IMG/VR virus record: IMGVR_UViG_3300033555_000001
Coordinates: 160,001-224,000 of that record
DNA length: 64,000 nt
Strand: one strand, 5' to 3'
Source: a virus
Taxonomy: Duplodnaviria; Caudoviricetes
Shown here: piece by piece, positions 1 to 64,000 of the stretch
Layout: every line of letters starts with the position of its first letter
How positions within the stretch are numbered: the first letter of the stretch is position 1
The notes under the pieces: generated by a model
What the model was told of the DNA's origin: nothing
Database searches by the model: none
What the model saw: only the letters and a program-made list of their open reading frames with translations
Made by a program: the position numbers and the translations under genes

Positions 1-3000
1 ATGAGCGACAACAGTTCGGTAACATAGAATGTTTCGCCAAAGTCCCAGTTCGGAATGTCAAAATACGTGTTGATGACATTTAACAGCTCCTCTTTAACGC
101 GCTCATTTGTCAGTGTGCTGCCCGGGGCGCGCACAACTTTAAACTTAGCACGGAATTGTGGCTCTGCAAGCGCACCAAACAAGAGCCGTAATTTACCGGA
201 GTGCAGTACAACTGTGTCACTCAACATTTTGTTTTTCAACAAATAAGAATAAGAGTTTCGCAGATCGAGTGGCGTTGGCGGTGTGGGTGCTGAGAGTGAT
301 ATTCCTCGCAAAAAGCTAATCACTGAATCATAGTACCCCTGCGTAATCACGTACGCATCATGAATGTTGGTTACGGATGGGTCAATGATATTTGTAAATG
401 GCGCAAAGTGCTGCCACATAAAATCAAGTCCTCGACCATCGCTGTTCTTTGCTGTCTGGCGGCGGCCAAAATTGCCAGCAAAGAACGCGTCTGGCCCAGC
501 AAGACTAAATGCCTGAATGGCCAGTGTTTTATCCGCAAGAGTAACGCCGGGATTATCAAGCCTAAAGTACTCATAGCTTTGCCCGTCTACAGCACCAGCA
601 AAACTTTCAAACTGCAGCAGGCGATCAGGAATTAAATCACCGCTTGAATCTTCCTGCAGTAAATCAGTTGGTACTACTTGTAGTTTGTGAAAGTCAACTA
701 CACCATTACTGTCTTTGACCGCACCAGCCACATCGTACACCTGAGAAGATGCCAGTACTTCACCGCGATAGTCTTTATTTGATCGCAAAATCTTAATGCT
801 GTCAAACACGCGCTTTTTAGTATCGCTGTCAAGTAACTGATCTGCCTCATTAAACCAGAATTTAGTGGTGCGAGATTGAACAGTAAGCGCCAGATCTCGG
901 TGGTGAACTTCATAACCAATTACGTTATTAGTCGGTTGCTGCCGCAGTTTTTTAACAAAGATTAACCAGCTGTGCTGCGCAGAACCGGCTGAGTCTTGAG
1001 CAAACAAGAATTCATCGCCGTCGTTAATGCCGCTCGCGTAGTAGGGTAACTGCGAGACTCCCAGAATTTCCCACCAGCCGTTTAGGTTAATTACCCGGGT
1101 CTCGTTAAACGCATCACCACCTCGCACAACGCTGGCAAGATCTACGCTCAAGTCATCTAAATTTTGGAGTACAAATGCATCGCCCGGTTCAAACGCAATA
1201 TTCCCAGCGCTTACTGTAAAAAACTCGGTGCCATCTGCGCTGAGCTCATACGGGTCACCAACTGCGCCGGTCTTAAATGTGCCGCGCAGATTTGACCGAA
1301 CATTAAGGGTAACACCGTCAGCACTGACTTCAATAGTAAACACCTCGGCGCTGAGTACTTCACTTGGCCGGTTATGCACAGTAATTGTGCCACTACCAAC
1401 ACCGGACAGGGTGCGGTGGTAGCGCAGCGCGAAATAGTCTTGCTCTGCAATTGGCTGTAAGCCTGATCCAATATCGCCCGGTGGAAATTTATTAATTCCA
1501 TCCACCGTGCGTGGCACTGCAGCAGCGTAGATCCGTGAATCGTCTTTTGGAAATAAATCTGGGTCTGGAATTCGCGCGAAGACTTGAGAGTTAGGGCCCT
1601 CAACAAATGCCAGCGGTTCACCATACCAGTGCCGGTCGATCAGCGCTTGCATGGCAGTTTTTTCTTTTAGTGAACCATCACCGGTTGAGCCAGCAATCAG
1701 CTTTACAAATGAGTTGCCGGAATAGTGCAGGCCCGCGCGGTTGTCTTCAATAAATGACCGGCGTGGCGGGCTGACAACGCCAGCTGTGGCTGGATCAGTT
1801 GCTGACAGGTGCAACATGGCGTTAATGACACCATTAGTGTTTAACAGCGGTTCAATAACCGAGTCTATCAGCGCCTGACCTGAAAGAGAAGTAGTCAAGG
1901 ACGTGAGGCTCAAGTCGTACTGCATAACAAGATCGTCACCAAATATTTTTACGTTCTCATAAGTTCCGCTTGGATCATTCCAGTCAATGTGCTTTGGCTG
2001 ACCAGCGAATGTACGATTTACCGCCTTAAGTCGCAGGATTGACGGGTCTTTTAGCGGAAAGGTATTGTAGTCCTGACCGTTAACCATGCGGTTTTGCGCG
2101 TAATACGTGGCTGGTGCGGACTGACGCACGTGCTCAATTGTCTCGGAGCCTGCGCCATTTTGCAGAGTGGTTGTGAGGCTAAAGGTGACTGTTGCGGTCT
2201 CGGTGTTACCGGTTGATGAGATGTAAGTAAAGGTGAGAGGCTCATTAACTACCTTGCTCTTTTGCACGACAAGCGCACGGTTAGCGCTCTGCCTCATCCA
2301 AAAACGGAACAGCCCCTGTGGAGCCTCTGCAAAATCTCCGTCTCCAAACACAATTGCAATTTGGTCGTTCTCAAGAGTGTCAACCTCGTACTTTGATCGA
2401 GTGCTGCGATCATCGTTAAAAATCAGGTTTTGCTCGTTAATTGTTTCAACCTGTTTCCAGCGCTGCTCAATACCGCCTTGACCATTAATCTTTTGTACCC
2501 ACACGTCCGTGTGATTAACGTTGTCTGGTAAAAATTCTAGTCTGCGGTTAGGCTGCTTATCAAGAATAGAATAATCAATGCGAGTCAGTGTACCCTGTTT
2601 TACATAGGCCAAAAAGCCTGTGTAGTCTGAGCCATCACCAATACCGTCATTTGCGTAGATAATTGACAGCGCTGAGGCCAAATCAGGCTCGCGTTCCAGC
2701 GGGCCGTTTTCGTCAATGTCGGCTGAGACAACTTCCATTGGAAAGCTGTCCAGCCCAGTTGAAGCAGAGAATGGATATACCCCATTAGTAAATGAATTTT
2801 GCGTGGAGTTCAGCGCGTACAAGTCCATTACTACGTCACCAACTTGAAACGTCTTTTGCGGCTGACCAAAGCGCGTAGTAAGCACACGGTTTGCTATCAG
2901 CAAAAACTGCTCTTTCCAGTTCGCGTTGTTTGGATCATTCCAGCCAACAACTAAACCAGCAATGTCAGTACCACGCGAATCAAACGCGCGTTCGGTTGTA

Positions 3001-3359
3001 CTGATGCTTGTGAACTTTACAAGTCCACGTACCGGAATATTTCGTGTTGCCTTATAGGAAATAAGTTTTGCCAGGCGCAGGATAGACTGTTTACGTTGCG
3101 CGGTAGTAATAAAATTCTCATGCGAGACCATGTCAACACGGTACGCAAGTTGCTCGGCCACGTATGCAAAAATCTCAAGCATAGCAATAAGTTCGCTGGA
3201 CTCAAGCAAATCGTTAAAGACTTCGCTGTAGTAAATGCGCAAGTAATCAACGAGCGACTGTTTGATCGTGTCAGCGTCGTACGATGTAAAGTTTACCTTG
3301 GTAAACCCCTCGTAAATTTTGTCCCAGCTTTCTGCACTATTACTATTTCTGAATGCCAT
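1..3359 (-). CDS. Baseplate wedge subunit (T4 gp6-like), C-terminus beyond the left edge, >1119 aa
   Basis: Missing from the ORF track because it has no stop inside the window. Manual translation from ATG 3359 gives MAFRNSNSAESWDKIYEGF...LAYRVDMVSHENFITTAQRKQSILRLAKLISY; the same frame reads QNRMVNGQDY near 2080 and FDIPNWDFGETFY near 40. Only sampled segments were translated. It lies downstream of gp25. Confidence 0.85.
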   Translation of the reverse strand, partial: MAFRNSNSAESWDKIYEGFTKVNFTSYDADTIKQSLVDYLRIYYSEVFNDLLESSELIAMLEIFAYVAEQLAYRVDMVSHENFITTAQRKQSILRLAKLISYKATRNIPVRGLVKFTSISTTERAFDSRGTDIAGLVVGWNDPNNANWKEQFLLIANRVLTTRFGQPQKTFQVGDVVMDLYALNSTQNSFTNGVYPFSASTGLDSFPMEVVSADIDENGPLEREPDLASALSIIYANDGIGDGSDYTGFLAYVKQGTLTRIDYSILDKQPNRRLEFLPDNVNHTDVWVQKINGQGGIEQRWKQVETINEQNLIFNDDRSTRSKYEVDTLENDQIAIVFGDGDFAEAPQGLFRFWMRQSANRALVVQKSKVVNEPLTFTYISSTGNTETATVTFSLTTTLQNGAGSETIEHVRQSAPATYYAQNRMVNGQDYNTFPLKDPSILRLKAVNRTFAGQPKHIDWNDPSGTYENVKIFGDDLVMQYDLSLTSLTTSLSGQALIDSVIEPLLNTNGVINAMLHLSATDPATAGVVSPPRRSFIEDNRAGLHYSGNSFVKLIAGSTGDGSLKEKTAMQALIDRHWYGEPLAFVEGPNSQVFARIPDPDLFPKDDSRIYAAAVPRTVDGINKFPPGDIGSGLQPIAEQDYFALRYHRTLSGVGSGTITVHNRPSEVLSAEVFTIEVSADGVTLNVRSNLRGTFKTGAVGDPYELSADGTEFFTVSAGNIAFEPGDAFVLQNLDDLSVDLASVVRGGDAFNETRVINLNGWWEILGVSQLPYYASGINDGDEFLFAQDSAGSAQHSWLIFVKKLRQQPTNNVIGYEVHHRDLALTVQSRTTKFWFNEADQLLDSDTKKRVFDSIKILRSNKDYRGEVLASSQVYDVAGAVKDSNGVVDFHKLQVVPTDLLQEDSSGDLIPDRLLQFESFAGAVDGQSYEYFRLDNPGVTLADKTLAIQAFSLAGPDAFFAGNFGRRQTAKNSDGRGLDFMWQHFAPFTNIIDPSVTNIHDAYVITQGYYDSVISFLRGISLSAPTPPTPLDLRNSYSYLLKNKMLSDTVVLHSGKLRLLFGALAEPQFRAKFKVVRAPGSTLTNERVKEELLNVINTYFDIPNWDFGETFYVTELLSL

Positions 3360-3386
3360 ATATGTCCTAAATCAAAGTACAGCTAT

Positions 3387-3830
3387 TTACACTGGTAGGC
3401 GGTTGGCAGGAATTGAACCCTTCTGGACTAACCACATGCGATTGCTTTGCGGATTATTTTTAAATCCAAAACGCCGATAGAACTTTTGAAGCTTATTAAC
3501 CTGTTCATCATCTGACATAGCTGAATCAGCATTCACGGCTTGACCAGGGAACGGATCTAAAAAGATAAGCTCGGCTGCCTGTGCTTCTGGCGTTTGCAGA
3601 AATTGTTTCATCAGTTTATCGCCATCACCGTTTCCCGGGTTATTAACCGAAATCATTTGAAGCTCAAGGACCTCTTTACTGTACCCATCAGGAATATACC
3701 CGGCGTGCTCTTCATCTTCAAGATCAGACTTCCAACCGTATTTGACGTATCCTTCAGCGGTTTTAATCTGCGCTTCCGACGGGTTTTCTGAAGATTTAAT
3801 AAAGCCTCTACAGATTTCAAGCAGCTTCAT
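3387..3830 (-). CDS. GNAT-family acetyltransferase-like protein with MKLLE leader
   Basis: Contains PGNGDGDKLMK (GNAT motif A-like) and LQKFYRRFGF (motif B-like). Confidence 0.65.
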   Translation of the reverse strand: MKLLEICRGFIKSSENPSEAQIKTAEGYVKYGWKSDLEDEEHAGYIPDGYSKEVLELQMISVNNPGNGDGDKLMKQFLQTPEAQAAELIFLDPFPGQAVNADSAMSDDEQVNKLQKFYRRFGFKNNPQSNRMWLVQKGSIPANRLPV

Positions 3831-3831
3831 T

Positions 3832-4212
3832 TTACGCCCCAGTACTAAATGACAGCTTTAGTGTTTCGGTAATATTGAGCTCAACGTAGCGCAAGTCAAC
3901 AAAAGCAAAGATCGCGTTGTTATCCGGTGCAGCGTTAACTGACATGTCAATTAGCTGCACGCGCGGATCGTAATCAATTACTTTTTTTAAATCTTCTTTT
4001 ACAATATCAAGGGTCAAATTATCAAGTGGCTGAAATGCCAGTAACGGGATTCGCGTGCCAAAATCAGGCAAGTGCACGCGCTCACCAGGAATTGTGTAAA
4101 TGTGATTTAGTAAATCCTGTTTTACCAGTTCTTGATTTGTGAGCGAAAAGCCACGCTTCTTGTTAGCTAAGTACGAGGCAGTACTGAATCCGCGGTAGAG
4201 TGGTAGAGCCAT
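3832..4212 (-). CDS. Baseplate wedge protein gp25-like
   Basis: VKQDLLNHIYTIPGERVHLPDFGTRIP...YDPRV is the GPW/gp25 signature; baseplate context. Confidence 0.9.
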   Translation of the reverse strand: MALPLYRGFSTASYLANKKRGFSLTNQELVKQDLLNHIYTIPGERVHLPDFGTRIPLLAFQPLDNLTLDIVKEDLKKVIDYDPRVQLIDMSVNAAPDNNAIFAFVDLRYVELNITETLKLSFSTGA

Positions 4213-4225
4213 AAATTTCCTTTAA

Positions 4226-5341
4226 TTAAGCACGCCAATTTTTATTACGAGCAGTCTTTGACGCTGCCCGGGGCCATGGCTCGTGCGATGGAACTGTGCT
4301 TGGGCCTGTCAGGCAGTCTGCTCCAGCAGCTGCTGGGCCGTTAAGATGAATGTTAGAACCAGTACAAAGTACTGCCCCCGCTGAGAGAATATTAAAGCTC
4401 TCAGTAGATTCTAAATTAATGCCACCACCGCTTACTGATAGTTTCCCGCACGATGTCAGCTTAAGCGCGCCAGTGGCGCCAATGTTTACCTCTTTACCGG
4501 CGCTCACATTAAACGATCCAGCAGCAGAAATATTAAAATCACCGCCCGTTGAAAAGCTAATGCTGCCCGCACCATACACATGCACTCGACCGTCCTGATC
4601 CATTTCAATCCATGATTTGCCGTGCGCAGTGCTCACATAAATTCGCTCGTTAGCGTCATCCAAAATAACTTGATGACCTGCCGCGGACTTAATTCGAACA
4701 CGGCCGGTTTCCGGGTTGTCTTGAAAAATTAAAGAGTGCCGGCCTGGTGTTGTGAGTGCATAAGTTTGCGGATCCAGTTGCGCGCGACCATTAAATTCTG
4801 GGTCTTTTAAATTTCGCTGATAGCCCTCTTTACCGTCTTTTTCAGTTTTGTCCTGTGCAACCGCACGTTCGTACGCGCCGCGGGTGCGGGCCTCTGGCGC
4901 ATCAAGCGCGTTATTAAACTGCTGCAGCAAATTGTTGTGTTGCGGCTGCACTGGTTCAAATGTGTCAGAGAGTGGGCTCTTTCCAAGGTCTGCTCTATTT
5001 CGACCAGTTGGCATAGACCTGTTACCATGATCTCTAAAATATGACCCCATGTAAACTCGGCGATTTACGTCACCATACAGGAAACCCACCACGCAAAGCG
5101 CACCTGTCTTTGGCACAGCAAAAAAGCCGTATGCTTGCAGCCCGCTAGTGATTGTGGCTGCAGGACCTGCCGGGTAATCTCTGGTTTGCCCTGCTAGAGG
5201 AGAAGAATAAGTTGCCCACGGCAAATCTATTACGTTGTAGAGCTCGCCATCAATTGCTGGCACGTATATTTTAACTCGACCCATTTGCTGAGGATCATTA
5301 GTGTCTACAACAACACCCTCCATTAATCCAGGAGTGTTCAT
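4226..5341 (-). CDS. Baseplate hub/spike protein gp5-like (OB fold plus beta-helix, no lysozyme domain evident)
   Basis: GVVVDTNDPQQMGRVKIYVP...LPWA is the gp5/VgrG OB-fold motif; C-terminal beta-rich repeats follow. Confidence 0.85.
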   Translation of the reverse strand: MNTPGLMEGVVVDTNDPQQMGRVKIYVPAIDGELYNVIDLPWATYSSPLAGQTRDYPAGPAATITSGLQAYGFFAVPKTGALCVVGFLYGDVNRRVYMGSYFRDHGNRSMPTGRNRADLGKSPLSDTFEPVQPQHNNLLQQFNNALDAPEARTRGAYERAVAQDKTEKDGKEGYQRNLKDPEFNGRAQLDPQTYALTTPGRHSLIFQDNPETGRVRIKSAAGHQVILDDANERIYVSTAHGKSWIEMDQDGRVHVYGAGSISFSTGGDFNISAAGSFNVSAGKEVNIGATGALKLTSCGKLSVSGGGINLESTESFNILSAGAVLCTGSNIHLNGPAAAGADCLTGPSTVPSHEPWPRAASKTARNKNWRA

Positions 5342-7449
5342 TTAATTTCCTTGACAGTGCTGGTGTTTTTACCAGTTGCGGTAAGATTATTTTGCAAAAA
5401 ATTCATTGCTGTTGCCAGCTCAAATTCCTGGGTAAATTTGGAGCCTTCAATTTTTGTTCGAATAGAGCGCACAAAAAAGTAGTTATCGTAAAACAGGCGC
5501 GTGCCAAAGTCTTGCCCGGCAATTAGCTCATTAGTAATAAAATCTACGTTAGGACCAAACACATTTACTTTTACAAAAATGGGCGTGCCTACCATACTTG
5601 GCCCCTGTAGCGGAGAGTTTACCTTAAAGCCGCCACCCGGAGACTGCTGTAACCCGGGTGTTAGCCGAAGTAGCTCCGCCTCAAATTGCGTTCTGTACTC
5701 GGCTTTTGAGTTGTCATTTGTTTTTGAGTTTCCATTATCAGCAAAAGTAGTAGCGCTTACGTGTTTTAATATTGATGTAAGTGTTACGCGCTCAAGCAGA
5801 TCTGGGTTACCCCTGATTGTCATCTTTATATCTGTTGAGCCACCCACCAAGTAGTTAGTTGAGTTTTGAGTATAGCGTTGGGCAATTGTCTGCGCAGATT
5901 CTCCTGACGCTCCAGTACCAGCACTAAGATTACTGAAATTTGTACTTTGATCCCCAGTACGAGGCGGGAAAAGCACAGGGTCTTTTGATCTAATATTTGC
6001 TGGGCTACTTTGCCCGCCCCGTACTTCTTCGCCATCTGCCTGCTGATTATCTACTTTATCTGCAACTGTCAATAACTTCCCTTGTCCTAACGAAGTTTTA
6101 GACAGCAACATCAGATTTAAATTCTTAATTTTTAAATCAAGCGACAGCACATCTATATTTTTACCTGAAAATATGTAGTCGTATTCTAGGAAGTTTTTTG
6201 GAACTTGTATATTCCCACCTTGACCGGCAATGGTTTCAAAGTATGGTGCTTGATCACCAACAGCATCAGTCTTTGCATTTAGTTCTACATTTGGAACCAC
6301 AAACTCTACAACGTCTACGTGCACAGTATATGTTGAATCGTCGCTGGTTATTGAAACGAGATGTTTAAAAAATTTAACATTGCTGGTGGTACCTGGATCT
6401 TTTTTAAAGTTCCCAAGTTCCATGACTTGTACTGTTTGACTCAAGATAATATCAAGCACTTCTGTAATTGAGATGTTTGGATCAACAGCAATAAAACTGT
6501 CTTTTGCAGGTGCGGCATTATTAATTGGCGTGGTGCGTGGGCCTACTCGCTTGTTTTCTTCTGTGCGTAACATGTCTCTAAAATTTGTTTCAATGGCGCC
6601 ACCTTGTGCTGGCCCAGAAAAGCCGTAGTCTGCCCAGCCTTTAGGCAGCGTAATCATGTACTGCACTGGACGGCCGGAAGAAAACTCCAGGCCTAATTTT
6701 GCCGTTGTGGTGGTGGCTTCGGCGTCATTGTACTGCCTGAAGCGGGCAAAAGACTCGGCGTTAAGTCTGCGTTCGAACGCTGCCACTACAGCGCCTAGTG
6801 TGTTGGCTCCATCACCAGTAAAATATGATGAGGCAGTTCCAAGATTTGTCCATTTACTATTTACTTCTCTAGAGCTGAGCACACCTACTAGCGAGATAAA
6901 TTTACAGGCGTACACGCCCTTTGTGTCATTTAGGTCCAGCTGTATCTCGTTAAAAAGTGCCGGAATACCAACTGACTGAACAACTTTTGTTTCGCCGCTT
7001 GCAGTGTGCCCAATAAACATGATTCTAATAAGCACAGACATGCCGCTTGTGCTTACTCCGAACCGCGCTTCCATTAAAAACTGTAGAAAATTAGCAAATG
7101 ATATTCCTTGACTGTCAAGTATTGTCATTGCAAGCTCTTGAGCCGCAGTATTAGGGCTGGTGCCGGGCGCCGCATAGCCCGTTGCATTAGACTTAATATC
7201 AAAGGAAGTAACTGTGAATTGCGAAAATCTGCGAGTATCCATCATTAGGAAAACTCCGCCACCGGGCTGACCGCTTACCTTTACTTCGTTTCCTAACTGC
7301 GTGCACGCATCAACGGCCTGTAGCGATTTGGCCATTGAGCCACCGCTGGTTTCAGTAAACTGGCGTAGCTCTTCTGTGCTTCGCGCGGCGAGCATTACAT
7401 AGTGAATACTGTGAGACTGAAACTCATCTAATTTATTTTTAATAAACAT
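5338..7449 (-). CDS. Putative baseplate hub protein (gp27-like), 703 aa
   Basis: Located between gp53-like and gp5-like genes; C-terminal IRGNPDL and YFFVRSIRTKIEGSKFTQEFE resemble hub proteins. Confidence 0.55.
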   Translation of the reverse strand: MFIKNKLDEFQSHSIHYVMLAARSTEELRQFTETSGGSMAKSLQAVDACTQLGNEVKVSGQPGGGVFLMMDTRRFSQFTVTSFDIKSNATGYAAPGTSPNTAAQELAMTILDSQGISFANFLQFLMEARFGVSTSGMSVLIRIMFIGHTASGETKVVQSVGIPALFNEIQLDLNDTKGVYACKFISLVGVLSSREVNSKWTNLGTASSYFTGDGANTLGAVVAAFERRLNAESFARFRQYNDAEATTTTAKLGLEFSSGRPVQYMITLPKGWADYGFSGPAQGGAIETNFRDMLRTEENKRVGPRTTPINNAAPAKDSFIAVDPNISITEVLDIILSQTVQVMELGNFKKDPGTTSNVKFFKHLVSITSDDSTYTVHVDVVEFVVPNVELNAKTDAVGDQAPYFETIAGQGGNIQVPKNFLEYDYIFSGKNIDVLSLDLKIKNLNLMLLSKTSLGQGKLLTVADKVDNQQADGEEVRGGQSSPANIRSKDPVLFPPRTGDQSTNFSNLSAGTGASGESAQTIAQRYTQNSTNYLVGGSTDIKMTIRGNPDLLERVTLTSILKHVSATTFADNGNSKTNDNSKAEYRTQFEAELLRLTPGLQQSPGGGFKVNSPLQGPSMVGTPIFVKVNVFGPNVDFITNELIAGQDFGTRLFYDNYFFVRSIRTKIEGSKFTQEFELATAMNFLQNNLTATGKNTSTVKEIK

Positions 7450-7450
7450 G

Positions 7451-7837
7451 TTATACGATTGGTGTTATGTTAGTCAGTGGAATTTCTCTAGTAGAAGCAA
7501 ACCCGCCGATTTTCCCAGCAAGAAGCGATTGCACTCGGCTGCGTGATGGAATGCGCAGTACACGGCCTAGCGCGATCTCGGCAAATGGATCTAAAATTGC
7601 GTTGTACTGCGCAATAAACCACCACAGATGAGAATCACCCAAATAAGCAGCTGCAATTAAATCCAGCCGACCTTCAGTTTTTTTGTCAACGGTGTATCTT
7701 TCATCAGTGTCATCAAGCTCAAATACAGTGCGTTCCCACCACTCAAGGTTGCGAGAGCCTACTTCGGTTTTGCCGCCAACCACATAGCGTGATTGTTGCA
7801 CCAGTGTTGAATTAGTTTCAGCCAAATTCTTCTCCAA
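7451..7837 (-). CDS. Baseplate wedge gp53-like LysM protein
   Basis: RLDLIAAAYLGDSHLWWFIAQYNAILDP...GRVLRIP. Confidence 0.8.
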   Translation of the reverse strand: MEKNLAETNSTLVQQSRYVVGGKTEVGSRNLEWWERTVFELDDTDERYTVDKKTEGRLDLIAAAYLGDSHLWWFIAQYNAILDPFAEIALGRVLRIPSRSRVQSLLAGKIGGFASTREIPLTNITPIV

Positions 7838-8983
7838 TTAATCTCTGCTAATAACATTGCCTTGTTCGTCATATCGAATCTCTGAAATAAATGATGGCTT
7901 AGGCATAATCTTTTTTAGATTATTACGGCCTTCATTACCATAATTTCGTGACGCCTCGCTGATGGATGGCGGCGGTGCCGGCTGTGGCGTGCTGTTAGTA
8001 ATTCCTTGATTGCCACCCACCGGTTCAGACGCGTATTTGGAACCTTCAGCTCGAATAAGCGGCGCGTACGCGTCAAGCATAAGGCCAAATCTAAATGCAG
8101 TAAGATCAAAGCCGTTAAACTGTTCGGCCGAAAATGACTCAACAATGTTTAAGTTAATGTTCATGACAGTTGGGAATGGAATCTCTTGTCCGTCTTTGTC
8201 AAATACGTTAGTTGGGATCCAGTCGCAATCTCGCGGCCAGTTCCACTGCGCATTAGTAAGTACGACTGGAACCGTGCCGACAAGTCCTCTCCAACCAGAA
8301 AAGTTAAGAACTGGCGGTGGGCCGCCCAAGCGAGTACTAAACTCGCCGTCTAATTGTTTTTGCCCAAAAAAGGGCATACACCAACTTCTGATTCGGTTAA
8401 TAAAATAATAGTTTTTCTGCGCCTCTTCGCGGGTCCGGCAAGTAAATGTTGCTGAGATCGTCCATGTGGTGCTCTTAGTACCGCGATATTTTTGAAATTC
8501 GCCGGGGAGTTGCGAGGTTTGTAGTGCCTCGTAGTCTGCAGTGCGGTTCTCAGTAACCTCTGGCATGTTATCAAAGACAACACCGCCGTCCTGCGAGTTT
8601 ACACCGGTTAACTGAACCTTGTGCTGTTGGTTACCCGCATCATTTGCCTTGCCCAGTGCAGCGTTGGTTGCTGCGGCAGAGGTAGAACTAGTTTGTGCCT
8701 GTACCAGCGAGGCAGCAGTACTGTAGTACGGGTTGTCAGACAGTTGGCTATCAGACACTGCTGCATTAAACACCGCTGCAGCACTAAGTGCTTGGAACGT
8801 TGGAGCACCCGTTCCAAGTTTAGTAAATGGGCCAGTACTGCCAAAGGTAGTTGTTACAGCGCTGAAGCTCTCGTTGACCAGCGAGTCAACCGGTGCAGTG
8901 GCGTAGCTTATTAAATTGTTTGTGACGCTGCCCAGGCCGGATACGCTTGGCAGTGATTTAATAGTTGAATCTAGCAAACCCAT
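7838..8983 (-). CDS. Tube-initiator/baseplate protein (gp48/gp54-like tube fold)
   Basis: FDNMPEVTENRTADY, RLGGPPPVLNFSGW and VPVVLTNAQWNW are typical of tube-initiator proteins; baseplate context. Confidence 0.6.
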   Translation of the reverse strand: MGLLDSTIKSLPSVSGLGSVTNNLISYATAPVDSLVNESFSAVTTTFGSTGPFTKLGTGAPTFQALSAAAVFNAAVSDSQLSDNPYYSTAASLVQAQTSSTSAAATNAALGKANDAGNQQHKVQLTGVNSQDGGVVFDNMPEVTENRTADYEALQTSQLPGEFQKYRGTKSTTWTISATFTCRTREEAQKNYYFINRIRSWCMPFFGQKQLDGEFSTRLGGPPPVLNFSGWRGLVGTVPVVLTNAQWNWPRDCDWIPTNVFDKDGQEIPFPTVMNINLNIVESFSAEQFNGFDLTAFRFGLMLDAYAPLIRAEGSKYASEPVGGNQGITNSTPQPAPPPSISEASRNYGNEGRNNLKKIMPKPSFISEIRYDEQGNVISRD

Positions 8984-9684
8984 TACTTCTCCGCCGCGCG
9001 CCGTTGCGCTTTAATTTTGTTGAACATGAGCTCTGCAATTTCTGGTTTATCTTTTAGACCTACCAAAATTGTAAATTTGTTTAGGTCGTTTTCTTTGACC
9101 GCATGGCGTGCCAATGAAGCGCTGACCATGTTTACTGGAATTTCATCATCAGTATATTTGAGCACCGCATCAAGTTCAGCAACAGAATCTAATTTTGCCG
9201 ATGGAGCTGAAGTTCGGTTCATTGAAATAGCATAATGCGCAATGTCACCGCCGTCAGGTGTTTTAAAATATGTGTCAAGCATGCCTAGATAGCCATCTGT
9301 TATGTCGGTGCCAGCGGCAACCGCGATAGGTTCAAAACCAGCTTTTCGCACTTCTTCAAAAGCAGCAAAGGCTGAAGTAGCAGTTAAAAACTTTACTCCA
9401 TCAGCTTTGCCGGACGCGGTCATAAAACTAATTCGCTCACCTGCAGAGAGTGGATTGCGCAGCTTGTCTTTTGAGCTTTCTACACCCTCAACTATTACGG
9501 CGATTGGCACGGCCTCTAAATTAAGTTTTGGGTTATTGCGAATGTACTTTTTGGCGGCGTCAAAGAGCGCGTAGTGCCCGATAGTTGGGGGCGAAAATCT
9601 GCCGACCACAATAGCAGCTCGCCTGGATTGCTCGCCAGCAGTGCCCTCAAACAGGAATAAAATTACATCGTCAGTATCATTCAT
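8983..9684 (-). CDS. Cytidyltransferase-like (HIGH-superfamily) nucleotidyltransferase
   Basis: GRFSPPTIGH, NPLSAGER and SASLAR motifs. Start placed at ATG 9684; the ORF track uses GTG 9705. Confidence 0.8.
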   Translation of the reverse strand: MNDTDDVILFLFEGTAGEQSRRAAIVVGRFSPPTIGHYALFDAAKKYIRNNPKLNLEAVPIAVIVEGVESSKDKLRNPLSAGERISFMTASGKADGVKFLTATSAFAAFEEVRKAGFEPIAVAAGTDITDGYLGMLDTYFKTPDGGDIAHYAISMNRTSAPSAKLDSVAELDAVLKYTDDEIPVNMVSASLARHAVKENDLNKFTILVGLKDKPEIAELMFNKIKAQRRAAEK

Positions 9685-9850
9685 CTCATATTTAGTCCTG
9701 AACACGGAACACTGCGCGGGTCACCCGCGGGTCCCGGGTTTAATACAATAAATGTGGCGGCCGGGAGTGCGTGATCCCGGGTGGTGTGGCGCCCAGGCCC
9801 AGGATAGCTTAGAATTACCTATGCCGATCAACACCCTCTTAGGATACAAT

Positions 9851-10378
9851 ATGACGGCAATTAAAACTACAGTACTGCCAGCAGAATCAACAGTAAAACC
9901 AGCAAAGCAAGTAAAAGCCGCAAAGAAAGAACGGTCAAAGTCTACCAAAGGGCACTATGTTACTAACGCCCAGTTACTTGCAGCGTTCTATGAGGCTAAA
10001 GCAGCCGGTAAATTAACAAATCAAATGGCAAAGTACCTGATGATGGTTGCCACAAAGTACTCTTACCACCCGTGGTTTGCGAACTATTCGTTCAGAGAAG
10101 ATATGGTGTGCACGGCGGTTGTTAATCTGTGCGCAAATTGGCACAAGTTTAATCCAGAGAAACAAGAAAATCCTAATCCGTTCTCGTACTACACAACCGC
10201 ATCGTACCGCAGCTTTCTTTCGTACCTGGAAGCCGAGCGTAAAGAGCGAGATATTCGTGATGAGCTCTTAATTGGAGCAGGATCTAACCCATCGTTTAAC
10301 TACGGTTCCCGTCAAGGCGCCAGCGGTAAAACATCTGATGATACCGCTTTTGCCGGCACAGGCGGCGGCGAAGATTAA
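9851..10378 (+). CDS. Late-transcription sigma factor (T4 gp55-like)
   Basis: HYVTNAQLL, NYSFREDM and NPFSYYT motifs; AGGA Shine-Dalgarno at 9841 before ATG 9851. Confidence 0.9.
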   Translation: MTAIKTTVLPAESTVKPAKQVKAAKKERSKSTKGHYVTNAQLLAAFYEAKAAGKLTNQMAKYLMMVATKYSYHPWFANYSFREDMVCTAVVNLCANWHKFNPEKQENPNPFSYYTTASYRSFLSYLEAERKERDIRDELLIGAGSNPSFNYGSRQGASGKTSDDTAFAGTGGGED

Positions 10379-10854
10379 TTAACGGTAATTCTGGCGCAGG
10401 CTTTTTCACGGATTGATTTATAAGCCGTTTGAATAAAGCCTGGCTTTGCCTCAGCAGCTTTTCTTGACAGCGCTCTTAAACTAGCAGTGCTGATCCAGCT
10501 CAGCGCAGTACTTACTAGAAATGCGGTTACTACAGCCAAAACAGCAAGTACTAATATTGGAATTATCATTGCTATTGGCGCGGAGCTGAAGTTCAACAAT
10601 ACTCCAGTGCCGGCCGATGCGGCAAGGAACGCCAAGGTATGTCCAAGTAACGCCATGAAGATACCGCCAACCATAATTAGCAGTACAACAACGCACGCGC
10701 CACGCAGCACAGCAGTGATGTACTCGCACATATCCCCAGTATACCACTCTGTTTTCTTATCGCTCTCATCGCGGCTGAGGCAATGGTTAAGAGAGCCATA
10801 TCGCGCAGCCAGCCGCCAGTGCAAAGATTTTGTACTAAAGTTAAATGCTTTCAT
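10375..10854 (-). CDS. Hypothetical membrane protein (2 TM)
   Basis: Two long hydrophobic segments. Confidence 0.6.
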   Translation of the reverse strand: MKAFNFSTKSLHWRLAARYGSLNHCLSRDESDKKTEWYTGDMCEYITAVLRGACVVVLLIMVGGIFMALLGHTLAFLAASAGTGVLLNFSSAPIAMIIPILVLAVLAVVTAFLVSTALSWISTASLRALSRKAAEAKPGFIQTAYKSIREKACARITVN

Positions 10855-10866
10855 AGCTTCTCCTGA

Positions 10867-11187
10867 TTACTGGCAACCCGCAAAACCGCAGGCTACATCA
10901 TAGATAAATTCAACCGTTTGAACTGGCTGTACTGCGTTCATGCGCTCAACAAGGACAGCCCCGTCTGTCCACCAATCAGCCCAACCTTGCGGTGAAAGCT
11001 TAATAGGATTTACAGTACTATCTTCAGCTGCCAGTTCCCACAAAAATACCCAGTACTTCAAAGCAACAATAATCTCAGGCGTCAGCACATCTTTAAATTC
11101 TTCCACACCAAGATTTGCACCGCCATCTTCATGAGTTGCCCAAAGACCACTCGCCATGTAATCCGGGAATACTCGTATTTTTTTCAT
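10867..11187 (-). CDS. Hypothetical protein
   Basis: ORF with GGAG Shine-Dalgarno, closely packed in the operon. Confidence 0.6.
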   Translation of the reverse strand: MKKIRVFPDYMASGLWATHEDGGANLGVEEFKDVLTPEIIVALKYWVFLWELAAEDSTVNPIKLSPQGWADWWTDGAVLVERMNAVQPVQTVEFIYDVACGFAGCQ

Positions 11188-11188
11188 T

Positions 11189-11533
11189 TTATTCTCCATA
11201 GAGCTGCTTATTGACTAAGTTGTTATACTCCGCTTGCACCGCCTCTAAATGCTGCTTTGCATCCTTAATTTGCAGGGTCAGCTGTAGGCGGGCTTCAGCC
11301 ATGATACCAGCCAGCTCCTCAGCTGTTTTTTGTCTATAATGTTCTAACCTAAATCCTGGCACCTTAAACACTGTGCGGTTCCAGTCGGATTCTGCAACAT
11401 CTGCGTCAAAGGTGATAGAGGTCTCTGCACCGTATTTCTCAACAAGATCCTGTACATCCTCAAGCAGCTCGGCTAGTGTGCCGTTAAAACTGTGAGGACT
11501 TATTATTCCGACTGTTTTTTTAGTGTTAGTCAT
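11189..11533 (-). CDS. Hypothetical protein, paralog of 11536-11880
   Basis: FNGTLAELLEDVQDLVEKYG and RQKTAEEL, followed by a coiled coil. Confidence 0.6.
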   Translation of the reverse strand: MTNTKKTVGIISPHSFNGTLAELLEDVQDLVEKYGAETSITFDADVAESDWNRTVFKVPGFRLEHYRQKTAEELAGIMAEARLQLTLQIKDAKQHLEAVQAEYNNLVNKQLYGE

Positions 11534-11535
11534 TT

Positions 11536-11880
11536 TTAACTCTCTTTGAACTTAGCCCTGAACTTAGCCTGCAGCCGCGCAAGTTCGGCGAGCTCGTATT
11601 CTTCTTTTCTGGCAGCATCTTCCGCCTGAGTTTTTGTTCGAAGCGTGAACTCTTCATCTGTTTCTGGACGCTGTTTAGTTAACGCAAACCTGGACGATGG
11701 GTGCGAATCATAATCATAATGAAACTCAGGCTGCCAGTCTAGCTCGCACTCACCACCATGCTCTTTTGCCAGTTCTGTCAGAGCGGCTATTATACTGTTT
11801 ATCGTGCCCTCAAACTCATACGGCTGAATAGTGCTGACTTGCTCTGTGATTTTGATTTTAGTAGCTGGTAATTTGCTCAT
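11536..11880 (-). CDS. Hypothetical protein, paralog of 11189-11533
   Basis: FEGTINSIIAALTELAKEHG and RPETDEEF, followed by a coiled coil. Confidence 0.6.
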   Translation of the reverse strand: MSKLPATKIKITEQVSTIQPYEFEGTINSIIAALTELAKEHGGECELDWQPEFHYDYDSHPSSRFALTKQRPETDEEFTLRTKTQAEDAARKEEYELAELARLQAKFRAKFKES

Positions 11881-11963
11881 GATTATCTTTTTGGGTTAGC
11901 GTAAATAATTATATCCTAATCCCGAAATAAAGGTAAACTAAATTGTAACGGTTTCGGTACCAG

Positions 11964-12179
11964 TCAAATACCCGCTCTCAGCATAATTGCCTCTAAGCGC
12001 TTACCCATCTCATCTGTGAATACAGTTGGGCCATTGAACACCTCGCACAGACCATCAATAAACGCGGCATCGTCAACCAAAAGCCGGTCCCTGTGATTCT
12101 CACAAAACTCTATCGCAACCATTACATCAACTATACTAGTCTGCCTATTCTTAATTTTTGGCATTAGCATTGGCTTCAT
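11964..12179 (-). CDS. Hypothetical protein
   Basis: ORF with AGGA Shine-Dalgarno upstream. Confidence 0.5.
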   Translation of the reverse strand: MKPMLMPKIKNRQTSIVDVMVAIEFCENHRDRLLVDDAAFIDGLCEVFNGPTVFTDEMGKRLEAIMLRAGI

Positions 12180-12203
12180 TCAATATTCCTGTATAATTTA
12201 AAG

Positions 12204-12608
12204 TTACCAGTCAATGACCAGCTGATATTCGCCGGCTGGCAAGAGCCCACGATCGTGCAAATCATTTGCCAGTACTTCGTTCGAAGGATAGAAATTCCGC
12301 TCCCAGAACAGGCACAGTCCATGATTGCGATCCCACTCATCTGCGCTGCCTAACTTTTGTTGTGGATCACGCGCGAGCCATGCAGCAAAGCTAACGCCCC
12401 TTTCATCACCATTTACTTTTTCAGGGATAGAATCATTTTGATAGTCAAATGCTTCTATATCTGGAACGGTTATGTTATATATGCCGCGTTCCCTACAGTC
12501 ATTTTGTTGCTGAAAGGAATACATGCGGCCGTATGTTTCTTTGACGAGCGCGTCCCAATCCTGTAAATCAATGCTTTGAACAGTTTTAATTTTTAACATG
12601 ATTTTCAC
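12204..12608 (-). CDS. Hypothetical protein
   Basis: 134 aa ORF in the operon; no motif recognised. Confidence 0.55.
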   Translation of the reverse strand: MKIMLKIKTVQSIDLQDWDALVKETYGRMYSFQQQNDCRERGIYNITVPDIEAFDYQNDSIPEKVNGDERGVSFAAWLARDPQQKLGSADEWDRNHGLCLFWERNFYPSNEVLANDLHDRGLLPAGEYQLVIDW

Positions 12609-12855
12609 ATGTGAACGTTAGTTCAACTGTGCCACCCTCAAAATGGTTGTAGTCCGCGTTTGAACGAACAATCTTAAATGGGCCACGACATTGCTCCATT
12701 GCAGCCTCGTAAGTCATACGTTTTGCGCCTGATCGCCCACCCAATTCCCAAGTGGCTCTTGCAGAGACAACATATTCCCCTCCGCTCATAGCGATAGGTG
12801 TAGAGACTGACGCACAGCCGGTCAGTAGGAGCGATAGAAGGATAATAAGTTTCAT
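12586..12855 (-). CDS. Putative lipoprotein
   Basis: MKLIILLSLLLTGC is a signal peptide with a lipobox. Confidence 0.65.
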   Translation of the reverse strand: MKLIILLSLLLTGCASVSTPIAMSGGEYVVSARATWELGGRSGAKRMTYEAAMEQCRGPFKIVRSNADYNHFEGGTVELTFTCENHVKN

Positions 12856-12934
12856 TTTCTGCCTCAGAATAATTTAAATTTACCGTTTTGTATAATTCAG
12901 CAATACGGTGAGTCATATGTTCTTTAGTTCTGTT

Positions 12935-13366
12935 TTATTTCGCTGTCATTTTCTCATAATAATCGCCCCACCATTTAGCCTCACGTAGGACTCTGCCATT
13001 GACAATATCTACGCATTTTTTATCATTCTCCTGCATAACTACGCTAAGGCCACCTAACATTTTATGGTACGGTATAATTTTATCTATGGCCATTTGGTAT
13101 CGGGCGGCTGTTACTTGTTCGTCTAAACCTAGTGCAATTGCTTGTTCTAAAAGAATATCACCAATCAAATGCGATTTTTTAGAAACTGCAGGATTATCAG
13201 TCGTCATTCTAAGACTTATAAACTCATAATATACTGAGCAATTTATTAGTTCATGGTGCGTATTAGCGCGCCATTTTTGAAAGCGCAAGTGGTCTTTTTC
13301 AGATATTTCGCTATGCGCGTGCATACTACACGATGCAGCTAAAATAAGTGCAATAAGTTTTTTCAT
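12935..13366 (-). CDS. Putative exported protein
   Basis: MKKLIALILAASCSMHAHS resembles a Sec signal peptide. Confidence 0.55.
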   Translation of the reverse strand: MKKLIALILAASCSMHAHSEISEKDHLRFQKWRANTHHELINCSVYYEFISLRMTTDNPAVSKKSHLIGDILLEQAIALGLDEQVTAARYQMAIDKIIPYHKMLGGLSVVMQENDKKCVDIVNGRVLREAKWWGDYYEKMTAK

Positions 13367-13471
13367 GTTATATCCCATGTTAATTCAAACAGTTAAAAGT
13401 TATTCTGGATTCTCAGCTGCATTTTCGGCCCTTTGAAAGATTATCAGACGCTGACAGCATTTTAACATATT

Positions 13472-15136
13472 TTAAAGCTCTAATTTAAATTTTAAATTAC
13501 CACTGTCTTCACAGCGTAACCAACCATCAGCTCTCATATTCTCTAATTCTGTTTTACTGGCATCAAAATTCTTTACTATTCCAGGCAGCGCGGATTTCAT
13601 AGCTTGATATCGCAACAATCTAACTGGCCCTTTAACGTAAAAATAGTTAGGCCGTGTTGTCTTAATCAGTTTAAACCCTGCTCTGAGGTACGCATCACCC
13701 ACTGAAATTCTGCGATCTGCATAGGTGATTAAAGTCCGGTACGACTTTTTTCTGAGCTCTGCTAGAATTCGCTGAAATCCTCCGGTGACCGAAACTCCTG
13801 CACTGGCAAATCTAATTAGCTCTAATTCTTCTTTACCAAACCTAGCATGTCCAAAGCTAGCCGCTTGAACAAGTTTGTCATTATCAAACAGCCCAATAGT
13901 AAAACTTGCCTGCGCACTTCCTTGCAAGTGCCACTGCTTAAAAAATTCAGGACAGCCGCCCTTAAGCACTTTTACTTTTAGTTTTCTAGCCATTAGTCTA
14001 GGCAGCAATCCTAACTTAGCAAGTATAATGTTGTGCACCACAAGAGGCTTTTCATCTATTTCAAAATCCCAGAAGTGCAGTAACTGAATACCCGCAGCTT
14101 CAGCTAATTCAGTTTTCTTAATTAACGGTTGGGATACAGATTGGTCGTGATGCCAGTACACTCCATTTACTTCTATTGCTAATTGCTTAGCCGGAATATA
14201 AATGTCTAGTTCTAACGGTGAAATAACATTTCTGTCTTCTACCAAATACGAGAGATCTGTGTTAGATACCATTGCTTCAACGACTGTCTGAACTCCGCTC
14301 TTTCTTCTACAATACGGACAGAGAATACCTCTGTGTAGTCTGCCAGCTGCTTCAAATTGTTTGCCGCACTCTAGATGCTGCCACATGTATTTGGTTTCGT
14401 AACCGGACCAATCAGCTTTTGTGAACACTGGTATAACACTGCAGTCAGTTTTAATCTTCTGCATCTGCTCGTCAAAAGACCCGTCTAGAAAGCGCAATTT
14501 TGCTCGGTTGCTTAATTGTTTTTTCACTTCAGCAGTTTTAGTATAGTGAACCTCACCGTACTTAAGTAAAGTAGTTGATTCTGTTTTTATTCTAGTTTCT
14601 TGTTTTTCTGTTACCGATCGCCGTGCATGAGTAGCTGAAATTTGTTTCTTAATAACATCCGAATTGGCTGGATTTTCAGTACCGTATCTGAGCATATTTG
14701 TCGTAGCAGCTTTTTCTCGAACTTTAGGTGCGGACCATGATGCTTCATATCCGTACACTGCTAAACTTGTTTCTCTAATTTTAGCCCTGACAAGTTCAGA
14801 ACCCGCAGCATGTTCGGTTCCATACTTACTAAGATTGGTTTCTGATCGTTTTGATTTTGTGCTCTTTGAGACTGCGGCGCACTTAGGACTGCAGAATTTT
14901 TGAAGTTTGCCGTTAGCGTTTAAATTTAACGACTGACCACAGGAACAGTTTGGCCTGATTGAAATATCATTCTTCAATGCGTACATTTTTTCGGCAAGAG
15001 TAATCCACCCACCCAGATCCGCAGACATTAAATCAGCTTTAAAGATTTTTCCATTTGCGGAATTTAGCAGGCCAGTCATGAACTTACCGTCACGGTAAGC
15101 AAGATCCTGAAAGCGAGCTAGGAATAATTCAAACAT
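13472..15136 (-). CDS. Hef-like homing endonuclease (Zn ribbon, repeats, PD-(D/E)XK core, GNAT-like C-domain)
   Basis: ELDIYIPAKQLAIEVNGVYWH core; KYG-type repeats; ELIRFAS and ITYADRR in the C-domain. Free-standing gene downstream of the major capsid gene. Confidence 0.75.
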   Translation of the reverse strand: MFELFLARFQDLAYRDGKFMTGLLNSANGKIFKADLMSADLGGWITLAEKMYALKNDISIRPNCSCGQSLNLNANGKLQKFCSPKCAAVSKSTKSKRSETNLSKYGTEHAAGSELVRAKIRETSLAVYGYEASWSAPKVREKAATTNMLRYGTENPANSDVIKKQISATHARRSVTEKQETRIKTESTTLLKYGEVHYTKTAEVKKQLSNRAKLRFLDGSFDEQMQKIKTDCSVIPVFTKADWSGYETKYMWQHLECGKQFEAAGRLHRGILCPYCRRKSGVQTVVEAMVSNTDLSYLVEDRNVISPLELDIYIPAKQLAIEVNGVYWHHDQSVSQPLIKKTELAEAAGIQLLHFWDFEIDEKPLVVHNIILAKLGLLPRLMARKLKVKVLKGGCPEFFKQWHLQGSAQASFTIGLFDNDKLVQAASFGHARFGKEELELIRFASAGVSVTGGFQRILAELRKKSYRTLITYADRRISVGDAYLRAGFKLIKTTRPNYFYVKGPVRLLRYQAMKSALPGIVKNFDASKTELENMRADGWLRCEDSGNLKFKLEL

Positions 15137-15244
15137 CCTTTTATTATAACATCAACATTTATTTCGGGTTGAGTTATATTATCAACTAAAATTTAAAGTT
15201 ATGGAAAGGGAACGTTTAATCAGTGCTATTATTTTCTGGGTGCA

Positions 15245-15270
15245 AAAAAGGAGACCTAGGTCTCCTTTTT
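15245..15270. terminator. Intrinsic terminator after the major capsid gene (bidirectional)
   Basis: Perfect 26-nt palindrome AAAAAGGAGACCTAGGTCTCCTTTTT. Confidence 0.85.
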
Positions 15271-15315
15271 AAGATTAAGTTGTTGCGGAACAACAACTTA
15301 GAAAGTTACATCTGA

Positions 15316-16587
15316 TTACGAGAACGAAACGTTTGTGATCCTGATCCGTGCGTAGTAATCCGCGCTGTTACCAAGCGATGTACCAGCGTTGGTGAACGTA
15401 GCTTTTCCGTACCGGGTCATGAGGCTCACTGCTGGCATGAACGTGTTAGCGTCCATAACAACACCGGTGCTCATCAGTGGAACGTATGGGCAGTAAAAGT
15501 AACCTGTATCCAACTCTGACGAACCGCCTTTGTAGCCGATCAAGATGTCTTCGCCAGTTGTACCAGTAGCCGAACCAGCGCCGCCAGTCAATGTCCAAGC
15601 ATCATTCAGACCCCAGTTGTACGAGTAAACGCGCATCTGGCCATTCAACATACCAACAAGCTTGTTACCGGTAGGATCTTGGAACTGGCCAGAGACCGCT
15701 GGTGCAAACACGGACTTTGAAGCAGATTGCAAGATCGAAGTAACCAAGTGCGAACCAACCAACCAGTTACCAGGTCCACGACGCGTTTTAGCGCCGATTT
15801 CGTTTGCAAGCTTGTTAACCAAAATACCAAGTTCAGCGTAACGATCACCAATGAAGTTCGGCGAGAAACCAGCTGGTGGAGTTGCGAAGTCGAATGTTCC
15901 AACAGTTGCGGCCAGGGCCAACAGGTCTGTCAAGATTTCATTGTCGATTTCGTGAGCGATCTGAGCTGACAAGGCTGCTGTCAATTCATTTTCCAGATCA
16001 AGACCGTGCTGCGAAGTCATGTCCTGAGCTGCTTCCATTGTCCAACGAGCCTGCAACTTACGGGAACCTGCAGTGATTGTTTGCTTCAAGACGCTCAAAC
16101 GCAACGCACGACCGCCGTAGCCTTCGTAATCGCTTGTATTCGCGCCAACACCAGTACTTGTGTTAGCTGTCAGTGCTGGCGGATAACCTGCCGTACCAAC
16201 GTTTGCTGTCGAATAGAAACGCTTCATCTTCGAGTTGTTTGCAAAAACTTCATCACCAGCAGCGATGTCGTTTGAAGGATCGCCGTTTGTGTCGACGGAC
16301 TCAGCAAACGCAAAGCGCAAGCTGTATACCAAGCCAACTGGACCGCTCATTGGCTGTACGCCAACTAGATCGGTTGCAATAGTACCTGGCAAAATACGAC
16401 GAATCATCGGGATAACGATTTTTTGGAAGCCGTCAACAGCGTTAGCCGTTGTTGCAGTTGCGCTTGCGGTTTCCATCATGTACTGCTTCTGATTCTCCAG
16501 AAGAGTAGACACGATTTGTTTCTTCGAACCAGTAAGGCCTTCTAGCAAGGCGGCTTTAGTTTCGATCCAGTTTTCCGTTAGTAACAT
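15316..16587 (-). CDS. Major capsid protein (T4 gp23-like)
   Basis: VGVQPMSGPVGLVYSLR, SRKLQARWTMEAAQD and GYFYCPYVPL motifs. Confidence 0.97.
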   Translation of the reverse strand: MLLTENWIETKAALLEGLTGSKKQIVSTLLENQKQYMMETASATATTANAVDGFQKIVIPMIRRILPGTIATDLVGVQPMSGPVGLVYSLRFAFAESVDTNGDPSNDIAAGDEVFANNSKMKRFYSTANVGTAGYPPALTANTSTGVGANTSDYEGYGGRALRLSVLKQTITAGSRKLQARWTMEAAQDMTSQHGLDLENELTAALSAQIAHEIDNEILTDLLALAATVGTFDFATPPAGFSPNFIGDRYAELGILVNKLANEIGAKTRRGPGNWLVGSHLVTSILQSASKSVFAPAVSGQFQDPTGNKLVGMLNGQMRVYSYNWGLNDAWTLTGGAGSATGTTGEDILIGYKGGSSELDTGYFYCPYVPLMSTGVVMDANTFMPAVSLMTRYGKATFTNAGTSLGNSADYYARIRITNVSFS

Positions 16588-16619
16588 GTGTTGTGCTCCT
16601 TATATAGTGTGGGACAGGA

Positions 16620-17507
16620 TTACTTGCTGATACCTGCGAGGCGCTGCAGATTGGCGATGCTTTCATTAAGCTTCGTTGCTACTGCCGCTGGTTCCAACGG
16701 TGCGTCACCTGTCACGACCGTGGTTTTCTTTTCAACTGTAGACTCACTAAGAGTAGTAGTTGCCGGAGCAGCTACGTCTTCTTTCATGATACGACCGATG
16801 AAGAATTTATATGACTCTTCAAGACGAGCAGTATCGATGTTTTTAAGAACCATCTCCATTTGCTCACGTTTCTTTCCTGATAGATTAGAAAGAATTTTCT
16901 CAAGCTTTACTTCACGTACCATCACGCGATTAGCTTCTTCCGAGTCAGTTAATGCTTGTGCTAGATCTGCAAGTTGTGATTCAGCCACCTGGAGCTTGGA
17001 GCTCACGGAGTCTTCATTAACATGCGCTTTAGCAAATGTGGTTGCGTACGCTTCAAAAATCTGGCGACCAAATTCGTTTTGTTTTACAAGTGCGATATCT
17101 TCCGACAGTTCATCGATTTCGGCGGAGAGGCGAACTTCAAAAAACGCGTCCATTTTGTCGATTAGCTGTTCCATTTCCGATTCAACTTCATCGGCTAATT
17201 TGTACTTTTCTTCAACTAACTTTTCAGCGTACTCAGCTTCAAGGTCGCGGAAACGTTCAATATCAGATTTAAGTTCAGTAACTTCTTTAAGCAAAGCATC
17301 TGCTACAAAGCCATCAACCTTAGTAACCAGTTCATCGCGCTCAGCAAGCCACTGTTCTGCGAGTTCCGAACGAACCGTCAGTGAAACTTCTTCGCGGACT
17401 TGCGTCTTGAAGGATTCAACTGAAGTTGTCCATTGCTCGGAGATTTCAGCTTTAGTTTCTTCGCTAAGCAGCTCAGACTGAAGCAATTTCTGCAGGATTT
17501 CGTCCAT
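16620..17507 (-). CDS. Prohead core scaffolding protein (gp22-like)
   Basis: Acidic coiled coil directly upstream of the major capsid gene; ends NLQRLAGISK. Confidence 0.9.
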   Translation of the reverse strand: MDEILQKLLQSELLSEETKAEISEQWTTSVESFKTQVREEVSLTVRSELAEQWLAERDELVTKVDGFVADALLKEVTELKSDIERFRDLEAEYAEKLVEEKYKLADEVESEMEQLIDKMDAFFEVRLSAEIDELSEDIALVKQNEFGRQIFEAYATTFAKAHVNEDSVSSKLQVAESQLADLAQALTDSEEANRVMVREVKLEKILSNLSGKKREQMEMVLKNIDTARLEESYKFFIGRIMKEDVAAPATTTLSESTVEKKTTVVTGDAPLEPAAVATKLNESIANLQRLAGISK

Positions 17508-17602
17508 GCTTTCTCCTAATTAAATTTACCAAATTTTATAACCTGGCAAGTGTTGTGTTCTGCACTGACTGAAACAACAATCGTTTCTTTATCATGTTGT
17601 GG

Positions 17603-17608
17603 TATTTA
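17603..17608 (-). promoter_or_regulatory. gp55-type late promoter (TAAATA) for scaffold/capsid genes
   Basis: GCTAAATACC on the minus strand. TAAATA recurs upstream of late genes (e.g. 19120, 23810, 23823, 36856, 44560, 48034, 49830). Confidence 0.65.
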
Positions 17609-17662
17609 GCGCGCAGTCGAAAAAACGCATCAAAAACACAGTGCTTTTGATGCGCAGGGAGT

Positions 17663-17830
17663 TTACTCGTCAGATTGTTCTACAGATGCTTCTTCTTTTG
17701 CGGCCGAGAAGCCCGCGAGTTCTTGTGTTTTTGCTACAATGTAGTTGTGGATAGTTACTTCAGCCTGCTCAGGCCGATCATTAATCAAATCCTGCAACAT
17801 TGATTTTAGTTGCTCGCGTGCTTCGCTCAT
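17663..17830 (-). CDS. Small prohead core protein (gp67/gp68-like), 55 aa
   Basis: Below the ORF-track cutoff. MSEAREQLKSMLQDLINDRPEQAEVTIHNYIVAKTQELAGF...; AAGGA Shine-Dalgarno; lies between protease and scaffold genes. Confidence 0.65.
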   Translation of the reverse strand: MSEAREQLKSMLQDLINDRPEQAEVTIHNYIVAKTQELAGFSAAKEEASVEQSDE

Positions 17831-17887
17831 TGTGAGATCCTTTATATTAGTTAGCGCATGGTATTTAGTTCTACCGGTTGTGTGGAA

Positions 17888-18430
17888 TTACCACTCACTC
17901 TCTTCGGACCTGTCGATCACCGGTTTGACGAGCCTGACTGCCTTTCTAATAGATGCTCCATCAGGGAAAACAAAGTAAAAGATCCCAAAGTTCTCATGAC
18001 GCTTGTACTCGATGCCAGCGTCTTTAAGTTCAGCCTCTGCTTTTTGAGCATTCAGCCGATCTTCGAAACCAAACTCTGGGCGCTCTGTACTGACGCCACC
18101 CATCTTCACGCCGAGGTGTTTACCTTCAGCAACTTTAGACCGTAGAAATTTTTCAAGGGATGCACCGCCTTCGGCGCGAGCCGCTGCGGTGATGGCTACT
18201 TTATCAGTATCCCACTGCTTTTGCGATTCATCGTCTGCAATCGACGCGGCAACTTTACCAGATTTATTGAACAGCACGTTTATACCGTAGTAGTCCTCTT
18301 GATCGGCTTTGGCCGAGTTATTCTTAACAAGCACCGCAAACGTGGCCCCAATTGCGCCCATGTCGCCCGTACCGCAGTATTTATTTTTCTTGATCGCCTC
18401 GGTAAGTGCGATTAATTCCCTCAATATCAT
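17888..18430 (-). CDS. Hypothetical putative head-internal protein
   Basis: Leader MILRELIALTE; inserted in the head operon. Confidence 0.55.
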   Translation of the reverse strand: MILRELIALTEAIKKNKYCGTGDMGAIGATFAVLVKNNSAKADQEDYYGINVLFNKSGKVAASIADDESQKQWDTDKVAITAAARAEGGASLEKFLRSKVAEGKHLGVKMGGVSTERPEFGFEDRLNAQKAEAELKDAGIEYKRHENFGIFYFVFPDGASIRKAVRLVKPVIDRSEESEW

Positions 18431-19041
18431 TTTCCACCTTTGCGGATGGCCTCTAACAGGGCGTTAATTTCTTTCTTAAAGTACTCTTGAGCCTTTGGAT
18501 CATGCACAACGGCTTCGGCTAAAGTGAGAACTTTCTTTGAACCAAGAGCTTCTGCAACGTAGTTTGGATAGGCGTCTGGCGCGCTTGGTGTGGAAACAAT
18601 GTCCATTGTCACAAATGCAAAGTCTGAAACATTACCACCTTCATTTACCGTACCTGTACCACGGGAGCTCACACCTAGTCTGACTCCACCCTCCATGATG
18701 GCCTTAGCAATATTACCGCATGGCGTATTCAACATCTTCATTTTGCCAACTGCGTTGTTGCCGTCCATACGGATTTCAGTAATGGCGTGCGATACATTTG
18801 CCAGGTTAATGCTTAGAACATCGGGATGGTTTAATTCTCCCAAAATAAAATTGCCCTGTTTAATTTTACTCTGGCATTCGTCAACTGCGCGAGTAATTTG
18901 ATCAACCCCATAAGTTCTTCCGTTACCGTTTTTCATCGCGGCCTGCATCATGATTCCGGACAAAAACATATCGCCACCCACGCGTTTCATTTCTGTCAAA
19001 TTAGTAACATTCGGTGCAAGATATTCTGTCAACAAGATCAT
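18427..19041 (-). CDS. Prohead core protease (gp21-like)
   Basis: GELNHP, GVSSRGTG and DIVSTPSAP motifs. Confidence 0.95.
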   Translation of the reverse strand: MILLTEYLAPNVTNLTEMKRVGGDMFLSGIMMQAAMKNGNGRTYGVDQITRAVDECQSKIKQGNFILGELNHPDVLSINLANVSHAITEIRMDGNNAVGKMKMLNTPCGNIAKAIMEGGVRLGVSSRGTGTVNEGGNVSDFAFVTMDIVSTPSAPDAYPNYVAEALGSKKVLTLAEAVVHDPKAQEYFKKEINALLEAIRKGGK

Positions 19042-19161
19042 TTTGTAACTCCCAGTTTTAACTTAGCTTCCAGACCTGCAATAATCTTTATTACGGTCAC
19101 GGCTTTAACTTTATTCTTGTATTTAGCGTACAGCTCTTTTTTAGGGCGCCGGCCAAATAAT

Positions 19162-19179
19162 ACCTGCCCGTAGGCAGGT
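19162..19179 (-). terminator. Terminator hairpin after the portal gene
   Basis: ACCTGCC-TACG-GGCAGGT followed by a T-rich tract on the minus strand. Confidence 0.6.
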
Positions 19180-19203
19180 GTTCTACGTACTATAAGAAAT
19201 AAA

Positions 19204-20853
19204 TTACTCTGCGGGTGGCTCTTCTGCAGGGGTTAATGTCTTAAATGGCGCGTCTTCAAAGTCCGTGTCTAATAACCCAGCTGCAGGATCCATATCCATT
19301 TCATCAGTTCCACCACCACCTTGTGCAACGTCAGTTCCTACAATCACTGGCGCACGCTGAGAATAAACAGCATCGTCGTACAGCTGCTGCATGATAGGCA
19401 CACCTGCTGTATCAACCATGTTCTTTTCTTCTTTGAGCTGAACTTCATTCATCTGAATTTCATCGTCAGACAGACCAAGATAGCGCTTAAGAATAAACCG
19501 GCGTGACAACCATTTAACCTCTTGAATATTGGTAAACGAGCTAATAAGATCGGCGTCAAGAGCTGCCTGGCGGTAGAGTGCAAAGTTCGCTGGGTCTGGT
19601 AGTTTAATGCTGAATACTTCATCATCAACGTGTAGCCCACATACCTTTAGGTAAATCTTAAATTCGGCGTCGTAGATCTCATTGATCCTGTCCTGCAGCC
19701 TCGAAATAAAGTTCGCAAATCTGAGCTCTTCAATGTACGCAATACCTACTTTGCCGTCATTAGACTGCGGATCGGTGCCACCACTGCCGCCCATGTACGA
19801 GGTAGGAATACGCAGGCCGCGGAAGATCTTATCCTGGAATTGCTTGAGTAAATTAGTACCAAAGTCCTCGCTGCCACCGGGCAGTGTTTCAACCCGTGAA
19901 CCTTTACCGGCCGCTGTTACTGGGAAAAAGTAATCTTCTTGGAGTGAAGACGGATCGTACTGCCCGTCAACCGTGTCCTTCATGCCATTTGTCTGTACAC
20001 CCGGTGCGCGCTTTTGACGAATTTCATTTTTGATAGATTCAAGATAACGCTTTACCGCTTGCTGGTTCATGTTACCGGTGTCAATGTAGAACACGCGTCG
20101 CTCTGGGGCTCGCACAATTCGGTAAATGATTACTGCGTCTTCCAGCATTGACAGCTGGCGGTAAACGCGGAAAATTGGTTTTAGTACCGAAGCGCCAAAG
20201 GGTGCAGAGTCCCCCATGTCGTCTGACATAGAGAAATGAATCATTGCCGATGCTGGAACAATATCAAACTGCTCACCGCGATTTACACCAAAGCCAGTTG
20301 TACTTGCAATGCCAGGGCGGCGCAAATGATAATTTATTCGCGATCCCATTTCGTCAATTTCAATTCCAGCTACTAGCGATGGATCCACATACGCCCATTT
20401 TCTGGTGTCACTTGCCTTGCGGAAGAAACAATCACCGTACTTGATCATGCATCTTGATGTACTAAACACACGCTTCTTGAGGTCCTGCAGCTGTGCCCAC
20501 TGGCGTAGAGCCGCGCGAACTGTTACCGTTGTAGTATCTGAAACGTCTTGGTTATCTTCTTTTTGCCACTGAATTAAAAATGGCAACTCAGTCTTGTCAT
20601 CTTTACCGGACATTTCTTCTGCAATAATATCCAGTGAGCGAGAAATATCAATGTCTGCGTCCATTGCATCGTACTGCTTGTACGTTGCAGTACGGCCGCC
20701 AGGGCCGCGCATGATTTGCGAATACCAGGTAACGGCGGCCAACGAGCTGGCGTCAGTGCTGCGCGGATCGTATGCATCCGTTGCCAGCGTGGTGTACATT
20801 TGTTTTCGCGTCTTTGGAGATACTATCTTCCACATCGCGGAGAGTTGTGCCAT
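19204..20853 (-). CDS. Portal protein (gp20-like)
   Basis: LSMLEDAVIIYRIVRAPERRVFYIDTGN, EDYFFP, RVETLPGG and EELRF motifs. Confidence 0.97.
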   Translation of the reverse strand: MAQLSAMWKIVSPKTRKQMYTTLATDAYDPRSTDASSLAAVTWYSQIMRGPGGRTATYKQYDAMDADIDISRSLDIIAEEMSGKDDKTELPFLIQWQKEDNQDVSDTTTVTVRAALRQWAQLQDLKKRVFSTSRCMIKYGDCFFRKASDTRKWAYVDPSLVAGIEIDEMGSRINYHLRRPGIASTTGFGVNRGEQFDIVPASAMIHFSMSDDMGDSAPFGASVLKPIFRVYRQLSMLEDAVIIYRIVRAPERRVFYIDTGNMNQQAVKRYLESIKNEIRQKRAPGVQTNGMKDTVDGQYDPSSLQEDYFFPVTAAGKGSRVETLPGGSEDFGTNLLKQFQDKIFRGLRIPTSYMGGSGGTDPQSNDGKVGIAYIEELRFANFISRLQDRINEIYDAEFKIYLKVCGLHVDDEVFSIKLPDPANFALYRQAALDADLISSFTNIQEVKWLSRRFILKRYLGLSDDEIQMNEVQLKEEKNMVDTAGVPIMQQLYDDAVYSQRAPVIVGTDVAQGGGGTDEMDMDPAAGLLDTDFEDAPFKTLTPAEEPPAE

Positions 20854-20856
20854 GTA

Positions 20857-23775
20857 TTAGCCTCGTCTGAGGAGTTGATTAGTAAACTGTTCTGAATCAG
20901 CAAATCTAACTGCAGGACGCATGGCTAGCAGCATTGCGTCCGTGGCGTCTGCGTTTCGGGTTTCAACTGCTAGGTTATCACGCATGACTTGCAACATGCT
21001 TGTTAACACTATCATCATATCAGTATTTGTAGGTGTACCAACTGCAGGAACCTCTTTTGCTGCGACTGGTGGCGGTTCAATTGTATTTACCGTAGCCGGC
21101 ACAACAGCTTTTGGTATCTGAACCTGCGGCTGGCCCATGATTGCCTGTGCATCTCCGATTAGGGTTGATGCGCTGAGTGCACCGGCTTGGGCACTTGAAA
21201 ACTTTACTTGTGCCGCTGTTGCCTTAGTTGTAGCTTCAGTTGTTGCTTTTTCTGATTCAGCGGCGGCTTGTTGAGCGCTTTTACCCATTTTCTTAAGTGT
21301 TTTAGAACTATCGTCCCACAGCATACCCATAGCATTCATGTTTTCTGTTGAAGACTTTTCAAACGCCTCACCGCCGCCCTTTAAGTCTTTTACAAGCTGC
21401 GAGTCGTTGCTTAAAAACAAACCAAGCACGCTACCAAGGCCACTAAAGAGCCCGCCAAAAAAATGCTTAACCATTGCGTTTGCGCCCGCAACAAAAACGT
21501 CAAACTTGTTCTGCAACCAGCCGCCTGCGCCGGATCCAAAGACATAACCAAAAACGTCAATTAAAAAATTAGGAATTGCCGTTAAAAAGGCCGTAACAAC
21601 TCCGCCTACTCTGTTAAAAAAGCCACCGCTTGGATTTAATGCAATCGCCATTTCACCCGTAATTGCCTCTTTTATACCATCTATAATTCCAGCTATAGGC
21701 CCAAAAGCTTTGGCCGCGACCTTTAACCCGCCTATAATAGTGCCAATGCCGCCGGTTAGAGCGCCCGCGGTGCCGGCAAACACACTTCTGATTGCCGCTA
21801 GTGCGCCGTTAGAAGAGTTAATGGCCTGCACCCCGCTAATAGACGATTGCACCGCTCGAGGAATACCCGTAAGACTCGTGTAGAGGCCACTGGCGCCAGA
21901 TTTAATAGCCGCCAGTGGATTTAATAGCGTAGAAAGAACTGAACCGGTACCTTGTGCTACTTTAGCCAGCGCTCCAGTGGCTCCAGCGGCGCCACTGGCA
22001 CCCTGTGCGCCGGTTGCTAGTGCTCCAGCGGCTCCTTTGATACCTCCGCCGGTCAATAGAGATCCCATTAACTTGACTATTGGTCCACGGAATAGGGTAA
22101 GCAGTACGCCGCCAACCGCAGCTCCAATAGCAGGCACAATACTTTTTTGTATGCCCTCAGTCCATGCGGTTAACTTACCAACAGCTCGACCAAAAGAACC
22201 TACTGACTTACCAAAATCAGCGTTAGCCGTAGCGGGGCCGCTGTCAGCTGCAAGTGCCGCGGCATCGCTGGCCTTCCCAACTTGGCCAAGCTTTGTGGCA
22301 TCAATTTTTGCCCTCAAGTCTTCAATCGCGTGCTGCATGCCTAAATTACCGTTATTTGCCGCCTCTGCATACAGCGCATTTATTTTCTTAGAAAATTCGC
22401 CCTTGCGAGCGACCAATTCCTGGCTTTCTGCTCCAGTAATTGCAGTACCTTTAAGGCCAAGTTCGGTTATTCGCTGCGCATTTCCAGTATCGCCAGTAAG
22501 TGCGCCAAGGTTTAGGATAGCAGCGCGCTGGTCTAATCTTTCTGTAACTGTTGCTCCGCGTGCGGCAATAAGCGCATTACCAAGCGCTGTTGCTGCCTCG
22601 CCGGTTAAACCTAACCTGTTTCCAAGTGTTCTGATCTGTATCAATTCCTGCATTCGCGCCTGACGCTGAGCTGGTGCCAAGCCCAACATCTCACGCTGCA
22701 CCTGTTCATTCTTGCCAAGGCCGTCTACAACTTTTGCAAACTCATCAGTAGTAAGCAGAGTAGAAGCACGCAGATCTGAGAACGTTTTAATTTGTGCGTC
22801 TACAGCGCTACCAAGATCGCTGTTAAGAATACCAAATTCAGTACCGGTAGAGGCCAGTGCAGCCTGGAATGTTCGCGCTTCAGCTCCAAAGACGCCAATT
22901 GTTGCCAGCTGGCCATCGGCGGCCGAAATTAATTTATCGTATTCATTCAGACTGCCCTGACGCGCGGCGGTGCTGGAGTTCTCACGCACCATTTCGGTGT
23001 ACTCTTTTAACGACATGCCGGCCCTGGCCGCAAAGAACGACAGATCCGCCAAGTTACCGGCCGAGCCCAAGCCAAGGCGGGCGAGCGTCAAGTAATCAGC
23101 GGTTAATTTTGTTGTTATGTCAATAAGGCCTGAAAATACGGTAACAACTCCACCCGCAACAGCGCCAAGGCCTGTAAATCGTCCCAACATTTTGTCAACA
23201 GTGGTGCCAAACGCTGTAGTAGTACTGTCTAATCGCGTAGGCACTGGCCTGATCGCGCTATCTGCACCAGCCCGGCGGCGCATGCGCGCCTGTAAAATTC
23301 GGGCGGCTTCCTCGGTCGGCGCGTTAGAAGCGGCTCGCGGCGTTGCTGCTGCAGCTGCACCGTTTAAACCGAGTCCTTTTAATCTTGTGGCTGCTCCGCG
23401 CAACACGCCCATGAGCGAGTCAATTAAACCACTGCCGGTACCGCCGGATGTTGGTGTAGCCCCACCCTTTGCCGCGGTAAGTGTACCTTTAAATTTGGCC
23501 ATTTCAGAGGCAAGGGAGCCAAATCCGGTGGTTGTGCGGCCAACTGACGTGTTTAAGCTTACTAAGCTTTTATTCAGCCCGAGCAGTGCGTCATTTGTAT
23601 TCTTAGCTGTTAAGGCAATAGCTGTAAAAACTCGGGTGCCGGCGCGAATAGCTCCAGCGTTTTTTGCCTGCTCTGCTTTGTCTGCTGAAGATGGAAGCCG
23701 CCCGCCCGAGCCCGCCATTGCATTGCTGAGCAGTGTTTTGATATTTTCTAGCGTTTTAAGGATTTGTTCATCCAT
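20857..23775 (-). CDS. Putative tape-measure protein, 972 aa
   Basis: Long Ala/Gly-rich helical protein with hydrophobic stretches; transcribed divergently from gp26/gp51-like genes. Confidence 0.6.
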   Translation of the reverse strand: MDEQILKTLENIKTLLSNAMAGSGGRLPSSADKAEQAKNAGAIRAGTRVFTAIALTAKNTNDALLGLNKSLVSLNTSVGRTTTGFGSLASEMAKFKGTLTAAKGGATPTSGGTGSGLIDSLMGVLRGAATRLKGLGLNGAAAAATPRAASNAPTEEAARILQARMRRRAGADSAIRPVPTRLDSTTTAFGTTVDKMLGRFTGLGAVAGGVVTVFSGLIDITTKLTADYLTLARLGLGSAGNLADLSFFAARAGMSLKEYTEMVRENSSTAARQGSLNEYDKLISAADGQLATIGVFGAEARTFQAALASTGTEFGILNSDLGSAVDAQIKTFSDLRASTLLTTDEFAKVVDGLGKNEQVQREMLGLAPAQRQARMQELIQIRTLGNRLGLTGEAATALGNALIAARGATVTERLDQRAAILNLGALTGDTGNAQRITELGLKGTAITGAESQELVARKGEFSKKINALYAEAANNGNLGMQHAIEDLRAKIDATKLGQVGKASDAAALAADSGPATANADFGKSVGSFGRAVGKLTAWTEGIQKSIVPAIGAAVGGVLLTLFRGPIVKLMGSLLTGGGIKGAAGALATGAQGASGAAGATGALAKVAQGTGSVLSTLLNPLAAIKSGASGLYTSLTGIPRAVQSSISGVQAINSSNGALAAIRSVFAGTAGALTGGIGTIIGGLKVAAKAFGPIAGIIDGIKEAITGEMAIALNPSGGFFNRVGGVVTAFLTAIPNFLIDVFGYVFGSGAGGWLQNKFDVFVAGANAMVKHFFGGLFSGLGSVLGLFLSNDSQLVKDLKGGGEAFEKSSTENMNAMGMLWDDSSKTLKKMGKSAQQAAAESEKATTEATTKATAAQVKFSSAQAGALSASTLIGDAQAIMGQPQVQIPKAVVPATVNTIEPPPVAAKEVPAVGTPTNTDMMIVLTSMLQVMRDNLAVETRNADATDAMLLAMRPAVRFADSEQFTNQLLRRG

Positions 23776-23847
23776 CCTGGGTGTCCGGTAAGCCCTTAAC
23801 AGGGCAGCGTAAATAGGTGATCTATTTAGATAAGAGGACTACGTCAC

Positions 23848-24636
23848 ATGTCTGACACTCAAAACCCGCTGCTGGCCAAGATTAAATTGCCAGGCCGCAC
23901 ATTCCAGCTCCCATCCCGTGGTGCAATGTACAACAATGGTGAATTAGCAGCAGATTCGCCAACCGGCGAAATTCAAGTATATCCGCTAAGCGCTCTTGCT
24001 GAAATAAATTTAAAGAACCCTGATTTGCTGTTTAACGGCCAGGCATTGGTTGCTGTGCTGAATGAGTGCGTTCCAGCAATTAAAAAGCCGCTAGACATGT
24101 TTGGGCGAGATGTTGACGCGCTGCTGTTCTTCTTGCGACTAGCAACGTACGGCCAAGAGTATCGGATTGAAGTAAAGCACGATTGCGCAGAGGCTAAACA
24201 ACACGCCTATGCGGTTAATTTAGAAGAAGTAATCCAGCGCATGGTATTTCTTGACCCAACAGTTATTGCCAGTAAACAGACGGTGGTGCTGTCAAATGGC
24301 CAGACCGTTTATACTCGCCCAATGAAGTTCAGCGATATTATTGCGCTCTTTCATAAGAGCGGCAGCAAAAAAGAACTTACCCCAGATGACATCAAAGAAC
24401 TTGCTGTTACTAATCTTATGTCAATGATCGAGCGAGTTGAGGATATTACTAACGCAGCTATGATTGAAGAGTGGGTGCGCACGCTTACGACTCCAATGTT
24501 TAATCGAATTACTGAGGCTGCAAACGAGCTCAACAGTTGGGGTCCTGAGCAAGTGGTAGAAATCAAGTGCAAAGACTGCCACGGAACAATGCGCGTAGAG
24601 CTGCCGCTGAATCCTGTATCTTTTTTCACCGAATGA
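23848..24636 (+). CDS. Baseplate/tail assembly chaperone (gp26-like)
   Basis: FQLPSRG, IQVYPLSALAEINL, CKDCHG and LNPVSFF motifs. Confidence 0.8.
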   Translation: MSDTQNPLLAKIKLPGRTFQLPSRGAMYNNGELAADSPTGEIQVYPLSALAEINLKNPDLLFNGQALVAVLNECVPAIKKPLDMFGRDVDALLFFLRLATYGQEYRIEVKHDCAEAKQHAYAVNLEEVIQRMVFLDPTVIASKQTVVLSNGQTVYTRPMKFSDIIALFHKSGSKKELTPDDIKELAVTNLMSMIERVEDITNAAMIEEWVRTLTTPMFNRITEAANELNSWGPEQVVEIKCKDCHGTMRVELPLNPVSFFTE

Positions 24637-24863
24637 TTTTGGATGGCGATCGCACCAAAATCATAAACATGATCGATAGAATGTCCCTGGATGTCAAGGC
24701 GCTTATTCAGTGCGCACTTGATATTGCAACACATACTAGAGGCGGCGTGCCGTACGAGACCGCACTTAACATGTCAGCTTTTGAGCGTGATCTGGCAATT
24801 GAGGGAATTAATAAGAGATTAGAGGCTGCGTCTAAGTCTCCATTTGGTGGCATGATGATGTAA
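24633..24863 (+). CDS. Hub assembly catalyst gp51-like / second tail chaperone ORF
   Basis: ATG overlaps the gp26 stop (ATGA); YETALNMSAFERDLAIE resembles the gp51 motif. Confidence 0.65.
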   Translation: MILDGDRTKIINMIDRMSLDVKALIQCALDIATHTRGGVPYETALNMSAFERDLAIEGINKRLEAASKSPFGGMMM

Positions 24864-24864
24864 T

Positions 24865-24892
24865 AAAAGGGGATCTTATAAGATCCCCTTTT
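24865..24892. terminator. Bidirectional intrinsic terminator
   Basis: Perfect 28-nt palindrome AAAAGGGGATCTTATAAGATCCCCTTTT between convergent genes. Confidence 0.85.
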
Positions 24893-24924
24893 CTTTTATT
24901 CGGCATTTAGGTTAATGTCAAGTA

Positions 24925-26175
24925 CTACGCCGTAAGACGAAGGTTTAATTTCTTCATGATTTCTGGCAGCCGATCCAAATACTGCTGAGGCACGCCATCT
25001 AGCCCATCATGCACCATAATTCCATGCTGATCAACAGCTTCCCAGAGCGCATATCTGGCGCGGCGTTCCCACGCAAAGTACCCACTGAATACCGATTTTA
25101 TATTTTGCCTGTTAGGCGCACGCTTGAGCAGTCCAAGACAGGCGTATTTTCTGGCAGCCGAGAACTGCGCAGCAATTCGCTGCAGGCGAGCACCAATTAA
25201 CATTAACTCAGACGTAGTAGCGTGTGGCGCAGCTTTGAGAATAATATCAGCGGTGAGTGAAAAGCCCGATCCGTTGGTTAGTAGTGTTGGGGAAATCTTT
25301 GAACCATTAGCCAGGCTCATGAGCACTTGCTTGATGGTACCGCGGTATTGATCAGTATACGGGTGCTGCAAAATCTGTAAACACAGCTCTTCCCTAAACG
25401 ATTCTTTATCTTCAAGCAGCCGCAACAAATCTGGAAACATCAGCCGCAGCGCGTTAGATCGATCGTGAAATGCTACTTCCAAGTGCTCCATTAAAAACTG
25501 CACATACGCAGAGTCAAGATCAATTCCCTGACCAAAGAGCATTTCTCTGAGCCAACCAGGCCAGGTTTCAACCGCGGCGATTGGCCACACTGAAGTATCT
25601 CGTAGCTGCAATTTACCACTGCGTGCAAAATAAAAGTTTATTTCTGGTGGCTGCCGTAATAACCAAATAAGCTGTGGGATAATTTCTGGCCGGCCGGTTG
25701 ATAACAGCCGGTTAATTATTACTGACTGATTGAGATTGGGCTGCAGATAGACTTTTGAAATAGCCGCATTTTCCGGCCTGACTCCTGGCTCGTAGTGCAG
25801 CTCAGTGGTTACGGCGTTAACCAGTTCTAAATCTGTGCGACTCAGTGTGCGAGGCACAAGAGTGCTCAGCTCCATGTTCTCTTCGCCAAGATTAAACCCA
25901 AGCTGCTTTATGGTGAAAAAGTAATCAAGGGCCGGTCGGTAATCGCGTACTTGATCCCTGAGATCCATTAGCCGCACTTGTACTTCACAGAAGCCCCGCG
26001 GCTTGCCGGATTTAATTGCTCCACGATACAAGTTCGCAAGCCATAAGATTAAGTCCTGGCGAGCCTCAATTTTTCCACGATGCAGTCGCTGCAGATCAGG
26101 CCAAAACTGCGTCCAGTGCAGGGGGTGATTGTGTGGCAAAGCGCCGGTGATGTTTAGCTTGTATGGACGTGTCAT
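24925..26175 (-). CDS. Minimal family-A/T7-RNAP-superfamily polymerase-like protein, 416 aa
   Basis: Motif A-like IDLDSAYVQF (D219), motif B-like RGTIKQVLMSLANG, motif C-like MVHDG (D390). Confidence 0.55.
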   Translation of the reverse strand: MTRPYKLNITGALPHNHPLHWTQFWPDLQRLHRGKIEARQDLILWLANLYRGAIKSGKPRGFCEVQVRLMDLRDQVRDYRPALDYFFTIKQLGFNLGEENMELSTLVPRTLSRTDLELVNAVTTELHYEPGVRPENAAISKVYLQPNLNQSVIINRLLSTGRPEIIPQLIWLLRQPPEINFYFARSGKLQLRDTSVWPIAAVETWPGWLREMLFGQGIDLDSAYVQFLMEHLEVAFHDRSNALRLMFPDLLRLLEDKESFREELCLQILQHPYTDQYRGTIKQVLMSLANGSKISPTLLTNGSGFSLTADIILKAAPHATTSELMLIGARLQRIAAQFSAARKYACLGLLKRAPNRQNIKSVFSGYFAWERRARYALWEAVDQHGIMVHDGLDGVPQQYLDRLPEIMKKLNLRLTA

Positions 26176-26203
26176 GCTGTAATTGTATCATCTTCTAGAT
26201 GCT

Positions 26204-26229
26204 AAAAAGGGCATACAGTGTATGCCCCT
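26204..26229 (-). terminator. Intrinsic terminator
   Basis: GGGCATAC-AGT-GTATGCCC stem; the A5 tract gives a U tail on the minus strand. Confidence 0.7.
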
Positions 26230-26251
26230 CTGGTTATTCAAACTGCAGAAA

Positions 26252-26479
26252 TTAGGGGAAAGCGCCTAACCAATACCCAATGCCGTGAATAACTCCAATT
26301 GGAAACAGCAAGGCTCCGGCAATTAACAGGATCCAAAAACCTGCTTTAATTGAAACCACAATGTGCGTCAGCCATGCCGCAAAAATGATAACTGGAAGAG
26401 CAACAAATAGTAGCACCGTTGCCACCGCACCTTTCTTGCTAAAGAATGAGTTAAAGCTAGAGCTAATCCTGTTAAACAT
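26252..26479 (-). CDS. Small membrane protein
   Basis: Two to three TM segments; ATG 26479 overlaps the stop of the upstream ORF. Confidence 0.6.
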   Translation of the reverse strand: MFNRISSSFNSFFSKKGAVATVLLFVALPVIIFAAWLTHIVVSIKAGFWILLIAGALLFPIGVIHGIGYWLGAFP

Positions 26480-26681
26480 TAGCTGCCGGCGGTGCAGTAC
26501 CCTGCCGCACGCTCTTTTTAAGAGCCAAATATGCGCCACGAAAAGTATTACTGTTTACGGTGACCGTGCCACGCTTGTCCCGTGTGTACGCCACGGCTTT
26601 GACGTCGACGCCCTGTGCAATTGCAGCTTTTTCTAGATTACGGGTAACTTTGCGCAGGCTTTTTGCTGTTTTAGCGTTCAT
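26472..26681 (-). CDS. Small basic hypothetical protein
   Basis: GAGGAG Shine-Dalgarno; Lys/Arg rich. Confidence 0.6.
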   Translation of the reverse strand: MNAKTAKSLRKVTRNLEKAAIAQGVDVKAVAYTRDKRGTVTVNSNTFRGAYLALKKSVRQGTAPPAANV

Positions 26682-26740
26682 TGTGTGCTCCTCTTAAAAA
26701 TACTATTTTAGCCTGTATTGAATTTTAAGAGAGAGCCTTT

Positions 26741-27139
26741 TTAGGTTGATGCTTTTGCTGCCTTGGCTTTAACTCTGGCGCGCTTTGTTTTAAGCTTTCG
26801 ACGTTCTGCTTTTTCTTCAGGGGTGAAGTGCGTAGGGTGAATCAGTGCAGTTTGATTTGCGGCGTGCGTGCTAAGATAATTACCGGCCCCGTGCAAAAAG
26901 GCGATTAGCTGTGCGGGTTTCATGCCATATCGCGGCGCGCCATTTTCCACTTTTCCGAGCAAACTATTACAACTGCGGTGCAGCACGGCTCGAACGTGTC
27001 CGCCTTTATGGCAGTGATCTAGCACCGCCTCTTCTGGAGTGCAAACTAAGTTGCAAATAGCACAAAACCCGCCTTGCTGTTCGTGCATCAGCGTGCGGGT
27101 TTTCTTTACACCGGTAGTCTTAAGTTTTGTAGGAGTCAT
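26741..27139 (-). CDS. Recombination endonuclease VII-like (gp49-like)
   Basis: CAIC...LDHCHKGGHVRAVLHRSCNSLLG motif. Confidence 0.85.
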   Translation of the reverse strand: MTPTKLKTTGVKKTRTLMHEQQGGFCAICNLVCTPEEAVLDHCHKGGHVRAVLHRSCNSLLGKVENGAPRYGMKPAQLIAFLHGAGNYLSTHAANQTALIHPTHFTPEEKAERRKLKTKRARVKAKAAKAST

Positions 27140-27142
27140 CCC

Positions 27143-27415
27143 CTATTTAACTGGGCTCTGCTCACCCCAAATTTCCATTTCTTCTGGTTCACCCGTAACG
27201 ATTAATGTTTTACCGCTTGCTTTTATAATACCATATTCACCATCGTCCCAAATTTCTTGAGGATCGGGAATGATTGTAACTTTACGTGTAATATAGCAAA
27301 ATCCATCTCGGGCTGTTGGAAATTTATTTGAAAAGTACCGCTCATTGTCTCGCTGAGTAATATAAATTTTAGCAGAGGCAGTGCGCGGTTTTTCTAAGAT
27401 TTCTGATAATTTCAC
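27143..27415 (-). CDS. Hypothetical putative head-internal protein
   Basis: Leader MKLSEILE. Confidence 0.5.
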   Translation of the reverse strand: MKLSEILEKPRTASAKIYITQRDNERYFSNKFPTARDGFCYITRKVTIIPDPQEIWDDGEYGIIKASGKTLIVTGEPEEMEIWGEQSPVK

Positions 27416-27876
27416 GGCGACTTCTTCAATGAAGACTCAAAGGTAGAGGCTTCTTCAATTTCAAAGTTAAACGAATTATCAGTTACTCGCTTGACGACGT
27501 AATCACCATCATTTAGCTGCGCGGTCATACTGTTTTCAAGTTGAACTTCAATTGTATCTCCGGAGTACTTAAACGCTGAAATTTTAAGTGGATCCATGTA
27601 GACGGTAAAACCCTCGGCATCAGCCGTTTGATTAGGGCGAATTGGAGCCAGTGTTTTAGAGAGTTCAACCGCGCTAAACGTGCCAAACGGTTTTGATGTT
27701 GTACCAACCACGCTCAAGACCTCGTACGTTACTGGCTTTGTATCCAGTGGGCGAACCATGTAAGTAAGGGTTGATACGTACTTTGAAACTTCGGATTCGT
27801 TATTTGACCACAGGTCTTCTACGGCAACTTTTTCAATTGCCGCTTCAAAGATAGGTTTTAGATCTGATAATTTCAT
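27412..27876 (-). CDS. Hypothetical putative head-internal protein
   Basis: Leader MKLSDLKPIFE; late promoter TAAATA upstream. Confidence 0.55.
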   Translation of the reverse strand: MKLSDLKPIFEAAIEKVAVEDLWSNNESEVSKYVSTLTYMVRPLDTKPVTYEVLSVVGTTSKPFGTFSAVELSKTLAPIRPNQTADAEGFTVYMDPLKISAFKYSGDTIEVQLENSMTAQLNDGDYVVKRVTDNSFNFEIEEASTFESSLKKSP

Positions 27877-27883
27877 GACTGCT

Positions 27884-27916
27884 CCTGTAAGATCAGATAT
27901 TTAGCCCTCTATGATC
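27884..27916. repeat. 33-nt direct repeat, copy 2 (copy 1 at 28281-28313, which spans the gp46 3' end and TAAATA)
   Basis: CCTGTAAGATCAG(A/G)TATTTAGCCCTCTATGATC, 32/33 identical. Confidence 0.9.
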
Positions 27917-27934
27917 TTGATAAGTCTACGGTGT

Positions 27935-28273
27935 TTAATAAAGTGGTTTTTTCTTAGTGAAAATTACATCGAACGAATTATCATTCTGTTCAAAACGAAA
28001 CATCGCCCAACCAGCAGCTTTTTCTTTTGCTATTGCTAAATTAAATGTCGCTTTATAAACATCAGGCGTGGTATTTTTTGGCATCTTAATAAGTTTTGAT
28101 TTGACGTCGCAGCCAGCGTTGTATAACTTCATCAGCTTGGTGGCGTCGGCACGCGACATCCATATATTGGCTGCAGAACCTTTGTCTTCAAGAAACTCAT
28201 AGAAGCCGTCAAGATCGGTAAATGCAAATCGCAATTTGGCTTCGGTAATTTGTAATAGCTGCTTCAATATCAT
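27935..28273 (-). CDS. Hypothetical putative head-internal protein
   Basis: Leader MILKQLLQITE; enclosed by the 33-nt repeats. Confidence 0.55.
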   Translation of the reverse strand: MILKQLLQITEAKLRFAFTDLDGFYEFLEDKGSAANIWMSRADATKLMKLYNAGCDVKSKLIKMPKNTTPDVYKATFNLAIAKEKAAGWAMFRFEQNDNSFDVIFTKKKPLY

Positions 28274-28297
28274 AATTCCCCCTGTAAGATCAGGTAT

Positions 28298-30037
28298 TTA
28301 GCCCTCTATGATCGTACTAAACCCGTGATGCTTTTGTATTGTCATTGACCGATCTAATCGACCTTGGATATTTTGATGATGACTGATAACATAGATACCA
28401 AGATCCTCGTCACGGCTCTTTTCTTTTAGAATCCTGACAATTGCGTCAATTCCCGCGCTGTCAAGTGCGCCATCCAGCTCGTCAATCAGGAGCAGATTAC
28501 ATTTGGCGTGCAAGTGGTGCAACACGTCTCTGAACGCCAGGGCCATGCCGGTATTGACGCGCTTCTTTTCGCCGGCTGACAAGTTACCAAAGTCAAGGTC
28601 TCGCCCAAACTCAGACACAGTACAGCTCAGGTCAGCGTCAAATTTCACAATGTGCGGCAGCCCAAGCTTAGCCGTGTAGTTGTTGATTCGACTGTTCAAG
28701 AACGGAATGGTTCGGCTAATAATTCGCCGGCGCAGAAATGAATCTTTAGAGGTAAGCAGCTTTAGCAGAAACGCCTGATGTTCTAATCGTTTTTTCAGAG
28801 CATCAACTTTTTCAGGTTCTGCTGCTTGTGCAGTTTCAGCGCTTAACTGCTTAAACGCTTCAGTGTGCGGATTAACTGCGGTGGCTAAATCACCAAGCTT
28901 TACGGTCATGACTGATGAATTTTCACGGGCGGCCAAGAGCTCTTTCAAGTTACTGTGCTTGATAGCGCCTTCAACTTCAGCGAGCCGCTGTGCATGGGAC
29001 TGCACCTGTAGAGCCAGGTCGCCTACCACTTCCTCAACCTCCAGCAGTCTGGCGCCTTTAGCTTCAATGGCCGCATCCAGTTCTGTGAGCTTTTTTGGAG
29101 CATCAGCAAATTGCTGCAAACAGTACGGGCAATTTGCTTTAGCCAAGTGCGTCTGCTCGCTGAGTAGCCTTTCTACTTCAGCGGTGAGTAACTGCCGATC
29201 TTTTTTGGCTGGGGCCAGCTTAGAGTTTAGTTGTGCACCCTCTTGCGCCAGAGCAGTGCGCTCGTCATGCAGTAACTGCTCAAGCTCAAAGTCAACTGTG
29301 CCAAGCACCGCCAGGGTTTTTTCAATACTGGCTATTTCTTGCTGGCGCGTAACTTCCCAGCGATCTACTCTACTTGAGGCATCTGTAATCTGCTTTTGAT
29401 GCAGTTCTGCTGCTGTTAATTGCTGCTTGAGTACCGCCTCTTGTACTTTTAAATCGCTCTCTGTTTCGCGAATCAGCTCTTTGAGCACTTTTGCTTTTTC
29501 AGACAGGAGTGTAATGTTAAACAGTTCTTCAATTTGATTGCGCTGCGCTGCGGTTGGCAGCTGCAAAAACGCCACTGAGTTACCGGAGAAAATAATAGTC
29601 TTGGTAAAGAGATCATAAGAAATTCCAATGATCTCCTCGATCATTTTATCGCACTCAATTACGCTTTTACCTGGTGTAATGTCATCGCCGTTCTTCCACA
29701 GGTTAATTGTAAAGTGCTCACCACGTGTTCGTAAAATTTCATACTCATCACCGCCCCGCTCAAATGACAGGCGTACTTCCATGAGTGTGTTCTTTGATGC
29801 GTTTGTGCTGTTAATCAACCGCTGTAGACTGATATTGTCAAACGGCTTGTTGTACAGCGCGTAACACAGCGCGTTAATGATTGTAGTTTTGCCAGCGCCA
29901 TTTGAGCCGCCAACGTCTAGATTTTGGCCATCAATAGTTACAGTGCCAGGCTCGGCCAGATTTATTACGGTATCATTTTGGCCGAACGATAGAAAGTTTC
30001 TGAGCGTCAAGTCCCTGAAATACAGTGTACTGCTCAT
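28298..30037 (-). CDS. Recombination nuclease ATPase subunit (gp46/SbcC-like)
   Basis: Walker A GSNGAGKTT, signature LSAGEKKR, Walker B LLLIDE, central CPYC zinc hook. Confidence 0.95.
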   Translation of the reverse strand: MSSTLYFRDLTLRNFLSFGQNDTVINLAEPGTVTIDGQNLDVGGSNGAGKTTIINALCYALYNKPFDNISLQRLINSTNASKNTLMEVRLSFERGGDEYEILRTRGEHFTINLWKNGDDITPGKSVIECDKMIEEIIGISYDLFTKTIIFSGNSVAFLQLPTAAQRNQIEELFNITLLSEKAKVLKELIRETESDLKVQEAVLKQQLTAAELHQKQITDASSRVDRWEVTRQQEIASIEKTLAVLGTVDFELEQLLHDERTALAQEGAQLNSKLAPAKKDRQLLTAEVERLLSEQTHLAKANCPYCLQQFADAPKKLTELDAAIEAKGARLLEVEEVVGDLALQVQSHAQRLAEVEGAIKHSNLKELLAARENSSVMTVKLGDLATAVNPHTEAFKQLSAETAQAAEPEKVDALKKRLEHQAFLLKLLTSKDSFLRRRIISRTIPFLNSRINNYTAKLGLPHIVKFDADLSCTVSEFGRDLDFGNLSAGEKKRVNTGMALAFRDVLHHLHAKCNLLLIDELDGALDSAGIDAIVRILKEKSRDEDLGIYVISHHQNIQGRLDRSMTIQKHHGFSTIIEG

Positions 30038-30369
30038 TTTGAAAGCTTTACTGGCAAGTCGTTAATGCTGATGATCTTAATCGTAAAATCACCCTCTTCT
30101 TCTGCCTTCTTTGAAAAGCTAGAAAAAATACCAGACATGATACCAGACATACGTTCGGAGTCCTTGTGGCATATGTATACGGAGCCGCTGGCTTGAGGCA
30201 TGGTGTACTGCTCACCGTCAAACACAACGCTTTCAATTCCTGAGCTCAGTTTCCATGAATCACCATTAGCAAAGCCGCCATACCAGCTAGCAAGCACTTT
30301 ATTAATTGTGCCATGTTCGGCAGAATCTAACTCTACAATTACCCATGCATCCGGATGATAGTCGCTCAT
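30034..30369 (-). CDS. Conserved hypothetical phage protein
   Basis: YHPDAWVIV...KVLASWYGGFANGDSWKLSSGI is a motif I recognise from T4-like phages. Confidence 0.65.
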   Translation of the reverse strand: MSDYHPDAWVIVELDSAEHGTINKVLASWYGGFANGDSWKLSSGIESVVFDGEQYTMPQASGSVYICHKDSERMSGIMSGIFSSFSKKAEEEGDFTIKIISINDLPVKLSK

Positions 30370-31415
30370 TCTGTTCTTAATTCCTCATAAATTTGAACCA
30401 ACATCTCTGGATCAATTGTTGCTGTTGGCGACACACCCTCGTGAATTAACTGTCGCACGGTACCGTCCAGCGATGACAGGTCTAGTTCACCCTCCAGTTC
30501 TAACCCGGAGTTGAGAGCATCTTTCTTAGATTGTAAGTCCTCTTCGACAGAAAATTCTCTTAAATTAAAGGTTGACATCATTTCTTCTCGCAGGGCCTGC
30601 ACATCGCTGTAGCCAACATCTACGTCAAGTACACATCTGACTCGCCCGCCGGATTTAAAGCTCATTTCGCCTGTGAGTACCTGAGAAAGCTTAGTCTGAT
30701 AAAACAGTGGAGCGTCCTCATAATCAAAGAACTCTACACTCTCAGTTCCAGGAATAAAGAGACAGGCACCGCGTTCAGTATCCCAAGAGTCGCCAAAGGT
30801 GGTTGGAAAAGTGTTGCCAATATAAATGATGTTCTTGTTTACTTGGCGCAGGTGAAAGTGCCCGCTGAAAATATACTTAGGCCCAGTAAATTGATCTGCG
30901 TCCGGGCCGTGTTCTAGTCTGCGGTCGGTACCAGACACAACAAAATTTCGGAACTCAAAGTGCCCAAGCACGTACTTGTAAGAGTTAATCTGTTCGGCGA
31001 GCTGCGGGTATTCTTCTTTGAAGATAAAGGGTGTTGCAAATAAATCAGGCGCCAGTTCCATTGGCTCATTAACAATAACGAAGTTCTTCAGATCTCTGAA
31101 TTGGTCAGTGCTAAACACTTCGCGATTGGAGCGGTGATACAGGTCATGGTTGCCCACCAAGAAGAAAACTGGTAAGCCCAGGGCGTCTAATCTGCGGGCA
31201 CCCTCTTGAGATGCTTTTAATGTTCGCACATTAATTGCATTTCGGGATTCGAACCAATCACCCAGGAACGCGATATGTGTGGCTTTTTGTTCGATGGCTC
31301 GGGCACAAAACCAGTCTATGTAGTTTAGACAGTCTTGCAGATGTTGGTCGCTGTTCGACCGTGCGCCCCAATGAATGTCGGTGCACATCATCATTCTCAT
31401 ATTGGAGGTTATCAT
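30366..31415 (-). CDS. Recombination nuclease subunit (gp47/SbcD-like metallophosphoesterase)
   Basis: TDIHWG, LGDWF, VGNHD, GHFE and SGHFH motifs. Confidence 0.95.
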   Translation of the reverse strand: MITSNMRMMMCTDIHWGARSNSDQHLQDCLNYIDWFCARAIEQKATHIAFLGDWFESRNAINVRTLKASQEGARRLDALGLPVFFLVGNHDLYHRSNREVFSTDQFRDLKNFVIVNEPMELAPDLFATPFIFKEEYPQLAEQINSYKYVLGHFEFRNFVVSGTDRRLEHGPDADQFTGPKYIFSGHFHLRQVNKNIIYIGNTFPTTFGDSWDTERGACLFIPGTESVEFFDYEDAPLFYQTKLSQVLTGEMSFKSGGRVRCVLDVDVGYSDVQALREEMMSTFNLREFSVEEDLQSKKDALNSGLELEGELDLSSLDGTVRQLIHEGVSPTATIDPEMLVQIYEELRTE

Positions 31416-31685
31416 GCCGCCGCTCCTTGGAGACAACCGCTAATAACTACTCTAAGTCCTGCAAAGTTTACTACCAAAAATTGCTGCGTTGGGTATAAAG
31501 TGTAAGCCGTCATTGGATCCTTATTGGGAGAATGTGACGGCGACTCAGAAATTATATCCAGCTGGTCAGACAGTGCCACCTGGAAACGGGCTCGGGTTGT
31601 GTTGATCCCGACCGGCCCAGAATACTATTTTAAGAGACTAATCTATAATGATGTACCGTGTAACATAATATAACTGGAGTCTGCC

Positions 31686-31970
31686 ATGAAATTTCTGAAA
31701 ATTGCGTTCCACGCCGATACCGAGGAATCACTGGACTCGATTCTTGAGTACATGAAAACGACGCTAGACAGAAATGAAATAGTTACAGAAGATGGCTTTA
31801 CGTACATTGAGATCCTTACCGACGCCGAGTTGGTGGATGAGCTGATTTGCCTTGGCGGTTGCCTGCTGGAGCTTGACAATGATGGTTATGAGGACGCGTT
31901 TTTTGTCGAGATCGTGGAGCTTGATGTTGCTCCAGTGGACTGCGACGCACCACCGCAGTACTTGCAGTGA
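31686..31970 (+). CDS. Acidic hypothetical protein
   Basis: GGAG Shine-Dalgarno; ends APPQYLQ*. Confidence 0.55.
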   Translation: MKFLKIAFHADTEESLDSILEYMKTTLDRNEIVTEDGFTYIEILTDAELVDELICLGGCLLELDNDGYEDAFFVEIVELDVAPVDCDAPPQYLQ

Positions 31971-31975
31971 GCGAT
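31947..31975. repeat. 29-nt direct repeat A (second copy at 32581-32609)
   Basis: GCACCACCGCAGTACTTGCA(G/A)TGAGCGAT, 28/29 identical. Confidence 0.9.
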
Positions 31976-32455
31976 CTTCTCAATCCTAAGGCTATTTGTA
32001 AGCTAACGGAAGAGCAGTGGGGAGGTTCATACCCTATTAGTTGGGACCCTATCAAAAAAGGCATTAGTGTTGACCGAGCCGTGAAAAATACATTTGGGGG
32101 AGAAGGTGGGAGGTTTGACCCCTTTGATATGAATTTTTTTGTTGGCAACATCAGCCATCATGAAATAAAAACAACAACCACGAACTGGATTAAGCTTTCA
32201 CCAAAAGAAAAAGAGCTTGCGGATAGCCTTTTACAGCAGAAATTAGATATGCTGTACTGGATTTATTTCCAACATCAAGCCCGAGACGACTTTCAATTTA
32301 AGTGCATAGTTAGATGGAGTAAATTAACGCAAAACGATTTAATTTTCACATCACAGTACGACATGTGCAATGTTGAGCGAGAAGGTGTTTGGACAGTAGA
32401 ACCAGGTTATTGTTTCTCTTTATCCCGAGCCCTGTCAACAGCTGAACCTAATTAA
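31967..32455 (+). CDS. Hypothetical protein
   Basis: 162 aa ORF whose start lies within repeat A. Confidence 0.55.
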   Translation: MSDLLNPKAICKLTEEQWGGSYPISWDPIKKGISVDRAVKNTFGGEGGRFDPFDMNFFVGNISHHEIKTTTTNWIKLSPKEKELADSLLQQKLDMLYWIYFQHQARDDFQFKCIVRWSKLTQNDLIFTSQYDMCNVEREGVWTVEPGYCFSLSRALSTAEPN

Positions 32456-32472
32456 TAATCTTAAAAAAATTG

Positions 32473-32560
32473 TCGCTTGTTACAATATCTCATCTCCTGT
32501 CACCTACGTCGGGCGACAAAATAGGAGAAAATTAAATGACTCAAGAAAATCAAACTGCAA
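32473..32560. repeat. 88-nt direct repeat B (second copy at 33251-33338): promoter, RBS hairpin and first codons of the MazG-like gene
   Basis: 81/88 identical by manual alignment. Confidence 0.9.
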
Positions 32561-32600
32561 CTGCGCTGGTGGGCGGTGGTGCACCACCGCAGTACTTGCA

Positions 32601-33224
32601 ATGAGCGATATTAATCTGATAAGAGCTTTGACAGGCAATAACCGAATTGAGCGAATTAGGCAGGCTAGGCTTGATTCAAGTTTCAATACAGTTATTGCAA
32701 TATTAAAAGAATATTGCAGTGCAATACCAGCCTTTTCAGCGGACACAATTGGTCAAGAATTATTCGATGAGGTTAACAATATTGTCATCATTGCGAATTT
32801 ACAGCCAGACCAAAAAAGATCAAAGGCTAAAAAAGAAGCTGATTTTAAGAGGGGGATGTTTTGCGAGTGCATGGTACGAGACGTGTTGCGTTTAGCACTT
32901 GCAGAAATTGGATGGAAATGCGAGTGGCCCAACGATTCTGGGCCACGTGACCTAATTCTGACTAGCCCCGCAAAAATTAGATTTTTAGTAGATGTGAAAA
33001 CAAAGGCTGTTTTACCTGGCAAATCTGGAACTGTTACGTGTTCAGAGTCTGAGGCAAGAGCGCTGGTTAACGGCATGTACAAAAATGAAAAAATAGATGA
33101 AATACTATTAGCAATATTTAACATAAGCACAGCTGGAATTTATACATTTGCGGACGTTCGCCGCGCAAAAACAGAAGCATGGAGTCTGAGTGAGGATGGC
33201 TGCAGCTGGTATTTTGAATTTTAA
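32601..33224 (+). CDS. PD-(D/E)XK nuclease-like protein
   Basis: GPRDLIL...LVDVKTK resembles a PD-(D/E)XK motif. Confidence 0.45.
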   Translation: MSDINLIRALTGNNRIERIRQARLDSSFNTVIAILKEYCSAIPAFSADTIGQELFDEVNNIVIIANLQPDQKRSKAKKEADFKRGMFCECMVRDVLRLALAEIGWKCEWPNDSGPRDLILTSPAKIRFLVDVKTKAVLPGKSGTVTCSESEARALVNGMYKNEKIDEILLAIFNISTAGIYTFADVRRAKTEAWSLSEDGCSWYFEF

Positions 33225-33313
33225 CCCAAACATCGCATAACCGGCAAATTTCGCTTGTTACAATATCTCATCTCCTGTCACCTGTGTTGGGCGACTGAAT
33301 AGGAGAAAATTAA

Positions 33314-33799
33314 ATGACTCAAGATAATCAAACTACAATTATGCCAGCAGCCAATTTAGAAGCACCTCAAATCAATACTGACTGGGTTGCTGACATTGCT
33401 GACATGCATACGAAATTCGGCGTTAACACAGTTATCAGAAAACTTAATAAAGCAGACTTGGCCAAGTTCTTAAAATTTCGCGTTGATTTCTTGCAAGAAG
33501 AACTAGACGAGATGATTGCAGCCAGCGAAGACCCTGACTACAAAAAGCCAGACGCTCGTGGCGACGACATTGTCGATGCGCTGATTGACATTTGCGTTGT
33601 TGCAATTGGCACCATGAACGCGTTTGATGTTGATGCGCATACAGCATGGGCCAGAGTCCACAGTAAAAACATGGAAAAGAACGCTGGCGTCAATCCCAAT
33701 AGGCCCAACGAATTAGGACTGCCGGATCTGATCAAACCAGCTGGTTGGACTAGCCCTACACATGCGGATAATGTTGGCTTGTTAAGCAAGCTGTTTTAA
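33314..33799 (+). CDS. MazG-like NTP pyrophosphohydrolase
   Basis: FLQEELDEM, DDIVDALIDICVVAIG and RVHSKNMEK motifs. Confidence 0.8.
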   Translation: MTQDNQTTIMPAANLEAPQINTDWVADIADMHTKFGVNTVIRKLNKADLAKFLKFRVDFLQEELDEMIAASEDPDYKKPDARGDDIVDALIDICVVAIGTMNAFDVDAHTAWARVHSKNMEKNAGVNPNRPNELGLPDLIKPAGWTSPTHADNVGLLSKLF

Positions 33800-33800
33800 T

Positions 33801-34076
33801 ATGGAGACGCCAGTGTTAGAGACGGTACTCGCTCTTCTAAAAGAAAAGCGTAAAAAGCTGGCGTCTGTGTACAAAAGAGCCGCTGTATTAGACAAAGAAA
33901 TTTTAGAACTTGTGAAACAGCAGCAATCAATGTGTCAGCACGAAAATATTACAGACCAGTCTAGTTATTCTCCAGGCACGTATTATGATACAGACTATAC
34001 ACTTTGCTGGCGAAAGTGCAGTGACTGCGGGCTGGAGTCTGAAAGACTGACTAAGAATCACGGTAACTACGGTTGA
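33801..34076 (+). CDS. Hypothetical protein with Cys/His zinc-binding motif
   Basis: CQHE...CWRKCSDC. Confidence 0.5.
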   Translation: METPVLETVLALLKEKRKKLASVYKRAAVLDKEILELVKQQQSMCQHENITDQSSYSPGTYYDTDYTLCWRKCSDCGLESERLTKNHGNYG

Positions 34077-34105
34077 TTTGTTCTGCTCAGAACTCTAAAT
34101 AAAGC

Positions 34106-34414
34106 ATGCCAAAAATAACCTCTCGCCCAACAGGTTCCCATTCTATCGCAGATTTAGAGCGGGCTATTCAGCCTACACTCAATGCTATTGAGTGGATGAC
34201 TGACATCATGTACATGCCTGACAATACGCATGAATCAGTAGGCTCTGCCTATGATATGCTAGAGGGCTTGCTGGACTGCATGATGCTCTCTAATTTCATT
34301 ATCATGACTTCTCCAGGTTCACCTGTTAACGAAGTGCATTTTGATGTGGCCGCTCAGCCCGTGGCCGGTGGTCCCCATTTAGCCTTTAGGGCTGCTTTTC
34401 GCGTACAACAGTAA
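34106..34414 (+). CDS. Stand-alone sheath C-terminal-domain/gp25-like protein
   Basis: NEVHFDVAAQP matches NELWLDVAIKP in the sheath of this window; late promoter directly upstream. Confidence 0.45.
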   Translation: MPKITSRPTGSHSIADLERAIQPTLNAIEWMTDIMYMPDNTHESVGSAYDMLEGLLDCMMLSNFIIMTSPGSPVNEVHFDVAAQPVAGGPHLAFRAAFRVQQ

Positions 34415-34450
34415 TCGTGTAAATAGGTCTCCTGACTTAAAGGTTTCAGC

Positions 34451-35320
34451 ATGCGCCGCTTCGACATTTTAAATATTACGCCAAGTACAAATCCAACTGT
34501 CCCGTCTACTATTGAGATTGGGCTAGATTTTTCTGGTGTATTTCATGGCCGTGAATGGTCCAGCGAAACTGGACTGCGCTCGCCAGCCTATACATACACC
34601 CCTGGCACAGCGCCAAGCGGCACAGTTCAAGTAGTTGCCACTACATTTGAGGTGCAGGGAAATTCAAAGTACCGCGGCAAATATACCGTTTACACACAAC
34701 CTGAAGGTGGGTTGCCCTCTAGCCAGTACGATCAAAACAGTGGTCGCACGTTTATTAGAATTAATGAAGTAATACCATCTAACGGAACTCCAGAGGAGCT
34801 TAGCACTGGATTTATTACCCGTGTAAGTACGTATTTGTTTATTGTTGCGGGCGAAGCTGATCTTATTGTACTTGAACAGAGTCATAATGATACGCGGCCA
34901 ATTGGGTTACTTGGTCAGCTGTCAAGTGGTTGGGGAGAAACTCTGTTTCAGAACCAGCTGCGACAGGCACAAAGTTTTGCAGATACTACCGCACCGCTGA
35001 ATCCATTTCAGGGACAACAGTGGTTTGACACCATGAACTCAGTGCTCATGATTAGAAACAATAACGCGTGGGGCGTTGTTAACGCAGAGTATTTTGGTGG
35101 CGCACCATACCGCCATGAGCAAACTGTTCCAAGTGCTCTGTGGGAAATTGCGCACAACTTAAATGCTGCTGCGCCGTTTGTTCTGTCAACTGACTTTTTT
35201 GTTGAGGTAGCCGGAATCATCCGGGCAATTTTGCCATCAGAAATTAATTTTATTGATGCTAATAATATCCAAGCGGTGTTCACCGAACCATTTGCCGGAG
35301 TAGCTTTACTTCGTCGATAA
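34451..35320 (+). CDS. Putative virion structural protein
   Basis: Late promoter GTAAATAGG upstream; contains APLNPFQGQQWFDT...NAW, a fibre-type motif. Confidence 0.55.
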   Translation: MRRFDILNITPSTNPTVPSTIEIGLDFSGVFHGREWSSETGLRSPAYTYTPGTAPSGTVQVVATTFEVQGNSKYRGKYTVYTQPEGGLPSSQYDQNSGRTFIRINEVIPSNGTPEELSTGFITRVSTYLFIVAGEADLIVLEQSHNDTRPIGLLGQLSSGWGETLFQNQLRQAQSFADTTAPLNPFQGQQWFDTMNSVLMIRNNNAWGVVNAEYFGGAPYRHEQTVPSALWEIAHNLNAAAPFVLSTDFFVEVAGIIRAILPSEINFIDANNIQAVFTEPFAGVALLRR

Positions 35321-35383
35321 CCTGCGCAGGCTGACTGTCTGCGTGTATTTCCCTTCTTGAAAAACCTGTGGTATAATAGGCAC

Positions 35384-35995
35384 ATGAATATTTTTGTGCT
35401 AAATGCTGACCCACATCTTGCTGCTCGCGATCACTGCGACAAGCACATAGTTAAAATGATCCTGGAATATGGCCAGCTTCTGTCCAGTGCTCACAGATTA
35501 CTTGATGGCAAACCTATTTTACTCATTAAACCAAATAATAAAGCGCAGCAATTATTGCTGTTGCCTAGTGAAGTGTTTGAGCTCAATGAGGAAAAGGGTA
35601 GATATTACATTAGCAACCCGCTCATGTATTCCATGACACATGCAAATCATCCCAGTGCCAGTTGGGCGCGGCAGTCCGTTGGGAATTATAATTGGTTGTT
35701 TGCGCTGTTTGACGGGTGTCTAGCGGAGTACACAAAACGCTACGGCAAAGTTCACTTGGCAGCACGAATTAAACCGGCAGTAGAGCAGGCACCGCGCAAT
35801 ATTCCAACTGGAGAGCTTACACCATTTGCGCTTGCAATGCCAGAACAATACAGGGTTGCTGATGCAGTTACTTCTTACCAGAATTACTACGTTCATGACA
35901 AGATTCGCTTTGCAAAGTGGACAAACACACCAGCGCCCGAATGGTTTGTCAGCAGGTCAGGCCTGGATTCATCCAATTTCGAAAGATCGCGTTGA
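35384..35995 (+). CDS. Pyrimidine-dimer DNA glycosylase family protein
   Basis: MNIFVL...DKHIVKMILEYGQLL, HANHPSASW and RYGKVH motifs. Confidence 0.8.
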   Translation: MNIFVLNADPHLAARDHCDKHIVKMILEYGQLLSSAHRLLDGKPILLIKPNNKAQQLLLLPSEVFELNEEKGRYYISNPLMYSMTHANHPSASWARQSVGNYNWLFALFDGCLAEYTKRYGKVHLAARIKPAVEQAPRNIPTGELTPFALAMPEQYRVADAVTSYQNYYVHDKIRFAKWTNTPAPEWFVSRSGLDSSNFERSR

Positions 35996-36171
35996 GTTCG
36001 CCAAAGCCCGGGTAAAAGTACTTGATGCCATGTACCGCGAGCTGTCACGCAGAAGACACTTGTTTGGCGCTCGACCAGTGCACATTCAGTCCGCAATTGA
36101 TTTGCTGCTGACCGAAAAATTATCTCTGCAGCTTGAGATTGAAATTATTTCGCAGCATTTAGAGAAAAATA

Positions 36172-36342
36172 ATGGCAACAACACAGTCACTTGATAATTT
36201 CATTCAAGAGCAGCATGATTTACTTGATAAGTTTAGATTAACTTGGCTGTGTGAAGCTGAGAAAAACCCAAAACTGTTTCCGGTTGAGATGCCTCTTGGA
36301 GATTGGGATGTGCAGTTCGCAATTTATCAGGATAGCAATTAA
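36172..36342 (+). CDS. Small hypothetical protein, 56 aa
   Basis: Below the ORF-track cutoff; MATTQSLDNF...PKLFPVEMPLGDWDVQF. Confidence 0.5.
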   Translation: MATTQSLDNFIQEQHDLLDKFRLTWLCEAEKNPKLFPVEMPLGDWDVQFAIYQDSN

Positions 36343-36397
36343 TGTTAACCGCAAATAAAAGTGTTCTAGTAATCAACGCTGTGCTAAAGGTGCTGAC

Positions 36398-36592
36398 ATG
36401 ACTCTTGAAGAAATACAATTACGTGATGACTTTGCTGGCTTGGCGCTACAGGGATTACTGTCGTCTTGCGGGCCGCACTGGGATATTGGTGCCGATAAAA
36501 GGTATCTGGCTAAGGAGTGTTATCAGTATGCAGACAGCATGATACAGGCTCGAGCAGAATTGGTCAACCAGGAGAGAAATCGGGCAGTGTGA
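36398..36592 (+). CDS. Small conserved phage protein
   Basis: LRDDFAGLALQGLL...AKECYQYADSMI motif. Confidence 0.6.
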   Translation: MTLEEIQLRDDFAGLALQGLLSSCGPHWDIGADKRYLAKECYQYADSMIQARAELVNQERNRAV

Positions 36593-36647
36593 AATTTGCA
36601 CCGCTGTTTCCCTCACCCACCTGCTTTTAAAAATTTCGCAACCAGGT

Positions 36648-36830
36648 TCACTCTTCTAAGAGTGGTATTTTAAACTCTATTCCTGGCTTTGGGACTCTGT
36701 TGTTATTCAGCGTGTTAAATTCTACGTGTAGTAATTTAAGTTCTTCCCGGGTATAATTATGCCTGCCAAGTAATCTGAACACGGCGTCAATAGTTTCTGT
36801 TGGTCTGAAAGTGTGAAGAACGAATCGCAT
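36648..36830 (-). CDS. LysM/tail-X-like mini protein
   Basis: HTFRPTETIDAV...LNNNRVPKPGIEFKIP resembles a LysM pattern. Confidence 0.45.
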   Translation of the reverse strand: MRFVLHTFRPTETIDAVFRLLGRHNYTREELKLLHVEFNTLNNNRVPKPGIEFKIPLLEE

Positions 36831-36862
36831 CTGATATTAAAGGATCGCGGCCGTGTAAATAG

Positions 36863-38800
36863 GTGATTACACCTACAGATCCCGCCATGCTAGATACCTT
36901 TACAGAATTAACTACTCATGACTTGTGGGTAGAGGCTCGTCAATTTGAACTTGAGATGACCCGGCCATCAGCCGATACAGTTAAATTAACGGTGCGACGC
37001 CCAAGTGCGCTGCGTGCGGTTGATGGAGCCGTGATTCTTTTAAGCACACGACCATTTGATCCTAATAATTTTCCAGTTGACGGCCGGCAGTACGCTAATC
37101 CGTCGCAGGTTTTTAATCAAGCTGGAGCTGACGCGATTAATAACGCGCAAGTTGTTGCATTTTATTCTGGCAGTACTGGGAATGCGCTACCAACCGGAAC
37201 TTTAAACGGTGATGTAGTTGCTTTTCCAGAGGGTGAACAGCGGCTAGATCCGTTTGTTGCTGAATTTGCAATTACTGTTACTAACACTGATCCAAACACA
37301 GTGTACTATGCCAGCGTGCACGCGGCCAGTAATGTGCTGCAGTATTTTCCACTTGGTATTCAGTCTTATCCGCTTGACGCCACGGGCGGCGGTCGTGAAA
37401 CAAGTTCCTATACCGGGTCTATTCCATCACTGCCGGGTGCGCCGACCTCTCCAACGCCAGGCATGGTTTATTTTGACCAGCAATTAAATCTAGTGCAGTA
37501 CTGGGATTCAACTCGCGGTGTGTGGATTCCTACTCGTACTGACAGTATTATCTCTGGTGATTTTAATCCCGGGTTACCTGGCCAAGCGTACTTGCTAACA
37601 GGAAACTCTGTTCGGATCTTTGACGGCAAGCGCTGGGTTTCAGCATCACAGGCGAACTTGCAGCTACGGCAAGGCGTGCAGTGGATACCACTTAACTCAG
37701 TCTCAGCGCTCATTGAGCTGCCCGCAGCCCCACAACCCGGCGACCTTGTGTACTCTTACACGAGTCAGCGCGTGCAGTACTGGGACGGCTTGGCATGGCA
37801 GATCCCAACTCCTAGCACTACGCTGTTCAGCACAGGTACCACATTTATTCCAGCGTTTACAACGCCCTTTTCAATTGAGCCAGTTGACTTGATTACCCCG
37901 TACATTGGGCTTTTGTTCTATAACTTAAAAGATCACGCGCTATTAGTCTGGGGTGGAGCAGGTTGGGAGCAAGTAAACACGGCTCAGGCCGGCGTTTCAA
38001 CAACAAATAAAATTGGTATTGGCGACGATGGTACCTATGAGTCCAGACTGCGAACAATCAATAATCTTAAATCTCAGTTAGGCTGGCCAGCGCTCTGTAT
38101 TGAGCTGTCAGAAGAACAGTTTAACGTGGCAATAGACAACGCGCTGGACACTTACCGCCAGTTGTGTATTGGCGCGTACGAGCAGAAATTTATGATCTTT
38201 ACGCTTATGAAAGATCAGGCTGTTTATTACCTGAACTCGCAAGTAGACCGTACTGACGCAGTAGTAACCGTAATGAAAGTACACCGGTTAAATTTAGCCG
38301 GAGCCACTGGTGGCGGTCCAGAGAACGTTTGGGGCCAGGCATTTGCGCAGAATTTTTACAACATGTCAGGTGGGGGCGGTGACTTGCTGAGCTCGCACTT
38401 AGTGCACGCGTGGTCGGAGGAGTTCAACAGAATTTTTGCAGGTGATATTCCGTTTATCTGGAATGAGGCCAGGCGTGAATTGACGCTAAAGAGAGCAATC
38501 AGAGCCGGTGAAAAAGTAGTGCTTGAAGTTGAGCTTGAACGATCTGAACAAGAGTTACTGCAAGACCGGTGGTGTAAGCAGTTTCTTCAGAATTGGGCGC
38601 TTGCTGAGTGCAAAGAGTACTTGGGGTTAATTAGAACAAAGTACTCCAGCGGAACTCCTGGGCCGGCTGGTTCAATTACGCTGAACGGTGACACACTGCT
38701 CGCTGAAGCACGTCAGGACTTTGCTGAGCTTAAGCAGGGTATTCTTGATTATGAGTACCAGAACGCAGAGCATGGTAACGTATCTTTTGGAATGTTTTAG
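36863..38800 (+). CDS. Neck protein gp13-like with long N-terminal repeat extension
   Basis: The C-terminal third (LKSQLGWPALCIELSEEQF...WALAECKEYLGLIRTKY...LNGD) is gp13-like. True start may be ATG 36887. Confidence 0.85.
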   Translation: MITPTDPAMLDTFTELTTHDLWVEARQFELEMTRPSADTVKLTVRRPSALRAVDGAVILLSTRPFDPNNFPVDGRQYANPSQVFNQAGADAINNAQVVAFYSGSTGNALPTGTLNGDVVAFPEGEQRLDPFVAEFAITVTNTDPNTVYYASVHAASNVLQYFPLGIQSYPLDATGGGRETSSYTGSIPSLPGAPTSPTPGMVYFDQQLNLVQYWDSTRGVWIPTRTDSIISGDFNPGLPGQAYLLTGNSVRIFDGKRWVSASQANLQLRQGVQWIPLNSVSALIELPAAPQPGDLVYSYTSQRVQYWDGLAWQIPTPSTTLFSTGTTFIPAFTTPFSIEPVDLITPYIGLLFYNLKDHALLVWGGAGWEQVNTAQAGVSTTNKIGIGDDGTYESRLRTINNLKSQLGWPALCIELSEEQFNVAIDNALDTYRQLCIGAYEQKFMIFTLMKDQAVYYLNSQVDRTDAVVTVMKVHRLNLAGATGGGPENVWGQAFAQNFYNMSGGGGDLLSSHLVHAWSEEFNRIFAGDIPFIWNEARRELTLKRAIRAGEKVVLEVELERSEQELLQDRWCKQFLQNWALAECKEYLGLIRTKYSSGTPGPAGSITLNGDTLLAEARQDFAELKQGILDYEYQNAEHGNVSFGMF

Positions 38801-38910
38801 GAATGATTTAAAACCGGCGGCGCGGTCTGTGTATCTTGTAATGCCTAAATACAAAACACTATTTGTCACCTAATGCCTCTATAATCGCGCATTTGCAACA
38901 TGGAAACTAA

Positions 38911-40791
38911 ATGACTCTGCCTATTACCAAATGTCCTGAAGGAGTTGGATCTATCTACGCCGATGGAACACGCACTGTGGGCGGTGTAGTTCCAGGCGGA
39001 TCAGTCGTTGGTGCCAGCACCGGTAACAGGTACACGCACACAAATCCATACGTGACGCCTGACATCTGCCTTGGCACTTTTAATCTGCTGGACTGTCAAG
39101 ATCTCTACCAGGAGCAATTGGCCGCTGAAAATTTAAATATCAGCGGTGCTCCATTAAACGTCTTTAAACTGCTTGGCGTACACGAGCAGGGAAAATTAAT
39201 CGATTTAGTCGGTGGTGGTCAGGCGCTAAACAGTACGGCACCTGCGTTTGACACCTTAGAATCAAACTGGGTGAGCGACCAGACGGGCATGGGGGTACTG
39301 ACTGCGCCATCATGGATTGGTTATGACTTTGGCACTATTAAGACTTCATTTGGACAAGACACCACTGCACCTGGATCACCAGCCGCCCAGCACATTACCT
39401 CTCTTAGAATAAGTCAGCCATCTAATGGTCGCCGCGCCCTACAAATAAGAGTAGATCGCAGTACTGGTGGCTTTGCGGTGGATCCACTTAAGGTGCAGTA
39501 CACTGGAACCGGTACTGGCTATTTTGCCGATTTTGCGTCAGGTGCCGGTGCCACCCCGGGATCTTTTATGCTCCTGGCTAATACTCCCACAAGCTTTACC
39601 GTTTACTACACCACGGCCACAACGGAGGTGGTAGGCGTGCTTACCGTTGGCGTTAGATTCAATTCACCATACGGTTCTTTTGTTGTACAAGCTGGCGCTG
39701 TGCCCTTTGGTGTTGGCGACATGTTCAGAGTGCCAGTTGAGCTTGAGTGGTACCGAGTTGATGTTGTTAACTTGCCAGACGTTCCAACCCCTGCGTTAAT
39801 TCGTATTAAGCAGTCATCGCCCTCGCGGTACTGGCGTGTTGTGCCAACATCGTTCAGCGGCGTCACGAGCGGTGAGGCGTGGGAAGTTGAGCAATTAGAA
39901 CTCTTTGACTTTCAAGCCACTCGTCTTGACGATGTTCAGGATCAGTTGTTTCTTGAAAACAGGGATCGGGACTATGCTAAACAGTCAGTGCAGTTTAAGG
40001 TAACTTACCAGCCATTTGACTCGCAGTCTGATCTCTCCAAATTCGGCTTTCAAGTATCAGACATTTATTCGTTTACTACTGTATTCAGCACAATGGTGCG
40101 TGCTCTTGGCCGGCCAATTGTAATTGGCGACGTGCTTGAAGTACCAAGTGAAATGCAGTACGATCACAACCTACGGCCAGTCCGAAAATTTCTAACGGTT
40201 ACTGATACTGGCTGGGCCAGTGACGGTTATACCACAAGCTGGCGGCCTATTACCTTTAAATTTCAGGCTGAACAGCTAATCCCAAGCCAAGAAACCAGAG
40301 ATATATTGGGAACGGTAGACACGCAAAAGTACGCCATTGATGACAGCGACTTTTTTGCCGGTATTCAGCAAATTCAAACTGGCCCGCTTACCTCCACCGA
40401 GGCAACAAACGCTGAGGCCGCCCTTGCAACGCCGGAAAAAGGCGAGCAATCACGTGAACTGGCCTCTGGAACAAATAGATTCCAGCGCCCTGGCAGCACA
40501 GATCAAGTAGGCCTCTACGTTGAAGATGGCCTGCCGCCCGGCGGCTTACCGTACACCGAAGCCTTTAAGCTGCCAGATGTAGGTGGTGCAGTTGACGGCC
40601 AGTATTTCAGGCTGAACTACGATCCAAAATTAAATATTGCTTCTCGACTGTACAAATTTAATGGTATTAAAAATACCTGGATGTACGAGGAAACTGACCG
40701 CCGCAGTGAACGCAACAGCATGAAACCATCGCAGCGTGAAGTGTTTAACCAACCTATTGTTGCATCGCTTACCACAAAGAGGATTACATGA
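38911..40791 (+). CDS. Neck protein gp14-like with inserted domains
   Basis: ENLNISG, LFLENRDRDY, DLSKFG and RPIVIGDVLE motifs. Confidence 0.8.
   Translation: MTLPITKCPEGVGSIYADGTRTVGGVVPGGSVVGASTGNRYTHTNPYVTPDICLGTFNLLDCQDLYQEQLAAENLNISGAPLNVFKLLGVHEQGKLIDLVGGGQALNSTAPAFDTLESNWVSDQTGMGVLTAPSWIGYDFGTIKTSFGQDTTAPGSPAAQHITSLRISQPSNGRRALQIRVDRSTGGFAVDPLKVQYTGTGTGYFADFASGAGATPGSFMLLANTPTSFTVYYTTATTEVVGVLTVGVRFNSPYGSFVVQAGAVPFGVGDMFRVPVELEWYRVDVVNLPDVPTPALIRIKQSSPSRYWRVVPTSFSGVTSGEAWEVEQLELFDFQATRLDDVQDQLFLENRDRDYAKQSVQFKVTYQPFDSQSDLSKFGFQVSDIYSFTTVFSTMVRALGRPIVIGDVLEVPSEMQYDHNLRPVRKFLTVTDTGWASDGYTTSWRPITFKFQAEQLIPSQETRDILGTVDTQKYAIDDSDFFAGIQQIQTGPLTSTEATNAEAALATPEKGEQSRELASGTNRFQRPGSTDQVGLYVEDGLPPGGLPYTEAFKLPDVGGAVDGQYFRLNYDPKLNIASRLYKFNGIKNTWMYEETDRRSERNSMKPSQREVFNQPIVASLTTKRIT
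40768..40791. repeat. 24-nt direct repeat (gp14 3' end; second copy at 41232-41255)
   Basis: CTTACCACAAAGAGGATTACATGA vs CTTGCAACCAAGAGGATTACATGA, 21/24 identical. Confidence 0.7.
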
Positions 40792-41222
40792 TCACGTTTA
40801 AGCAGTATATTAATGAGCAGGTAGCTGTTAATGTACCGCGCGTATTGTTTCATGCTGCACCTAGCAAATATAAACAAGATATTTTAAAACAAGGTCTTAA
40901 GCCTAGTAAAGGCGGCACGACGTTTTTAAATAGAACGTATTCAGCACGCGTTCATTTATGTACTAGGATTGAAGCGGCATGGGACTTCACAATGAGCATC
41001 AACGCACGCCGTGAGCAGGGTGAAGATGAAATTGAGTATGACATTTTCCACATAAACGTTGAAGAGCTTCCAGAAAATACTGAATTTTATACAGATCCAG
41101 CGTTTGACCACTTTGGGGTTTGGACTGAAGGTGTAATTCCGGCAACATCAATTGTTAAAGTTACTAAAGTTGATCATGACTGGGAACCGGATGATGATTA
41201 CTACGCTGGAAAAAATGAATAA
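40788..41222 (+). CDS. ADP-ribosyltransferase-fold (Tpt1/DUF952-like) protein with capsid-targeting-like leader
   Basis: MITFKQYINE; VLFHAAP..YKQDILKQGLKP; RVHLCT; GVIPATSI. Confidence 0.6.
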   Translation: MITFKQYINEQVAVNVPRVLFHAAPSKYKQDILKQGLKPSKGGTTFLNRTYSARVHLCTRIEAAWDFTMSINARREQGEDEIEYDIFHINVEELPENTEFYTDPAFDHFGVWTEGVIPATSIVKVTKVDHDWEPDDDYYAGKNE

Positions 41223-41251
41223 GCAATATAACTTGCAACCAAGAGGATTAC

Positions 41252-41695
41252 ATGAGATTAGATGAAATTAAAAAGCAGCTCACCCGCGCAGAAAAAGACG
41301 CCAAGCGAGATGCTGGTAAGAATGAACTGGCCAAGATTGATGCCGCAAACAAAGAAAAAGCGCTTGCAGCCAGGGATGCTAAGTACAACAACGGTGAGGC
41401 TCTTACAATTAAGCTCCCGGTAATTGGATCTAATGGTAAAATTACTACTCAGGAATTTATAATTGATAACTACCTGAAGCAGCGGCACGCCATGCAGGAT
41501 GTGCGGTTAAAGGATTTGAGCAAAGTGCCAGCTCTGCCCGGCGATCGTAAAGAAAAATCTTCATTTATTATTGACATGAATACCAAACACACAGAAGGTT
41601 CAATTGCCGCGTATTTGCACGGGCTGCCAAGTGGCACAAAACGCAAGGCTGGTGCAGAGCCAAACGATTTTAGACGAGAAGCGTACACGGCGTAA
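41252..41695 (+). CDS. Basic hypothetical protein
   Basis: Leader MRLDEIKK. Confidence 0.55.
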   Translation: MRLDEIKKQLTRAEKDAKRDAGKNELAKIDAANKEKALAARDAKYNNGEALTIKLPVIGSNGKITTQEFIIDNYLKQRHAMQDVRLKDLSKVPALPGDRKEKSSFIIDMNTKHTEGSIAAYLHGLPSGTKRKAGAEPNDFRREAYTA

Positions 41696-41707
41696 CTGGG
41701 ATACATT

Positions 41708-42610
41708 ATGATTAAGCACTATTATTTTGACAACCAGCTTCGCGCGTATTTGCTGCAGTTTATTGCAATTTTCCAGGGGCTGCAAGTCCGTACTGGCCGC
41801 GGTGAGTGCAATGAAGAGCAGTACATCACTGTGCCGTGCGTAGTTGGAAGTAAAGACCGCGTGGTGGCTGCGTTGTTTGCTGGCAATACCCAGAATCGGG
41901 TCTTTAGCTTGCCAACAATGGCAGTACACATGACTGGGCTGTCAGTTGCAAATGATCGGCGAAAAGTTCAGGCACACGTAGATCAACGCGTAATAATGAA
42001 AGCGGGCGGCCAATTTCCAAATGATCTCACGGTTGCAAAGCGCGCCATGCCTATACCGTATGATATGACGGTTGAGCTAGCGCTCTACGCCTCTAATACG
42101 CAGCAACTGCACCAATTACTGGAACAAATTTTAGTCCTGTTTAATCCTGACATTCAGATTCAGAAAAGCGATGGTATGCTGGACTGGACAAAAATTACCA
42201 GTGTAGAGCTGACAGATATTTCAAATGAAGAGAATTATCCAAGCGCCACACAGAACAGAGCTATTGTCTGGACGCTGTCATTTAAGCTGCCAATTTTTCT
42301 AAGCGTGCCAATGGGCATAAAAGACGATGTGGTTCGCCGAGTGATTATTCAAATTGGTTCAATGGACACAATGGTTGTTAACGAAGTAGACGCAAACGGA
42401 GAATTAACGCCGTTTGGTGCGCCACTGGCCAAGATTGATTTTGACACTAGGGAAGTACCTGCGCCAGAAGAGTGCACCTACAATCAAGGAGCAACTCCAG
42501 AAGGTGAGTTAAATGATACTTGGTACAGCGCAGTAACCGCTACAACGCGTCGTTGGGACGGCAGCGCTTGGGTTGTTCTTGAACAGTACTTGCCACCACC
42601 ACGAGCATAA
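41708..42610 (+). CDS. Tail terminator / sheath stabiliser (gp15-like)
   Basis: YYFDNQLRAYLLQF, ITVP, PIPYDMTVELALY and EQILVLFNP motifs. Confidence 0.9.
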   Translation: MIKHYYFDNQLRAYLLQFIAIFQGLQVRTGRGECNEEQYITVPCVVGSKDRVVAALFAGNTQNRVFSLPTMAVHMTGLSVANDRRKVQAHVDQRVIMKAGGQFPNDLTVAKRAMPIPYDMTVELALYASNTQQLHQLLEQILVLFNPDIQIQKSDGMLDWTKITSVELTDISNEENYPSATQNRAIVWTLSFKLPIFLSVPMGIKDDVVRRVIIQIGSMDTMVVNEVDANGELTPFGAPLAKIDFDTREVPAPEECTYNQGATPEGELNDTWYSAVTATTRRWDGSAWVVLEQYLPPPRA

Positions 42611-42611
42611 T

Positions 42612-42953
42612 ATGATTAGATTACCGCGATTAGAACTTTTAGCAGAACGGTTAAATCCAACTGATGGGCTGTTTAACGGTACAGGCCCGCAGTACAGGGC
42701 GGTGCTTCAAGCGTTTAAAAATGCCAATGGAATACAGCAAACTACTGATAAGTGGGCTGTCGCAGAAGATCCGTGGGCCGACAGCGTTTACCTTATAGTC
42801 CGGTGTTCCGACAAGAATGAGGTTACTGGTTTTGTATTTTTTAGAAAAGACAAGAGCACTAAAGTAGTACCTAACTTGCCGCCAAAAATGAGACGAGTTG
42901 GCATGGATGATTTGCTTCAGCACCTGACTGAAATTGGTGCTGAATTTAAATGA
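42612..42953 (+). CDS. Hypothetical protein
   Basis: Starts MIRLPRLELLAE; its stop overlaps the next start. Confidence 0.5.
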   Translation: MIRLPRLELLAERLNPTDGLFNGTGPQYRAVLQAFKNANGIQQTTDKWAVAEDPWADSVYLIVRCSDKNEVTGFVFFRKDKSTKVVPNLPPKMRRVGMDDLLQHLTEIGAEFK

Positions 42954-44527
42954 TTACTTTCAAAGAATACTTGCTGGAGAAAGCCTTGAATAGGGGCGTG
43001 TACCTTGACGTGATTAAGAAGCTCGCTGGTAAGGCGCTAGTCGGCCTTGAGATTGAAGCACGTGTGCCACCAGAATCACCGTCGTTTAGGCTGACAAAAC
43101 CGGCAGATCGGCGAACTGAAGATGTGCGCGAGTACAGCACTCTTGCAGATTTTTCAGAGAGCTTTTTAATCTCACCGACAGTTTTACGACAAATTACAGG
43201 CGACTTTGCTGGTTGGAGTGCCGCTCAAGAAGACGACTGGGTTGAGGACAATTGGGAAAGCTATATTGACGCTGATGAAGTTGAAGCAAGCGGAGACGCA
43301 AGAGCAGAGAAAACTGCCAGACGTGCCGCACTGGGCGATCATAAATCTGCAGATCACGGCTGGTCAGAATGGTTTACAACATTTAAAAATGTGACTGATT
43401 TTTTAGACATATACGAGTTAGAGCCAAAACATGGCTGGGTAGAAGACAACAAGTTCTTGGTGTACATGGCACTAGATGCTGCAGATACCGCTGATTCAAG
43501 TTGGGAGTCTACAGCTAATCACTTTGGTGCCTTGATGTCAGCTGCCATTGGCGACAAAGTAACTGTTAAAGATGCACCAGGTGCTGATTACTCCTCTTGG
43601 AAAATTGTACCAGATACAAGCATTACTAATGGCGGGCTTGGCACCAACACTGATGGTGATCTTACTGGCGTTGGAATTGAACTTGTGTCTCCGCCACTTC
43701 CCGTTGATACAGCAATTGATCAGCTCACCACAATCTTTAAGCTCATGACTGATCAGGGGCTGGACACAAACACGAGCACTGGTATCCACATTAATATTTC
43801 TGTTCCTGAGCTGGCTAAAAACCTAGATCCGCTGAAACTGGTCTTGTTTATGGGCGACGAGCACGTGCTGAAAGTGTTTGATAGATCAGCTAATCTCTTT
43901 ACGCGCTCTCAGATCTCGAGCATTATCGATGGCATTCAAATCACAGGCACTGTTCCATCTACAGGTGCTGAGTTAATGGATGCAGCACGCCAGTCACTCA
44001 GCCAGGCAAAGTACCGATCAGTTAACCTAGGGCATGTTGAAAAAGGATATTTGGAATTCAGAGCGTCGGGCGGCGTGAACTACCACAAAAAATTAGACTT
44101 AATAGTCGATACAATCGGCCGTTGGTTAACTGTAGTTGATATTGCTACAGATCCTGCTCTACTTAGAAATGAGTACCTTAAAAAAGTTGCAAAGTTATTA
44201 GGCCGTACTAGCGCTGAAAAAGATAAAGCACAGCACTCTGATGTAAGTTTAAAAGAACTTGTGATTAGTACTGCACGCAATAAAGAGGATGGAGAATCCC
44301 TATGGATTGACTTGCAGCAGCGTTCTGTGGTTGGTTTTGACGCATTAGCTAAATTCGCTATTAACGTTGCAAGAAGCTCGATATCAAAGCCAAGTGTTAA
44401 ACAAATTATGGATGTTAAAAATTTATTTAAGACTCTGTCTGTTACTGTTGCGGATATGGTTGAACAAGATCCAGATGTTGAAGTTCTGTTTAACAGATTC
44501 GCAGAGATGTTTAAACTACAAAAGTAG
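42950..44527 (+). CDS. Putative amidoligase (COOH-NH2 ligase type 2) with capsid-targeting-like leader
   Basis: VGLEIE, WKIVPDTSI, GIELVSPPL, STGIHINIS, KYRSVN and YLEFR motifs; leader MITFKEYLLE. Confidence 0.8.
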   Translation: MITFKEYLLEKALNRGVYLDVIKKLAGKALVGLEIEARVPPESPSFRLTKPADRRTEDVREYSTLADFSESFLISPTVLRQITGDFAGWSAAQEDDWVEDNWESYIDADEVEASGDARAEKTARRAALGDHKSADHGWSEWFTTFKNVTDFLDIYELEPKHGWVEDNKFLVYMALDAADTADSSWESTANHFGALMSAAIGDKVTVKDAPGADYSSWKIVPDTSITNGGLGTNTDGDLTGVGIELVSPPLPVDTAIDQLTTIFKLMTDQGLDTNTSTGIHINISVPELAKNLDPLKLVLFMGDEHVLKVFDRSANLFTRSQISSIIDGIQITGTVPSTGAELMDAARQSLSQAKYRSVNLGHVEKGYLEFRASGGVNYHKKLDLIVDTIGRWLTVVDIATDPALLRNEYLKKVAKLLGRTSAEKDKAQHSDVSLKELVISTARNKEDGESLWIDLQQRSVVGFDALAKFAINVARSSISKPSVKQIMDVKNLFKTLSVTVADMVEQDPDVEVLFNRFAEMFKLQK

Positions 44528-44626
44528 GATGAATTTTGGTGGAACATCCTGCCCGGCCCTAAATACACAGACAAACAACAAGCGATCAATTTTGATCCTT
44601 TTAAATCCAGTAGGAGATTAACAAAA

Positions 44627-46471
44627 ATGGCAACACTCGTTTCCCCAGGTGTTTCAGTCTCAGTCACCAACGAGAGCTTCTTTCTTCCAGTAACTGCACC
44701 TACCGTGCCGGTTATCTTTATCGCCACAAAGAGCGGTAAACTGCAACCAAACGGTATTACCCCCGCAGCTGGTACTCTAGAATTTGGCGTCGTTCGTACG
44801 GTTACTTCGGTCCCACAGTCTGTTGAGCTCTTTGGCGTGCCCCATTTCCGCAACGATGTTTCGGGTAATGAGTTCCACGGTGATGCTCGCAATGAATATG
44901 GTCTCTTGGCGCTAAACCAATTTTTAGCAGCTGGTAATCGCGCGTACGTTGTTCGCGCAAATATTGACCTAACCGACGAACCAGAAACATTCATGTCGCT
45001 GGGAACACCAGGCTTGGTTGGCTCATCTGTTTCGTACAACGGCATTGGCGATGGTTCAATTGAATCAATCACAGCGGTAAGTAATGCCGTGAAGCCTCAG
45101 CTGTTTGCAGTACTGTTTACTTCACCAACGTCCTTTTCGGTTACAGGCGCACTGTCTGGCTACATTGGCGCTGGTAACGTAGATGCTGCCTTTACCTCGT
45201 CTAAAATTAACTTTACTGTTATGTCTGGCGCAGTGCCATTTAGCGCTGGCGACACATTCACGTTTAACATGGCCCATATGGCTGTTGCTGCAGGCAGCAA
45301 TACTGGTAATGGTTCTGTTGTTTCACTAACAGTTGATACACTTGCGCTGCCTGAAACTATTACTGTTCTGATGACATCAGCGTCTGCGTTTCAGGTTAAC
45401 AGCACAGTTTCAATGATTGAAAACGGCGTTGTCGGTTCGGCATTTGATAACAACCGCGTTAACTTTACTGTTCAGGCTGGCACCGTTCCATTTGTTGCTG
45501 GTGATGAGTTCACAATCACTGTAAGTTCAGTAACTGTAAGTGCTCCGCTGGGCGCTAACGATGCAGCAAAACGTGTTGCTATTGTTACCGCACTGCAAGC
45601 CGCAATTAACAGCAATGGTGATGTCCGGTCGGAACTCTATGAGTTTAACTTGATTGCTTGCCCAGGTTATCCAGAAGTTGCAGATGAATTACATTCGCTG
45701 AGCGCGTCAACAAAGCAAGAGTCTTTGGTTATTGCTGACACCCCGTGTGATAAATCACCGGATCAAGTTGCACAGTGGGCACTAACATCTGCTCGTGCTG
45801 CAGGCGAAGACATTGCGTATTACTATCCATGGTGCCTGACATCTAACCTTGACGGCCGCGACGTACTTGGCGCACCATCGGGTACTGCTCTTCGCACCAT
45901 AGCGTTCAGTGATCAACAAGGTTATGTATGGTCTGCTCCAGCCGGAGTATCAAATGGTGTGGTGTCTGGCGTATCTCGTCTGGCCTATATAACTGGCACC
46001 AAGGGTACTGCAACCACGCTGATTGAGACTAATCTAAATCAGGGTCAACGCGATAACCTGTACGAATACGATAAAAACATTAACCCAATCTCGTTCTTCC
46101 CGGGCCGTGGATTTATGTTGTTTGGACAGAAAACTTCAGCACCAGCAGCAAGTGCTCTTGACCGCATTAACGTTGCACGACTGGTTATGTACTTGCGTCG
46201 TACACTGCGCAAAGGTGCGTTGCCATTTGTTTTCCAACCAAACGATCAAATCACACGTGATAACTTGAAAGCCGCAGCCGATGGTATCTTGAATGATGTA
46301 TTGACTAAGCGTGGATTATATGATTTTGCCACTCAGTGCGATACTAGCAACAACACTGCGGTAAGAATAGATCGAAACGAGCTGTGGTTAGACGTTGCAA
46401 TCAAGCCAACGAAAACAGCCGAATTTATTTATATCCCGATCCGTGTTGTTAGTACTGGTGCAAATATCTAA
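44627..46471 (+). CDS. Tail sheath protein (gp18-like)
   Basis: MATLVSPGVSV, KNINPI, ALDRINVARL and PTKTAEFI motifs. Confidence 0.97.
   Translation: MATLVSPGVSVSVTNESFFLPVTAPTVPVIFIATKSGKLQPNGITPAAGTLEFGVVRTVTSVPQSVELFGVPHFRNDVSGNEFHGDARNEYGLLALNQFLAAGNRAYVVRANIDLTDEPETFMSLGTPGLVGSSVSYNGIGDGSIESITAVSNAVKPQLFAVLFTSPTSFSVTGALSGYIGAGNVDAAFTSSKINFTVMSGAVPFSAGDTFTFNMAHMAVAAGSNTGNGSVVSLTVDTLALPETITVLMTSASAFQVNSTVSMIENGVVGSAFDNNRVNFTVQAGTVPFVAGDEFTITVSSVTVSAPLGANDAAKRVAIVTALQAAINSNGDVRSELYEFNLIACPGYPEVADELHSLSASTKQESLVIADTPCDKSPDQVAQWALTSARAAGEDIAYYYPWCLTSNLDGRDVLGAPSGTALRTIAFSDQQGYVWSAPAGVSNGVVSGVSRLAYITGTKGTATTLIETNLNQGQRDNLYEYDKNINPISFFPGRGFMLFGQKTSAPAASALDRINVARLVMYLRRTLRKGALPFVFQPNDQITRDNLKAAADGILNDVLTKRGLYDFATQCDTSNNTAVRIDRNELWLDVAIKPTKTAEFIYIPIRVVSTGANI
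46409..46471. repeat. 63-nt direct repeat: last codons of the sheath gene (second copy at 48465-48527)
   Basis: 58/63 identical by manual alignment. Confidence 0.95.
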
Positions 46472-46493
46472 GTGATATAATAACGTTATAAAC

Positions 46494-46517
46494 AAAGGCA
46501 GATAGTATCTGCCTTTT
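46494..46517 (+). terminator. Terminator after the sheath gene
   Basis: AAAGGCAGATA-G-TATCTGCCTTTT. Confidence 0.7.
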
Positions 46518-46561
46518 CTTTGTCATTATTTTTGAATATTACGCTACCTTAAAAAGTCATT

Positions 46562-47989
46562 ATGCCAACATGTAAAATATGCGGATACGCTCATGAGATA
46601 ATGATTCACTTTACTCATATCAGAAAACATGGTATGACGGTTCAGGAATATAAGCTAAAATTTCCCGGAGCCGCGCTGCGTGTGCAGAGCGAAGAATCTA
46701 AATTAAAAATGTCGGCCTCTAAAACAGGAAAGCCTTCTGGACTAAAGGGGAAAATCAGGTCTGAAGAACACTCTAAAAATATATCGGCCGCGCTAAAAGA
46801 AGCTTACTCTTCAGGAAAAATACAACATTGGAACTCAGGTAACACTACTCCACTGTGCGTTAAGGAAAAAATTGCGCAGGGAAATAGAGGCACAATAAAT
46901 GCTGGAAACATAAAGCAAAAGTTAAAAAAGCAGGAGAGAATTAAAGCCGGTGCCATAGCGTTTGGCTGTGAAGTGTTAAGCTGTGATGTAGAAGAACGCA
47001 CCACAGTAAAGTGCCTTGAATGTAAACACGTGTTTAGTTTTACAAACCAAATATTTTATGAAACTCGTTTAGAAAAGACTGGAAAGCTATGCCCGTCTTG
47101 TCAACCGCGAATTACATATTCTTCTGCGGGTGAGCAAGAGCTATTAAATTTCATCAAGTCAGTTTATGCTGGAATAATAATACCCAATGACCGAGGCGCT
47201 CTTGGAGGAAAAGAATTAGACGTTTATTTACCTGAACTCAAGATTGCATTTGAGTACACGGGGTTGTATTGGCACGCTGAAAAACAGAACCCAATAAACA
47301 AGCACTTGTTGTGGAAGAGAGACTTTGCGTTCAATCAAGGAGTCGAACTAATTACTGTGTTTGAAGATGAGTGGCACGATAAACAAGACATTGTTAAGTC
47401 TAGAATTATGAACATGCTAGGTCTTCAGGGTTTTAAATCTGCGGCCAGAAAATTAAAAATAGGTGTTCCATCCGTTAAAGAGAAGAATTTATTTCTGACT
47501 GAGAATCACTTGCAGGGTAGAGATACAAGTTCTGACTGGGCTGCGCTTATGGATGGTGGCGAGATCGTGTGCATTGCCACTTTTAAGAAAACTAGTATAT
47601 CAAAAGGCGGTTCTGGTGATCAGTGGGAATTAAGCAGGTTTGCATCAAAATTAAACACCCAGGTGCAGGGCGGAGCCAGCAGGCTTGTAAGCTGGTTTGT
47701 GCGCAAATACAAAGCAGACCTGGTGTCTTACGCTGATTCTAGATGGAGCACTGGAAAACTTTATAGAACTATGGGATTTGATTTTATCCATCGCTCTTCT
47801 CCAAGCTATTGGTACTTGTTAGATGGTTACAAACGACGCGTGCACCGCTCTGCGTTCATGAAACATCGACTTGTAAAATGTGAAGAGGATAAAGCTTTTA
47901 CGGAATGGGAACTTGCTCAGCAAGCAGGCATGGATCGCATTTGGGATTGCGGCACAACAAAGTGGCTGTTAAAGTACAATCCAAATTAA
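46562..47989 (+). CDS. Hef-like homing endonuclease with GNAT-like C-domain
   Basis: ELDVYLPELKIAFEYTGLYWH; CLEC/CPSC zinc ribbon; ELSRFAS; SYADSRWSTGKLY; IWDCG. Confidence 0.75.
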   Translation: MPTCKICGYAHEIMIHFTHIRKHGMTVQEYKLKFPGAALRVQSEESKLKMSASKTGKPSGLKGKIRSEEHSKNISAALKEAYSSGKIQHWNSGNTTPLCVKEKIAQGNRGTINAGNIKQKLKKQERIKAGAIAFGCEVLSCDVEERTTVKCLECKHVFSFTNQIFYETRLEKTGKLCPSCQPRITYSSAGEQELLNFIKSVYAGIIIPNDRGALGGKELDVYLPELKIAFEYTGLYWHAEKQNPINKHLLWKRDFAFNQGVELITVFEDEWHDKQDIVKSRIMNMLGLQGFKSAARKLKIGVPSVKEKNLFLTENHLQGRDTSSDWAALMDGGEIVCIATFKKTSISKGGSGDQWELSRFASKLNTQVQGGASRLVSWFVRKYKADLVSYADSRWSTGKLYRTMGFDFIHRSSPSYWYLLDGYKRRVHRSAFMKHRLVKCEEDKAFTEWELAQQAGMDRIWDCGTTKWLLKYNPN

Positions 47990-48033
47990 GTGTACACTTT
48001 TTACTGAATAAAGTATTATATCCATCCCAGCGC

Positions 48034-48041
48034 TATAAATA
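48034..48041 (+). promoter_or_regulatory. Perfect T4-type late promoter TATAAATA
   Basis: Exact match to the T4 late consensus, upstream of 48077. Confidence 0.75.
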
Positions 48042-48076
48042 AGTATGTTCAACGTTTACACACCAAAAGGAACACA

Positions 48077-48430
48077 ATGACATACATCGCTGAATTAAAT
48101 CGTACACGGCATCTTGCTGGCTTACAGCCGCTGTCAGAGGCTCAAACGTCAAAAATCTCTTCAGAGCTTAATGAAGCGTTTATCGAGCTAGATTGGGCTC
48201 TTGGTAATACGCCTAAAGAAGTTGAAAAGCTCGTTAAAGCAGCTGCAGAAAAAGAAGACTTAAAAGCAGAAATCATCACAATGGACGGCCCGGGCGGTGG
48301 CAACCCGCTTGTAAGATTCTCAGGTAAAAAAGCTAACATTAAGAAGTTTCTAGTAACATATTGCCATGGCGACGAAACTGAAGCAGATTTCATGATGAAT
48401 GACATTGGTCATAAGCAAGGGACTAGATAG
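48077..48430 (+). CDS. Putative head-internal protein with LNRxRxLAG leader
   Basis: MTYIAELNRTRHLAGLQPLSE; late promoter and AAGG Shine-Dalgarno upstream. Confidence 0.6.
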   Translation: MTYIAELNRTRHLAGLQPLSEAQTSKISSELNEAFIELDWALGNTPKEVEKLVKAAAEKEDLKAEIITMDGPGGGNPLVRFSGKKANIKKFLVTYCHGDETEADFMMNDIGHKQGTR

Positions 48431-48548
48431 GTATCTTTTTGCGGACCAACGTACTTATTCACGTACGAAAACATCCAAATTTATTTATATCCCAATCCGC
48501 GTTGTTAGTACTGGCGCAAATATCTAAAGCAGCAATTAAGCAATAATG

Positions 48549-48575
48549 AAAGGGACCCGAAGGTCCCTTTTTATT
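48549..48575 (+). terminator. Intrinsic terminator after the orphan sheath-end copy
   Basis: AAAGGGACC-CGAA-GGTCCCTTT followed by a T tract. Confidence 0.8.
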
Positions 48576-48581
48576 TGAGCT

Positions 48582-48878
48582 TTATTCTCTAGTTTCAACA
48601 ACCGTGCGTTTAACTCTGCTAATCATAACGGTTGCTTTAGTGCCACTTTTGATAGCTGCTCGTGTGAAATGAGATCTAATATCAGAAGCCCAGCCACCCC
48701 ATACTGGGCCGTATTCTACGTCCATTGAGATTGTGTTCTGGTTATTTGGTCCTGGTATAATCGTTTTCTTACGGACAGTGATTGTCCCAGGTAAAAAGCT
48801 TTCAATTTGCTTGAGAAGCTCGAGTTTGCCGCCCTGAATTTGTACTTCGGCTGTGAGGAGACCCTTGGTCTTTTGCAT
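48582..48878 (-). CDS. Hypothetical protein
   Basis: AGGAG Shine-Dalgarno upstream. Confidence 0.55.
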   Translation of the reverse strand: MQKTKGLLTAEVQIQGGKLELLKQIESFLPGTITVRKKTIIPGPNNQNTISMDVEYGPVWGGWASDIRSHFTRAAIKSGTKATVMISRVKRTVVETRE

Positions 48879-48981
48879 GTTAATGCTCCTGATTAGAATG
48901 CTGCAGCAGGTCGCCGCAGTAAAGGAATTCTAAGCTAGTATGATTTTTCAGTAATATTAGGAATCAGGTTAGGCGACAAAG

Positions 48982-49776
48982 TTAGGAAAGTATTGTCTTT
49001 AATCTGACTAACTCCTGCTTTTGTTTGTGCTTCCACAAGAGCTCCCAAAACTCATGAATTACAATTCCCTGCTCTGCAGCGTATGCAAGTTTATCAGCTT
49101 CGCGTGACCCATCGCCTGGGTGCCAGTATTCACCGTGGTATTCAAAACCAATTTTTAAATCTGGAAGATAGATGTCAATTTCTTTTGGCTTTATCGCTTG
49201 GCGATCATTCACAATAATCCGACCAGTATATAGTGCTTTCACGGCCTCATACAGTTCACCTTGCCCCCGAGATACATGGCAGGACGGACACCAAATACCA
49301 GTCACGCGAGTAAACGGCCGGCTAAAAACTTCACCGCATATATGGTGCCACTTGTATTCGTTTTGCATGCCAGGAATAATCTCATCAACTGGTGTAATGC
49401 CCTTTACTGCAAGTTTATCAAGCTTAGCCTGCGCACGATTGTTGAAGTGCGCGCTTTTCATGTCATAAGAAGTCTGCGCTTTCCATTCAGGATCTGCCCA
49501 GAGCTTTTCGTGACGTATAGATTTTTCTGGAGCTAATAATGCTTGAGCACACTTCATTGAACACACTTTTCTGTAACCCACTGTGTAATTTATCCAGTTT
49601 GTTAGCTTTCCGCAGTAACATGTTGGCCGTATGTTTAAGACGTTCCAGGCCTTCTCGGAAATGCTATTACCATGATATTCATTCAACCATATTAGGCGCT
49701 CAGCGTTGCGCCATTTACCAGCACAATATTTGCCATCTTGGAACAAGGCAACGATGAGTTCAGTTTGTTTTGTCAT
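48982..49776 (-). CDS. Short Hef-like endonuclease (no GNAT-like C-domain)
   Basis: CYCG...GYRKVCS; EIDIYLPDLKIGFEYHGEYWH. Confidence 0.7.
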   Translation of the reverse strand: MTKQTELIVALFQDGKYCAGKWRNAERLIWLNEYHGNSISEKAWNVLNIRPTCYCGKLTNWINYTVGYRKVCSMKCAQALLAPEKSIRHEKLWADPEWKAQTSYDMKSAHFNNRAQAKLDKLAVKGITPVDEIIPGMQNEYKWHHICGEVFSRPFTRVTGIWCPSCHVSRGQGELYEAVKALYTGRIIVNDRQAIKPKEIDIYLPDLKIGFEYHGEYWHPGDGSREADKLAYAAEQGIVIHEFWELLWKHKQKQELVRLKTILS

Positions 49777-49881
49777 TCGCTATTTAGAGTAATTTTTGAT
49801 TGAAACCTTGTAATCTGTAGATAAACCCATAAATACACTGAAGCTGCTCAAGCTGTACAAACCTTAATAGGAGTTATCAAA

Positions 49882-50475
49882 TTGGCAACATTATCGAATT
49901 TCGGAATTCCCGGCGCAGGTTCGGGAATCCTTCACCCAAAAATGCGTAATAAATGGAGGGTGACATTTCAGGATATTAGTCGCCTAGTATCTGGCGCAAA
50001 CAGCCGTAACCTTACAATGCAGGCAGTTACTGTTAGCCGCCCACAAATTGAATTTGAAGAAGTTGCAATTCACCGCTACAATTCAACTGCTTATATTGCC
50101 GGCAAGCACACATGGTCACCAATGAGTTTGACGGTAGACGATGATATTACTGGTCTAGCATCAAAAGTTGTTAAGGGCCAACTTGAAACACAGCAGCGCC
50201 TTGTTGGTGTTGACTTGGACGGCCGCTGGTTGAATACTGCAGCTACTGGTTCAGACTATAAATTTGGTGTTAAGCTTGAGCAATTAGACGGCGATGAGGG
50301 TGTTGTTGAATCGTGGATCCTTGAAGGCGTAATGATTCAGGCTGCCGATTTTGGTGAAGGCGATTATTCTTCTTCAGAGGCTATGACAATTCAGCTAACG
50401 CTGCGTTTTGATCACGCGCGCTGTATTGACGCTGGTGAGGGTTATGGAAGCGCGTTAGGCGGAAACGTTTCTTAG
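49882..50475 (+). CDS. Tail tube protein (gp19-like)
   Basis: TTG start; VSRPQIEFEEV, AGKHTWSPM and IQLTLRFD motifs. Confidence 0.9.
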   Translation: MATLSNFGIPGAGSGILHPKMRNKWRVTFQDISRLVSGANSRNLTMQAVTVSRPQIEFEEVAIHRYNSTAYIAGKHTWSPMSLTVDDDITGLASKVVKGQLETQQRLVGVDLDGRWLNTAATGSDYKFGVKLEQLDGDEGVVESWILEGVMIQAADFGEGDYSSSEAMTIQLTLRFDHARCIDAGEGYGSALGGNVS

Positions 50476-50487
50476 TAATTTTTTAAA

Positions 50488-50512
50488 TTTAAAGGGCCTG
50501 CTTTTTGCAGGC
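50488..50512. repeat. 25-nt direct repeat of the tube-gene terminator (second copy at 50830-50854)
   Basis: 23/25 identical; only the downstream copy keeps the full AAAGGGCCTG/CAGGCCCTTT stem. Confidence 0.75.
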
Positions 50513-50524
50513 TTTTATTGGATC

Positions 50525-50812
50525 TTGGAGAATAAATTGAATCTTGTTGAAACATTAAACAGAGCACGCGAGCTTGCCGGAATGGAGCCGCTGTCAGAAG
50601 CTGCAGCCAAAAAAATATCTAGCCCGTCATATAAAATTACATGGGAGGGTTATCCAAATAATCCTAAGCCAGAAACTCATGGCATTGAGTATTTTACAGA
50701 TGACCTGGCATTTGACAATGATGATCGTAATAAAATTAAAGATCTCGGAGTTGGCGACAAACATGTTATGGCTGGTCCTATGGACTCCGTCACGGTTGTT
50801 CGGATAAAGTAA
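50525..50812 (+). CDS. Putative head-internal protein with LNRxRxLAG leader
   Basis: ...VETLNRARELAGMEPLSE. Confidence 0.55.
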   Translation: MENKLNLVETLNRARELAGMEPLSEAAAKKISSPSYKITWEGYPNNPKPETHGIEYFTDDLAFDNDDRNKIKDLGVGDKHVMAGPMDSVTVVRIK

Positions 50813-50933
50813 TCTAGTTAAAAGTAGTTTTTAAAGGGCCTGTTTCTTGCAGGCCCTTTTAGTATGCGCAGTAGATTAATACACACGCTTGAGTATAGCT
50901 AAATATCTTATTACTTTATAGCCTGGAAATATA

Positions 50934-51245
50934 ATGAAACTTAGCGAAATTATTGGCGAGTCAGCGGTTAGTTACACGGTTCAGCCGACAAAACGATTTT
51001 GGCTGGTATTTGCCGAGCCCACATCCTTTAAGCAGTTAACACAGGATAAAAAATTCCTGGCGCACGCCGGCCCGCACACTACTTTTTTAGACGTTTCAGA
51101 TGTTGAAGATGTTAAACTGTCTCCTGGCGAAAATAAGTGGAATGCTATGAAGCGGCTTTATAGTAATGACGAAGATGAAATCACTTGCTCCAACTCTGGT
51201 GTTCCAACAGAATGGGTGTGTCTTGCAATCAACGTGTCCATCTAA
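50934..51245 (+). CDS. Putative head-internal protein
   Basis: Leader MKLSEIIGE; late promoter upstream. Confidence 0.55.
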   Translation: MKLSEIIGESAVSYTVQPTKRFWLVFAEPTSFKQLTQDKKFLAHAGPHTTFLDVSDVEDVKLSPGENKWNAMKRLYSNDEDEITCSNSGVPTEWVCLAINVSI

Positions 51246-51247
51246 AA

Positions 51248-52537
51248 ATGCCCGACATCTCAAAATTAGTTAAAGTTGCCGGTATTGATGCCGAGAGAAC
51301 GGCCACCGAGCTGTTCGGCATTGCCGTGGAGGACTTTGCGGCCAAGCCACTGAATGCACTATTAAAGGGTGCATTAGGTGGGCCTGAGAATCCGCCGGTG
51401 AACCGCAACGATGGATCGTGGTATGCAACCTCGTACGCCGCAAGCCAGGCTAACTCACTGTTTCGCCCAAAGCTAAAGTTCTTATTTCGCGTTGAATTCT
51501 TGTTTAAGCCTGAAATTTTAGAGCAATACCAGGCACAAACAGCCGCGTGGAAAAATAACTTTACGTTCCTAATTAAGTCAGTCGATCGCCCTAAGGTTGA
51601 CTTTGAATACGAAGAAATCAATCAGTACAATTTTAGAACAAAAGTTCTAAAGATGATCAAGCACCGAGAGCTCACCATGACCTTCTCGGACGACGTTGGA
51701 AATACAGTGTATGAATTTTTTAGATTCATGCTCATGGTGCACTCTCCAATTACCCGACGCTCAGCTGGTTCCTCGCACAACATTGCGGACTATACTTCCT
51801 CTTCCAGCACCGGAAATGGTATGTTATTCTCTGGAAATCTGGGCAACTTAGAAGACAGCGCCAGCCGTGGCGTGCTTAACACTGACGTTGGTAATGCGAT
51901 TCAGGCAATTAAAATTACTCAGATGTTTGTACAGCCGGGCTCGGCTCAGCATGATCTTGATACTGGCGCAAAAGAAGTCTCGTTTATCTTTATTAACCCG
52001 CGTATGGTTTCTTTTGATCTTGATGATTTGAACCATGAGACCAGTGAAGCAAACTTGTTTACTATGCAGTTTGATTACGACTCAATGGTGCTCACTGACG
52101 CCAGATTGCTGCAGGCCCTGCCACCTGAAAAATCAATGCCACCAGTAGGCACTGCTCCTGGAGAAGCCGCACCGACTGGTCGAGCTCCTGGAGATCAAAA
52201 TCCAGAGGGTAATAATAATCCTTATACCAAGCTGCTGTCGGGAGTTGCTGCCAGAGCAGCACAACGCATCACTAGCGAAACAATTGGCCGCCAACTGCGC
52301 CGCGTGCCGGGGTTAGGATCAGTATCAGATGTACTTGGCGGGCTTGTGCAGGGGATTACGCGTGACCGTGTAGCCGGGCTTGGGTCAGCGCTTAATCAGT
52401 CTTTTGCCAGACCAAGTCGCGATGTTGTTTCTGATAACTCAACCGCCGGCCGTGACAGCAGCACCTTTGTTACCTCACGTGGCGGATTTGGCACTGATCA
52501 ACCAAGCGTAGACTCAATAGAAGAATCGGGAACATAA
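51248..52537 (+). CDS. Tube-like baseplate protein (gp19/gp54 paralog)
   Basis: RPKLKFLFRVEF, IKSVDRPKVDFE, LTMTFSDD and FTMQFDYD motifs. Confidence 0.75.
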   Translation: MPDISKLVKVAGIDAERTATELFGIAVEDFAAKPLNALLKGALGGPENPPVNRNDGSWYATSYAASQANSLFRPKLKFLFRVEFLFKPEILEQYQAQTAAWKNNFTFLIKSVDRPKVDFEYEEINQYNFRTKVLKMIKHRELTMTFSDDVGNTVYEFFRFMLMVHSPITRRSAGSSHNIADYTSSSSTGNGMLFSGNLGNLEDSASRGVLNTDVGNAIQAIKITQMFVQPGSAQHDLDTGAKEVSFIFINPRMVSFDLDDLNHETSEANLFTMQFDYDSMVLTDARLLQALPPEKSMPPVGTAPGEAAPTGRAPGDQNPEGNNNPYTKLLSGVAARAAQRITSETIGRQLRRVPGLGSVSDVLGGLVQGITRDRVAGLGSALNQSFARPSRDVVSDNSTAGRDSSTFVTSRGGFGTDQPSVDSIEESGT

Positions 52538-52983
52538 TGGCCGGAACACGCAAAACATTTCAGGGAAGATTTATGCCTAAGAACCCAGGTAAATACTTGG
52601 GCAACGTTGGGAAAATAATTTTTCGATCAGGTTGGGAACTGCGAATGTTTCAGTGGTTTGATGCTACCCCATCTGTTTTACAGTGGGCAAGCGAAGAGTT
52701 TTCAGTTCCATATCTGTCACCACTTGATAACAAAGTGCACCAGTACTATCCGGATGCGTTTGTCATCTATAAAGATAAGTTTGGAAATTTGCAAAAAGAA
52801 ATTATTGAAATTAAACCGTACAAAGAAACAGTGCTTGGCCCAAAATCAACAGAGCGTGACAAGTTAGCGTGGGTAGTTAATCAGGCTAAATGGAAAGCTG
52901 CCGCACTGTTTGCTGAGCAACAGGGCTCTAAGTTCCGAGTAGTAACAGAAAAGTCTATGTTCGCCAATGGAAAAACAAAATGA
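52537..52983 (+). CDS. Head completion nuclease (gp4-like, TnsA-type)
   Basis: FMPKNPGKYLG, FRSGWE, WASEE, YYPD and EIKP motifs. Confidence 0.9.
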   Translation: MAGTRKTFQGRFMPKNPGKYLGNVGKIIFRSGWELRMFQWFDATPSVLQWASEEFSVPYLSPLDNKVHQYYPDAFVIYKDKFGNLQKEIIEIKPYKETVLGPKSTERDKLAWVVNQAKWKAAALFAEQQGSKFRVVTEKSMFANGKTK

Positions 52984-52984
52984 T
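52970..52984. repeat. 15-nt exact direct repeat at the stop/start junction (second copy at 53449-53463)
   Basis: GAAAAACAAAATGAT flanks ORF 52980-53462. Confidence 0.6.
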
Positions 52985-53462
52985 TCTTTTGCGAGAACTG
53001 TTGGGCAGCCCTCTCGAATATACTTGGGTACAGCAACACGATGCTTACTGGAGAGCAGAATTTTTTGTTAATGGAGTTAGTTACTCAGTTATTGCAAGTG
53101 AAGAAAATAATTTTAAAGATGAAGGCGGAAATGATGCCGTGTATTGGGAAATATCGTTTGCGCAAACTGAAAAATCATTGACTGGAACTAAAACTAATTC
53201 TGGTGGAGAGTTACAAGTTTTTTCAACCGTTCAAGCAGCGGTGTTTGATTTCTTAGATCAGAAAAAACCCGATTGGATTGGCATAAGCTCAACTAAAAAA
53301 GAAGAGAACAGATTTAATTTATACTTACGAATGATCAACCGGTTAACGAGTAAACTTAACGGTATGGGTTATTCTTTGCATTCGTGCCCAACTTATGGAG
53401 ACACGTCTATCCAGCAATATCTGGATCAATATGAAACTTATTGCATGAGAAAAACAAAATGA
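52980..53462 (+). CDS. Putative head-internal protein, paralog of 55890
   Basis: Leader MILLRELLG; WEISF...NSGGELQVFSTV. Confidence 0.6.
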   Translation: MILLRELLGSPLEYTWVQQHDAYWRAEFFVNGVSYSVIASEENNFKDEGGNDAVYWEISFAQTEKSLTGTKTNSGGELQVFSTVQAAVFDFLDQKKPDWIGISSTKKEENRFNLYLRMINRLTSKLNGMGYSLHSCPTYGDTSIQQYLDQYETYCMRKTK

Positions 53463-53905
53463 TACCTTCAAAATTTAGTAATCCTCTTGATAGTCTTTTT
53501 GACATTGAAGCGGGTGATCGTGACGAGATGCAGGAATACGTCTCCACAACTGAAAATGAGATAACGGCACAGGCCCCTGCTGTAGTGGAAAAAGATCAAG
53601 AGGACATTGATACTGATCGTAAAATAGACGAGGTGTATGATACTGCGCTTAACTCATTTCAAGAACTAGTAGCGTACACGCAGATTATTGAGCCGCGCTA
53701 CGCAGCCCGCAATGCGGAAGTTGCTGCCACGTACTTAAGCCTGGCACTGCAGGCTGCTACTTCAAAGGCTAAGTTAAAAACCGACCGCAAGCGCGTTGCA
53801 ACGTTTATTCCAGGCGGTAACAAGGTTACTAACAATACTGTTGTGTGTTCAAGAGAAGAAATTATGCGAATGATTTCTGTAGATGCTGAAGTCAAGAAGA
53901 TCTAA
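53459..53905 (+). CDS. Terminase small subunit-like (gp16-like)
   Basis: Helical EPRYAARNAEVAATYLSLAL...NNTVVCSREEIMRMI; upstream of the large terminase. Confidence 0.6.
   Translation: MIPSKFSNPLDSLFDIEAGDRDEMQEYVSTTENEITAQAPAVVEKDQEDIDTDRKIDEVYDTALNSFQELVAYTQIIEPRYAARNAEVAATYLSLALQAATSKAKLKTDRKRVATFIPGGNKVTNNTVVCSREEIMRMISVDAEVKKI
53864..53905. repeat. 42-nt direct repeat: 3' end of the small terminase-like gene (second copy at 54349-54390)
   Basis: 38/42 identical; 3 of 4 differences are synonymous. Confidence 0.9.
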
Positions 53906-53928
53906 TTATTAGACAAGGGAGATACACA

Positions 53929-54342
53929 ATGCAATTACTTCAAGAATTATTAGGTTTGCTCAAGGGGCAAAAGCAAAAAGGCAGGTTGACTGAAGCAGAA
54001 AAGACGGGCTATCAGATCAAAGTTGATTCAGCCGTTAGAGGAAATTGGAAGGATTCGCATTTGAATGCTGCTTCACTTGACGATATAGCCAGTGCGGTTT
54101 CCGCTTCACCAGTAGATGATCAGGCTCATGACAAATTTAACCTGAGCAAACTTACCACATTAGTTACAGATTTTATTGGTGTTGGGCCTGGTGGTCAAGG
54201 AACATCCTGGGAAGAAATAGACTATGACGTGGTATCCTTACAAGATGATGTGCTGAAAATTAGCTGGAGATTTTCAGGTGTAAAGCAGAGCGACACAGAA
54301 GTGGTAAAAACAGGCATGATTACAATAATGCCAGCTGAATAA
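53929..54342 (+). CDS. Putative head-internal protein
   Basis: Leader MQLLQELLG; enclosed by the 42-nt repeats. Confidence 0.55.
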   Translation: MQLLQELLGLLKGQKQKGRLTEAEKTGYQIKVDSAVRGNWKDSHLNAASLDDIASAVSASPVDDQAHDKFNLSKLTTLVTDFIGVGPGGQGTSWEEIDYDVVSLQDDVLKISWRFSGVKQSDTEVVKTGMITIMPAE

Positions 54343-54500
54343 AATAACATGCGAAAGATCTCTGTAGACGCTGAAGTCAAGAAGATTTAATTTACTAAAC
54401 AGATGTACATTAATTTAACAGATGTACATTAATGTTGCCATTAAATAACTGAGTCCTGTCTAGCCAGACTCTCTAAATACTCGACAACCTGGAGATAGCC

Positions 54501-54929
54501 GTGCAATTACTGCAAGAACTGATGAGCCTTAAGCTTAAGATTGCTGAGCCAAAACCGCGCGATCCTAATCACAAGATTCTTGCTGATAAAAAGAACGCGG
54601 CTGGTGAGCACCGTGATAAGAAGCGCGAAGAACGCAGTGGTATCTTTAAACATAGAAAAACGCAAGAAGACTTGAGCTTAGCCGAAAAGAAACCTGAAGG
54701 CGCGCCTGATTGGCACGACTCTGATGCTCCAGATGCTAATGGCAGGTTTAGAGAGTTAAGCGTAAATGCGCTTGCTGACTGGTTGATCAAAACTAGAAAC
54801 GGTGATATGCGCCGCATTAACGGTTCGTTGCAGCAACAAATAGTTTTCAATCGTAATAAAGACCCGGCGTACGCCTCAAAAATGGAACGCACTCGTGCGG
54901 CCGTAAAGAGCAAGCTCAAAAAGGATTAA
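54501..54929 (+). CDS. Basic putative head-internal protein
   Basis: GTG start; leader MQLLQELMS; late promoter upstream. Confidence 0.55.
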   Translation: MQLLQELMSLKLKIAEPKPRDPNHKILADKKNAAGEHRDKKREERSGIFKHRKTQEDLSLAEKKPEGAPDWHDSDAPDANGRFRELSVNALADWLIKTRNGDMRRINGSLQQQIVFNRNKDPAYASKMERTRAAVKSKLKKD

Positions 54930-55219
54930 TGATGACAGCCCTAGTTCCGTCAGTTCCACTGTACACACTTCATATGTCGGAAGCCGGCCAGATCCGTGCT
55001 ATTCTGACTACTGTAAAATCAATGCTTGACAATCCTAACTTCAGGCAGAATTTGATTAACTTGAACGTGGTGCAGGCAAATATTATAGAGCTGCCATATC
55101 CAATGGATTTAATTGGCCGGTTAGAAAAGCTAAGTGAATCAATTCAAGCATTTGAGACAACCGTTTCAACAATTGAAGATGGTATTCGCGGCTCACTTAA
55201 TTACCCGGTTGTCTCGTAA
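54929..55219 (+). CDS. Hypothetical protein
   Basis: Translationally coupled ORF. Confidence 0.55.
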   Translation: MMTALVPSVPLYTLHMSEAGQIRAILTTVKSMLDNPNFRQNLINLNVVQANIIELPYPMDLIGRLEKLSESIQAFETTVSTIEDGIRGSLNYPVVS

Positions 55220-55893
55220 TGCGGTTTAAAGAATTTCTTGCTGAGATGGCTGCTCCAGCGGAGCAACATCTTTCGTCCGTATATTATCACGGCACTGATG
55301 AAGCCGGTGCACAGGGAATTATGCAGCGTGGAATTGAAGCGGGCGATATTATTTTGCCAACATCAAAAAAGTCGCGCTGCCCAAGTTTAGAACCTGTTCC
55401 CGGTAAAGTGTACATCACGCCAAAAATTGGCTATGCTCAAGTTTACGCAATCGGCGGTGACATGGCTGGTTCAAATTATCGATCAACAGCCGGTCAATCT
55501 ACGCACGGTTATGTTTTTGTAATTAAAGGCAGCCAGTTAAAAGACATACAGCCAGACGAAGATAGTATTGGTGAGATGATTTGGCGGCAATTATATGAGC
55601 CTAAGGACAACAGGTTCTTAAAAACTTATGCCTATATGGCGCAGCAAATTTTAACGCCAAAACAGTTTTTAAAATTAAAAGACGGCGAATACGTAATGTA
55701 CGCGCACGTTGGAAAGAAGCTTTTAGCTAAAATGTCTGATGCGGATAAACTAGAATTCATCAACTTAGGCGCACATATTGCGCATACTGGAAATTTGCAG
55801 CCCGATGAAACCTGGAAAATAGATTTGTCTAAAATGCGAGAAATGAAACGTGACGGCTCTAACTTTTTTGAGTTGGCAGAAAAAGTAAAATGA
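55219..55893 (+). CDS. ADP-ribosyltransferase-fold protein with capsid-targeting-like leader
   Basis: MRFKEFLAE; YYHGT; KVYIT...YAQVYA; GYVFVI. Confidence 0.65.
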   Translation: MRFKEFLAEMAAPAEQHLSSVYYHGTDEAGAQGIMQRGIEAGDIILPTSKKSRCPSLEPVPGKVYITPKIGYAQVYAIGGDMAGSNYRSTAGQSTHGYVFVIKGSQLKDIQPDEDSIGEMIWRQLYEPKDNRFLKTYAYMAQQILTPKQFLKLKDGEYVMYAHVGKKLLAKMSDADKLEFINLGAHIAHTGNLQPDETWKIDLSKMREMKRDGSNFFELAEKVK

Positions 55894-56327
55894 TTACATT
55901 TAAAGAATTTCTGGGCGAGCTCTTGAATCGCAAAGTTGAGTACACGGTAGACCGTGAATCAAACACTAGCTTTCAAACATCTGCCAATATTGGAGATCGC
56001 ACAATTAAGTTCAGTGCGTGGGTAACAGACGAGCCTGATGCGTGGGAGATCTTATTTTCAGAGCGCAACGATAAAATAAGCGGTACTTATTCGGCCACTG
56101 GCAGTGGGAATGAGCTCGAAGTATTCAGCATGGTCAAGGATTCAATTCTTGAACTAATTTCAAAGTACAGCCCTGCAAAAATTACTTTTACCGCTGACAA
56201 AGAGGGCAATAAGCGCGCCAGCGTTTATGATAAGCTTTTAAAAAGATTTAAAGTTCCTGGTTACACTCACAGCAGAGTAGATGGTTCAGGATTTGAGGAA
56301 TTTGTTATTGTGAGAAATGATGATTAA
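55890..56327 (+). CDS. Putative head-internal protein, paralog of 52980
   Basis: MITFKEFLGE; WEILF...ATGSGNELEVFSMV. Confidence 0.6.
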   Translation: MITFKEFLGELLNRKVEYTVDRESNTSFQTSANIGDRTIKFSAWVTDEPDAWEILFSERNDKISGTYSATGSGNELEVFSMVKDSILELISKYSPAKITFTADKEGNKRASVYDKLLKRFKVPGYTHSRVDGSGFEEFVIVRNDD

Positions 56328-56583
56328 AACTGTACCTTCATTCAAGGAATTTTTAATCCTTGAAGACACCGCCGTAGATACTGCGCTGCAAAATAAGTCC
56401 GAGAAGAGCGGAATTAAAAAGAGCATTTTGCGAGCAGTCTACAACCGTGGCCTGGCAGCTTTTAAATCTAGCCACAGACCTGGAACAAACTCAAGTCAGT
56501 GGGCGCACGCTCGAGTCAATAGCTTTATTGATGGCGGCCCAGCCCGTAAATCAGATCAAGATCTTTGGGATAAGCGATCATGA
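56317..56583 (+). CDS. Small basic protein with SFKEFL leader
   Basis: SGIKKSILRAVYNRGLAAF...QWAHARVNSF is a motif I recognise from phage proteins. Confidence 0.6.
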   Translation: MMIKTVPSFKEFLILEDTAVDTALQNKSEKSGIKKSILRAVYNRGLAAFKSSHRPGTNSSQWAHARVNSFIDGGPARKSDQDLWDKRS

Positions 56584-56954
56584 GCATTGCAATGGATAAC
56601 TTACTTGGACAATTACTGCTGGCACGCACCGTTGCACACGTGCTGCATTGGAAAGTAAAATCGCTGTCTCTTCACCTGGCTCTTGGCGAGCTCTATGAAC
56701 AGCTTACCGAGCTTACTGACGAACTTGCCGAAATATACATGGGCACATACGGCACAGAGGGTGGAGTACCAGTAAACGATCCTGCCGCAAATATTTTAAG
56801 CCAAGACGATCCACTGGTTTTTATAAAAGAACTTCATGATGGTTTAGCTCAAGTCAAAGACAGTTTGCCACAAGATGGTTTTATTATCAATAAGTACGAA
56901 GAAATCCAGGCTCTTGTTTCTCGCGCTAAGTTCAAAATGGAAAATTTAAAGTGA
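56580..56954 (+). CDS. Ferritin/Dps-like four-helix protein
   Basis: AHVLHW...HLALGELYE...DELAE pattern. Confidence 0.65.
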   Translation: MSIAMDNLLGQLLLARTVAHVLHWKVKSLSLHLALGELYEQLTELTDELAEIYMGTYGTEGGVPVNDPAANILSQDDPLVFIKELHDGLAQVKDSLPQDGFIINKYEEIQALVSRAKFKMENLK

Positions 56955-57565
56955 CTCCCTCAGACTTTCAGCCGCCGGTTATTCAGTTTAAAAAATTAGA
57001 CGACTTGCCGCCAGGCCGGCCAAATACTTCGGATGAAGTAATGCGCGCCATGACCGTGTTACATAAAATGTTGCACGCCCAATCAGAGGCTTATGGTGGC
57101 AAAGATTCTAAATTGCTGGCCGCTGGCATTGCCGAGGCTGCTCCAACGTTTAAAACGTTTTTGCGGTTGTGTGAAGCGCAAGAACTCTCTGATACTGAAA
57201 AAGCGCGCAGGTCGGATCTCTATGATCGCTGGAAAAAACTGATTAACATGTCACCGGGCGCCGTTGAAAAATTTAAAAAGCAGCAACTAGAAGTCGCGCG
57301 CAAAAACCCAAAATTGTATCCTGGGTTAAAACCAGCAGCAGCAAAATCAATTGGCATTTCTTCAGGCGTGCAGAGTGCAGACTGGATTATTAAAATGAAG
57401 CGCTCCCCTGTGGCGCTGTGGACGCCGGAAATGTGGAAGTGGGCTGGCAAACAAGTAAGCTTTGTTTCTAGAATGAGCGGCAACGCTGGTCCTCTTTTTG
57501 ATAAGGACGGCAATCCAACTCGCAAATTGCTATCGCTAAAAATTTGGGGCAACGACCCAACGTAA
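56951..57565 (+). CDS. DUF3140-like domain protein
   Basis: WKKLINMS and SFVSRM...LSLKIWGNDP resemble the DUF3140 C-terminal WGHDP motif. Confidence 0.45.
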   Translation: MTPSDFQPPVIQFKKLDDLPPGRPNTSDEVMRAMTVLHKMLHAQSEAYGGKDSKLLAAGIAEAAPTFKTFLRLCEAQELSDTEKARRSDLYDRWKKLINMSPGAVEKFKKQQLEVARKNPKLYPGLKPAAAKSIGISSGVQSADWIIKMKRSPVALWTPEMWKWAGKQVSFVSRMSGNAGPLFDKDGNPTRKLLSLKIWGNDPT

Positions 57566-57595
57566 GCACTGCCGGCCGGCAAAACTAAATACAGG

Positions 57596-58177
57596 ATGCA
57601 CACACATCCTGTAATAGTATATCTGCACGGGCTTAACTCTACCCGTCATTCCTTTGCATACCTGGGCCACAAGCTTGGGCACTGCGACATTAAACTAATC
57701 GATTATGATTCTCACCAACCACTGCACATGTCTATTGCGCAAGTTGCAAGACAGTTGCCGCCTGGTCGTGAACTTATTTTAATCGGGCACTCGCTGGGTG
57801 GGGTGATTGCGATGAATCTTGCGCTTGACATGCCCGAAATTGTTAGAGTTATTACTATTTCTGCACCGTTAGGTGGCTCAAGAGCGGCAACATTCTTACG
57901 CTGGTTTAGTTCAATGATGGTGGTTGGAGATATTACTCCTACTTCGCGCGCAATTACCAGAATTCAGTCTTCACTGCCCTGCCCAGTGCTTTCAATTATT
58001 TCTACTGGTGGGCACTTGCCAACATCACAAGAACAAAACGACAGCGTAGTTACTCTTAACTCGCAGCGCGCCCTTAAAGACGCGGCAAAAATTGAAATAC
58101 GCGCTAACCACTTTGAAATTCTAATGCACGACGCCACCGCTGATGCTATTTTAGCGTTTGTGCAGGAGTGCTGCTAG
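57596..58177 (+). CDS. Alpha/beta hydrolase
   Basis: YLHGLNS; nucleophile elbow GHSLGG; NDSVV; NHF. Confidence 0.85.
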   Translation: MHTHPVIVYLHGLNSTRHSFAYLGHKLGHCDIKLIDYDSHQPLHMSIAQVARQLPPGRELILIGHSLGGVIAMNLALDMPEIVRVITISAPLGGSRAATFLRWFSSMMVVGDITPTSRAITRIQSSLPCPVLSIISTGGHLPTSQEQNDSVVTLNSQRALKDAAKIEIRANHFEILMHDATADAILAFVQECC

Positions 58178-59712
58178 TGGCTAAAAACCCCAATTTAAAG
58201 CGCGCGCACGAAACAAGTGAGTTTACGCCTGAGATGGTTGTTGAATTACAGAAATGTAAAGCTGATCCAATTTACTTTATGGAGACGTATGTAAAAGTTT
58301 CTCACCCTACAAAGGGTGCAGTGCCTTTTATTTTGTACAGTTACCAAAAAGAAATGGTAATGGCAATTCACGACAATAAAGATACGGTGTTGTTGTGTTC
58401 GCGACAAATGGGAAAGACCACAGTTGCAGCTATGTACATCCTGTGGTTTGCAACGTTCTACGCTACAAAGCGCTGTGTGATTGCATCAAAAGCCATGAAC
58501 CACGCCGTGGAAATTCAATCACGTATTAAGTTCGCGTACGAAGAACTGCCGCAGTGGTTAAAGGCTGGCTGCACATTCTACAATCGCACATCAATTGAAT
58601 TTGATAACAAGTCCGTAATTATCTGCGAAGCCACGTCTGAAAAAACCGGCCGTGGTGGCTCACCATCTATCTTGTTTATTGACGAGATCGCCTTTATTTC
58701 AAAGCGCATTCAAGATGAGATGTGGGCGTCTATTGCGCCCTCGCTGTCTACTGGCGGTAAGTTAATTATGACGAGCACGCCAAACGGTGACTCAGACTTG
58801 TTTGCACAGCTGTGGCGAGACGCGTTAAGTGGCGTAAACAGCTTTAAGGCCGTGCAGTACCTGTGGTGGATGCACCCTGACCGTGATCAGGCGTACTATG
58901 ATGAGATGAAGGGTAAGTTAGGCGCGGTAAAAACGCTCCAAGAATTAGACTGTCAATTTTTGTCCAGCGATGCGTTATTGATTAATTCTATTAAACTGAA
59001 CTCAATGCGTTGGAAGGCTCCACTCTGGGAATCTTTAGGCTTTAAGTTCTGGGTACCAGAAGAATCATTGGGCGGTCGCGATAAAATTTACTTGGTTAGC
59101 ATGGATCCCGCTACCGGCGGAGGTGCGGACTTTACGACAATTGAAGTATTTGAATTTCCAAGCATGAACCAAGTTGCGGAGTATCGAACAAATGACGTTA
59201 ACATCCCGCTTACGTACGGTAAACTTTGTTGGCTGCTTAAAAAGCTAACCGAGCAAACTAACGGCGGACGTGCTGAGGTACTGTGGACTTTTGAGCGTAA
59301 TGGTATTGGTGAAGCCGTATCAGCGCTGTACTACAACGATGAACATCAAATTGAAGAAGCTGAGCTGATAAGCGATCATCCAACTAAATTTGGAGTGTTT
59401 ACGAGCGGCCGCCAAAAAGTGCTCTCAGCACTACAGCTTAAAACAATGGTTGAAAAAGTAAGCGAGGGTGGACTGCAAATTAATAGCGAAGTGCTGATTC
59501 ATGAGCTGAAGCACTATATTTCTAAGGGTGGTGGGTACGCCGCAAAGACTGGTTATACTGATGACTGCGTCGCCGCAACTCTTGGAATCATGAGACTCTT
59601 GAAGCGGCTGTCTGAGTACAACGAAGATGCTTTTGACCGCGTAAACGAATACGTGGATCCCGAAGCTTCTATGGATGATTCCGACGACCCCATGCCCATG
59701 GCGTTTTTGTAG
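58177..59712 (+). CDS. Terminase large subunit (gp17-like)
   Basis: SRQMGKTT, FIDEIAF, TSTPNG, DPATG and DDCV motifs; GTG start 8 nt after AGGAG. Confidence 0.97.
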   Translation: MAKNPNLKRAHETSEFTPEMVVELQKCKADPIYFMETYVKVSHPTKGAVPFILYSYQKEMVMAIHDNKDTVLLCSRQMGKTTVAAMYILWFATFYATKRCVIASKAMNHAVEIQSRIKFAYEELPQWLKAGCTFYNRTSIEFDNKSVIICEATSEKTGRGGSPSILFIDEIAFISKRIQDEMWASIAPSLSTGGKLIMTSTPNGDSDLFAQLWRDALSGVNSFKAVQYLWWMHPDRDQAYYDEMKGKLGAVKTLQELDCQFLSSDALLINSIKLNSMRWKAPLWESLGFKFWVPEESLGGRDKIYLVSMDPATGGGADFTTIEVFEFPSMNQVAEYRTNDVNIPLTYGKLCWLLKKLTEQTNGGRAEVLWTFERNGIGEAVSALYYNDEHQIEEAELISDHPTKFGVFTSGRQKVLSALQLKTMVEKVSEGGLQINSEVLIHELKHYISKGGGYAAKTGYTDDCVAATLGIMRLLKRLSEYNEDAFDRVNEYVDPEASMDDSDDPMPMAFL

Positions 59713-59762
59713 ATCCCAAAGCCTTTTATTAGCTGTCGGGTGTGTTGGTTTACTATAACAAC

Positions 59763-60035
59763 ATGAACACACCTGATCTAATCAATGCGGGCTTTGAAGC
59801 TTTTGCTTCTCTCTTTATCATGAACCACGCCCGAGTCATATGGATAACTCGGCAAGCACGTGGAGTATCTTTACTATCAGCGGCCTTTTTTGTACTGTGG
59901 GGATTTTGGAACATCTGGTATTATCCTCACCTGGGTCAAATCTTTAGCTTCTACGCCGGCCTTGCCATCATGGCTGCAAACTTCTTCTGGATCTTTACTA
60001 TTTGCTATGTAAGAAGTAAAGAGGATTCTCGTTGA
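59763..60035 (+). CDS. Small 3-TM membrane protein (PQ-loop-like)
   Basis: Three hydrophobic helices. Confidence 0.55.
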   Translation: MNTPDLINAGFEAFASLFIMNHARVIWITRQARGVSLLSAAFFVLWGFWNIWYYPHLGQIFSFYAGLAIMAANFFWIFTICYVRSKEDSR

Positions 60036-60274
60036 GCACAGTCGTTTTCTATCTTGACCAGTGCGGTAATGCCCAAGCGGAACATTTTACGGATCTTGGA
60101 CTTGCTCTTGCACGCACCGAAGAACTTCGTAACACCGCACAAATAACGCACACTACTATCTCTTCAGAGCTCCCTGAGAGCGTGGGCCGACGCGGAGTAA
60201 GCGCGGTTGAAGGTGGTAAAACTCCTGATGGCTCAGACTATACCTGGTCAAAAGCACACCGTGGTCGCCGCTGA
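60032..60274 (+). CDS. Hypothetical protein
   Basis: TTG start overlapping the upstream stop. Confidence 0.5.
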   Translation: MSTVVFYLDQCGNAQAEHFTDLGLALARTEELRNTAQITHTTISSELPESVGRRGVSAVEGGKTPDGSDYTWSKAHRGRR

Positions 60275-60367
60275 CGTTACAAATTCAAAAAACACCGTTA
60301 CACTCTTTTTGCACACGTTCGGGATCGTTATGATATTATGACTCTATCGACAAAACGTGAGGTTAAT

Positions 60368-60799
60368 ATGATTTACGTCTTCTTTAAAAACAGCCTTCCA
60401 GTACATTTTGCCGAAACTGAAAAAATAACAGATCACAGCATTGAGTTCGACCAAGTAGAGAGTCGTTGGGACTGGAACAGCTTTGAGCGAGTTACTGAAC
60501 TGGCACTTCGCCTGACAGTGCTCTCTGGTAAAACTTTTCTACCAATAGACAGCTCCCCTAATGTTTCCCCACGGTTTGATATTATCCTTGCTCCGGTTGT
60601 TGGAGATGAAATCTCATACGGTTTTAACGGTGATTACTATCCATGCGGAAAGATTGCTCGTATTACTAAAAACTTTATGGTTGTTTCCAGCACCGGCGAA
60701 AAGTTTAATCGCAATAAAAAATCCGGTTCATGGGGTATGGTTGGTGGTACTTGGAGCATGGTACGCGGCCACATCAGCAAACGCAATCAAGAATTTTAA
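60368..60799 (+). CDS. Hypothetical protein
   Basis: GAGG Shine-Dalgarno before ATG 60368. Confidence 0.6.
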   Translation: MIYVFFKNSLPVHFAETEKITDHSIEFDQVESRWDWNSFERVTELALRLTVLSGKTFLPIDSSPNVSPRFDIILAPVVGDEISYGFNGDYYPCGKIARITKNFMVVSSTGEKFNRNKKSGSWGMVGGTWSMVRGHISKRNQEF

Positions 60800-60931
60800 C
60801 ATTGGGAAATAAAAATGCTGCTCCTCGCAAAACTTGTTATAATATGGATGATAGCTTTCGCACCAATTTTAGTCTTTATGTACTGTGCTCAAAAAGTAAG
60901 CACCTAATTTTAAAAACTCTAGGGAACCCAA

Positions 60932-61213
60932 ATGAAATTTCAATTTGCTCAAAGCCAACGCGAAATCACAGCCACAAAGGTTTCCCGCTTTAAAGTTATC
61001 CAAGACAACCGCAGCAAAGAAGTAGTTACCATAGAATACGAAACTAAAAACGGCGACCGCGAAATGTCGTTTTTGAATGGTATTGAGGCTACACTCAACA
61101 ATGCCGGCCGGTACGTTCAAGCGCAATCTAAACGCGACATGTGCGCTCGCATTTTGCCAGAGCCAGAGCCAGAAGTTACTGACGTGACTCAAGTTAATAC
61201 AGAAACTAACTAG
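60932..61213 (+). CDS. Hypothetical protein
   Basis: ORF with GGGA Shine-Dalgarno. Confidence 0.55.
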   Translation: MKFQFAQSQREITATKVSRFKVIQDNRSKEVVTIEYETKNGDREMSFLNGIEATLNNAGRYVQAQSKRDMCARILPEPEPEVTDVTQVNTETN

Positions 61214-61221
61214 AGGTTAAG

Positions 61222-62295
61222 ATGACAACGGTATTTTTAAAGAACGGTTTGTCGTACATGCCAACGGCGGCAGCGGCACTTGATCTGCACGACACCTTGC
61301 CAGCCGGAAACTATATTGTCAAGCAGCACCCACAAACCGGTGCGCTGTTCTTTGAAAGCATTGAATCATTTCCGCCGTCAGGCAAGACTTATGGTCTTAC
61401 CACCCGTCATGCCGAGCGAATCATGAGCACTTTTCACAGTAGACCTGCAAGCACTGGTGTGCTGCTAAACGGTGAAAAGGGTTCTGGAAAAACTTTGCTG
61501 GCAAAAGTACTGGCACACAACGCCGCCGCGCTTGGGTACCCGACAATTGTTATTAATTCGCCACTGCACGGTGATGCGTTCAACAATCTTATTCAGGGGT
61601 TACAACAGCCTGCAATTGTGTTGTTTGATGAGTTTGAAAAGGTGTACAAGCGCGAGGAGCAGGAATCAATTCTTACGCTGTTAGATGGGGTGTTCCCGTC
61701 TAAAAAACTTTTTATCCTGACATGCAATGACAAGTACCGCGTTGACGAGCACATGCGCAATCGTCCAGGCAGAATTTTTTACCTGATTGATTTTGCTGGA
61801 CTTGATGTTCAGTTTATTACCGAGTACTGTGAAGACAATTTAAAAAACACAACGCACATCCCAGCTATTTGTAAACTGTCTCAGCTCTTTGACGCCTTTA
61901 ATTTTGACATACTAAAGGCTCTGGTAGAGGAAATGAACAGGTATAACGAATCGCCGCGCGATGCTCTTGAGATTTTAAACGCTACCCCTGTATCAGATAA
62001 TTCCACGTACGATCTGGCCTTGACTGTGGATGGTAAAGCAATTTTAATAGCTGACACATACCCAGAAACAATCAGTGGTTCACCACTTAATTCTGGTGAT
62101 AACCAAGGTGTACTGACGGTAAACGTTATTAGGGAAAGGGGTAACCTTGACGCTGATGATGAATATCTTTTTGAACAAAGCGATTTAAAGTCAATTGACG
62201 TACAAACCGGGTCTTTTGTTTACGAAAATAAAAAAGCTCAAGTAACTTATACTCGTAAAAAAATCAGTATGGTTGATTATAGAAAGTTTATTTAA
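61222..62295 (+). CDS. AAA+ ATPase
   Basis: GVLLNGEKGSGKT, VLFDEFEK, LLTLLDG-like ILTLLDG and RNRPGR motifs. Confidence 0.9.
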   Translation: MTTVFLKNGLSYMPTAAAALDLHDTLPAGNYIVKQHPQTGALFFESIESFPPSGKTYGLTTRHAERIMSTFHSRPASTGVLLNGEKGSGKTLLAKVLAHNAAALGYPTIVINSPLHGDAFNNLIQGLQQPAIVLFDEFEKVYKREEQESILTLLDGVFPSKKLFILTCNDKYRVDEHMRNRPGRIFYLIDFAGLDVQFITEYCEDNLKNTTHIPAICKLSQLFDAFNFDILKALVEEMNRYNESPRDALEILNATPVSDNSTYDLALTVDGKAILIADTYPETISGSPLNSGDNQGVLTVNVIRERGNLDADDEYLFEQSDLKSIDVQTGSFVYENKKAQVTYTRKKISMVDYRKFI

Positions 62296-62296
62296 A

Positions 62297-62437
62297 ATGA
62301 CGACAGTTCTTTTAATCGTGATAGTCTTACAGCTGTGCGTTACAAATTACCTGTTGCTGAACATTGCCAGAAATCAGGTACAATGTGCACGCTATGATCG
62401 TGAGCAGGCAAAATTAAAATCAGCAAGTCCTTTTTGA
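62297..62437 (+). CDS. Small hydrophobic ORF, 46 aa
   Basis: Below the ORF-track cutoff; MTTVLLIVIVLQLCVTNYLLL...; fills the intergenic gap. Confidence 0.35.
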   Translation: MTTVLLIVIVLQLCVTNYLLLNIARNQVQCARYDREQAKLKSASPF

Positions 62438-62448
62438 AAGATGCTGTC

Positions 62449-62667
62449 ATGACTGTTCAATGGCTCAGCGATTTACCGGTGAAGTGCGATACGTGTGGTG
62501 ATAAGCTCAGCACGGTATTCTACGATGGTCGTACTGCAATGGGACCCGCAGCGTGCATGTGTCTTACTTGTTTTAACTTTGGTCCAGGCCTGGGTAAATT
62601 GGGTCAAGGACACGCTCAAGAATATAAGAAACAACCAAATGGTAACTGGAATAAAACGCGAGGTTAA
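62449..62667 (+). CDS. Small zinc-finger protein
   Basis: CDTC...CMCLTCF. Confidence 0.55.
   Translation: MTVQWLSDLPVKCDTCGDKLSTVFYDGRTAMGPAACMCLTCFNFGPGLGKLGQGHAQEYKKQPNGNWNKTRG

Positions 62668-64000: not shown

Follow-up and report, generated by a model that had tools for sequence, protein, structure and literature searches.

The DNA studied here belongs to the 310-kb genome of a giant T4-like phage from an ice metagenome. The window, which is the whole stretch of 64,000 nucleotides that was analysed, contains six pairs of direct repeats. A sequence-only reading had described each pair as copying the end or terminator of an upstream core gene and enclosing a leader-bearing ORF. All six pairs were found, the first of them on the minus strand at the gp46 locus:

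27412..27876, minus: L154, the resident gp46 neighbour in relatives
27884..27916, minus: gp46 repeat, copy 2, a remnant with promoter and UTR that precedes L154
27935..28273, minus: L112, inserted leader-bearing ORF
28281..28313, minus: gp46 repeat, copy 1 (33 nt, 1 mismatch), with the final 15 nt of gp46, the stop codon in CTAAATA, and the 5' UTR and RBS of L112
28298..30037, minus: gp46-like Rad50/SMC recombination ATPase (Pfam SMC_N/AAA_23), whose stop codon overlaps the late-promoter motif

The CTAAATA motif was observed 28 times upstream of starts, against 2.3 expected. More than 20 relatives carry L154 after gp46, and in four related contigs it lies 35-75 nt behind that gene. No homologue of L112 was found in 38 gp46 loci of relatives.

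Repeat pairs in the structural and packaging genes

The second pair follows a gp14-like gene, which in relatives often directly precedes a 300-aa core gene:

38911..40791, plus: gp14-like virion gene, 626 aa
40768..40791, plus: gp14 junction repeat, copy 1 (24 nt, exact over 15), with gene end, RBS and ATGA overlap
40788..41222, plus: L144, inserted leader-bearing ORF
41232..41255, plus: gp14 junction repeat, copy 2, which gives p147 its RBS and start

Two further pairs lie at the tail sheath and tail tube genes:

44627..46471, plus: tail sheath gene, which ends in repeat copy 1 (63 nt, 46409-46471); a terminator lies behind it at 46494-46516
46562..47989, plus: free-standing homing endonuclease gene, 475 aa (PHROG 3339/559; N-terminal NUMOD3, Pfam)
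48077..48430, plus: L117, an ORFan with a 29-aa N-terminal leader common to L117 and L95
48465..48527, plus: sheath 3'-end remnant, in frame with its stop codon retained (5 differences over 63 nt, 3 synonymous and 2 non-synonymous)
48982..49776, minus: second endonuclease gene of the same family, 264 aa
49882..50475, plus: tail tube gene
50488..50523, plus: tube terminator hairpin, copy 1
50525..50812, plus: L95, inserted leader-bearing ORF
50830..50865, plus: tube terminator hairpin, copy 2

The last two pairs lie at the head-closure gene and the small terminase gene (terS):

52970..52984, plus: junction of the head-closure gene and the next gene, copy 1, 15 nt with ATGA overlap
52980..53462, plus: L160, inserted between the head-closure gene and terS
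53449..53463, plus: head-closure junction, copy 2 (15/15 identical), providing the final codons of L160 as well as the terS RBS and start
53864..53907, plus: terS 3' end, repeat copy 1
53929..54342, plus: L137, inserted leader-bearing ORF
54349..54392, plus: terS 3'-end remnant (4 differences over 44 nt, 3 synonymous and 1 non-synonymous)
54393..54929, plus: spacer native to the downstream side of terS, carrying a late promoter, and L142 after it

Only 15 nt of the gp46 repeat are coding, the remainder being late promoter, UTR and RBS. At the tube gene, what is duplicated is a terminator hairpin and no gene end. The sheath pair additionally holds the 475-aa homing endonuclease gene, which the earlier reading had overlooked.

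When the 310-kb genome was searched, each repeat was present in exactly two copies and was private to its own pair. Local repeats of at least 36 bits numbered 159 in the real genome and 0 in five Markov-shuffled genomes. Seventeen of 425 genes had their own 3' tail recopied within 3 kb downstream at a score of at least 15, compared with 0 of 425 in the reverse-complement control. In translation-start regions, in-register identical runs of at least 15 nt were limited to 4 gene pairs out of about 103,000; adjacent genes made up three of these four, and they included the two shortest repeat pairs (gp14-like and head-closure). The shuffled-genome, reverse-complement and start-region counts thus place the repeat pairs beyond chance.

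Three pairs are perfect repeats, 100% identical. In the sheath and terS repeats, the two longest coding ones, most differences had been called synonymous, and 6 of the 9 do fall at third codon positions (binomial P about 0.04); with nine differences, this bias between copies is real yet weak. One of the non-synonymous changes in the sheath remnant is E to K at a residue that is invariant in more than 45 relatives. The remnant is followed by a different, bidirectional terminator (48549-48570) from that after copy 1. The pattern of differences and the different sheath terminators fit two alleles from related phages.

Copies that differ as strain alleles would could also arise if the metagenome assembler had stitched two strain variants in tandem, and related phages do co-occur in the sample. 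However, an independent Logan assembly of the source run gave a single contig that spans all 19.9 kb with 0 differences and an even depth of 24. The junctions also need spanning reads, and nine such scars are spread over different parts of the genome. We consider an assembly artefact extremely unlikely.

Gene order in related phages

Relatives have a single copy of the gene end, as had been expected of sites without cargo, and the enclosed genes are extra in comparison with about 100 related contigs. The reading of the repeats as insertion scars is supported. The remnants are colinear with native downstream DNA at terS, L142/p96, L154 and the head-closure/terS junction. Many relatives have the head-closure gene right next to terS, and in one of them the two meet at a junction of the same type. 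Three related contigs have L142 and p96 on the downstream side of terS; the sole homologue of L137 (51%) stands in a different context. In a near relative, terS (ending at the equivalent of 53907) is joined to 54430 via 17 nt, with one copy and then the native spacer; this evidence comes from a short Logan contig, and the gene that follows the spacer there resembles L137 at its start, and not L142.

The sheath-tube gap of relatives can be as short as 23 nt or exceed 4 kb, and the slot is an endonuclease hot spot. An endonuclease gene of the 475-aa type lies directly behind the sheath gene on the plus strand in six related contigs, and one of the 264-aa type lies before the tube gene, at the same place and in the same (minus) orientation as here, in three. 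Both parental types of this slot thus occur separately in relatives, and the genome studied here has both, with the sheath remnant in between. A full parental genome, having a single slot type and a nucleotide identity above 90%, was not recovered. About 45 relatives have insertions after the sheath gene yet no remnant, so such scars must be either rare or short-lived, and this genome is unusually rich in them. A group I intron in the sheath gene was rejected, as 26000-56000 gave no Rfam match at E up to 1.

Because the phage encodes five paralogous endonuclease genes of one family, two of them in this hot spot, one could suppose that homing endonucleases mobilised every cassette, in cis or in trans, each by cutting a core-gene end. 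The five share a D...E..G..WH nuclease-like block (read by eye). The 475-aa protein belongs to a homing-endonuclease family (PHROG 3339, E 2.9e-85; PHROG 559, E 1.8e-82), and its gene is sporadically present at the sheath-tube site among relatives. Trans-homing is known in T4 (PMC2790892). However, an endonuclease gene is missing, both within and alongside, from five of the six cassettes as well as from the non-leader cases described below, and we regard this explanation as very unlikely.

Unequal recombination as the proposed origin of the scars

Scars of the same kind were found upstream of the gp14-like gene, where a junction holds two remnants:

31686-31970: g94, 94 aa
31928..31978, plus: g94 3' end and p162 start, the original of the 51-nt repeat
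32468..32612, plus: double-remnant junction of a MazG-like start copy and a g94 end copy
33246..33338, plus: upstream region and start of the MazG-like gene, the original of 32468-32560
33314-33799: MazG-like gene

The segment 32468-32560 is a copy (93 nt, 90% identical) of the upstream region and first 8 codons of the MazG-like gene. Behind it, 32562-32612 copies the last ~14 codons of g94 (51 nt, 80% identical), joined in frame. The fusion of the two remnants gives a chimeric 22-codon ORF (32536-32604), with p162 before it and p207 after it. Besides p162/p207, scars at non-leader genes include p90 behind a 169-aa gene and a 15-nt junction repeat around the paralogous small genes p79 and p76 behind the RNA ligase. 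Duplicated 5' gene ends occur as well as 3' ends. The proposed specificity for leader-bearing cargo is thus not supported. The earlier reading had named repeats equally common around non-leader genes as a ground for refutation, and this applies in part, although leader genes are over-represented.

We propose, as the more probable explanation, that genes were gained when related, co-replicating jumbo T4-like phages recombined unequally, and that the repeats are the scars of these events. Two parents would carry different accessory genes in one core-gene slot, X-a-Y in parent A and X-b-Y in parent B. A crossover that was illegitimate, or at very short homology, would join a breakpoint just behind a in A to one in B that falls some dozens of bases short of the X end. 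The product would be X(A)-a-(3' remnant of X from B)-b-Y, with both accessory genes retained and a second short copy of the X end that would differ from the first as an allele would. If the break on the A side fell within the start of Y, an additional 5' remnant of Y would be left. Selection would retain only products in which X is whole and the promoter, RBS or start overlap of the downstream gene is intact, so that the duplicated piece would always be a gene end or junction.

A double-remnant junction is the expected product of a single unequal crossover, and 32468-32612 appears to be the direct footprint of one such event between two genomes with alternative genes in one slot. The scars around non-leader genes and at 5' ends match what random breakpoints filtered by selection would predict. 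A second related phage is present in the same sample, so co-infection is possible. The sheath event was plausibly triggered or spread by the homing endonuclease gene, which lies directly behind the sheath gene in several relatives too, and its likely route would be repair of a double-strand break with homology on one side only. Against the proposal stand the failure to recover a full parental genome, the small number of differences (9) behind the synonymous bias, and the about 45 relatives whose insertions left no remnant.

On the other hand, the repeats may have been produced within one genome, by tandem duplication of a gene end with its downstream gene and later divergence or replacement of one copy. 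The paralogues p79 and p76 with their 15-nt junction repeat, the three pairs that are 100% identical, and relatives with tandem arrays of paralogous leader genes and homogenised junctions all point this way. However, in the six pairs the inside gene and the gene behind the remnant have no detectable homology beyond the leader. Synonymous-biased differences and different terminators indicate two alleles under selection in separate genomes, and the genes behind the remnants are resident neighbours in relatives, where the enclosed genes are absent. Duplication in situ is therefore an unlikely origin.

The sequence-only reading had suggested that the cargo genes move as small circles with a core-gene 3'-end arm, entering by a single homologous crossover and looping out again. 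Such a route, served by the general recombination system of the phage, would be a late-region analogue of PeSL (promoter-early stem-loop) cassettes. Circle integration would give exactly the observed order of single ORFs flanked by direct repeats of 15-93 nt, which counts in its favour and against unequal crossover. An integrase is absent here, and integrase-free mini-circles are known from PeSL-flanked ORFs of RB49 and phi1 (PMC2839356). However, an arm-bearing circle arises only from a genome that is already duplicated, so circles leave the origin without explanation. An arm private to one site allows movement only between the same site of related genomes, where the long core genes on either side would make an ordinary double crossover far easier. 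The double-remnant junction needs an illegitimate join anyway, the cargo genes, all ORFans, do not recur with the same arm in a second context, and the source-sample contigs, which hide rare forms, contain no alternative joints between repeat copies. We hold this account to be improbable, and equally doubtful the notion that the duplicated ends are working handles by which capsid-targeted cargo loops out as mini-circles and re-enters the same slot during co-infection. If true, this would be the late-gene equivalent of PeSL mini-circles, specialised in reshuffling the proteins that are packed into the head. Since one unequal crossover between two genomes yields the same product and would explain 32468-32612, circles and their single-crossover integration are dispensable. 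What stands of the earlier interpretation is the insertion scars, the extra genes, the single gene-end copy in relatives, the allele-like differences and the absence of an integrase. Besides leader specificity, recombinase independence is not supported, as the phage encodes the recombination proteins gp46/gp47 and the five homing endonucleases.

Comparison with known systems

The closest published analogue is the PeSL system of the T4-type phages RB49 and phi1, in which mini-circles were detected (Arbiol et al. 2010, PMC2839356; Comeau et al. 2014, PMC4122927), and the idea of circles is thus not new (PMC2839356). In both cases short direct repeats surround single ORFans in a T4-like genome, the flanked ORFans are present or absent between relatives, and gene gain and loss are ascribed to general recombination without an integrase. 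Circles have been proposed in both but detected as intermediates only in the PeSL system. PeSLs belong to a repeat family scattered over hyperplastic early regions, and their consensus combines a sigma-70 early promoter with a stem-loop, whereas the repeats here, with two copies each in 310 kb, are private duplications of a coding end, late-promoter/RBS junction or terminator amid late core genes.

Like the free-standing homing endonucleases of T-even phages, the sheath cassette has an endonuclease gene, which in the same slot of relatives is either present or absent. However, five of the six cassettes have none, and no duplication results from ordinary homing. In T4, endonuclease breaks can be repaired one-sidedly and joined at microhomology (Parker, Belisle and Belfort 1999, as related in PMC2988022), which is similar in that the diverged end of a neighbouring gene travels along, with homology at one flank and none at the other. 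In T6, segmental tandem amplification linked to the endonuclease SegB proceeds by short-homology recombination (PMC13096335). The T4 repair and the T6 amplification are precedents for the recombination proposed here. The tandem duplications of T-even phages resemble the present units in having junctions at short or absent homology and in beginning inside one gene and ending inside or behind another. Except at the RNA-ligase genes p79/p76, the genes in the units here are unrelated and the differences allele-like, which indicates that two distinct parental genomes, and not sister copies, were involved.

Restoration of a target gene by its duplicated 3' end is typical of integrase att sites, and small single-gene units recall integron cassettes. 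An unrecognised recombinase or transposase could accordingly have inserted the cassettes site-specifically, the repeats then being its att-like cores or target-site duplications, as the three perfect pairs might suggest. However, neither Phage_integrase (PF00589) nor Resolvase (PF00239) had a match across the whole record (310 kb, estimated 87% complete; controls positive), which extends beyond the window the earlier statement that no integrase is visible. The repeats have no sequence common to each other, their lengths vary from 15 to 93 nt, 5' ends are duplicated and an attC-like site is absent. An integrase-type element was rejected for lack of both a recombinase gene and a common att core. 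A transposon or MITE was rejected because no terminal inverted repeats were found and the duplications are not of fixed length. Site-specific insertion is, in our judgement, highly unlikely.

The morons of lambdoid phages, reportedly described by Juhala, Hendrix and colleagues in 2000, are extra genes lodged among conserved structural genes, and some of them bring a promoter or terminator of their own. The genes here are likewise inserted amid conserved structural genes. Unlike them, morons are defined by gene content and not by flanking duplications, and the cargo here has N-terminal leaders resembling T4 capsid-targeting sequences. Gene gain by recombination of the kind that we propose is a known route, not a new cassette-integration system.

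Setting and statistics of the repeat pairs

The window covers bases 160001-224000 of a 310,728-bp record, a jumbo myophage assembled from an ice metagenome. The stretch carries the T4-type recombination genes gp47 and gp46 and a late module with the genes for a gp14-like virion protein, a 300-aa core protein, sheath, tube, a second tube-like protein, head closure and the small terminase (terS). The closest named phage is Ralstonia RsoM2USA, with a sheath protein identity of only 55%, and the relatives in IMG/VR are 50-75% identical. Megablast of a 10.5-kb query against 50,697 phage records gave 0 matches. When JGI metagenome contigs were scanned with terS, the best relatives were at most 66% identical, so a close empty-site genome was not recovered. 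An assembly artefact is unlikely, since an independent contig from the source run covers 19.9 kb with 0 differences and even depth. The source sample also holds a second, more distant relative with a sheath-tube spacing of 508 nt, which makes co-infection plausible.

The six repeat pairs described in the sequence-only reading (gp46, gp14-like, sheath, tube terminator, head closure and terS) were all found where that reading had placed them. Local direct repeats of at least 36 bits within 4 kb numbered 159 in the real genome and 0 in five Markov-shuffled genomes. The last 60 nt of a gene recurred at most 3 kb downstream (score at least 15) for 17 of 425 genes, compared with 0 of 425 in the reverse-complement control. 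The two shortest pairs, gp14-like and head closure, are exact over 15 nt; to assess them, we compared every translation-start region with every other in register. Among about 103,000 gene pairs, 4 shared runs of at least 15 nt, and three of the four, including these two pairs, were adjacent genes, indicating that shared RBS-like composition is not the explanation. Each repeat is present in the genome exactly twice, which rules out a dispersed regulatory repeat family, and nine private junction duplications survive. The local-repeat list is dominated by internally repetitive genes and tandem paralogues (genome 255.6-258.8 kb and 140.3-141.8 kb; periods ~78-156 nt and 54 nt).

The claimed bias toward synonymous differences also holds: 3 of 5 sheath and 3 of 4 terS differences fall at the third codon position, and frame and stop codon are kept (P about 0.04). 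Resting on nine differences, this bias is only suggestive.

Contents of the repeats and the sheath slot

The repeats had been described as copies of core-gene ends or terminators. The sheath and terS repeats copy gene ends, but the gp46 repeat is mostly regulatory, and at gp14-like and head closure the repeat is a stop/start overlap that includes the RBS and ATG of the following gene. The tube repeat is a terminator hairpin. The gp46 stop codon sits within a CTAAATA motif, from which the repeat extends through the 5' UTR and RBS, and relatives likewise carry xTAAATA at the gp46 stop. CTAAATA, which resembles the T4 late promoter, has 28 occurrences in the 70 nt before starts, versus 2.3 expected. 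Over the whole genome xTAAATA, CTAAATA above all, is about 12-fold enriched at most 70 nt upstream of start codons (for example, window 27898, 28295, 50890 and 54470). xTAAATA is probably the late promoter of the phage, related to T4's TATAAATA. A second dispersed motif of 27-35 nt (TTTGTCA, about 11 nt, TATAA), at which Logan contigs break, has six genome copies and a layout like that of T4 middle promoters.

Copies of the TTTGTCA/TATAA motif
Window 38850-38884
Genome 11599
Genome 53766
Genome 84643, minus strand
Genome 279002
Genome 307961, minus strand

The repeats had also been said to enclose leader-bearing ORFs. A 117-aa leader ORF does lie within the sheath pair, but so does a 475-aa free-standing homing endonuclease gene that had been overlooked. 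This gene, between the sheath-end copies, encodes an N-terminal NUMOD3 domain, and its PHROG matches are 3339 and 559 (E 1e-82 to 1e-85). A second, shorter family member lies on the opposite strand immediately before the tube gene, and the genome holds five members.

Members of the endonuclease family
Window 46562-47989: endonuclease family member
Genome 25201: paralogue
Genome 29259: paralogue
Genome 173472: paralogue
Genome 208982: paralogue

PHROGs labels the family HNH. Pfam and PDB sequence searches gave no nuclease-domain match for it, and neither the endonuclease nor the cargo proteins had a match in PDB or NCBIfam. The invariant block ELD.Y.P ... E..G.YWH looks like that of a Vsr/PD-(D/E)XK-type nuclease.

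Six relatives have a gene of the 475-aa type directly behind the sheath gene, and three have a gene of the 264-aa type before the tube gene on the opposite strand. Both parental types of the sheath slot therefore exist separately among relatives. The present genome has both endonuclease types in this slot; the boundary between them is marked by the sheath remnant, which has a different terminator of its own. In the remnant, E is replaced by K at a position invariant in >45 relatives, so the remnant is decaying. A duplicated sheath end, sought by DNA and peptide pattern, was found in none of 59 related loci. In two relatives (L027, 8855-9439; L038, 2441-3031) the tube gene lies on the strand opposite to the sheath gene, indicating a local inversion of a core gene.

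Slots in relatives and association with leader genes

We compared 59 sheath, 38 gp46 and 12 terS loci, and every junction between the compared core genes was a variable slot. The gp14-like and 300-aa genes directly adjoin in about ten relatives, and head closure and terS do so in many, with a similar junction (AAATGA) in locus L003. The sheath-tube distance is 23-170 nt in about ten relatives and up to >4 kb in others, and gp46 is followed after 35-75 nt by a homologue of L154, the gene behind the gp46 remnant. In relatives, the usual neighbours are the genes that here follow the remnants (L154; terS; L142-p96; the 264-aa endonuclease gene followed by tube). None of the six enclosed leader-bearing ORFs (L112, L144, L117, L95, L160 and L137) had a homologue in the compared slots; homologue searches showed L137 and L117 to be near-ORFans, and the one homologue of L137 sits in a different context with no terS arm. 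When about 590 kb of related loci were scanned for self-repeats, the junction repeats proved to be conserved leader-coding starts or tandem paralogues, with no core-gene remnants. In five relatives (L088, L097, L098, L107 and L113) an interruption of 0.5-1.5 kb follows about codon 50 of gp46; it could represent an intron, an intein or an inserted endonuclease.

In X2, a glacier metagenome run holding a near relative, contigs are about 90% identical. One links the terS end (53907) via 17 nt to 54430, which here is in the spacer behind the terS remnant, and then enters a gene starting like L137. The near relative thus has a single terS-end copy followed by the spacer. The contig indicates, on limited evidence, that remnant plus spacer is the native context downstream of terS. 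Behind one spacer and leader, L137-type genes seem to alternate with those of the L142 type.

Consecutive cargo genes in relatives are nearly identical over their first 20-33 nt, which encode the leader MITFKQF(L/I), and differ in the remainder. Identity at synonymous sites suggests that the leader itself is a site of homogenisation or recombination.

Near-identical leader starts in related loci
L001: 1154, 1456, 3023
L008: 354, 1008, 1667, 2287
L040: 637, 1008, 1094
L007: 1755, 3757

The proposed specificity for leader genes and 3' ends did not hold, since genes without a leader are flanked by the same scar and 5' ends are copied too. In the 5'-end case, the initial 30 nt of a 261-aa gene recur, as part of a 31-nt perfect repeat, upstream of an inserted ORF.

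Scars without a leader gene
Behind a 169-aa gene, flanking a 90-aa gene: 30 nt, 100% identical
Behind RNA ligase, flanking the small paralogues p79 and p76: 15 nt
Between a 94-aa gene and a MazG-like gene, flanking p162 and p207

Leader genes are nevertheless over-represented, at about 5 of 9 scars versus roughly 5% of all genes. They are the genes inserted among tightly packed late genes, where a viable insertion must duplicate the junction.

A double-remnant junction and the origin of the scars

The slot between the 94-aa gene (g94) and the MazG-like gene has the order g94, p162, [MazG start / g94 end], p207, MazG.

31686-31970, plus strand: g94
32468-32612, first part: copy of 33246-33338 (93 nt, 90% identical), the MazG-like upstream region and opening eight codons
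32468-32612, second part, joined directly in frame: last ~14 codons of g94, 51 nt, 80% identical to 31928-31978

The fusion yields a chimeric 22-codon ORF. Judged from this arrangement, the junction is the predicted product of one unequal crossover between a g94-p162-MazG genome and a g94-p207-MazG genome. Both remnants have diverged, showing that the parents were distinct alleles rather than sister copies. Gene callers may report the ORFs at 32536-32604 (MazG-like start and g94 end) and 48399-48527 (running into the sheath 3' remnant); these are recombination scars and should be annotated as such, not as genes.

Recombination is intensive in T4-type phages. The simplest account of the scars is unequal recombination between relatives, which would join, illegitimately or at very short homology, related genomes with alternative genes in one slot. 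Selection would retain only products with an intact upstream gene end and downstream expression signals. The allele-like differences, the diverged remnants and the resident genes behind the remnants support one part of the earlier interpretation, that the repeats are insertion scars of allelic origin. Paralogy of the enclosed and following genes was rejected, with the exceptions of L160/p145 and p79/p76. From the RNA-ligase case, where the genes are paralogous, it is clear that this process also operates between sister genomes. At the sheath gene, an endonuclease break repaired with one-sided homology would be a likely trigger. One-sided, microhomology-joined events are documented in T4 intron homing (review PMC2988022), and tandem amplification linked to an endonuclease is documented in T6 (PMC13096335).

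The sequence-only reading had proposed that cargo moves as circles, each integrating by a short homology arm. Circle integration would give the same final structure, but it presupposes a genome already carrying the duplication, each arm is private to one site, and the double-remnant junction requires an illegitimate join even with circles. Neither integrase nor resolvase genes were found (that reading, too, had seen no integrase), and integrase att sites are excluded. "Recombinase-independent" is nevertheless unjustified, since gp46 and gp47 are encoded in the window. Tests also ruled out transposon ends or target duplications and a group I intron.

The window offers an unusually clear natural record of a jumbo phage adding accessory genes between tightly packed core genes. 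The nine junction duplications, the fused two-gene remnant, the endonuclease-adjacent case and both parental slot types support the idea that cargo arrays arise by recombination of co-infecting relatives, filtered by the keeping of gene ends and start signals. The record is useful for models of phage mosaicism and does not reveal a new mobility mechanism.

Early regions contain intergenic repeat pairs around ORFans too. Pairs or triplets of 30-55 nt around small non-late ORFans (genome 1781/2376, 5764/6089, 19392/19992, 247419/248278/250034 and 282392/283112) are candidates for PeSL-like early cassettes. In the PeSL cassettes of T4-type phages, ORFan-flanking repeats recombine without an integrase, and mini-circles were detected by inverse PCR (PMC2839356); a new cassette mechanism is not needed here, nor is the concept new. 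The dispersed promoter-terminator consensus that defines PeSL is missing from the present repeats, which sit in the late module. PeSL is the closest published system, and the present repeats are alike in logic but not members.

Follow-up and report, generated by a model that had tools for sequence, protein, structure and literature searches.

The region described here lies in a window of 64,000 nucleotides, the whole stretch analysed, from a jumbo phage genome of about 311 kb (310,728 bp) that comes from a glacier-ice metagenome. It runs from the tail sheath gene to a small gene past the tail tube gene (Table 1). The sheath protein aligns from residue 1 to 614, end to end, with about 90 relatives at 50-86% identity, and the AEFIYIPIR at its end is near-invariant among them. 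In this phage group the tube gene normally comes directly after the sheath gene; here the gap holds two homing endonuclease genes (HEGs), the genes cargo117 and ORF98, and a second copy of the end of the sheath gene.

Table 1. Features of the sheath-tube region, with positions in the window.
Feature	Position	Strand	Evidence or remark
Tail sheath gene, 614 aa, complete	44627..46471	+	PF17482 E=4e-10; phrog_10581 E=2e-152
Repeat copy R, working last 20 sheath codons (TKTAEFIYIPIRVVSTGANI) and stop	46409..46471	+	in-frame end of the 614-aa ORF
Intrinsic terminator 1, 10-bp stem then T-run	46494..46516	+	terminator scan; 23 nt past sheath stop
Free-standing Hef-like HEG, 475 aa	46562..47989	+	phrog_3339 E=3e-85
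TATAAATA box, putative promoter 5' of cargo117	48034..48041	+	
cargo117, 117 aa, function unknown	48077..48430	+	phrog_5922 E=1.6e-6
Repeat copy R', orphan sheath 3' end (TKTSKFIYIPIRVVSTGANI) and stop	48465..48527	+	homology begins abruptly at 48465
Terminator 2, bidirectional	48549..48570	both	minus-strand scan match; plus-strand T-run TTTTTATTT read directly; 21 nt past orphan stop
ORF98, function unknown, convergent with the cassette	48582..48878	-	no family matches; identical pieces in a second glacier run
Second HEG, 264 aa, adjoins the tube gene	48982..49776	-	phrog_559, phrog_3339
Tail tube gene	49882..50475	+	phrog_4542 E=5e-41; 60-87% identity to relatives
orf95, small gene, leader common with cargo117	50525..50812	+	homologue 3' of the tube gene in L071 and L013

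The two copies are direct repeats of 63 nt, identical at 58 positions (E = 2e-19 in a blastn search of all 310,728 bp with the region), and the genome contains no third copy at the DNA or peptide level. Their five differences are as an earlier, sequence-only reading had described them: two replacements within the first 13 nt, GCC/TCC (Ala to Ser) and GAA/AAA (Glu to Lys) from R to R', and beyond these CCG/CCA, CGT/CGC and GGT/GGC, all third-position and synonymous. The longest exact run common to both is 17 nt. Both replacements lie at most 13 nt from the junction at 48464/48465, presumed to be illegitimate, and the change of Glu to Lys hits a residue that is invariant among relatives. R' is in no credible ORF, the sole frame across it being one of 42 aa that starts inside the preceding gene. 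Translation of R' as a frameshifted extension of cargo117 or as this 42-aa ORF was considered and dropped, given the missing ribosome-binding site, a frame of +1 relative to cargo117 and the loss of the conserved Glu. Each copy had also been said to possess its own terminator, and this was borne out, at 46494 by a scan match and at 48549 by direct reading of a bidirectional structure. The two terminators are unrelated and stand at nearly equal distances past their stop codons (23 and 21 nt). The similarity between R and R' ends at the stop codon, and this, like the unrelated terminators at like distance, is the pattern predicted if they are the 3' ends of two distinct sheath alleles.

The larger gene between the repeats, taken from its letters to be a Hef endonuclease, is identified by family matches as a free-standing HEG of the type annotated as Hef-like. 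It is an ORF of its own between the terminator and the next gene, separated from the sheath gene by 90 nt, the stop codon and terminator 1. Its product shows 34-41% identity (E 1e-44 to 1e-60) to the 'Hef-like homing endonuclease', Hef60 and Hef71 of Campylobacter phages and to proteins of Bacillus phage Internexus and PA5oct, the label 'Hef-like' following annotation transfer by others. The protein comprises a Cys/His N-terminus, which in homologues is a MucR-type finger, a NUMOD3 motif (residues 40-75), a zinc ribbon (about 150-181), a Vsr/I-Bth0305I-like nuclease (about 190-290) and a Mom/GNAT-like C-terminus. A profile of 13 homologues matches the structure of I-Bth0305I (PDB 3r3p) with E=4.6e-7, and the family profile matches the GNAT fold with E=1.4e-5. 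Family members match PF25680, PF18741 and PF05443, with PF18741 found in five and Vsr in one. Residues E218, D220, E231, H238 and K252 of the nuclease core are invariant in the alignment of the family (A1). The second HEG, which this alignment places in the same nuclease family, does not have the Mom-like domain. Orthologues of this second gene, at 49-59% identity, occupy the same place in four related loci (L007, L066, L048 and L045).

Comparison with relatives establishes the sheath-tube gap as a landing site for HEGs. Its length varies between 23 bp and over 7 kb, and Hef-like genes are found in it on either strand. The Hef-like gene is sporadic at the locus, absent from the closest relatives (L096, L104, L072 and L003) and present in L058, L091, L030 and PA5oct; positional orthologues with the same N-terminal module lie about 100 nt past the sheath stop in L058 (52% identity), L091/L025, L030 and PA5oct/Deifobo. 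None of the orthologues in these four groups has a flanking repeat, which does not agree with the earlier claim that the duplication is part of the element. A downstream copy of the sheath end was found in 0 of about 88 related sheath loci, with or without a HEG; that no Hef-less relative has it is in keeping with the sequence-only reading. A scan of metagenomes with the sheath protein added 40 loci, the best being 84-86% identical over partial genes, and none contains the insert or the repeat. No match to 44000-51000 was obtained by megablast against 50,697 phage records. IMG/VR held neither the exact junction of the orphan with terminator 2 nor close relatives of the Hef gene and ORF98; for the second HEG, the searches for close relatives returned orthologues of 59% identity at best. 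Exact-protein look-ups with ORF98 and cargo117 returned the source sample only.

These sheath loci also bear on where the enzyme may cut. A change of AEF to AEY in the sheath protein occurs only where such a HEG lies just downstream, in 4/8 clusters versus 0/51 (Fisher p = 1.5e-4, uncorrected for phylogeny). This pattern points to a HEG target in these sheath codons. The approximately 90 loci nominate the AEFIYIPIR codons, in the C-terminal arm of the sheath, as candidate target, and the change of Phe to Tyr as candidate immunity change. The working copy R retains GAATTT (Phe) and therefore the proposed target codons are not obviously immune, which counts against the homing reading set out below.

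The small gene cargo117 was described in the sequence-only reading as the cargo of a two-gene element, transcribed from a late promoter. Neither part of this description was corroborated. No homologue of cargo117 lies beside the HEG orthologues, a small gene weakly similar to it occupies the sheath-tube gap of the endonuclease-less L072, and its N-terminal LNRxRxLAG leader is paralogous to that of orf95 (50525-50812). From these comparisons, the role of a passenger gained by co-conversion, or that of a resident gene, suits cargo117 better than that of an element component. A T4-type late promoter for cargo117 is not supported, as TATAAATA is not enriched in the window (3 occurrences versus 2.2 expected); the other two occurrences are the reverse strands of R and R'.

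Taking these data together, we think it probable, if far from certain, that R' is the scar of one-sided homing, in which a homologous crossover in the sheath gene and an illegitimate join on the right stacked a foreign sheath end, the HEG and a passenger beside the resident allele. One parent would have had the order sheath (with an end of type R), terminator 1, Hef-like HEG and small gene, and the other a sheath gene ending as R', followed by terminator 2, ORF98, the minus-strand second HEG and the tube gene. We infer a double-strand break in or near the conserved 3' end of the sheath gene and a transfer into the genome carrying R'. The Hef-like enzyme would be the likeliest source of the break, and its gene, of the two HEGs, the probable driver. 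On the left, the break would have been repaired from the other genome by ordinary homologous crossover within the sheath gene. On the right, homology would have been missing because the two gaps hold different cargo, and the copied tract would have been joined illegitimately to the recipient 63 nt before the recipient's sheath stop, at 48464/48465. In the product the sheath gene would be complete and end in the incoming piece, both HEGs would be present, and the displaced native end would be left as a dead remnant before its own terminator.

The states of the three synonymous sites fit this direction. R' has the states of the relatives at 3/3 of them in L096, L003 and L022 and at 2/3 in L104 and L006, and the working copy R has the rarer states; the match of R' to the nearest relatives agrees with the earlier proposal that the working end came with the cassette and that the orphan is the displaced native end. 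If so, R would be foreign and R' native, a polarity that no close relative fixes. Taken alone, a synonymous bias among no more than five differences carries little weight (estimated p about 0.06 against drift after duplication). Further support for one-sided homing comes from a second glacier metagenome, where the sheath and Hef pieces of a relative show about 90-93% identity and its ORF98 and second-HEG pieces 100%, with the switch falling within 47922-48694, an interval that holds R'; these are low-depth contig fragments, none of which crosses the junction. Against the proposal, no relative of more than 90% nucleotide identity with either parental arrangement was recovered.

The same anatomy could have arisen within one genome, if the 2-kb segment entered by template switching or staggered-break repair in which the final 63 nt of the sheath gene were duplicated, in the manner of a long target-site duplication, and the two initially identical copies drifted afterwards. 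Five smaller gene-end duplications elsewhere in the genome flank inserts devoid of HEGs, so that the gene-end scar is general in this genome; with that of the sheath gene they make six, of 20-63 nt, and one, of 30 nt, is still 100% identical. Because they also flank HEG-less inserts, such scars need no endonuclease cleavage, and a general, endonuclease-independent insertion process could also explain the duplication at the sheath end. The six cases suggest that duplication is routine here, and two replacements in R' are what neutral decay predicts. However, the working copy, whose expected rate of change is about a quarter of the orphan's, would then carry 3/5 of the changes, and at the three synonymous sites it is this copy and not the orphan that departs from the nearest relatives. 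Moreover, pooling the six cases gives 4 replacements among about 13 differences, a synonymous excess (estimated binomial p about 0.03), and the two equally spaced terminators resemble two native sheath 3' regions. We therefore consider an origin by duplication within one genome rather unlikely.

A Campbell-type integration would account for the position of the differences. A circle with terminator 1, the Hef gene, the small gene and a sheath end would enter by one crossover in the 63-nt homology, leaving two hybrid flanking repeats and allowing re-excision and spread to any related sheath gene. Crossing over within the central 17-nt stretch would leave R resembling the relatives on its left and R' on its right, which is the pattern seen, and small repeat-flanked cassettes recur in the genome; repeat-bounded mini-circles are said to have been proposed by Arbiol and co-workers in 2010 for the hyperplastic regions of T4-type phages. 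Against this, the contigs of the sole sample with the locus yielded no circular or deleted form, the HEG orthologues of relatives are without flanking repeats, and a prior illegitimate event would be needed to build the circle. These points make integration of a circle quite unlikely. A wider proposal, which we rate as distinctly improbable, is that the flanking copies are portable homology arms and that cassettes with direct repeats of the final codons of the conserved gene before them at either end, here a HEG with a passenger, loop out as circles and re-enter related genomes by a single crossover in the conserved end, irrespective of the sequence downstream. If so, the six repeat-bounded inserts would form one cassette-exchange system, in which the endonuclease supplies the break and makes its own cassette the most successful.

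An assembly chimera of two co-occurring strains, one with the insert and one without it, has to be weighed for any metagenomic contig, and the source sample does hold a related endonuclease-less phage (about 80% identity, gap of about 330 nt). Nevertheless, a separate assembly of the sample (Logan) gave a 48.9-kb contig of even depth 24 that covers 44000-51000, the same 7 kb, with 0 differences, although, coming from the same sample, it is not an independent biological replicate. In addition, R and R' share at most 17 nt exactly, under the usual k-mer sizes, so that k-mer collapse is unlikely. A chimera is accordingly very unlikely. The repeat junction was found in the source run only among the sequencing runs searched.

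Endonuclease genes often reside in group I introns, and R' has the orientation of the sheath gene, as would be expected if the 2-kb segment were an intron or another spliced or bypassed element and R' the true last exon. This is the least probable of the readings weighed, since the sheath ORF is full-length without splicing and has the consensus end, R' would swap the invariant Glu for Lys, and a terminator stands between the sheath end and R'. An Rfam search of 44000-51000 gave no match at E up to 1, be it to group I or group II introns or to another family, in line with the sequence-only reading. A transposon or insertion sequence with target-site duplication was rejected on the lack of inverted repeats at the insert ends and of any transposase family, and on a repeat of 63 nt with 5 mismatches.

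One-sided homing as the origin of R' would place the locus among known processes. Free-standing HEGs are thought to spread by ordinary homologous repair and so without trace. Here, on this reading, a trace survives, and the displaced gene end shows exactly where one acquisition was joined on its right side. The arrangement hints at how selfish genes that compete for the same gap can become stacked in one genome and how passenger genes may be carried in. From the scars at five other loci, this jumbo phage may routinely gain small genes by one-sided recombination with related phages. The locus would be a clean example, from nature, of a known process and not a new kind of element; current models are not overturned, and are documented in nature.

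The closest parallel comes from fungal mitochondria, where endonuclease ORFs bring a foreign C-terminus and the native one stays downstream; such mORFs are known at atp6 of Allomyces macrogynus and at atp6, atp9, cox2 and nad3 of Glomus (PMC3630166). As in those, an essential gene has an endonuclease ORF at its 3' end and is completed by an in-frame C-terminal piece upstream of that ORF, the presumed native C-terminus remains downstream and unexpressed, and the presumed incoming piece differs synonymously from relatives; for both, a horizontal origin from a relative is proposed. In contrast to fungal mORFs, the endonuclease is here not an in-phase fusion but a separate gene behind a stop codon and terminator, the host is a phage and not an organelle, the nuclease is Vsr/EDxHD-like and not LAGLIDADG or GIY-YIG, the duplicated piece has 63 nt at 92% identity, and a second gene lies between the repeats. 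One-sided homing that ends in illegitimate junctions at microhomology has been documented for the td intron of T4 (Parker et al. 1999, in the summary given in PMC2988022). In that account, homology on one side supports transfer, whereas on the other side resection is followed by sealing at microhomology and the junctions are ectopic, as proposed here; the system summarised there was an engineered plasmid-phage one with an intron endonuclease, whereas we describe a natural footprint with a free-standing gene.

Among free-standing HEGs of T4-type phages, SegF, SegG, SegB, MobE and the Hef of phage U5 show intronless homing with co-conversion (PMC2988022, PMC2790892, PMC2330249). Like these, the Hef-like gene lies between conserved genes and is sporadic among relatives, and its enzyme probably cuts the neighbouring conserved gene and drags flanking markers with it; unlike here, those cases leave no duplicated gene end, and the domain set of the Hef-like protein differs from those of Seg (GIY-YIG) and Mob (HNH). 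Its nuclease core is homologous to I-Bth0305I, an EDxHD, PD-(D/E)xK enzyme from an intron of a Bacillus prophage; that enzyme is intron-encoded with other DNA-binding parts, and in the phage protein the core is accompanied by a MucR-type finger, NUMOD3 and a Mom/GNAT-like domain.

The 63-nt direct repeat of the sheath-gene end was confirmed, with 58 of 63 positions identical and exactly the five differences listed in the sequence-only reading. It greatly exceeds chance expectation (E = 2e-19 in a whole-genome search), and the genome contains only the two copies. The working copy, R (46409-46471), is the true 3' end of the sheath ORF and encodes a C-terminus that aligns with those of all relatives, and no credible ORF runs through the orphan copy, R'. 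The window (bases 160001-224000) is part of a 310,728-bp IMG/VR virus record from an ice metagenome, and its sheath protein is 41-55% identical to the sheaths of jumbo phages RsoM2USA, XacN1, PA5oct and the Rak2/121Q group. Elsewhere in the sheath gene, a 55-nt stretch recurs with 75% identity (45207-45261, NFTVMSGAVPFSAGDTFTF; 45459-45513, NFTVQAGTVPFVAGDEFTI); a small insertion domain has been duplicated in tandem here, and domain-sized matches of this kind are present in other genes of relatives, e.g. at 991-1233 of the related locus L016.

Features around the sheath and tube genes and gene-end repeats of the genome (window coordinates unless stated)
Feature	Position	Strand	Remarks
Amidoligase-like gene	42950-44527	+	
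Sheath gene	44627-46471	+	
Terminator 1	46494-46516	+	
475-aa endonuclease gene	46562-47989	+	
117-aa gene (cargo117)	48077-48430	+	
Orphan repeat (R')	48465-48527	+	
Terminator 2, bidirectional	48549-48570	both	
ORF98	48582-48878	-	
264-aa endonuclease gene	48982-49776	-	
Tube gene	49882-50475	+	
orf95	50525-50812	+	
Gene-end repeat	53864-53907 / 54349-54392		44 nt, 40 identical; first copy ends a 154-aa ORF (...MRMISVDAEVKKI*)
Gene-end repeat	40768-40791 / 41232-41255		24 nt; one small ORF bracketed
Gene-end repeat	52970-52989 / 53449-53468		20 nt; one small ORF bracketed
Gene-end repeat	31947-31975 / 32581-32609		29 nt; one small ORF bracketed
Gene-end repeat	230791-230820 / 231138-231167 (genome coordinates)		30 nt, 100% identical; one small ORF bracketed

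The 475-aa protein matched the phage endonuclease families phrog_3339 (3e-85) and phrog_559 (2e-82), and is 34-41% identical to proteins annotated as Hef-like homing endonucleases in Campylobacter phages, a Bacillus jumbo phage and PA5oct. In an alignment of 13 family members, the Cys residues of the zinc ribbon and E218, D220, E231, H238 and K252 are invariant, and the alignment profile matched the I-Bth0305I catalytic domain (3r3p; 4.6e-7) and a GNAT fold in the PDB (2bsw; E = 1.4e-5). Pfam recognized REase_MTES_1575 in five members, Vsr in one and the Mom family (PF25680) in 6 of 13. Therefore, the name Hef given to this gene in the sequence-only reading is acceptable by present annotation standards. 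The Mom/GNAT-like C-terminal domain of these endonucleases occupies residues about 290-475 of the 475-aa protein; such a DNA-modification-type fold could give a homing endonuclease a DNA-binding module or a self-protection activity. The 264-aa protein has the same nuclease core without the C-terminal domain, and the genome encodes five members of the family in all. The N-terminus of the 475-aa protein consists of a Cys/His module, which scores as a MucR-type finger in homologues, followed by NUMOD3. In three related loci a protein of about 317 aa is encoded directly 3' of the sheath gene (L028:9947-10897, L092:1155-2111, L020:9653-10606) that shares this N-terminus and differs at the C-terminus, which looks HNH-like by eye (..QVDH..N..) and had no nuclease match in Pfam. 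One targeting module thus appears to have been joined to two different nucleases.

Related sheaths (49-86% identity) were compared at 59 IMG/VR and 40 metagenome loci. The sheath gene is followed directly by the tube gene in many relatives; L010 has a gap of 23 bp, and L011, L005, L012, L036 and L090 have gaps of 80-140 bp, whereas gaps of 1-7 kb in others contain small unrelated genes or Hef-like genes in either orientation. Four groups have plus-strand genes with the 475-aa protein's N-terminal module about 100 nt past the sheath stop. The carrier gene of L058 is 52% identical to the 475-aa protein over its full length, those of L091/L025 are 38-48% identical, that of L030 is truncated (53%), and that following the PA5oct/Deifobo sheath is annotated as Hef-like. 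Orthologues of the 264-aa gene adjoin the tube gene on the minus strand in L007, L066, L048/L073 and L045. The sheath-tube gap is a newly recognised endonuclease hotspot. TAAATA boxes were also seen 3' of the sheath terminator in relatives.

The closest relatives (L096, L104, L072 and L003) lack the 475-aa gene. A peptide motif search found no second sheath end in relatives, and when the terminal 120 nt of each of 88 sheath ends were compared with their own locus at the DNA level, only the window had one (E = 1.5e-20). The same duplication in relatives lacking the Hef gene had been proposed as counter-evidence to the original reading; none of the relatives compared has the duplication, which is therefore a unique scar and not a feature of the element.

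The small gene cargo117, regarded earlier as late-promoter cargo of the endonuclease, does not hold up as part of an element, as no homologue was found beside orthologous endonuclease genes. The proposed promoter upstream of it, TATAAATA, is not enriched either (3 matches in the window against 2.2 expected). The first 29 residues of cargo117 are 55% identical to the start of orf95, 3' of the tube gene (48077-48163 and 50537-50623); the likeness is limited to an N-terminal leader, LNRxRxLAG(L/M)xPLSEA, which occurs just twice in the genome. L071 and L013 have an orf95-like gene 3' of the tube gene, and in the endonuclease-less L072 the sheath-tube gap is filled by a small gene whose leader is weakly similar to that of cargo117 (local alignment score 43). 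cargo117 is best interpreted as a small gene of the local late region, either co-converted or already resident. A box common to the sheath and tube genes, CC(C/A)TAAATACAC(A/T)GA, lies 40-70 nt 5' of their starts (44557-44571 and 49827-49841) and may be the late promoter of the phage.

The cleavage target probably overlaps the codons for AEFIYIPIR, which are conserved down to the nucleotide level as GAATTCATCTACATCCCAATCCG. Phe is replaced by Tyr (GAATAT) in four of eight clusters with a module-bearing endonuclease gene just downstream (L020/L045/L076, L021/L084, L025/L091 and L058) and in none of 51 without one (Fisher p = 1.5e-4, phylogeny-naive), and is otherwise invariant. This pattern is as expected if carriers escape by substitution, and Phe to Tyr is a candidate immunity substitution. 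Both copies in the window read TTT ATT TAT at this site; since the working copy keeps Phe, its immunity, if any, would have to lie elsewhere.

Five further direct repeats of the genome have the same form, with the last codons and stop of a gene recurring just past an inserted small ORF and no endonuclease gene inside. The insert of the 44-nt repeat is a 137-aa ORF with an MQLLQELLG leader, and the second copy is an orphan; three of its four differences are synonymous, and the single replacement is near the 5' end of the orphan. With the sheath case included, the six duplications suggest that genes have been gained repeatedly in this way. As the other inserts lack endonuclease genes, gene gain in this phage generally leaves such scars as a by-product, and endonuclease cleavage is a likely but dispensable trigger of them. 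Where operons are tightly packed, a junction may be viable only if it preserves the start signals of the downstream gene; as these signals lie in the last codons of the upstream gene, this would account for repeats that run up to the stop codon.

Terminators 1 and 2 are unrelated, each lies at a nearly equal distance past its copy, and the similarity of R and R' stops at the stop codon; this is what would be expected of the sheath 3' alleles of two phages. The orphan shares CCA, CGC and GGC at the three synonymous sites with the nearest relatives L096, L003 and L022; the working copy reads CCG, CGT and GGT. Where the copies differ by a replacement, the working copy keeps the ancestral residues, and an Ala and an invariant Glu are missing from the orphan, at most 13 nt from its abrupt left boundary (48465). 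The simplest history has three parts. A homologous crossover somewhere in the sheath gene would have brought in the working end, terminator 1 and the Hef-like gene, with a related phage as donor; the right end of the transferred tract would have had no homology, because gap contents differ, and would have been joined illegitimately 63 nt before the resident stop; and the recipient would have kept its own sheath end in position, together with the terminator, ORF98 and the other endonuclease gene behind it. The mirror version, in which the block of ORF98 and the 264-aa gene came from the right with an illegitimate join at its left, is equally possible. Contig fragments of a relative from a second glacier metagenome are 100% identical at 48695-48922 and 49425-49622 (ORF98 and the 264-aa gene), whereas they are only about 90-93% identical at 45126-45954 and 47606-47921 (sheath and 475-aa genes). 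Therefore, the two halves differ in history, with the boundary within 47922-48694, the interval that contains the orphan; the identities point to a recent exchange of the right-hand block.

Duplication within the genome followed by drift of the copies is unlikely, as synonymous differences pooled over the six gene-end repeats exceed the drift prediction (p about 0.03, our own estimate), an excess that tips the balance towards two-genome origins without deciding the matter. Integration of a circular cassette by a single crossover is somewhat more doubtful still. It is very improbable that the arrangement is an assembly chimera: in Logan, which assembled this sample separately, the 7 kb shows 0 differences, and k-mer collapse is unlikely because the longest identical stretch common to R and R' is 17 bases. 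The evidence comes from one sample; in a search of sequencing runs the junction was recovered from the source run and from no other. An intron, for which there was no Rfam match, is the least credible explanation.

Thus, the proposal of a foreign replacement end arriving with a Hef-like gene stands in outline, and the repeat and small gene as parts of a defined two-gene element do not. At the sheath end, known processes have left a natural footprint in an endonuclease hotspot. One-sided homing with illegitimate junctions has been experimentally established in T4 (PMC2988022), and its illegitimate junction resembles the right-hand join proposed here. In fungal mitochondria, the replacement of a gene's C-terminus by one arriving with an endonuclease ORF is established (PMC3630166), which is similar to the proposed arrival of a sheath end with the Hef-like gene.

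Follow-up and report, generated by a model that had tools for sequence, protein, structure and literature searches.

Two small proteins of a T4-related jumbo phage carry a putative propeptide resembling the C-terminal tail of its scaffold family

Two small orphan proteins encoded by an uncultured T4-related jumbo phage (311 kb) begin with a shared 21-residue leader that resembles the C-terminal tail conserved in the scaffolding proteins of its clade. Our analyses lean slightly towards the interpretation that this leader is a cleavable prohead-targeting propeptide, which mimics the scaffold tail and loads both proteins into the capsid. Scaffold mimicry would be a loading route so far undescribed for T4-type phages and, at the same time, a variant of the known capsid-targeting tags.

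The shared leader and its two genes

In the window, which is the whole stretch of 64,000 nucleotides that was analysed, the first putative cargo gene (48077..48430, + strand) is an ORF with an AGGA ribosome-binding site that encodes 117 amino acids, comprising the 21-residue leader MTYIAELNRTRHLAGLQPLSE (48077..48139, +) and an acidic alpha/beta domain of 96 residues (pI 5.4). The second ORF (50537..50812, +) encodes 91 amino acids from a TTG start, divided into the 21-residue leader M(TTG)NLVETLNRARELAGMEPLSE (50537..50599, +) and a mature part of 70 residues, and its product, read from this TTG, begins MNLVETLNRARELAGMEPLSE. The protein would have 95 amino acids if translation started at TTG 50525, but TTG 50537 seems the more likely start from the sequence context: GGAG is found 6 nt 5' of TTG 50537, and the tube terminator directly adjoins TTG 50525.

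The sequence-only reading had proposed that the two ORFs are alike only in their leader, and the comparison of their products confirmed this, since the BLASTP alignment was confined to residues 1-29 (55-59% identity, E ~1e-5 to 3e-7) and an identical 13-mer (AGCCGCTGTCAGA) is present at 48126-48138 and 50586-50598. The DNA block common to both genes spans 67 nt with 70% identity, and among the 16 identical leader residues the codons differ at 8 (e.g., CGT/AGA for Arg and TCA/AGC for Ser), indicating that selection acted on the peptide and that the protein was kept rather than the DNA. Both ORFs show L-S-E/A at residues 19-22, and cleavage after E21 is predicted from this motif. The same genome encodes a prohead protease of the Peptidase_S77 (T4 gp21) family (18427..19041, -; Pfam PF03420, 6e-23; phrog_207, 3e-52), which is expected to cut after [LI]-x-E, and the specificity of T4 gp21 is L/I-X-E (PMC9026906). 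The protease site that had been read after the leader stands as L-x-E/A of the T4-type S77 kind, placed at a fixed distance (G+6) from the motif glycine. Besides, the likeness of the two proteins extends beyond PLSE into A-x-x-x-K-I-S-S, some 8 residues downstream of the proposed cut, which means that the shared block is more than a propeptide and that the real cut could be elsewhere; other candidate sites are I-A-E6, L-V-E5 and L-N-E33.

The AF2 single-sequence model of the first protein (pLDDT 72.7) presents a helix at residues 3-13, a loop at 14-20, a helix at 21-30 and a beta-alpha-beta domain, and the AF2 model of the second protein (pLDDT 55.7) has helices at residues 3-13 and 21-27, as in the first. 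A weak match to phrog_5922, a T-even hypothetical protein, covers residues 60-110 of the first protein (E 1.6e-6), and otherwise no relatives of either protein were found in the phage collection (near and protein-level searches) or among 5.8 billion proteins. Foldseek comparison of the first model with the PDB gave generic alpha/beta (KH/ferredoxin-like) matches alone (E>0.03), and the strict back-translated leader pattern had no match in IMG/VR.

Both genes are located in cassettes bounded by duplicated gene ends. The 3' end of the sheath gene (46409..46471, +) recurs with 92% identity at 48465-48527, closing a cassette that contains a homing endonuclease gene (46562-47989) and the first cargo gene, while a copy of the tube-gene terminator (50488..50523, +) at 50830-50865 (81% identity) bounds the cassette of the second cargo gene. 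A putative late-promoter-like box, gCTATAAATAag (48032..48043, +), lies ~36 nt 5' of the ATG at 48077, and ORF 50537 has no such box of its own. Similar CTAAATAC boxes were observed upstream of the sheath, tube and 55-aa genes, and the exact T4 late promoter (TATAAATA) was not enriched in the window (3 observed vs 2.2 expected).

The scaffold tail and its likeness to the leader

The genome carries a T4-type head module with a portal, the S77 protease, a scaffold and a gp23-family major capsid protein of 423 amino acids (15316..16587, -; Pfam Gp23, 3e-90). The head scaffolding protein (16620..17507, -) is an acidic coiled coil of 295 residues at the gp22 position, its gene being flanked by the 55-aa and capsid genes, and it matches phrog_10922 and has 469 homologues at E<=0.001, being called scaffolding protein in the annotations of relatives. 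Its C-terminus reads KLNE/SIANLQRLAGISK, with the tail SIANLQRLAGISK at 16623..16661 (-) and the L-N-E site just before it, at 16662-16670.

The tail motif of the family can be described as hydrophobic-x-x-L-[RK]-[RK]-L-A-G-[ILV], located 1-4 residues from the C-terminal end, and by the strict pattern it was found within the last 12 residues in 95 of 150 diverse scaffold homologues. A total of 107 tails could be aligned, with the consensus L, R/K, R/K, L, A, G, I/L and the glycine 1-4 residues from the end, and 87 of them have [LIVM]xE at most 22 residues upstream. The tail is kept in nine named phages, the source phage included, with scaffold ends that read ..LRRLAGIK in PA5oct, ..LRKLAGIDF in RAS14, ..MKLAGIKG in XacN1, ..LKRLAGIKK in Atu_ph07, ..TKIAGIRK in Vibrio 2.275.O, ..VLSGINKK in A4, ..INAGIKKN in SCTP-2 and ..LKELGGVN in RsoM2USA. 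The LAG tail characterises this scaffold family, and T4 gp22 is without such a tail, so that the motif is no general T4 feature.

In a scan of seven jumbo-phage proteomes (44,097 positions) with a matrix made from the 107 scaffold C-termini, all foreign, the first leader scored 21.1 (rank 4) and the second 18.0 (rank 6), and they were the top two non-scaffold matches in their own proteome. The first leader also ranked 7 of 44,445 with a matrix made from the leaders of relatives only, and the RARELAG of the second leader is the same as in the tail of one scaffold homologue (P0006). The resemblance between leader and scaffold C-terminus put forward in the sequence-only reading thus holds against the scaffold family, but it is weak against the phage's own tail alone (rank 3175 of 44,445, with the own scaffold gene scored apart from the rest of the proteome), the direct comparison showing little in common beyond R..LAG[ILM]. 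With a matrix from the nine tails, 4 of the 12 non-scaffold matches scoring at least 14 were N-terminal, compared to 0.83 expected (P=0.006), and all 4 were then followed by a cut site, compared to a background of 18%. The simple pattern [RK].?LAG[LIMV] was enriched 2.3-fold in five proteomes (22 observed vs 9.5 expected), and position matrices were used instead because this pattern misses the LSG, IAG and LGG variants.

The segment KTQELAGF of the 55-aa core-position protein (17663..17830, -), which had also been regarded as a match to the leader, was discarded as a motif carrier, considering that it ranked 8950 of 44,445 with the matrix from relatives' leaders and that the closest homologue (L122:9655-9831) does not conserve the LAG, reading RDLSNG at this site. 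A tail-like N-terminus was also observed on a tail-tube-like protein (51248-52537) and is not shared by the homologues of that protein, a non-conserved occurrence indicating that chance matches can score ~15.

Carriers of the leader in related phages

At least seven other phages or contigs have the leader on unrelated proteins, with carriers in RsoM2USA, RAS14, XacN1, PA5oct and three metagenomic relatives, and the motif search in jumbo-phage proteomes therefore agrees with the earlier proposal of a portable peptide that differs from the FKEF (T4 CTS-like) leader. The leader reads MDITRLKHLAGVPLLE in RsoM2USA_380, RsoM2USA_68 being the other carrier of that phage, MNHPNLDAMRRLAGLPVLNE in the RAS14 carrier, MNSIERLTKLSGIHTLTE in ORF218 of XacN1 and MFNINDILRLAGVQAVKE in EST35_0203 of PA5oct. 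Carriers within head modules were found in L122 (MSNLNRLRELAGLKRFCE/A), L125 (MSDSINRIRKLAGLKPLME/E) and L128, the last one with two tandem copies, and the Gly-to-Glu spacing of 6 in L122 and L125 is the spacing of both leaders in the source phage. In relatives, the motif also occurs internally and at C-termini. Some of the carriers are orthologous (RAS14/XacN1; A4/Vibrio/PA5oct_0203), and thus the independent cases are fewer than the list implies. Two motif carriers of PA5oct, EST35_0203 and EST35_0235, are annotated as 'structural protein, ESI-MS/MS', and packaging in virions was reported for the XacN1 chitinase ORF272 (PMC5852040), whose C-terminus (..AKKLLGI) is tail-like and ranked 9 with the foreign-tail matrix. 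Our literature search found no phage paper on RLAGI, KLAGI or RLAGL peptides, nor any description of a cleavable propeptide that mimics the scaffold tail.

A broader reading, which we put forward tentatively and with rather less than even confidence, is that scaffold-tail mimicry represents a general second address code in all members of this jumbo-phage clade with T4-type heads, including PA5oct, XacN1, RsoM2USA, Atu_ph07, 121Q/A4-like and many uncultured phages. According to this reading, hxxL[RK][RK]LAG[ILV] beside LxE, whether N-terminal, internal or C-terminal, would lead any protein that bears it to dock at the capsid-protein site of the scaffold, to be cut free and to be shipped with the DNA, and the code would be parallel to and independent of the T4-type CTS.

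Possible loading route, alternatives and known systems

The proposed propeptide of 21 residues would combine an amphipathic helix (residues 3-13), R-x-L-A-G-[LM] and P-L-S-E, copying the conserved C-terminal tail of the scaffolding protein of the clade. During prohead assembly, it may take the docking site of the scaffold tail, most likely on the gp23-type capsid protein, at its inner face or in its N-terminal region, and the protein attached to the docked propeptide would end up inside the prohead. The S77 protease would then cut the E/A bond after L-S-E21, the scaffold's own tail being likewise preceded by L-N-E, and the mature proteins (96 and 70 residues) would be retained in the head and probably reach the next host along with the DNA.

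The capsid protein is a candidate docking partner of the leader. Its predicted complex with residues 1-40 of the first cargo protein scored 0.39, and the best of the three controls had 0.00. The tool rated this as weak support and gave no interface, predictions at this score being more often wrong than right according to its calibration; the pLDDT of the partner was 67 or higher, with a contact agreement of at least 88% between runs. In that calibration, 51 of 78 solved complexes attained the mark, as did 2 of 108 mismatched pairs; at scores of 0.60 or lower, only 5 of the 78 did so, and this range also contains all 4 passing mismatches (of 180).

An unlikely alternative, although one with appreciable weight, is that the leader targets the scaffold or core itself, binding scaffold helices or other LAG peptides rather than the capsid protein, and that the two proteins assemble as part of the core, in the manner of the T4 internal proteins, which enter the core before the shell and co-purify with gp22 (PMC9026906). 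This would fit the gene order in RsoM2USA, L122, L125 and L128, whose carriers lie within the head module on the stretch from portal or protease to scaffold, where gp67 and gp68 are located in T4, and the presence of at least two motif copies in several carriers, as in a possible cross-linking core protein. However, the extreme C-terminal scaffold tails that have been solved bind coat protein, as does the conserved tail of the 80alpha scaffold (PMC5644958), and the one prediction available, weak as it is, puts the leader on the capsid protein, the controls scoring zero.

Two further explanations appear less probable. We consider it improbable that the proteins, encoded in mobile cassettes, modulate assembly or act as selfish competitors of the scaffold through the mimic instead of serving as cargo, despite the duplicated sheath and tube 3' ends around both genes, the homing endonuclease in one of the cassettes and the precedent of SaPI1 CpmB, which mimics the 80alpha scaffold tail for another purpose (PMC5644958); like a cleavable propeptide, the leader has a protease site behind it, the PA5oct and XacN1 carriers are virion components, and the dimerising scaffold-like body needed for a CpmB-like function is absent in both models. 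More improbable still is that the tail likeness reflects chance or a generic amphipathic helix, the common N-terminus being a duplicated gene start or ORF 50537 being no gene. The motif core is indeed short, a score of 18 was reached in 27 of 500 shuffled versions of the proteome, the tube-like protein shows a non-conserved match, and ORF 50537 combines a TTG start and a low pLDDT with the absence of its own promoter-like box. Nonetheless, two matches of at least 18 were obtained in only 1 of the 500 shuffles, whereas both real matches are N-terminal and each has E/A at G+6, and the recurrence of the leader on unrelated proteins and the synonymous changes, which point to selection on the peptide, also argue against chance.

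The proposed propeptide can be compared with the tail of the 80alpha scaffold, an amphipathic helix with a short basic/hydrophobic hook (RIIK motif), a copy of which gives CpmB of SaPI1 access to the capsid-protein site of the scaffold (PMC5644958). Both systems involve a conserved tail at the extreme C-terminus of the scaffold that a second protein copies, although lineage and sequence are unrelated (RIIK vs [RK][RK]LAG[ILV]), the mimic described here is N-terminal and followed by a protease site, and it is found on small genes of the phage itself, whereas CpmB is the size-redirecting scaffold of a satellite. Moreover, capsid binding was solved in 80alpha and is weakly predicted here. Encapsulin cargo-loading peptides and the C-terminal tails of HK97-type prohead proteases also dock cargo on the inner face of an HK97-fold shell by means of a short terminal peptide, but their sequences are unrelated to the leader, and these tags are usually C-terminal, uncleaved and without a link to the tail of a separate scaffold.

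The family-wide scaffold tail offers a concrete, mutable candidate for the contact between scaffold and shell, and in T4 the N-terminal region of gp23 probably contacts the core (PMC9546572). The leaders suggest that some of the protein cargo that jumbo phages inject may be loaded by way of the docking site of the scaffold. If true, mobile cassettes could gain virion cargo merely with a 21-residue tag, a second, orthogonal tag would be available to load foreign proteins into large capsids, and a simple sequence rule could predict virion cargo in uncultured jumbo phages.

The closest parallel is the T4 CTS (MKTYQEFIAE), a portable N-terminal propeptide of IPI-III that ends in [LI]-x-E and is removed by the gp21 protease (PMC9026906). 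Both peptides are N-terminal and portable, are attached to unrelated proteins in the context of a T4-type head module and end in [LI]-x-E for an S77 protease. However, the leader described here has 21 residues instead of 10, with the consensus LNRxRxLAG[LM]xPLSE, and is without the aromatic residues at positions 4 and 7 that, together with L/I at 8, define a CTS; it matches the C-terminal tail of the scaffold and not the N-termini of core proteins, and its peptide is also internal and C-terminal in relatives. The same phage also has T4-like FKEF-type leaders, which do fit the CTS type, on ORFs 40788, 42950, 55219 and 55890. A possible extra copy of the motif, LDVIKKLAGK (43004..43033, +), sits right after the FKEY leader in ORF 42950-44527, which encodes an amidoligase-like product of 525 aa, with Lys at the motif position of I/L/V, and its match is weak, scoring 13.6 with the matrix from relatives' leaders and 10.3 (rank 46) with the tail matrix.

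The shared leader of ORFs 48077 and 50537

The two small cargo-gene candidates (48077-48430 and 50537-50812) are alike in their leader only, as the sequence-only reading had claimed, since the BLASTP alignment of their products covers residues 1-29 and nothing else. ORF 48077 begins with MTYIAELNRTRHLAGLQPLSE and the second leader is MNLVETLNRARELAGMEPLSE when read from TTG 50537, which has GGAG upstream at the right distance and makes the leaders equally long in both proteins (48077-48139; 50537-50599); the TTG at 50525, the listed start, directly adjoins the tube-gene terminator. The shared DNA block spans 67 nt with 70% identity and includes the 13-mer AGCCGCTGTCAGA (48126-48138; 50586-50598). 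Half of the identical leader residues are encoded by differing codons, including CGT/AGA and TCA/AGC, which shows that the leader peptide is under selection and that both frames are read.

AF2 models of both proteins place a helix at residues 3-13, an extended LAG-x-PLS segment and a second helix from residue 21, where the predicted cut (after E21, L-S-E/A) falls. The likeness extends about 8 residues beyond the proposed cut, and the alternative [LI]xE sites are E6 or E5 and, in ORF 48077, E33. Behind the leader, the model of ORF 48077 shows a small alpha/beta domain, predicted with confidence (pLDDT 72.7), for which the structural neighbour search returned nothing significant, and sequence searches detected no relatives of either product. 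ORF 50537 combines a TTG start with a low-confidence AF2 model and, lacking its own promoter-like box, would depend on transcription that passes the tube terminator.

Both genes lie in cassettes (46409-48527; 50488-50865) ending with a copy of the 3' end of the upstream core gene, namely 63 nt of the sheath gene (92% identity) and 36 nt of the tube terminator (81% identity). The first cassette also carries a homing endonuclease gene (475 aa, 46562-47989), and a truncated second endonuclease-like gene is found on the minus strand at 48982-49776.

Conservation of the scaffold tail and its match to the leaders

The window takes up bases 160,001-224,000 of a single contig 310,728 bp long. Its T4-type head module is on the minus strand and comprises the portal (19204-20853, Portal_T4), an S77 prohead protease of the same family as T4 gp21 (18427-19041), a 180-aa and a 55-aa gene, the scaffold (16620-17507, a 295-aa acidic coiled coil) and a capsid protein of the gp23 family (15316-16587). 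The named phages closest in capsid protein are RsoM2USA (54%), XacN1, Xoo-sp13 and RAS14/CM1; the 121Q/PBECO4 group comes next. The scaffold C-terminus is KLNE/SIANLQRLAGISK, and it has little in common with the leaders beyond a basic residue and LAG[ILM], a thin likeness when this genome is considered by itself.

Similar scaffold ends are present in eight named jumbo phages: PA5oct (LRRLAGIK), RAS14 (LRKLAGIDF), XacN1 (MKLAGIKG), Atu_ph07 (LKRLAGIKK), Vibrio 2.275.O (TKIAGIRK), A4 (VLSGINKK), SCTP-2 (INAGIKKN) and RsoM2USA (LKELGGVN); the C-terminus of T4 gp22 lacks this LAG-type tail. An exhaustive search gave 469 scaffold homologues, and among the best 150 of these, with mutual identity of at most 50%, 95 carried [LIMVF][AGS]G[LIVM] in the last 12 residues, the remainder being mostly near-variants or fragments. 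The consensus of 107 aligned tails is L(-5) R/K(-4) R/K(-3) L(-2) A(-1) G I/L(+1); the Gly stands 1-4 residues short of the C-terminus, and 87 of the 107 tails have an [LIVM]xE site within 22 residues upstream. Certain homologue tails (..RRARELAGIK, ..MRHLAGLE) are near-identical to the leaders.

The proposed resemblance of the leader to the scaffold C-terminus, thin against the phage's own tail, was borne out with a position matrix built from the 107 foreign tails, from which the own scaffold and all leaders were left out. Among 44,097 Gly positions in seven whole proteomes, the leaders of ORF 48077 (score 21.1) and ORF 50537 (score 18.0) ranked 4 and 6, scaffolds occupying ranks 1, 3, 7 and 8, and the two leaders were the top non-scaffold matches in their own proteome; among 500 shuffled versions of that proteome, one gave two scores of at least 18. 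Conversely, with a matrix from N-terminal leaders of relatives only, the ORF 48077 leader ranked 7, and the tails of Atu_ph07, Vibrio, PA5oct and the own phage scored the equivalent of ranks 3, 11, 15 and 22 of 44,445, tails outside the scanned set being scored separately. At a score of at least 14 with a nine-tail matrix, 4 of 12 non-scaffold matches were N-terminal (0.83 expected, P=0.006), all four followed by the cut-site motif, compared with an 18% background.

The segment of the 55-aa protein that had also been put forward as a motif carrier failed both the matrix and the conservation tests. The N-terminus of a 429-aa tube-like protein (MPDISKLVKVAGIDAE) scored 15.0, and its motif is absent from the homologues of RsoM2USA, XacN1 and RAS14, so that this unconserved match marks the noise level of the matrix. 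In the same protein (51248-52537) the core is tail-tube-like (phrog_4542, residues 89-306), and the long C-terminal extension is rich in Gly/Ser/Ala.

Carriers in other phages and elsewhere in the genome

Similar leaders start unrelated proteins in other phages and metagenomic loci, including RsoM2USA gene 380 (104 aa, between protease and scaffold; MDITRLKHLAGVPLLE) and gene 68 (MDFSRRLKFLAGLCE), RAS14 WAX21740 (MNHPNLDAMRRLAGLPVLNE) and its syntenic orthologue XacN1 ORF218 (MNSIERLTKLSGIHTLTE), and PA5oct EST35_0203 (MFNINDILRLAGVQAVKE). Three metagenomic head modules retrieved via scaffold homologues contributed L122 8038-8424 (MSNLNRLRELAGLKRFCE/A), L125 758-1192 (MSDSINRIRKLAGLKPLME/E) and L128 630-1439 (MNLETLRRLSGI...NELRKLAGLAMLTE/E); the L122 and L125 carriers share only the leader with the ORFs of the window, and the Gly-to-Glu spacing is 6 in these two carriers as in those ORFs. 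The motif is also internal or C-terminal in some proteins: EST35_0203 has a second copy inside, EST35_0235 and the orthologues from Vibrio and A4 likewise carry it internally, and a Vibrio 111-aa protein ends in LLE/DISRLAGVTNEDG. The PA5oct_0203, Vibrio, A4, RAS14 and XacN1 carriers are orthologues in one acidic low-complexity family, and thus the independent cases are fewer than the list implies.

Elsewhere on the contig, beyond the window, an acidic orphan ORF of 162 aa (contig 130772-131260, G000:C1; 6772-7260 of locus L121) ends in RARQLAGLE / ..AAQRARQLAGLE, which is almost the same as RARELAGME, the core of leader 2, and as ..LAGLE-type scaffold tails, and the product may be a C-terminally tagged cargo; its upstream neighbour is an exonuclease gene. 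EST35_0203 and EST35_0235 are annotated in the PA5oct record as 'structural protein' found by ESI-MS/MS, and the XacN1 chitinase ORF272, whose last residues AKKLLGI took tail-matrix rank 9, is reported to be packed in virions (PMC5852040); these data concern the carrier proteins, not the tag itself.

A 525-aa amidoligase-like ORF (42950-44527) starts with the T4-like leader MITFKEYLLE and has LDVIKKLAGK at residues 19-28, then VGLE, so it may bear two tag types in tandem. RsoM2USA_381 (75 aa, L001 3600-3827, between gene 380 and the scaffold) ends in ..QITFKDFIIAEGET, a peptide like the T4 capsid targeting sequence (CTS) at the C- instead of the N-terminus. In L122, the closest metagenomic relative, at least seven genes in a run downstream of the capsid gene (14487-20869) have FKxF-type leaders, including VITFKQFLTE, MRFKTFLNE and MKTFKQFLTE, in agreement with the T4-like leader set of the window.

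Proposed docking of the leader

In T4, gp21 cleaves after L/I-x-E, removes 7-65-residue N-terminal propeptides of head-retained proteins and degrades the core to peptides, and the 10-residue CTS of the internal proteins is sufficient for packaging (PMC9026906). The final 16 residues of the 80alpha scaffold fold into an amphipathic helix and a hook with a conserved RIIK motif and bind the capsid protein N-arm, and SaPI1 CpmB uses the same site by mimicking this tail (PMC5644958). Because the window resembles T4 in its gp21-family protease and in the L-S-E/A ends of both leaders, and has L-N-E before its scaffold tail, we suggest, with the 80alpha/CpmB precedent, that the leader would be a cleavable address tag for the docking site of the scaffold tail. 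Propeptides that target the capsid and mimicry of scaffold tails are both known separately; among the papers searched, none dealt with a conserved [RK][RK]LAG[ILV] scaffold tail in this jumbo-phage clade or with unrelated proteins that carry it as a cleavable tag.

The partner of the leader could be the capsid protein or the scaffold core, and the latter is a serious alternative; for T4, the cited work goes no further than a probable contact of the core with the N-terminal region of gp23 (PMC9546572). A single complex prediction without alignments, pairing the capsid protein with residues 1-40 of ORF 48077, gave a score of 0.39, the best of three controls reaching 0.00, in a score range (0.60 or less) where 5 of 78 solved complexes and all 4 passing mismatches (of 180) reached the mark of the tool. 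The pLDDT of the partner did not fall below 67, and contacts agreed by at least 88% between runs; overall, 51 of 78 solved complexes passed the mark, as did 2 of 108 mismatches. The prediction lends weak support to the capsid protein, shifting the view slightly that way.

The core-gene N-termini (16620-19041, minus strand) recall short leader types (scaffold MDEILQKLLQSELLSEE, protease MILLTEYL, 180-aa gene MILRELIALTE), and the protease C-terminus, LLE/AIRKGGK, consists of a cut-site motif followed by a short basic tail. The exact T4 late promoter TATAAATA showed no enrichment; late-promoter-like boxes C(C/T)(A)TAAATAC, found at 44557-44571, 49827-49841, 17850-17870 and other places, lie 40-70 nt upstream of the sheath, tube, 55-aa, 38911 and 54501 genes and are probably this phage's own version of it.

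Follow-up and report, generated by a model that had tools for sequence, protein, structure and literature searches.

A duplicated small-terminase gene end around a compact ORF in a giant T4-related phage: a probable recombination scar in a variable gene island

The DNA analysed here, a stretch of 64,000 nucleotides which we call the window, comprises bases 160001-224000 of a 310,728-bp IMG/VR record with an estimated completeness of 87%, and one sequencing run only, labelled as an ice metagenome, contains it. The genes that it carries mark it as part of a T4-related giant myovirus, with the following landmarks (positions are those of the window).

18427-19041, minus strand: T4-type prohead protease (PF03420 Peptidase_S77, E 9e-24, 81.5 bits)
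41708-42610: sheath stabiliser
44627-46471: tail sheath
51185-52537: tube
52537-52983: gp4-like head closure
53459-53905, plus strand: small-terminase-like gene, 148 aa, gp16-type (phrog_445 match and gene position)
58168-59712: large terminase

Among cultured phages, Ralstonia phage RsoM2USA has the closest large terminase (48%); Xanthomonas phage XacN1 comes next (40%), ahead of Xoo-sp13, Stenotrophomonas, Atu_ph07 and PA5oct-type phages.

How firmly can ORF 53459-53905 be called a small terminase? It matches phrog_445, 'terminase small subunit', weakly (E 1.3e-4, over residues 7-145 of 148), and the same family is matched by 14 of 25 of its homologues, with a best E of 5e-8. A search of 5.8 billion proteins returned 465 homologues at E<1e-10, the closest of which is 71% identical, while Pfam gave no match for the ORF and the family profile no meaningful match among PDB sequences. 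In addition, the gene order (tube, gp4-like head closure, ORF 53459-53905, 4.3 kb of small genes, large terminase) is the same in relatives. On the strength of these matches and this position, we assign the ORF with moderate confidence as a putative gp16-type small terminase, and refer to it below as the terminase gene. Across the 120 homologues listed, its C-terminal motif, REEI[ML][RK][ML]I.[VI]D, is conserved.

It is the end of this gene that occurs twice. In particular, its last 13 codons and stop codon recur in direct orientation, 485 nt further on, behind a compact ORF that we call X and ahead of a resident gene that we call K. The elements of the region are as follows.

53864-53907, plus strand: repeat copy 1, the last 13 codons of the terminase gene with TAA and TT, coding
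53912-53949, plus strand: start signals of X, namely GACAA, the SD GGAGATA, and ATG with six leader codons (MQLLQEL)
53929-54342, plus strand: ORF X, 137 aa, a leader and a domain of about 115 aa (21 homologues)
54343-54348, plus strand: joint AATAAC, the six bases that separate the orphan copy from the TAA of X
54349-54392, plus strand: repeat copy 2, the orphan terminase tail, 13 codons from ATG to TAA (40/44 identity to copy 1)
54393-54482, plus strand: spacer of 90 nt, present in unit 2 only and unique in the genome
54483-54521, plus strand: second copy of the start signals, namely GACAA, the SD GGAGATA, and GTG with six leader codons
54501-54929, plus strand: gene K, 142 aa from its GTG (tblastn against related loci and homologue alignment)

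A first-pass annotation of the same DNA had put the identity of the copies at 38/42, with three of the four changes synonymous, and direct comparison bears this out: 53864-53905 and 54349-54390 agree at 38 of 42 positions (40 of 44 when the two T residues past the stop are counted), and they differ by one change of ATG to AAG, which replaces M by K at codon position 2, and by three synonymous third-position transitions (ATT to ATC, GAT to GAC and ATC to ATT). The longest exact run common to both copies is 17 nt. Since the next best match of the 42-mer on either strand of the window or of the 310,728-bp genome is just 24/42, a repeat arising by chance can be excluded. The ORF listing likewise agrees with the annotation that an ORF with an MQLLQELLG leader stands alone between the copies; the other listed frames there are short, out of frame or antisense.

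The repeat extends beyond the gene end. Downstream of each tail it resumes with GACAA, the SD and seven start codons, and these SD-and-leader parts match in 24 of the 29 columns of their alignment, a score reached by none of 1000 shuffles. Unit 1 (53864-53949) thus ends the terminase gene and starts X, while unit 2 (54349-54521) begins six bases past the stop of X; after the common TAATT, unit 1 has 4 nt before GACAA, as against the 90-nt spacer of unit 2. A leftward extension of the repeat, in which the 3' part of X would resemble the terminase gene upstream of copy 1, was considered and rejected. Namely, the two 90-nt stretches that precede the copies are no more alike than shuffles are (P 0.59), for which reason the left edge is sharp and lies at the in-frame terminase ATG; this result, together with the homology of the 3' part of X to the C-terminus of the family to which X itself belongs, leaves the repeat without any such extension. 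Within the spacer, a 17-nt motif occurs twice (54398-54414 and 54417-54433), each time with the palindrome ATGTACAT. Promoter- or terminator-like sites were called neither in 53864-53950 and 54349-54521 nor in the spacer, the predicted RNA fold of 54330-54510 is not unusual (z -0.81), and Rfam gave sub-threshold chance matches only. The idea of a T4-type late promoter in the spacer was dropped because the motif TATAAATA, with 11 copies in the genome, is not enriched.

The insert that carries X is a single 414-nt ORF. Searches of Pfam and PHROG assign X to no family, and its Atlas matches all lie under useful scores, whereas an exhaustive HMMER search finds 21 homologues with a common domain of about 115 aa that ends in ITIMPGN. 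Most stand-alone homologues have a leader of the type M.LL[KQ]ELLAL.E[SA] or M.FKEFL ahead of this domain, and such stand-alone copies occur in other genomic contexts. Four relatives of the same family have a fusion protein that begins with the N-terminal module of K and has the X domain as its C-terminal part, and in all four the fusion gene sits in the island between the small and large terminase genes (terS-terL), in one of them (L063) directly 3' of the terminase gene. The presence of the domain in the same island of these four relatives means that X is not foreign to the island but one of the modules that are interchanged there, with the leader motif at module boundaries.

Gene K, in turn, is a conserved gene of the island and consists of an N-terminal module (..KPRDPN..NAAG.HRDKK..) and a variable C-terminal module, for which relatives have the X domain, the domain found in the window, or none. 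The reading frame of the second leader copy runs straight into the ATG of K (54522), and in an alignment the K homologues of eight relatives start at about residue 8 of the window protein, i.e. at this ATG. The native start of K is probably 54522, and K now appears to begin at GTG 54501, behind a copied SD and with a copied leader that K lacks in relatives. We also considered a simple tandem gene duplication, which is rejected because the similarity of X and K is limited to the leader, so that the two are not paralogues beyond it.

The leader motif itself, M..[LF].[EQ][LF][LIM], starts 13 ORFs of the genome, six of which cluster around the terminase gene; it is a short N-terminal segment with a hydrophobic-x-Glu site, common to otherwise unrelated proteins, and comes in two types, LLQELL and FKEFL. 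In relatives the motif is found at internal positions as well, where the N-terminal module of K is followed by the X domain. The capsid targeting sequence of T4 is MKTYQEFIAE, which we take the leader motif of the window to resemble, and by this analogy the leader may target X and K to the phage head. T-even internal proteins are highly diverse save for their conserved capsid targeting sequence (PMC3012670). The situation in the window is alike in that diverse small proteins have only a short N-terminal leader in common and in that a T4-type prohead protease is encoded; it differs from that of the T4 sequence in having two leader types and in the internal occurrences of the motif in relatives.

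What does the same place look like in relatives? We compared 17 distinct related loci (L002-L013, L016-L019, L060 and L062-L064, some of which are identical copies of another), and in none of the 17 is there a second copy of the terminase tail, the best second match being 21-25 of 42. The slot behind the terminase gene varies widely among them. The empty form, which the first-pass annotation had thought worth looking for, is present in the more distant relatives L004-L006, where the K homologue starts 25 nt past the terminase stop; at 65% identity, these loci document how the slot can look, and none of them is the precise parent. A single unrelated gene occupies it in L002 (626 aa) and in L003 and L018 (278 aa), a phospholipase-A2-like gene opens it in L016 and L019, with more genes before K in L019, and in L007-L012 genes with an M[RI].FK[EQ][FY]L leader directly follow the terminase gene. 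The terS-terL interval as a whole is a mosaic of variable small genes set between conserved anchors, namely K, DUF5856, an alpha/beta hydrolase and the gene at 56951.

Among the collections searched we saw no relative above 71% protein identity and no parent allele, exact empty form or X-only form. A DNA search with 53400-54950 against 50,697 phage records gave no match, and neither did a degenerate pattern of the 13-codon tail in viral_contigs or a pattern of its last nine codons plus stop in metagenome_contigs, searches from which the window's own record was possibly excluded. The contigs of the sole run, which are uninformative on rare forms, contain no alternative joint, empty allele or variant.

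The orphan copy is an intact 13-codon frame that begins two codons past the TAA of X and in frame with it. Two orphans of the same type that are described below, one at 48465 and the other at genome position 231138, are out of frame with the ORFs that they follow, for which reason we read the frame shared by X and the orphan as chance. The chance odds of an orphan being in frame with X are 1 in 3. Both copies have the ending AEVKKI*, which is carried in full by none of the 119 other homologues listed, the nearest ending among these being that of P0060 (...DGEVKKI), and this otherwise absent ending argues that the orphan comes from the phage's own lineage or from a near relative. In other words, its source would be the coding end of the terminase gene in the same lineage and not a distant phage. 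As for its present state, the exchange of M for K falls where all 120 small-terminase homologues listed have M or L, and reading the sequence ahead of the orphan ATG (54349) reveals nothing SD-like. This change at an invariant position and the missing SD, among four differences in all, speak for a release from selection, and the orphan tail is most likely a non-coding relic that has begun to decay.

Did the copies diverge while both were still coding sequence? For the terminase repeat alone, three synonymous changes out of four are not significant, with a P of about 0.05 when tested against free decay and of about 0.19 when tested against a copy made in place. The first-pass reading is upheld in part: a derivation of the orphan from a terminase coding end of the same lineage is supported by the AEVKKI* ending of both copies. 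When the three repeats with within-codon differences are pooled, there are 7 synonymous and 3 non-synonymous changes. Simulated random substitution yields a synonymous share of 23-28%, so that the pooled data (P 0.001-0.006) reject free decay of both copies; with one copy constrained and the other decaying, the simulated share is 37-44%, and in-place duplication with one constrained copy is rejected only at a borderline level (P 0.03-0.09). A divergence of the copies in two functional alleles, ahead of the event that joined them, is favoured by these figures and not proven.

The other repeats in question come from a comparison of the genome with itself, which brought out the same design elsewhere, namely the 3' end of a gene, a compact ORF, and an orphan copy of the end. 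At least five further duplications of gene ends around a compact ORF were found in the same genome, with the orphan ends lying 6-34 nt past the stop of the enclosed ORF.

28281-28313 and 27884-27916, minus strand: 32/33 identical, around a 112-aa ORF with the leader MILKQLLQITEAK
31947-31975 and 32581-32609: 28/29 identical
46409-46471 and 48465-48527: end of the sheath gene, 58/63 identical, enclosing a homing-endonuclease-like gene and a 117-aa ORF
46562-47989: the homing-endonuclease-like gene (phrog_3339, E 3e-85)
52970-52989 and 53449-53468: end of the gp4-like gene
230791-230820 and 231138-231167 (genome positions): 30/30 identical

At the first of these, the second copy is found in none of 33 relatives of that locus, in four of which the next gene follows at 26-69 nt and in others further off. 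The pair at 31947 is nested with an 84-nt repeat (32473-32556 and 33251-33334), which covers the first seven codons of the next gene together with the region ahead of them and results in the order left flank, gene 1, right flank, left flank, gene 2, right flank over 31947-33334. Genes 1 and 2 are unrelated to each other, and at the joint between them (32536-32604) the duplicated ends form a chimeric frame of 22 codons, which has an ATGA overlap with the beginning of gene 2. Such a double-flank arrangement, with two alleles stacked, is the structure that would be expected of unequal crossing-over between genomes with different alleles of the slot. Finally, at the end of the gp4-like gene, just upstream of the terminase gene, the copy of the gene end supplies the last codons of the inserted ORF 52980-53462, which still overlaps the terminase gene by ATGA.

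Taken together, we consider it probable that the repeat is a scar, left behind when recombination put X between the small-terminase gene and the resident K. Most likely it is an ordinary scar in a hypervariable cargo island, and a new example of a known process. In such an event, X, with the full terminase end on its left, would be placed ahead of another genome segment, and this downstream segment would begin 42 nt before the terminase stop and run through the spacer, SD and leader into K. The duplicated unit is the whole junction, i.e. the terminase tail, the ribosome-binding site and seven leader codons; only one non-homologous joint would be needed, at 54343-54348, and one and the same event would account for the tail of unit 2 being a relic while its SD and leader would be used for the translation of K. 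Unequal crossing-over between two co-infecting relatives, one with X and the other with K behind the same junction, could bring this about, and so could a single crossover with a small circle carrying the tail and X, which would give the same final structure. Against a template switch or in-place duplication within one genome, we lean only slightly towards unequal crossing-over, and both the mechanism and the direction of the event are what we infer from the arrangement. Counting against the scar is that the repeat begins exactly at an in-frame ATG and that the orphan frame is intact, which leaves room for a micro-ORF; what is more, a spacer with a repeated palindrome needs different parental spacers or a later insertion.

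The first-pass annotation had spoken of a cassette with which the orphan arrived. The term is too narrow, both because the duplicated unit includes the SD and the seven leader codons that now head K, and because relatives carry X in the same island fused to K.

Could the repeat have a function of its own in DNA packaging? In T4, the pac site that is preferred is a 200-bp sequence from the 3' end of gene 16, around which gp16-dependent amplifications occur, and gp16 may synapse two pac sites (PMC3012670). With this precedent, the two copies might be a functional pair of pac-like sites of the small terminase, since here as well the 3' end of the terminase gene itself is directly repeated near packaging genes, 485 nt apart. 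We nevertheless regard this as very unlikely. Namely, the T4 pair flanks the large-terminase region and is tied to packaging control, whereas the repeat in the window encloses the accessory ORF X and no terminase genes; the second copy is missing from all 17 distinct related loci; the third codon positions of the terminase tail vary freely among relatives, so that only the coding is conserved; and at least five non-terminase genes of the same genome have a like duplication of their ends. With scars at such a range of genes, there is no call for a cause that would be specific to the terminase. A break made by a homing endonuclease and repaired with homology on one side only, by which X would have been copied in, has been proposed for the sheath-gene repeat 7 kb upstream, where the homing-endonuclease-like gene lies inside the analogous pair of gene ends, and T4-type phages are known to spread flanking DNA by this kind of repair (PMC4122927). 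At the terminase gene, X has no match to a nuclease family, the ORFs of 53400-55000 include no such gene between or beside the copies, and four of the other repeats are also without one, which leaves this route just as improbable as a pac pair.

The orphan might also be alive as a translated micro-ORF (MRKISVDAEVKKI), re-initiated six bases past the stop of X, and serve as a peptide or as a device for passing ribosomes on. It does have an exact ATG start, stays open to its TAA and follows the TAA of X after 6 nt in the same frame, and the chimeric frame at 32536-32604, with its ATGA overlap, suggests that remnants of this kind can keep translational coupling. That said, a role in coupling would be out of place in front of a gene which begins 108 nt past the orphan stop and has a strong SD of its own, and the orphan start has no SD; furthermore, M>K strikes the most conserved position of the parent motif. 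A micro-ORF conserved in relatives was what the first-pass annotation had named as speaking against its own account, and no such frame occurs in any of the 17 distinct related loci read, so that its account stands unrefuted and we give the micro-ORF hardly any chance. Least probable of all, in our opinion, is an assembly artefact in which two strain variants of the locus were strung together. The genome is indeed a metagenome assembly held by one run only. On the other hand, an independent Logan assembly of the likely source run spans 46000-55500 in one 48.9-kb contig at a depth of 24 with no difference, and the Logan contigs contain no alternative joint, though both assemblies come from the same reads. 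Moreover, the copies have at most 17 identical bases in a row, which is under the usual k-mer sizes and makes a k-mer artefact unlikely, and the joint of X to the orphan would need real reads. We keep to a recombination scar as the preferred reading.

How does such a scar relate to systems already described? In T4-type phages, PeSL elements, which combine a sigma70-type early promoter with a stem-loop terminator, form ORFan cassettes; their repeats bracket small accessory ORFs in hyperplastic regions between core genes, and recombination between them is held to insert, delete or swap ORFs, with mini-circles shown by inverse PCR (Arbiol et al. 2010, PMC2839356; Comeau et al. 2014, PMC4122927). 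The terminase repeat is alike in that direct repeats of 44 nt enclose a compact ORF, again in a T4-related myovirus and in a slot that varies. It is unlike PeSL in consisting of the coding end of the upstream core gene with SD and leader codons, in having no promoter- or terminator-like site, and in its copy number, the 42-mer being present just twice in 311 kb and every scar repeating the end of its own gene.

A second comparison is with insertion-duplication, in which additive (Campbell-type) or unequal recombination leaves behind an orphan 3' gene end, as in the case of e14 and phage 21 in icd of E. coli. Here too, an intact gene is followed by the inserted DNA and then by a second, probably dead 3' end, the incoming DNA bringing or regenerating the end of the gene; the direct repeats that flank X stem from the end of the adjacent intact gene, and the empty arrangement exists in the distant relatives L004-L006. 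In contrast to e14 and phage 21, neither an integrase nor an att site is present, a single 414-nt ORF in a phage genome of lytic type makes up the insert, and the duplicated unit includes start signals that are reused by the next gene.

One can take the argument a step further, and suppose that, in the family of giant phages concerned, the end of a core gene with its ribosome-binding site and leader codons is a portable recombination joint for head-targeted cargo modules, a coding counterpart of PeSL, with the six or more duplications as footprints of an active shuffling that stacks, deletes or fuses modules (X by itself, X behind the N-terminal module of K, or K behind a leader), possibly by way of small circles formed between the repeats. 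We put this forward tentatively, as a possible though doubtful extension of the scar.

Independently of this extension, the repeat would be a clear case from nature of a lytic giant phage gaining a gene next to an essential gene that stays whole: the end of the essential gene is supplied or restored by the DNA that comes in, and its former end remains as a leftover. It also presents the terS-terL interval of an uncultured family as an island of small leader-bearing genes, whose products are probably packaged in the head and whose modules stand alone, fused or stacked, depending on the relative. Finally, if scars of this kind mark regular shuffling, they would explain how such phages renew the proteins that they presumably inject, and would provide a simple sequence signature for recently acquired cargo genes.

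Copies of gene ends are not confined to the small-terminase gene, whose duplicated 3' end (53864-53907 and 54349-54392) encloses ORF X (53929-54342, 137 aa). In particular, they were found at the following places, given in window coordinates except where C1, the whole phage genome of 310,728 bp, is named:

27884-28313, minus strand: 33-nt repeat, 32/33 identical, from the genome self-comparison
31947-33334: two unrelated genes (31967-32455 and 32601-33224) with both flanks duplicated
46409-48527: orphan sheath gene end, 63 nt, 58/63 identical, 2 kb downstream of the sheath gene end
52970-53468: ORF 52980-53462, 160 aa, with leader MILLRELLG, flanked by the gp4-like and terminase genes
C1:230791-231167, outside the window: perfect repeat, 30 nt, copied from the end of ORF 230311-230820, from self-comparison

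At the gp4-terminase junction, the intervening ORF owes its last codons, its stop and its ATGA overlap with the terminase start to a copied stretch of 15-20 nt from the gp4 end. In four related loci (L003, L010, L012 and L018) nothing separates the gp4-like and terminase genes, which abut or overlap. The minus-strand repeat, which consists of the last four codons and stop of gene 28298-30037 together with 18 nt of spacer, brackets a 112-aa ORF (27935-28273) whose N-terminus starts MILKQLLQITEAK. Among the 33 relatives of this locus neither the second repeat copy nor the 112-aa ORF was found, and four of those relatives have the next gene at a distance of 26-69 nt.

The arrangement at 31947-33334 is double. 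Namely, one flank repeat, 29 nt long, reproduces the end of ORF 31686-31970, and the other, of 84 nt, reproduces the start of gene 33314, from its upstream region through codon seven; at the joint, a chimeric frame of 22 codons (32536-32604) has been created, which shares an ATGA overlap with the next start. The whole looks as though two alleles had been stacked, one after the other, in a single slot. Between the sheath-end copies, which differ at three synonymous and two non-synonymous sites, lie a homing-endonuclease-like gene (46562-47989) and a 117-aa ORF, and the perfect repeat outside the window brackets a 90-aa ORF (C1:230848-231120). The genome self-comparison itself is dominated by short direct repeats packed densely into two arrays, likewise outside the window (C1:140388-141750 and 255679-258750), with periods of approximately 54-78 nt and multiples thereof.

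Two further sets of features belong to the terminase-end repeat:

54393-54482: 90-nt spacer, confined to the second repeat unit
53698-53895 and 54222-54380, minus strand: two antisense frames, each starting MTSASTEI

The spacer occurs once in the genome and carries two copies of a 17-nt motif, AACAGATGTACATTAAT, at a spacing of 19 nt; both copies include the palindrome ATGTACAT. A promoter, a terminator and an Rfam family were all looked for in it and none was found; it is possibly a protein-binding site. As for the antisense frames, we rejected them as evidence of genes, since their common start arises only because the terminase-end copies are read backwards.

The leader motif is also met beside a morphogenesis gene:

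17888-19041, minus strand: T4-type prohead protease gene (PF03420) and adjoining 180-aa ORF

This ORF, directly after the protease gene, bears a leader (N-terminal start MILRELIALTEA), and may belong to the core or the scaffold. Gene K (54501-54929) of the terS-terL island, in turn, is modular across the relatives L060, L062, L063, L064, L002 and L004 (alignments A2 and A3). Its N-terminal module (..LKPRDPN..NAGGPMRDKK..KHK) is conserved. In several relatives it is followed by an internal leader motif of the FK[EQ]F[LM]E type, after which the C-terminal part varies: it may be the X domain or the domain that K carries in the window, or it may be missing; in L004, the gene ends just past the internal motif. 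This layout, together with the position of the L004 stop, suggests that a processing site lies between the modules of K.
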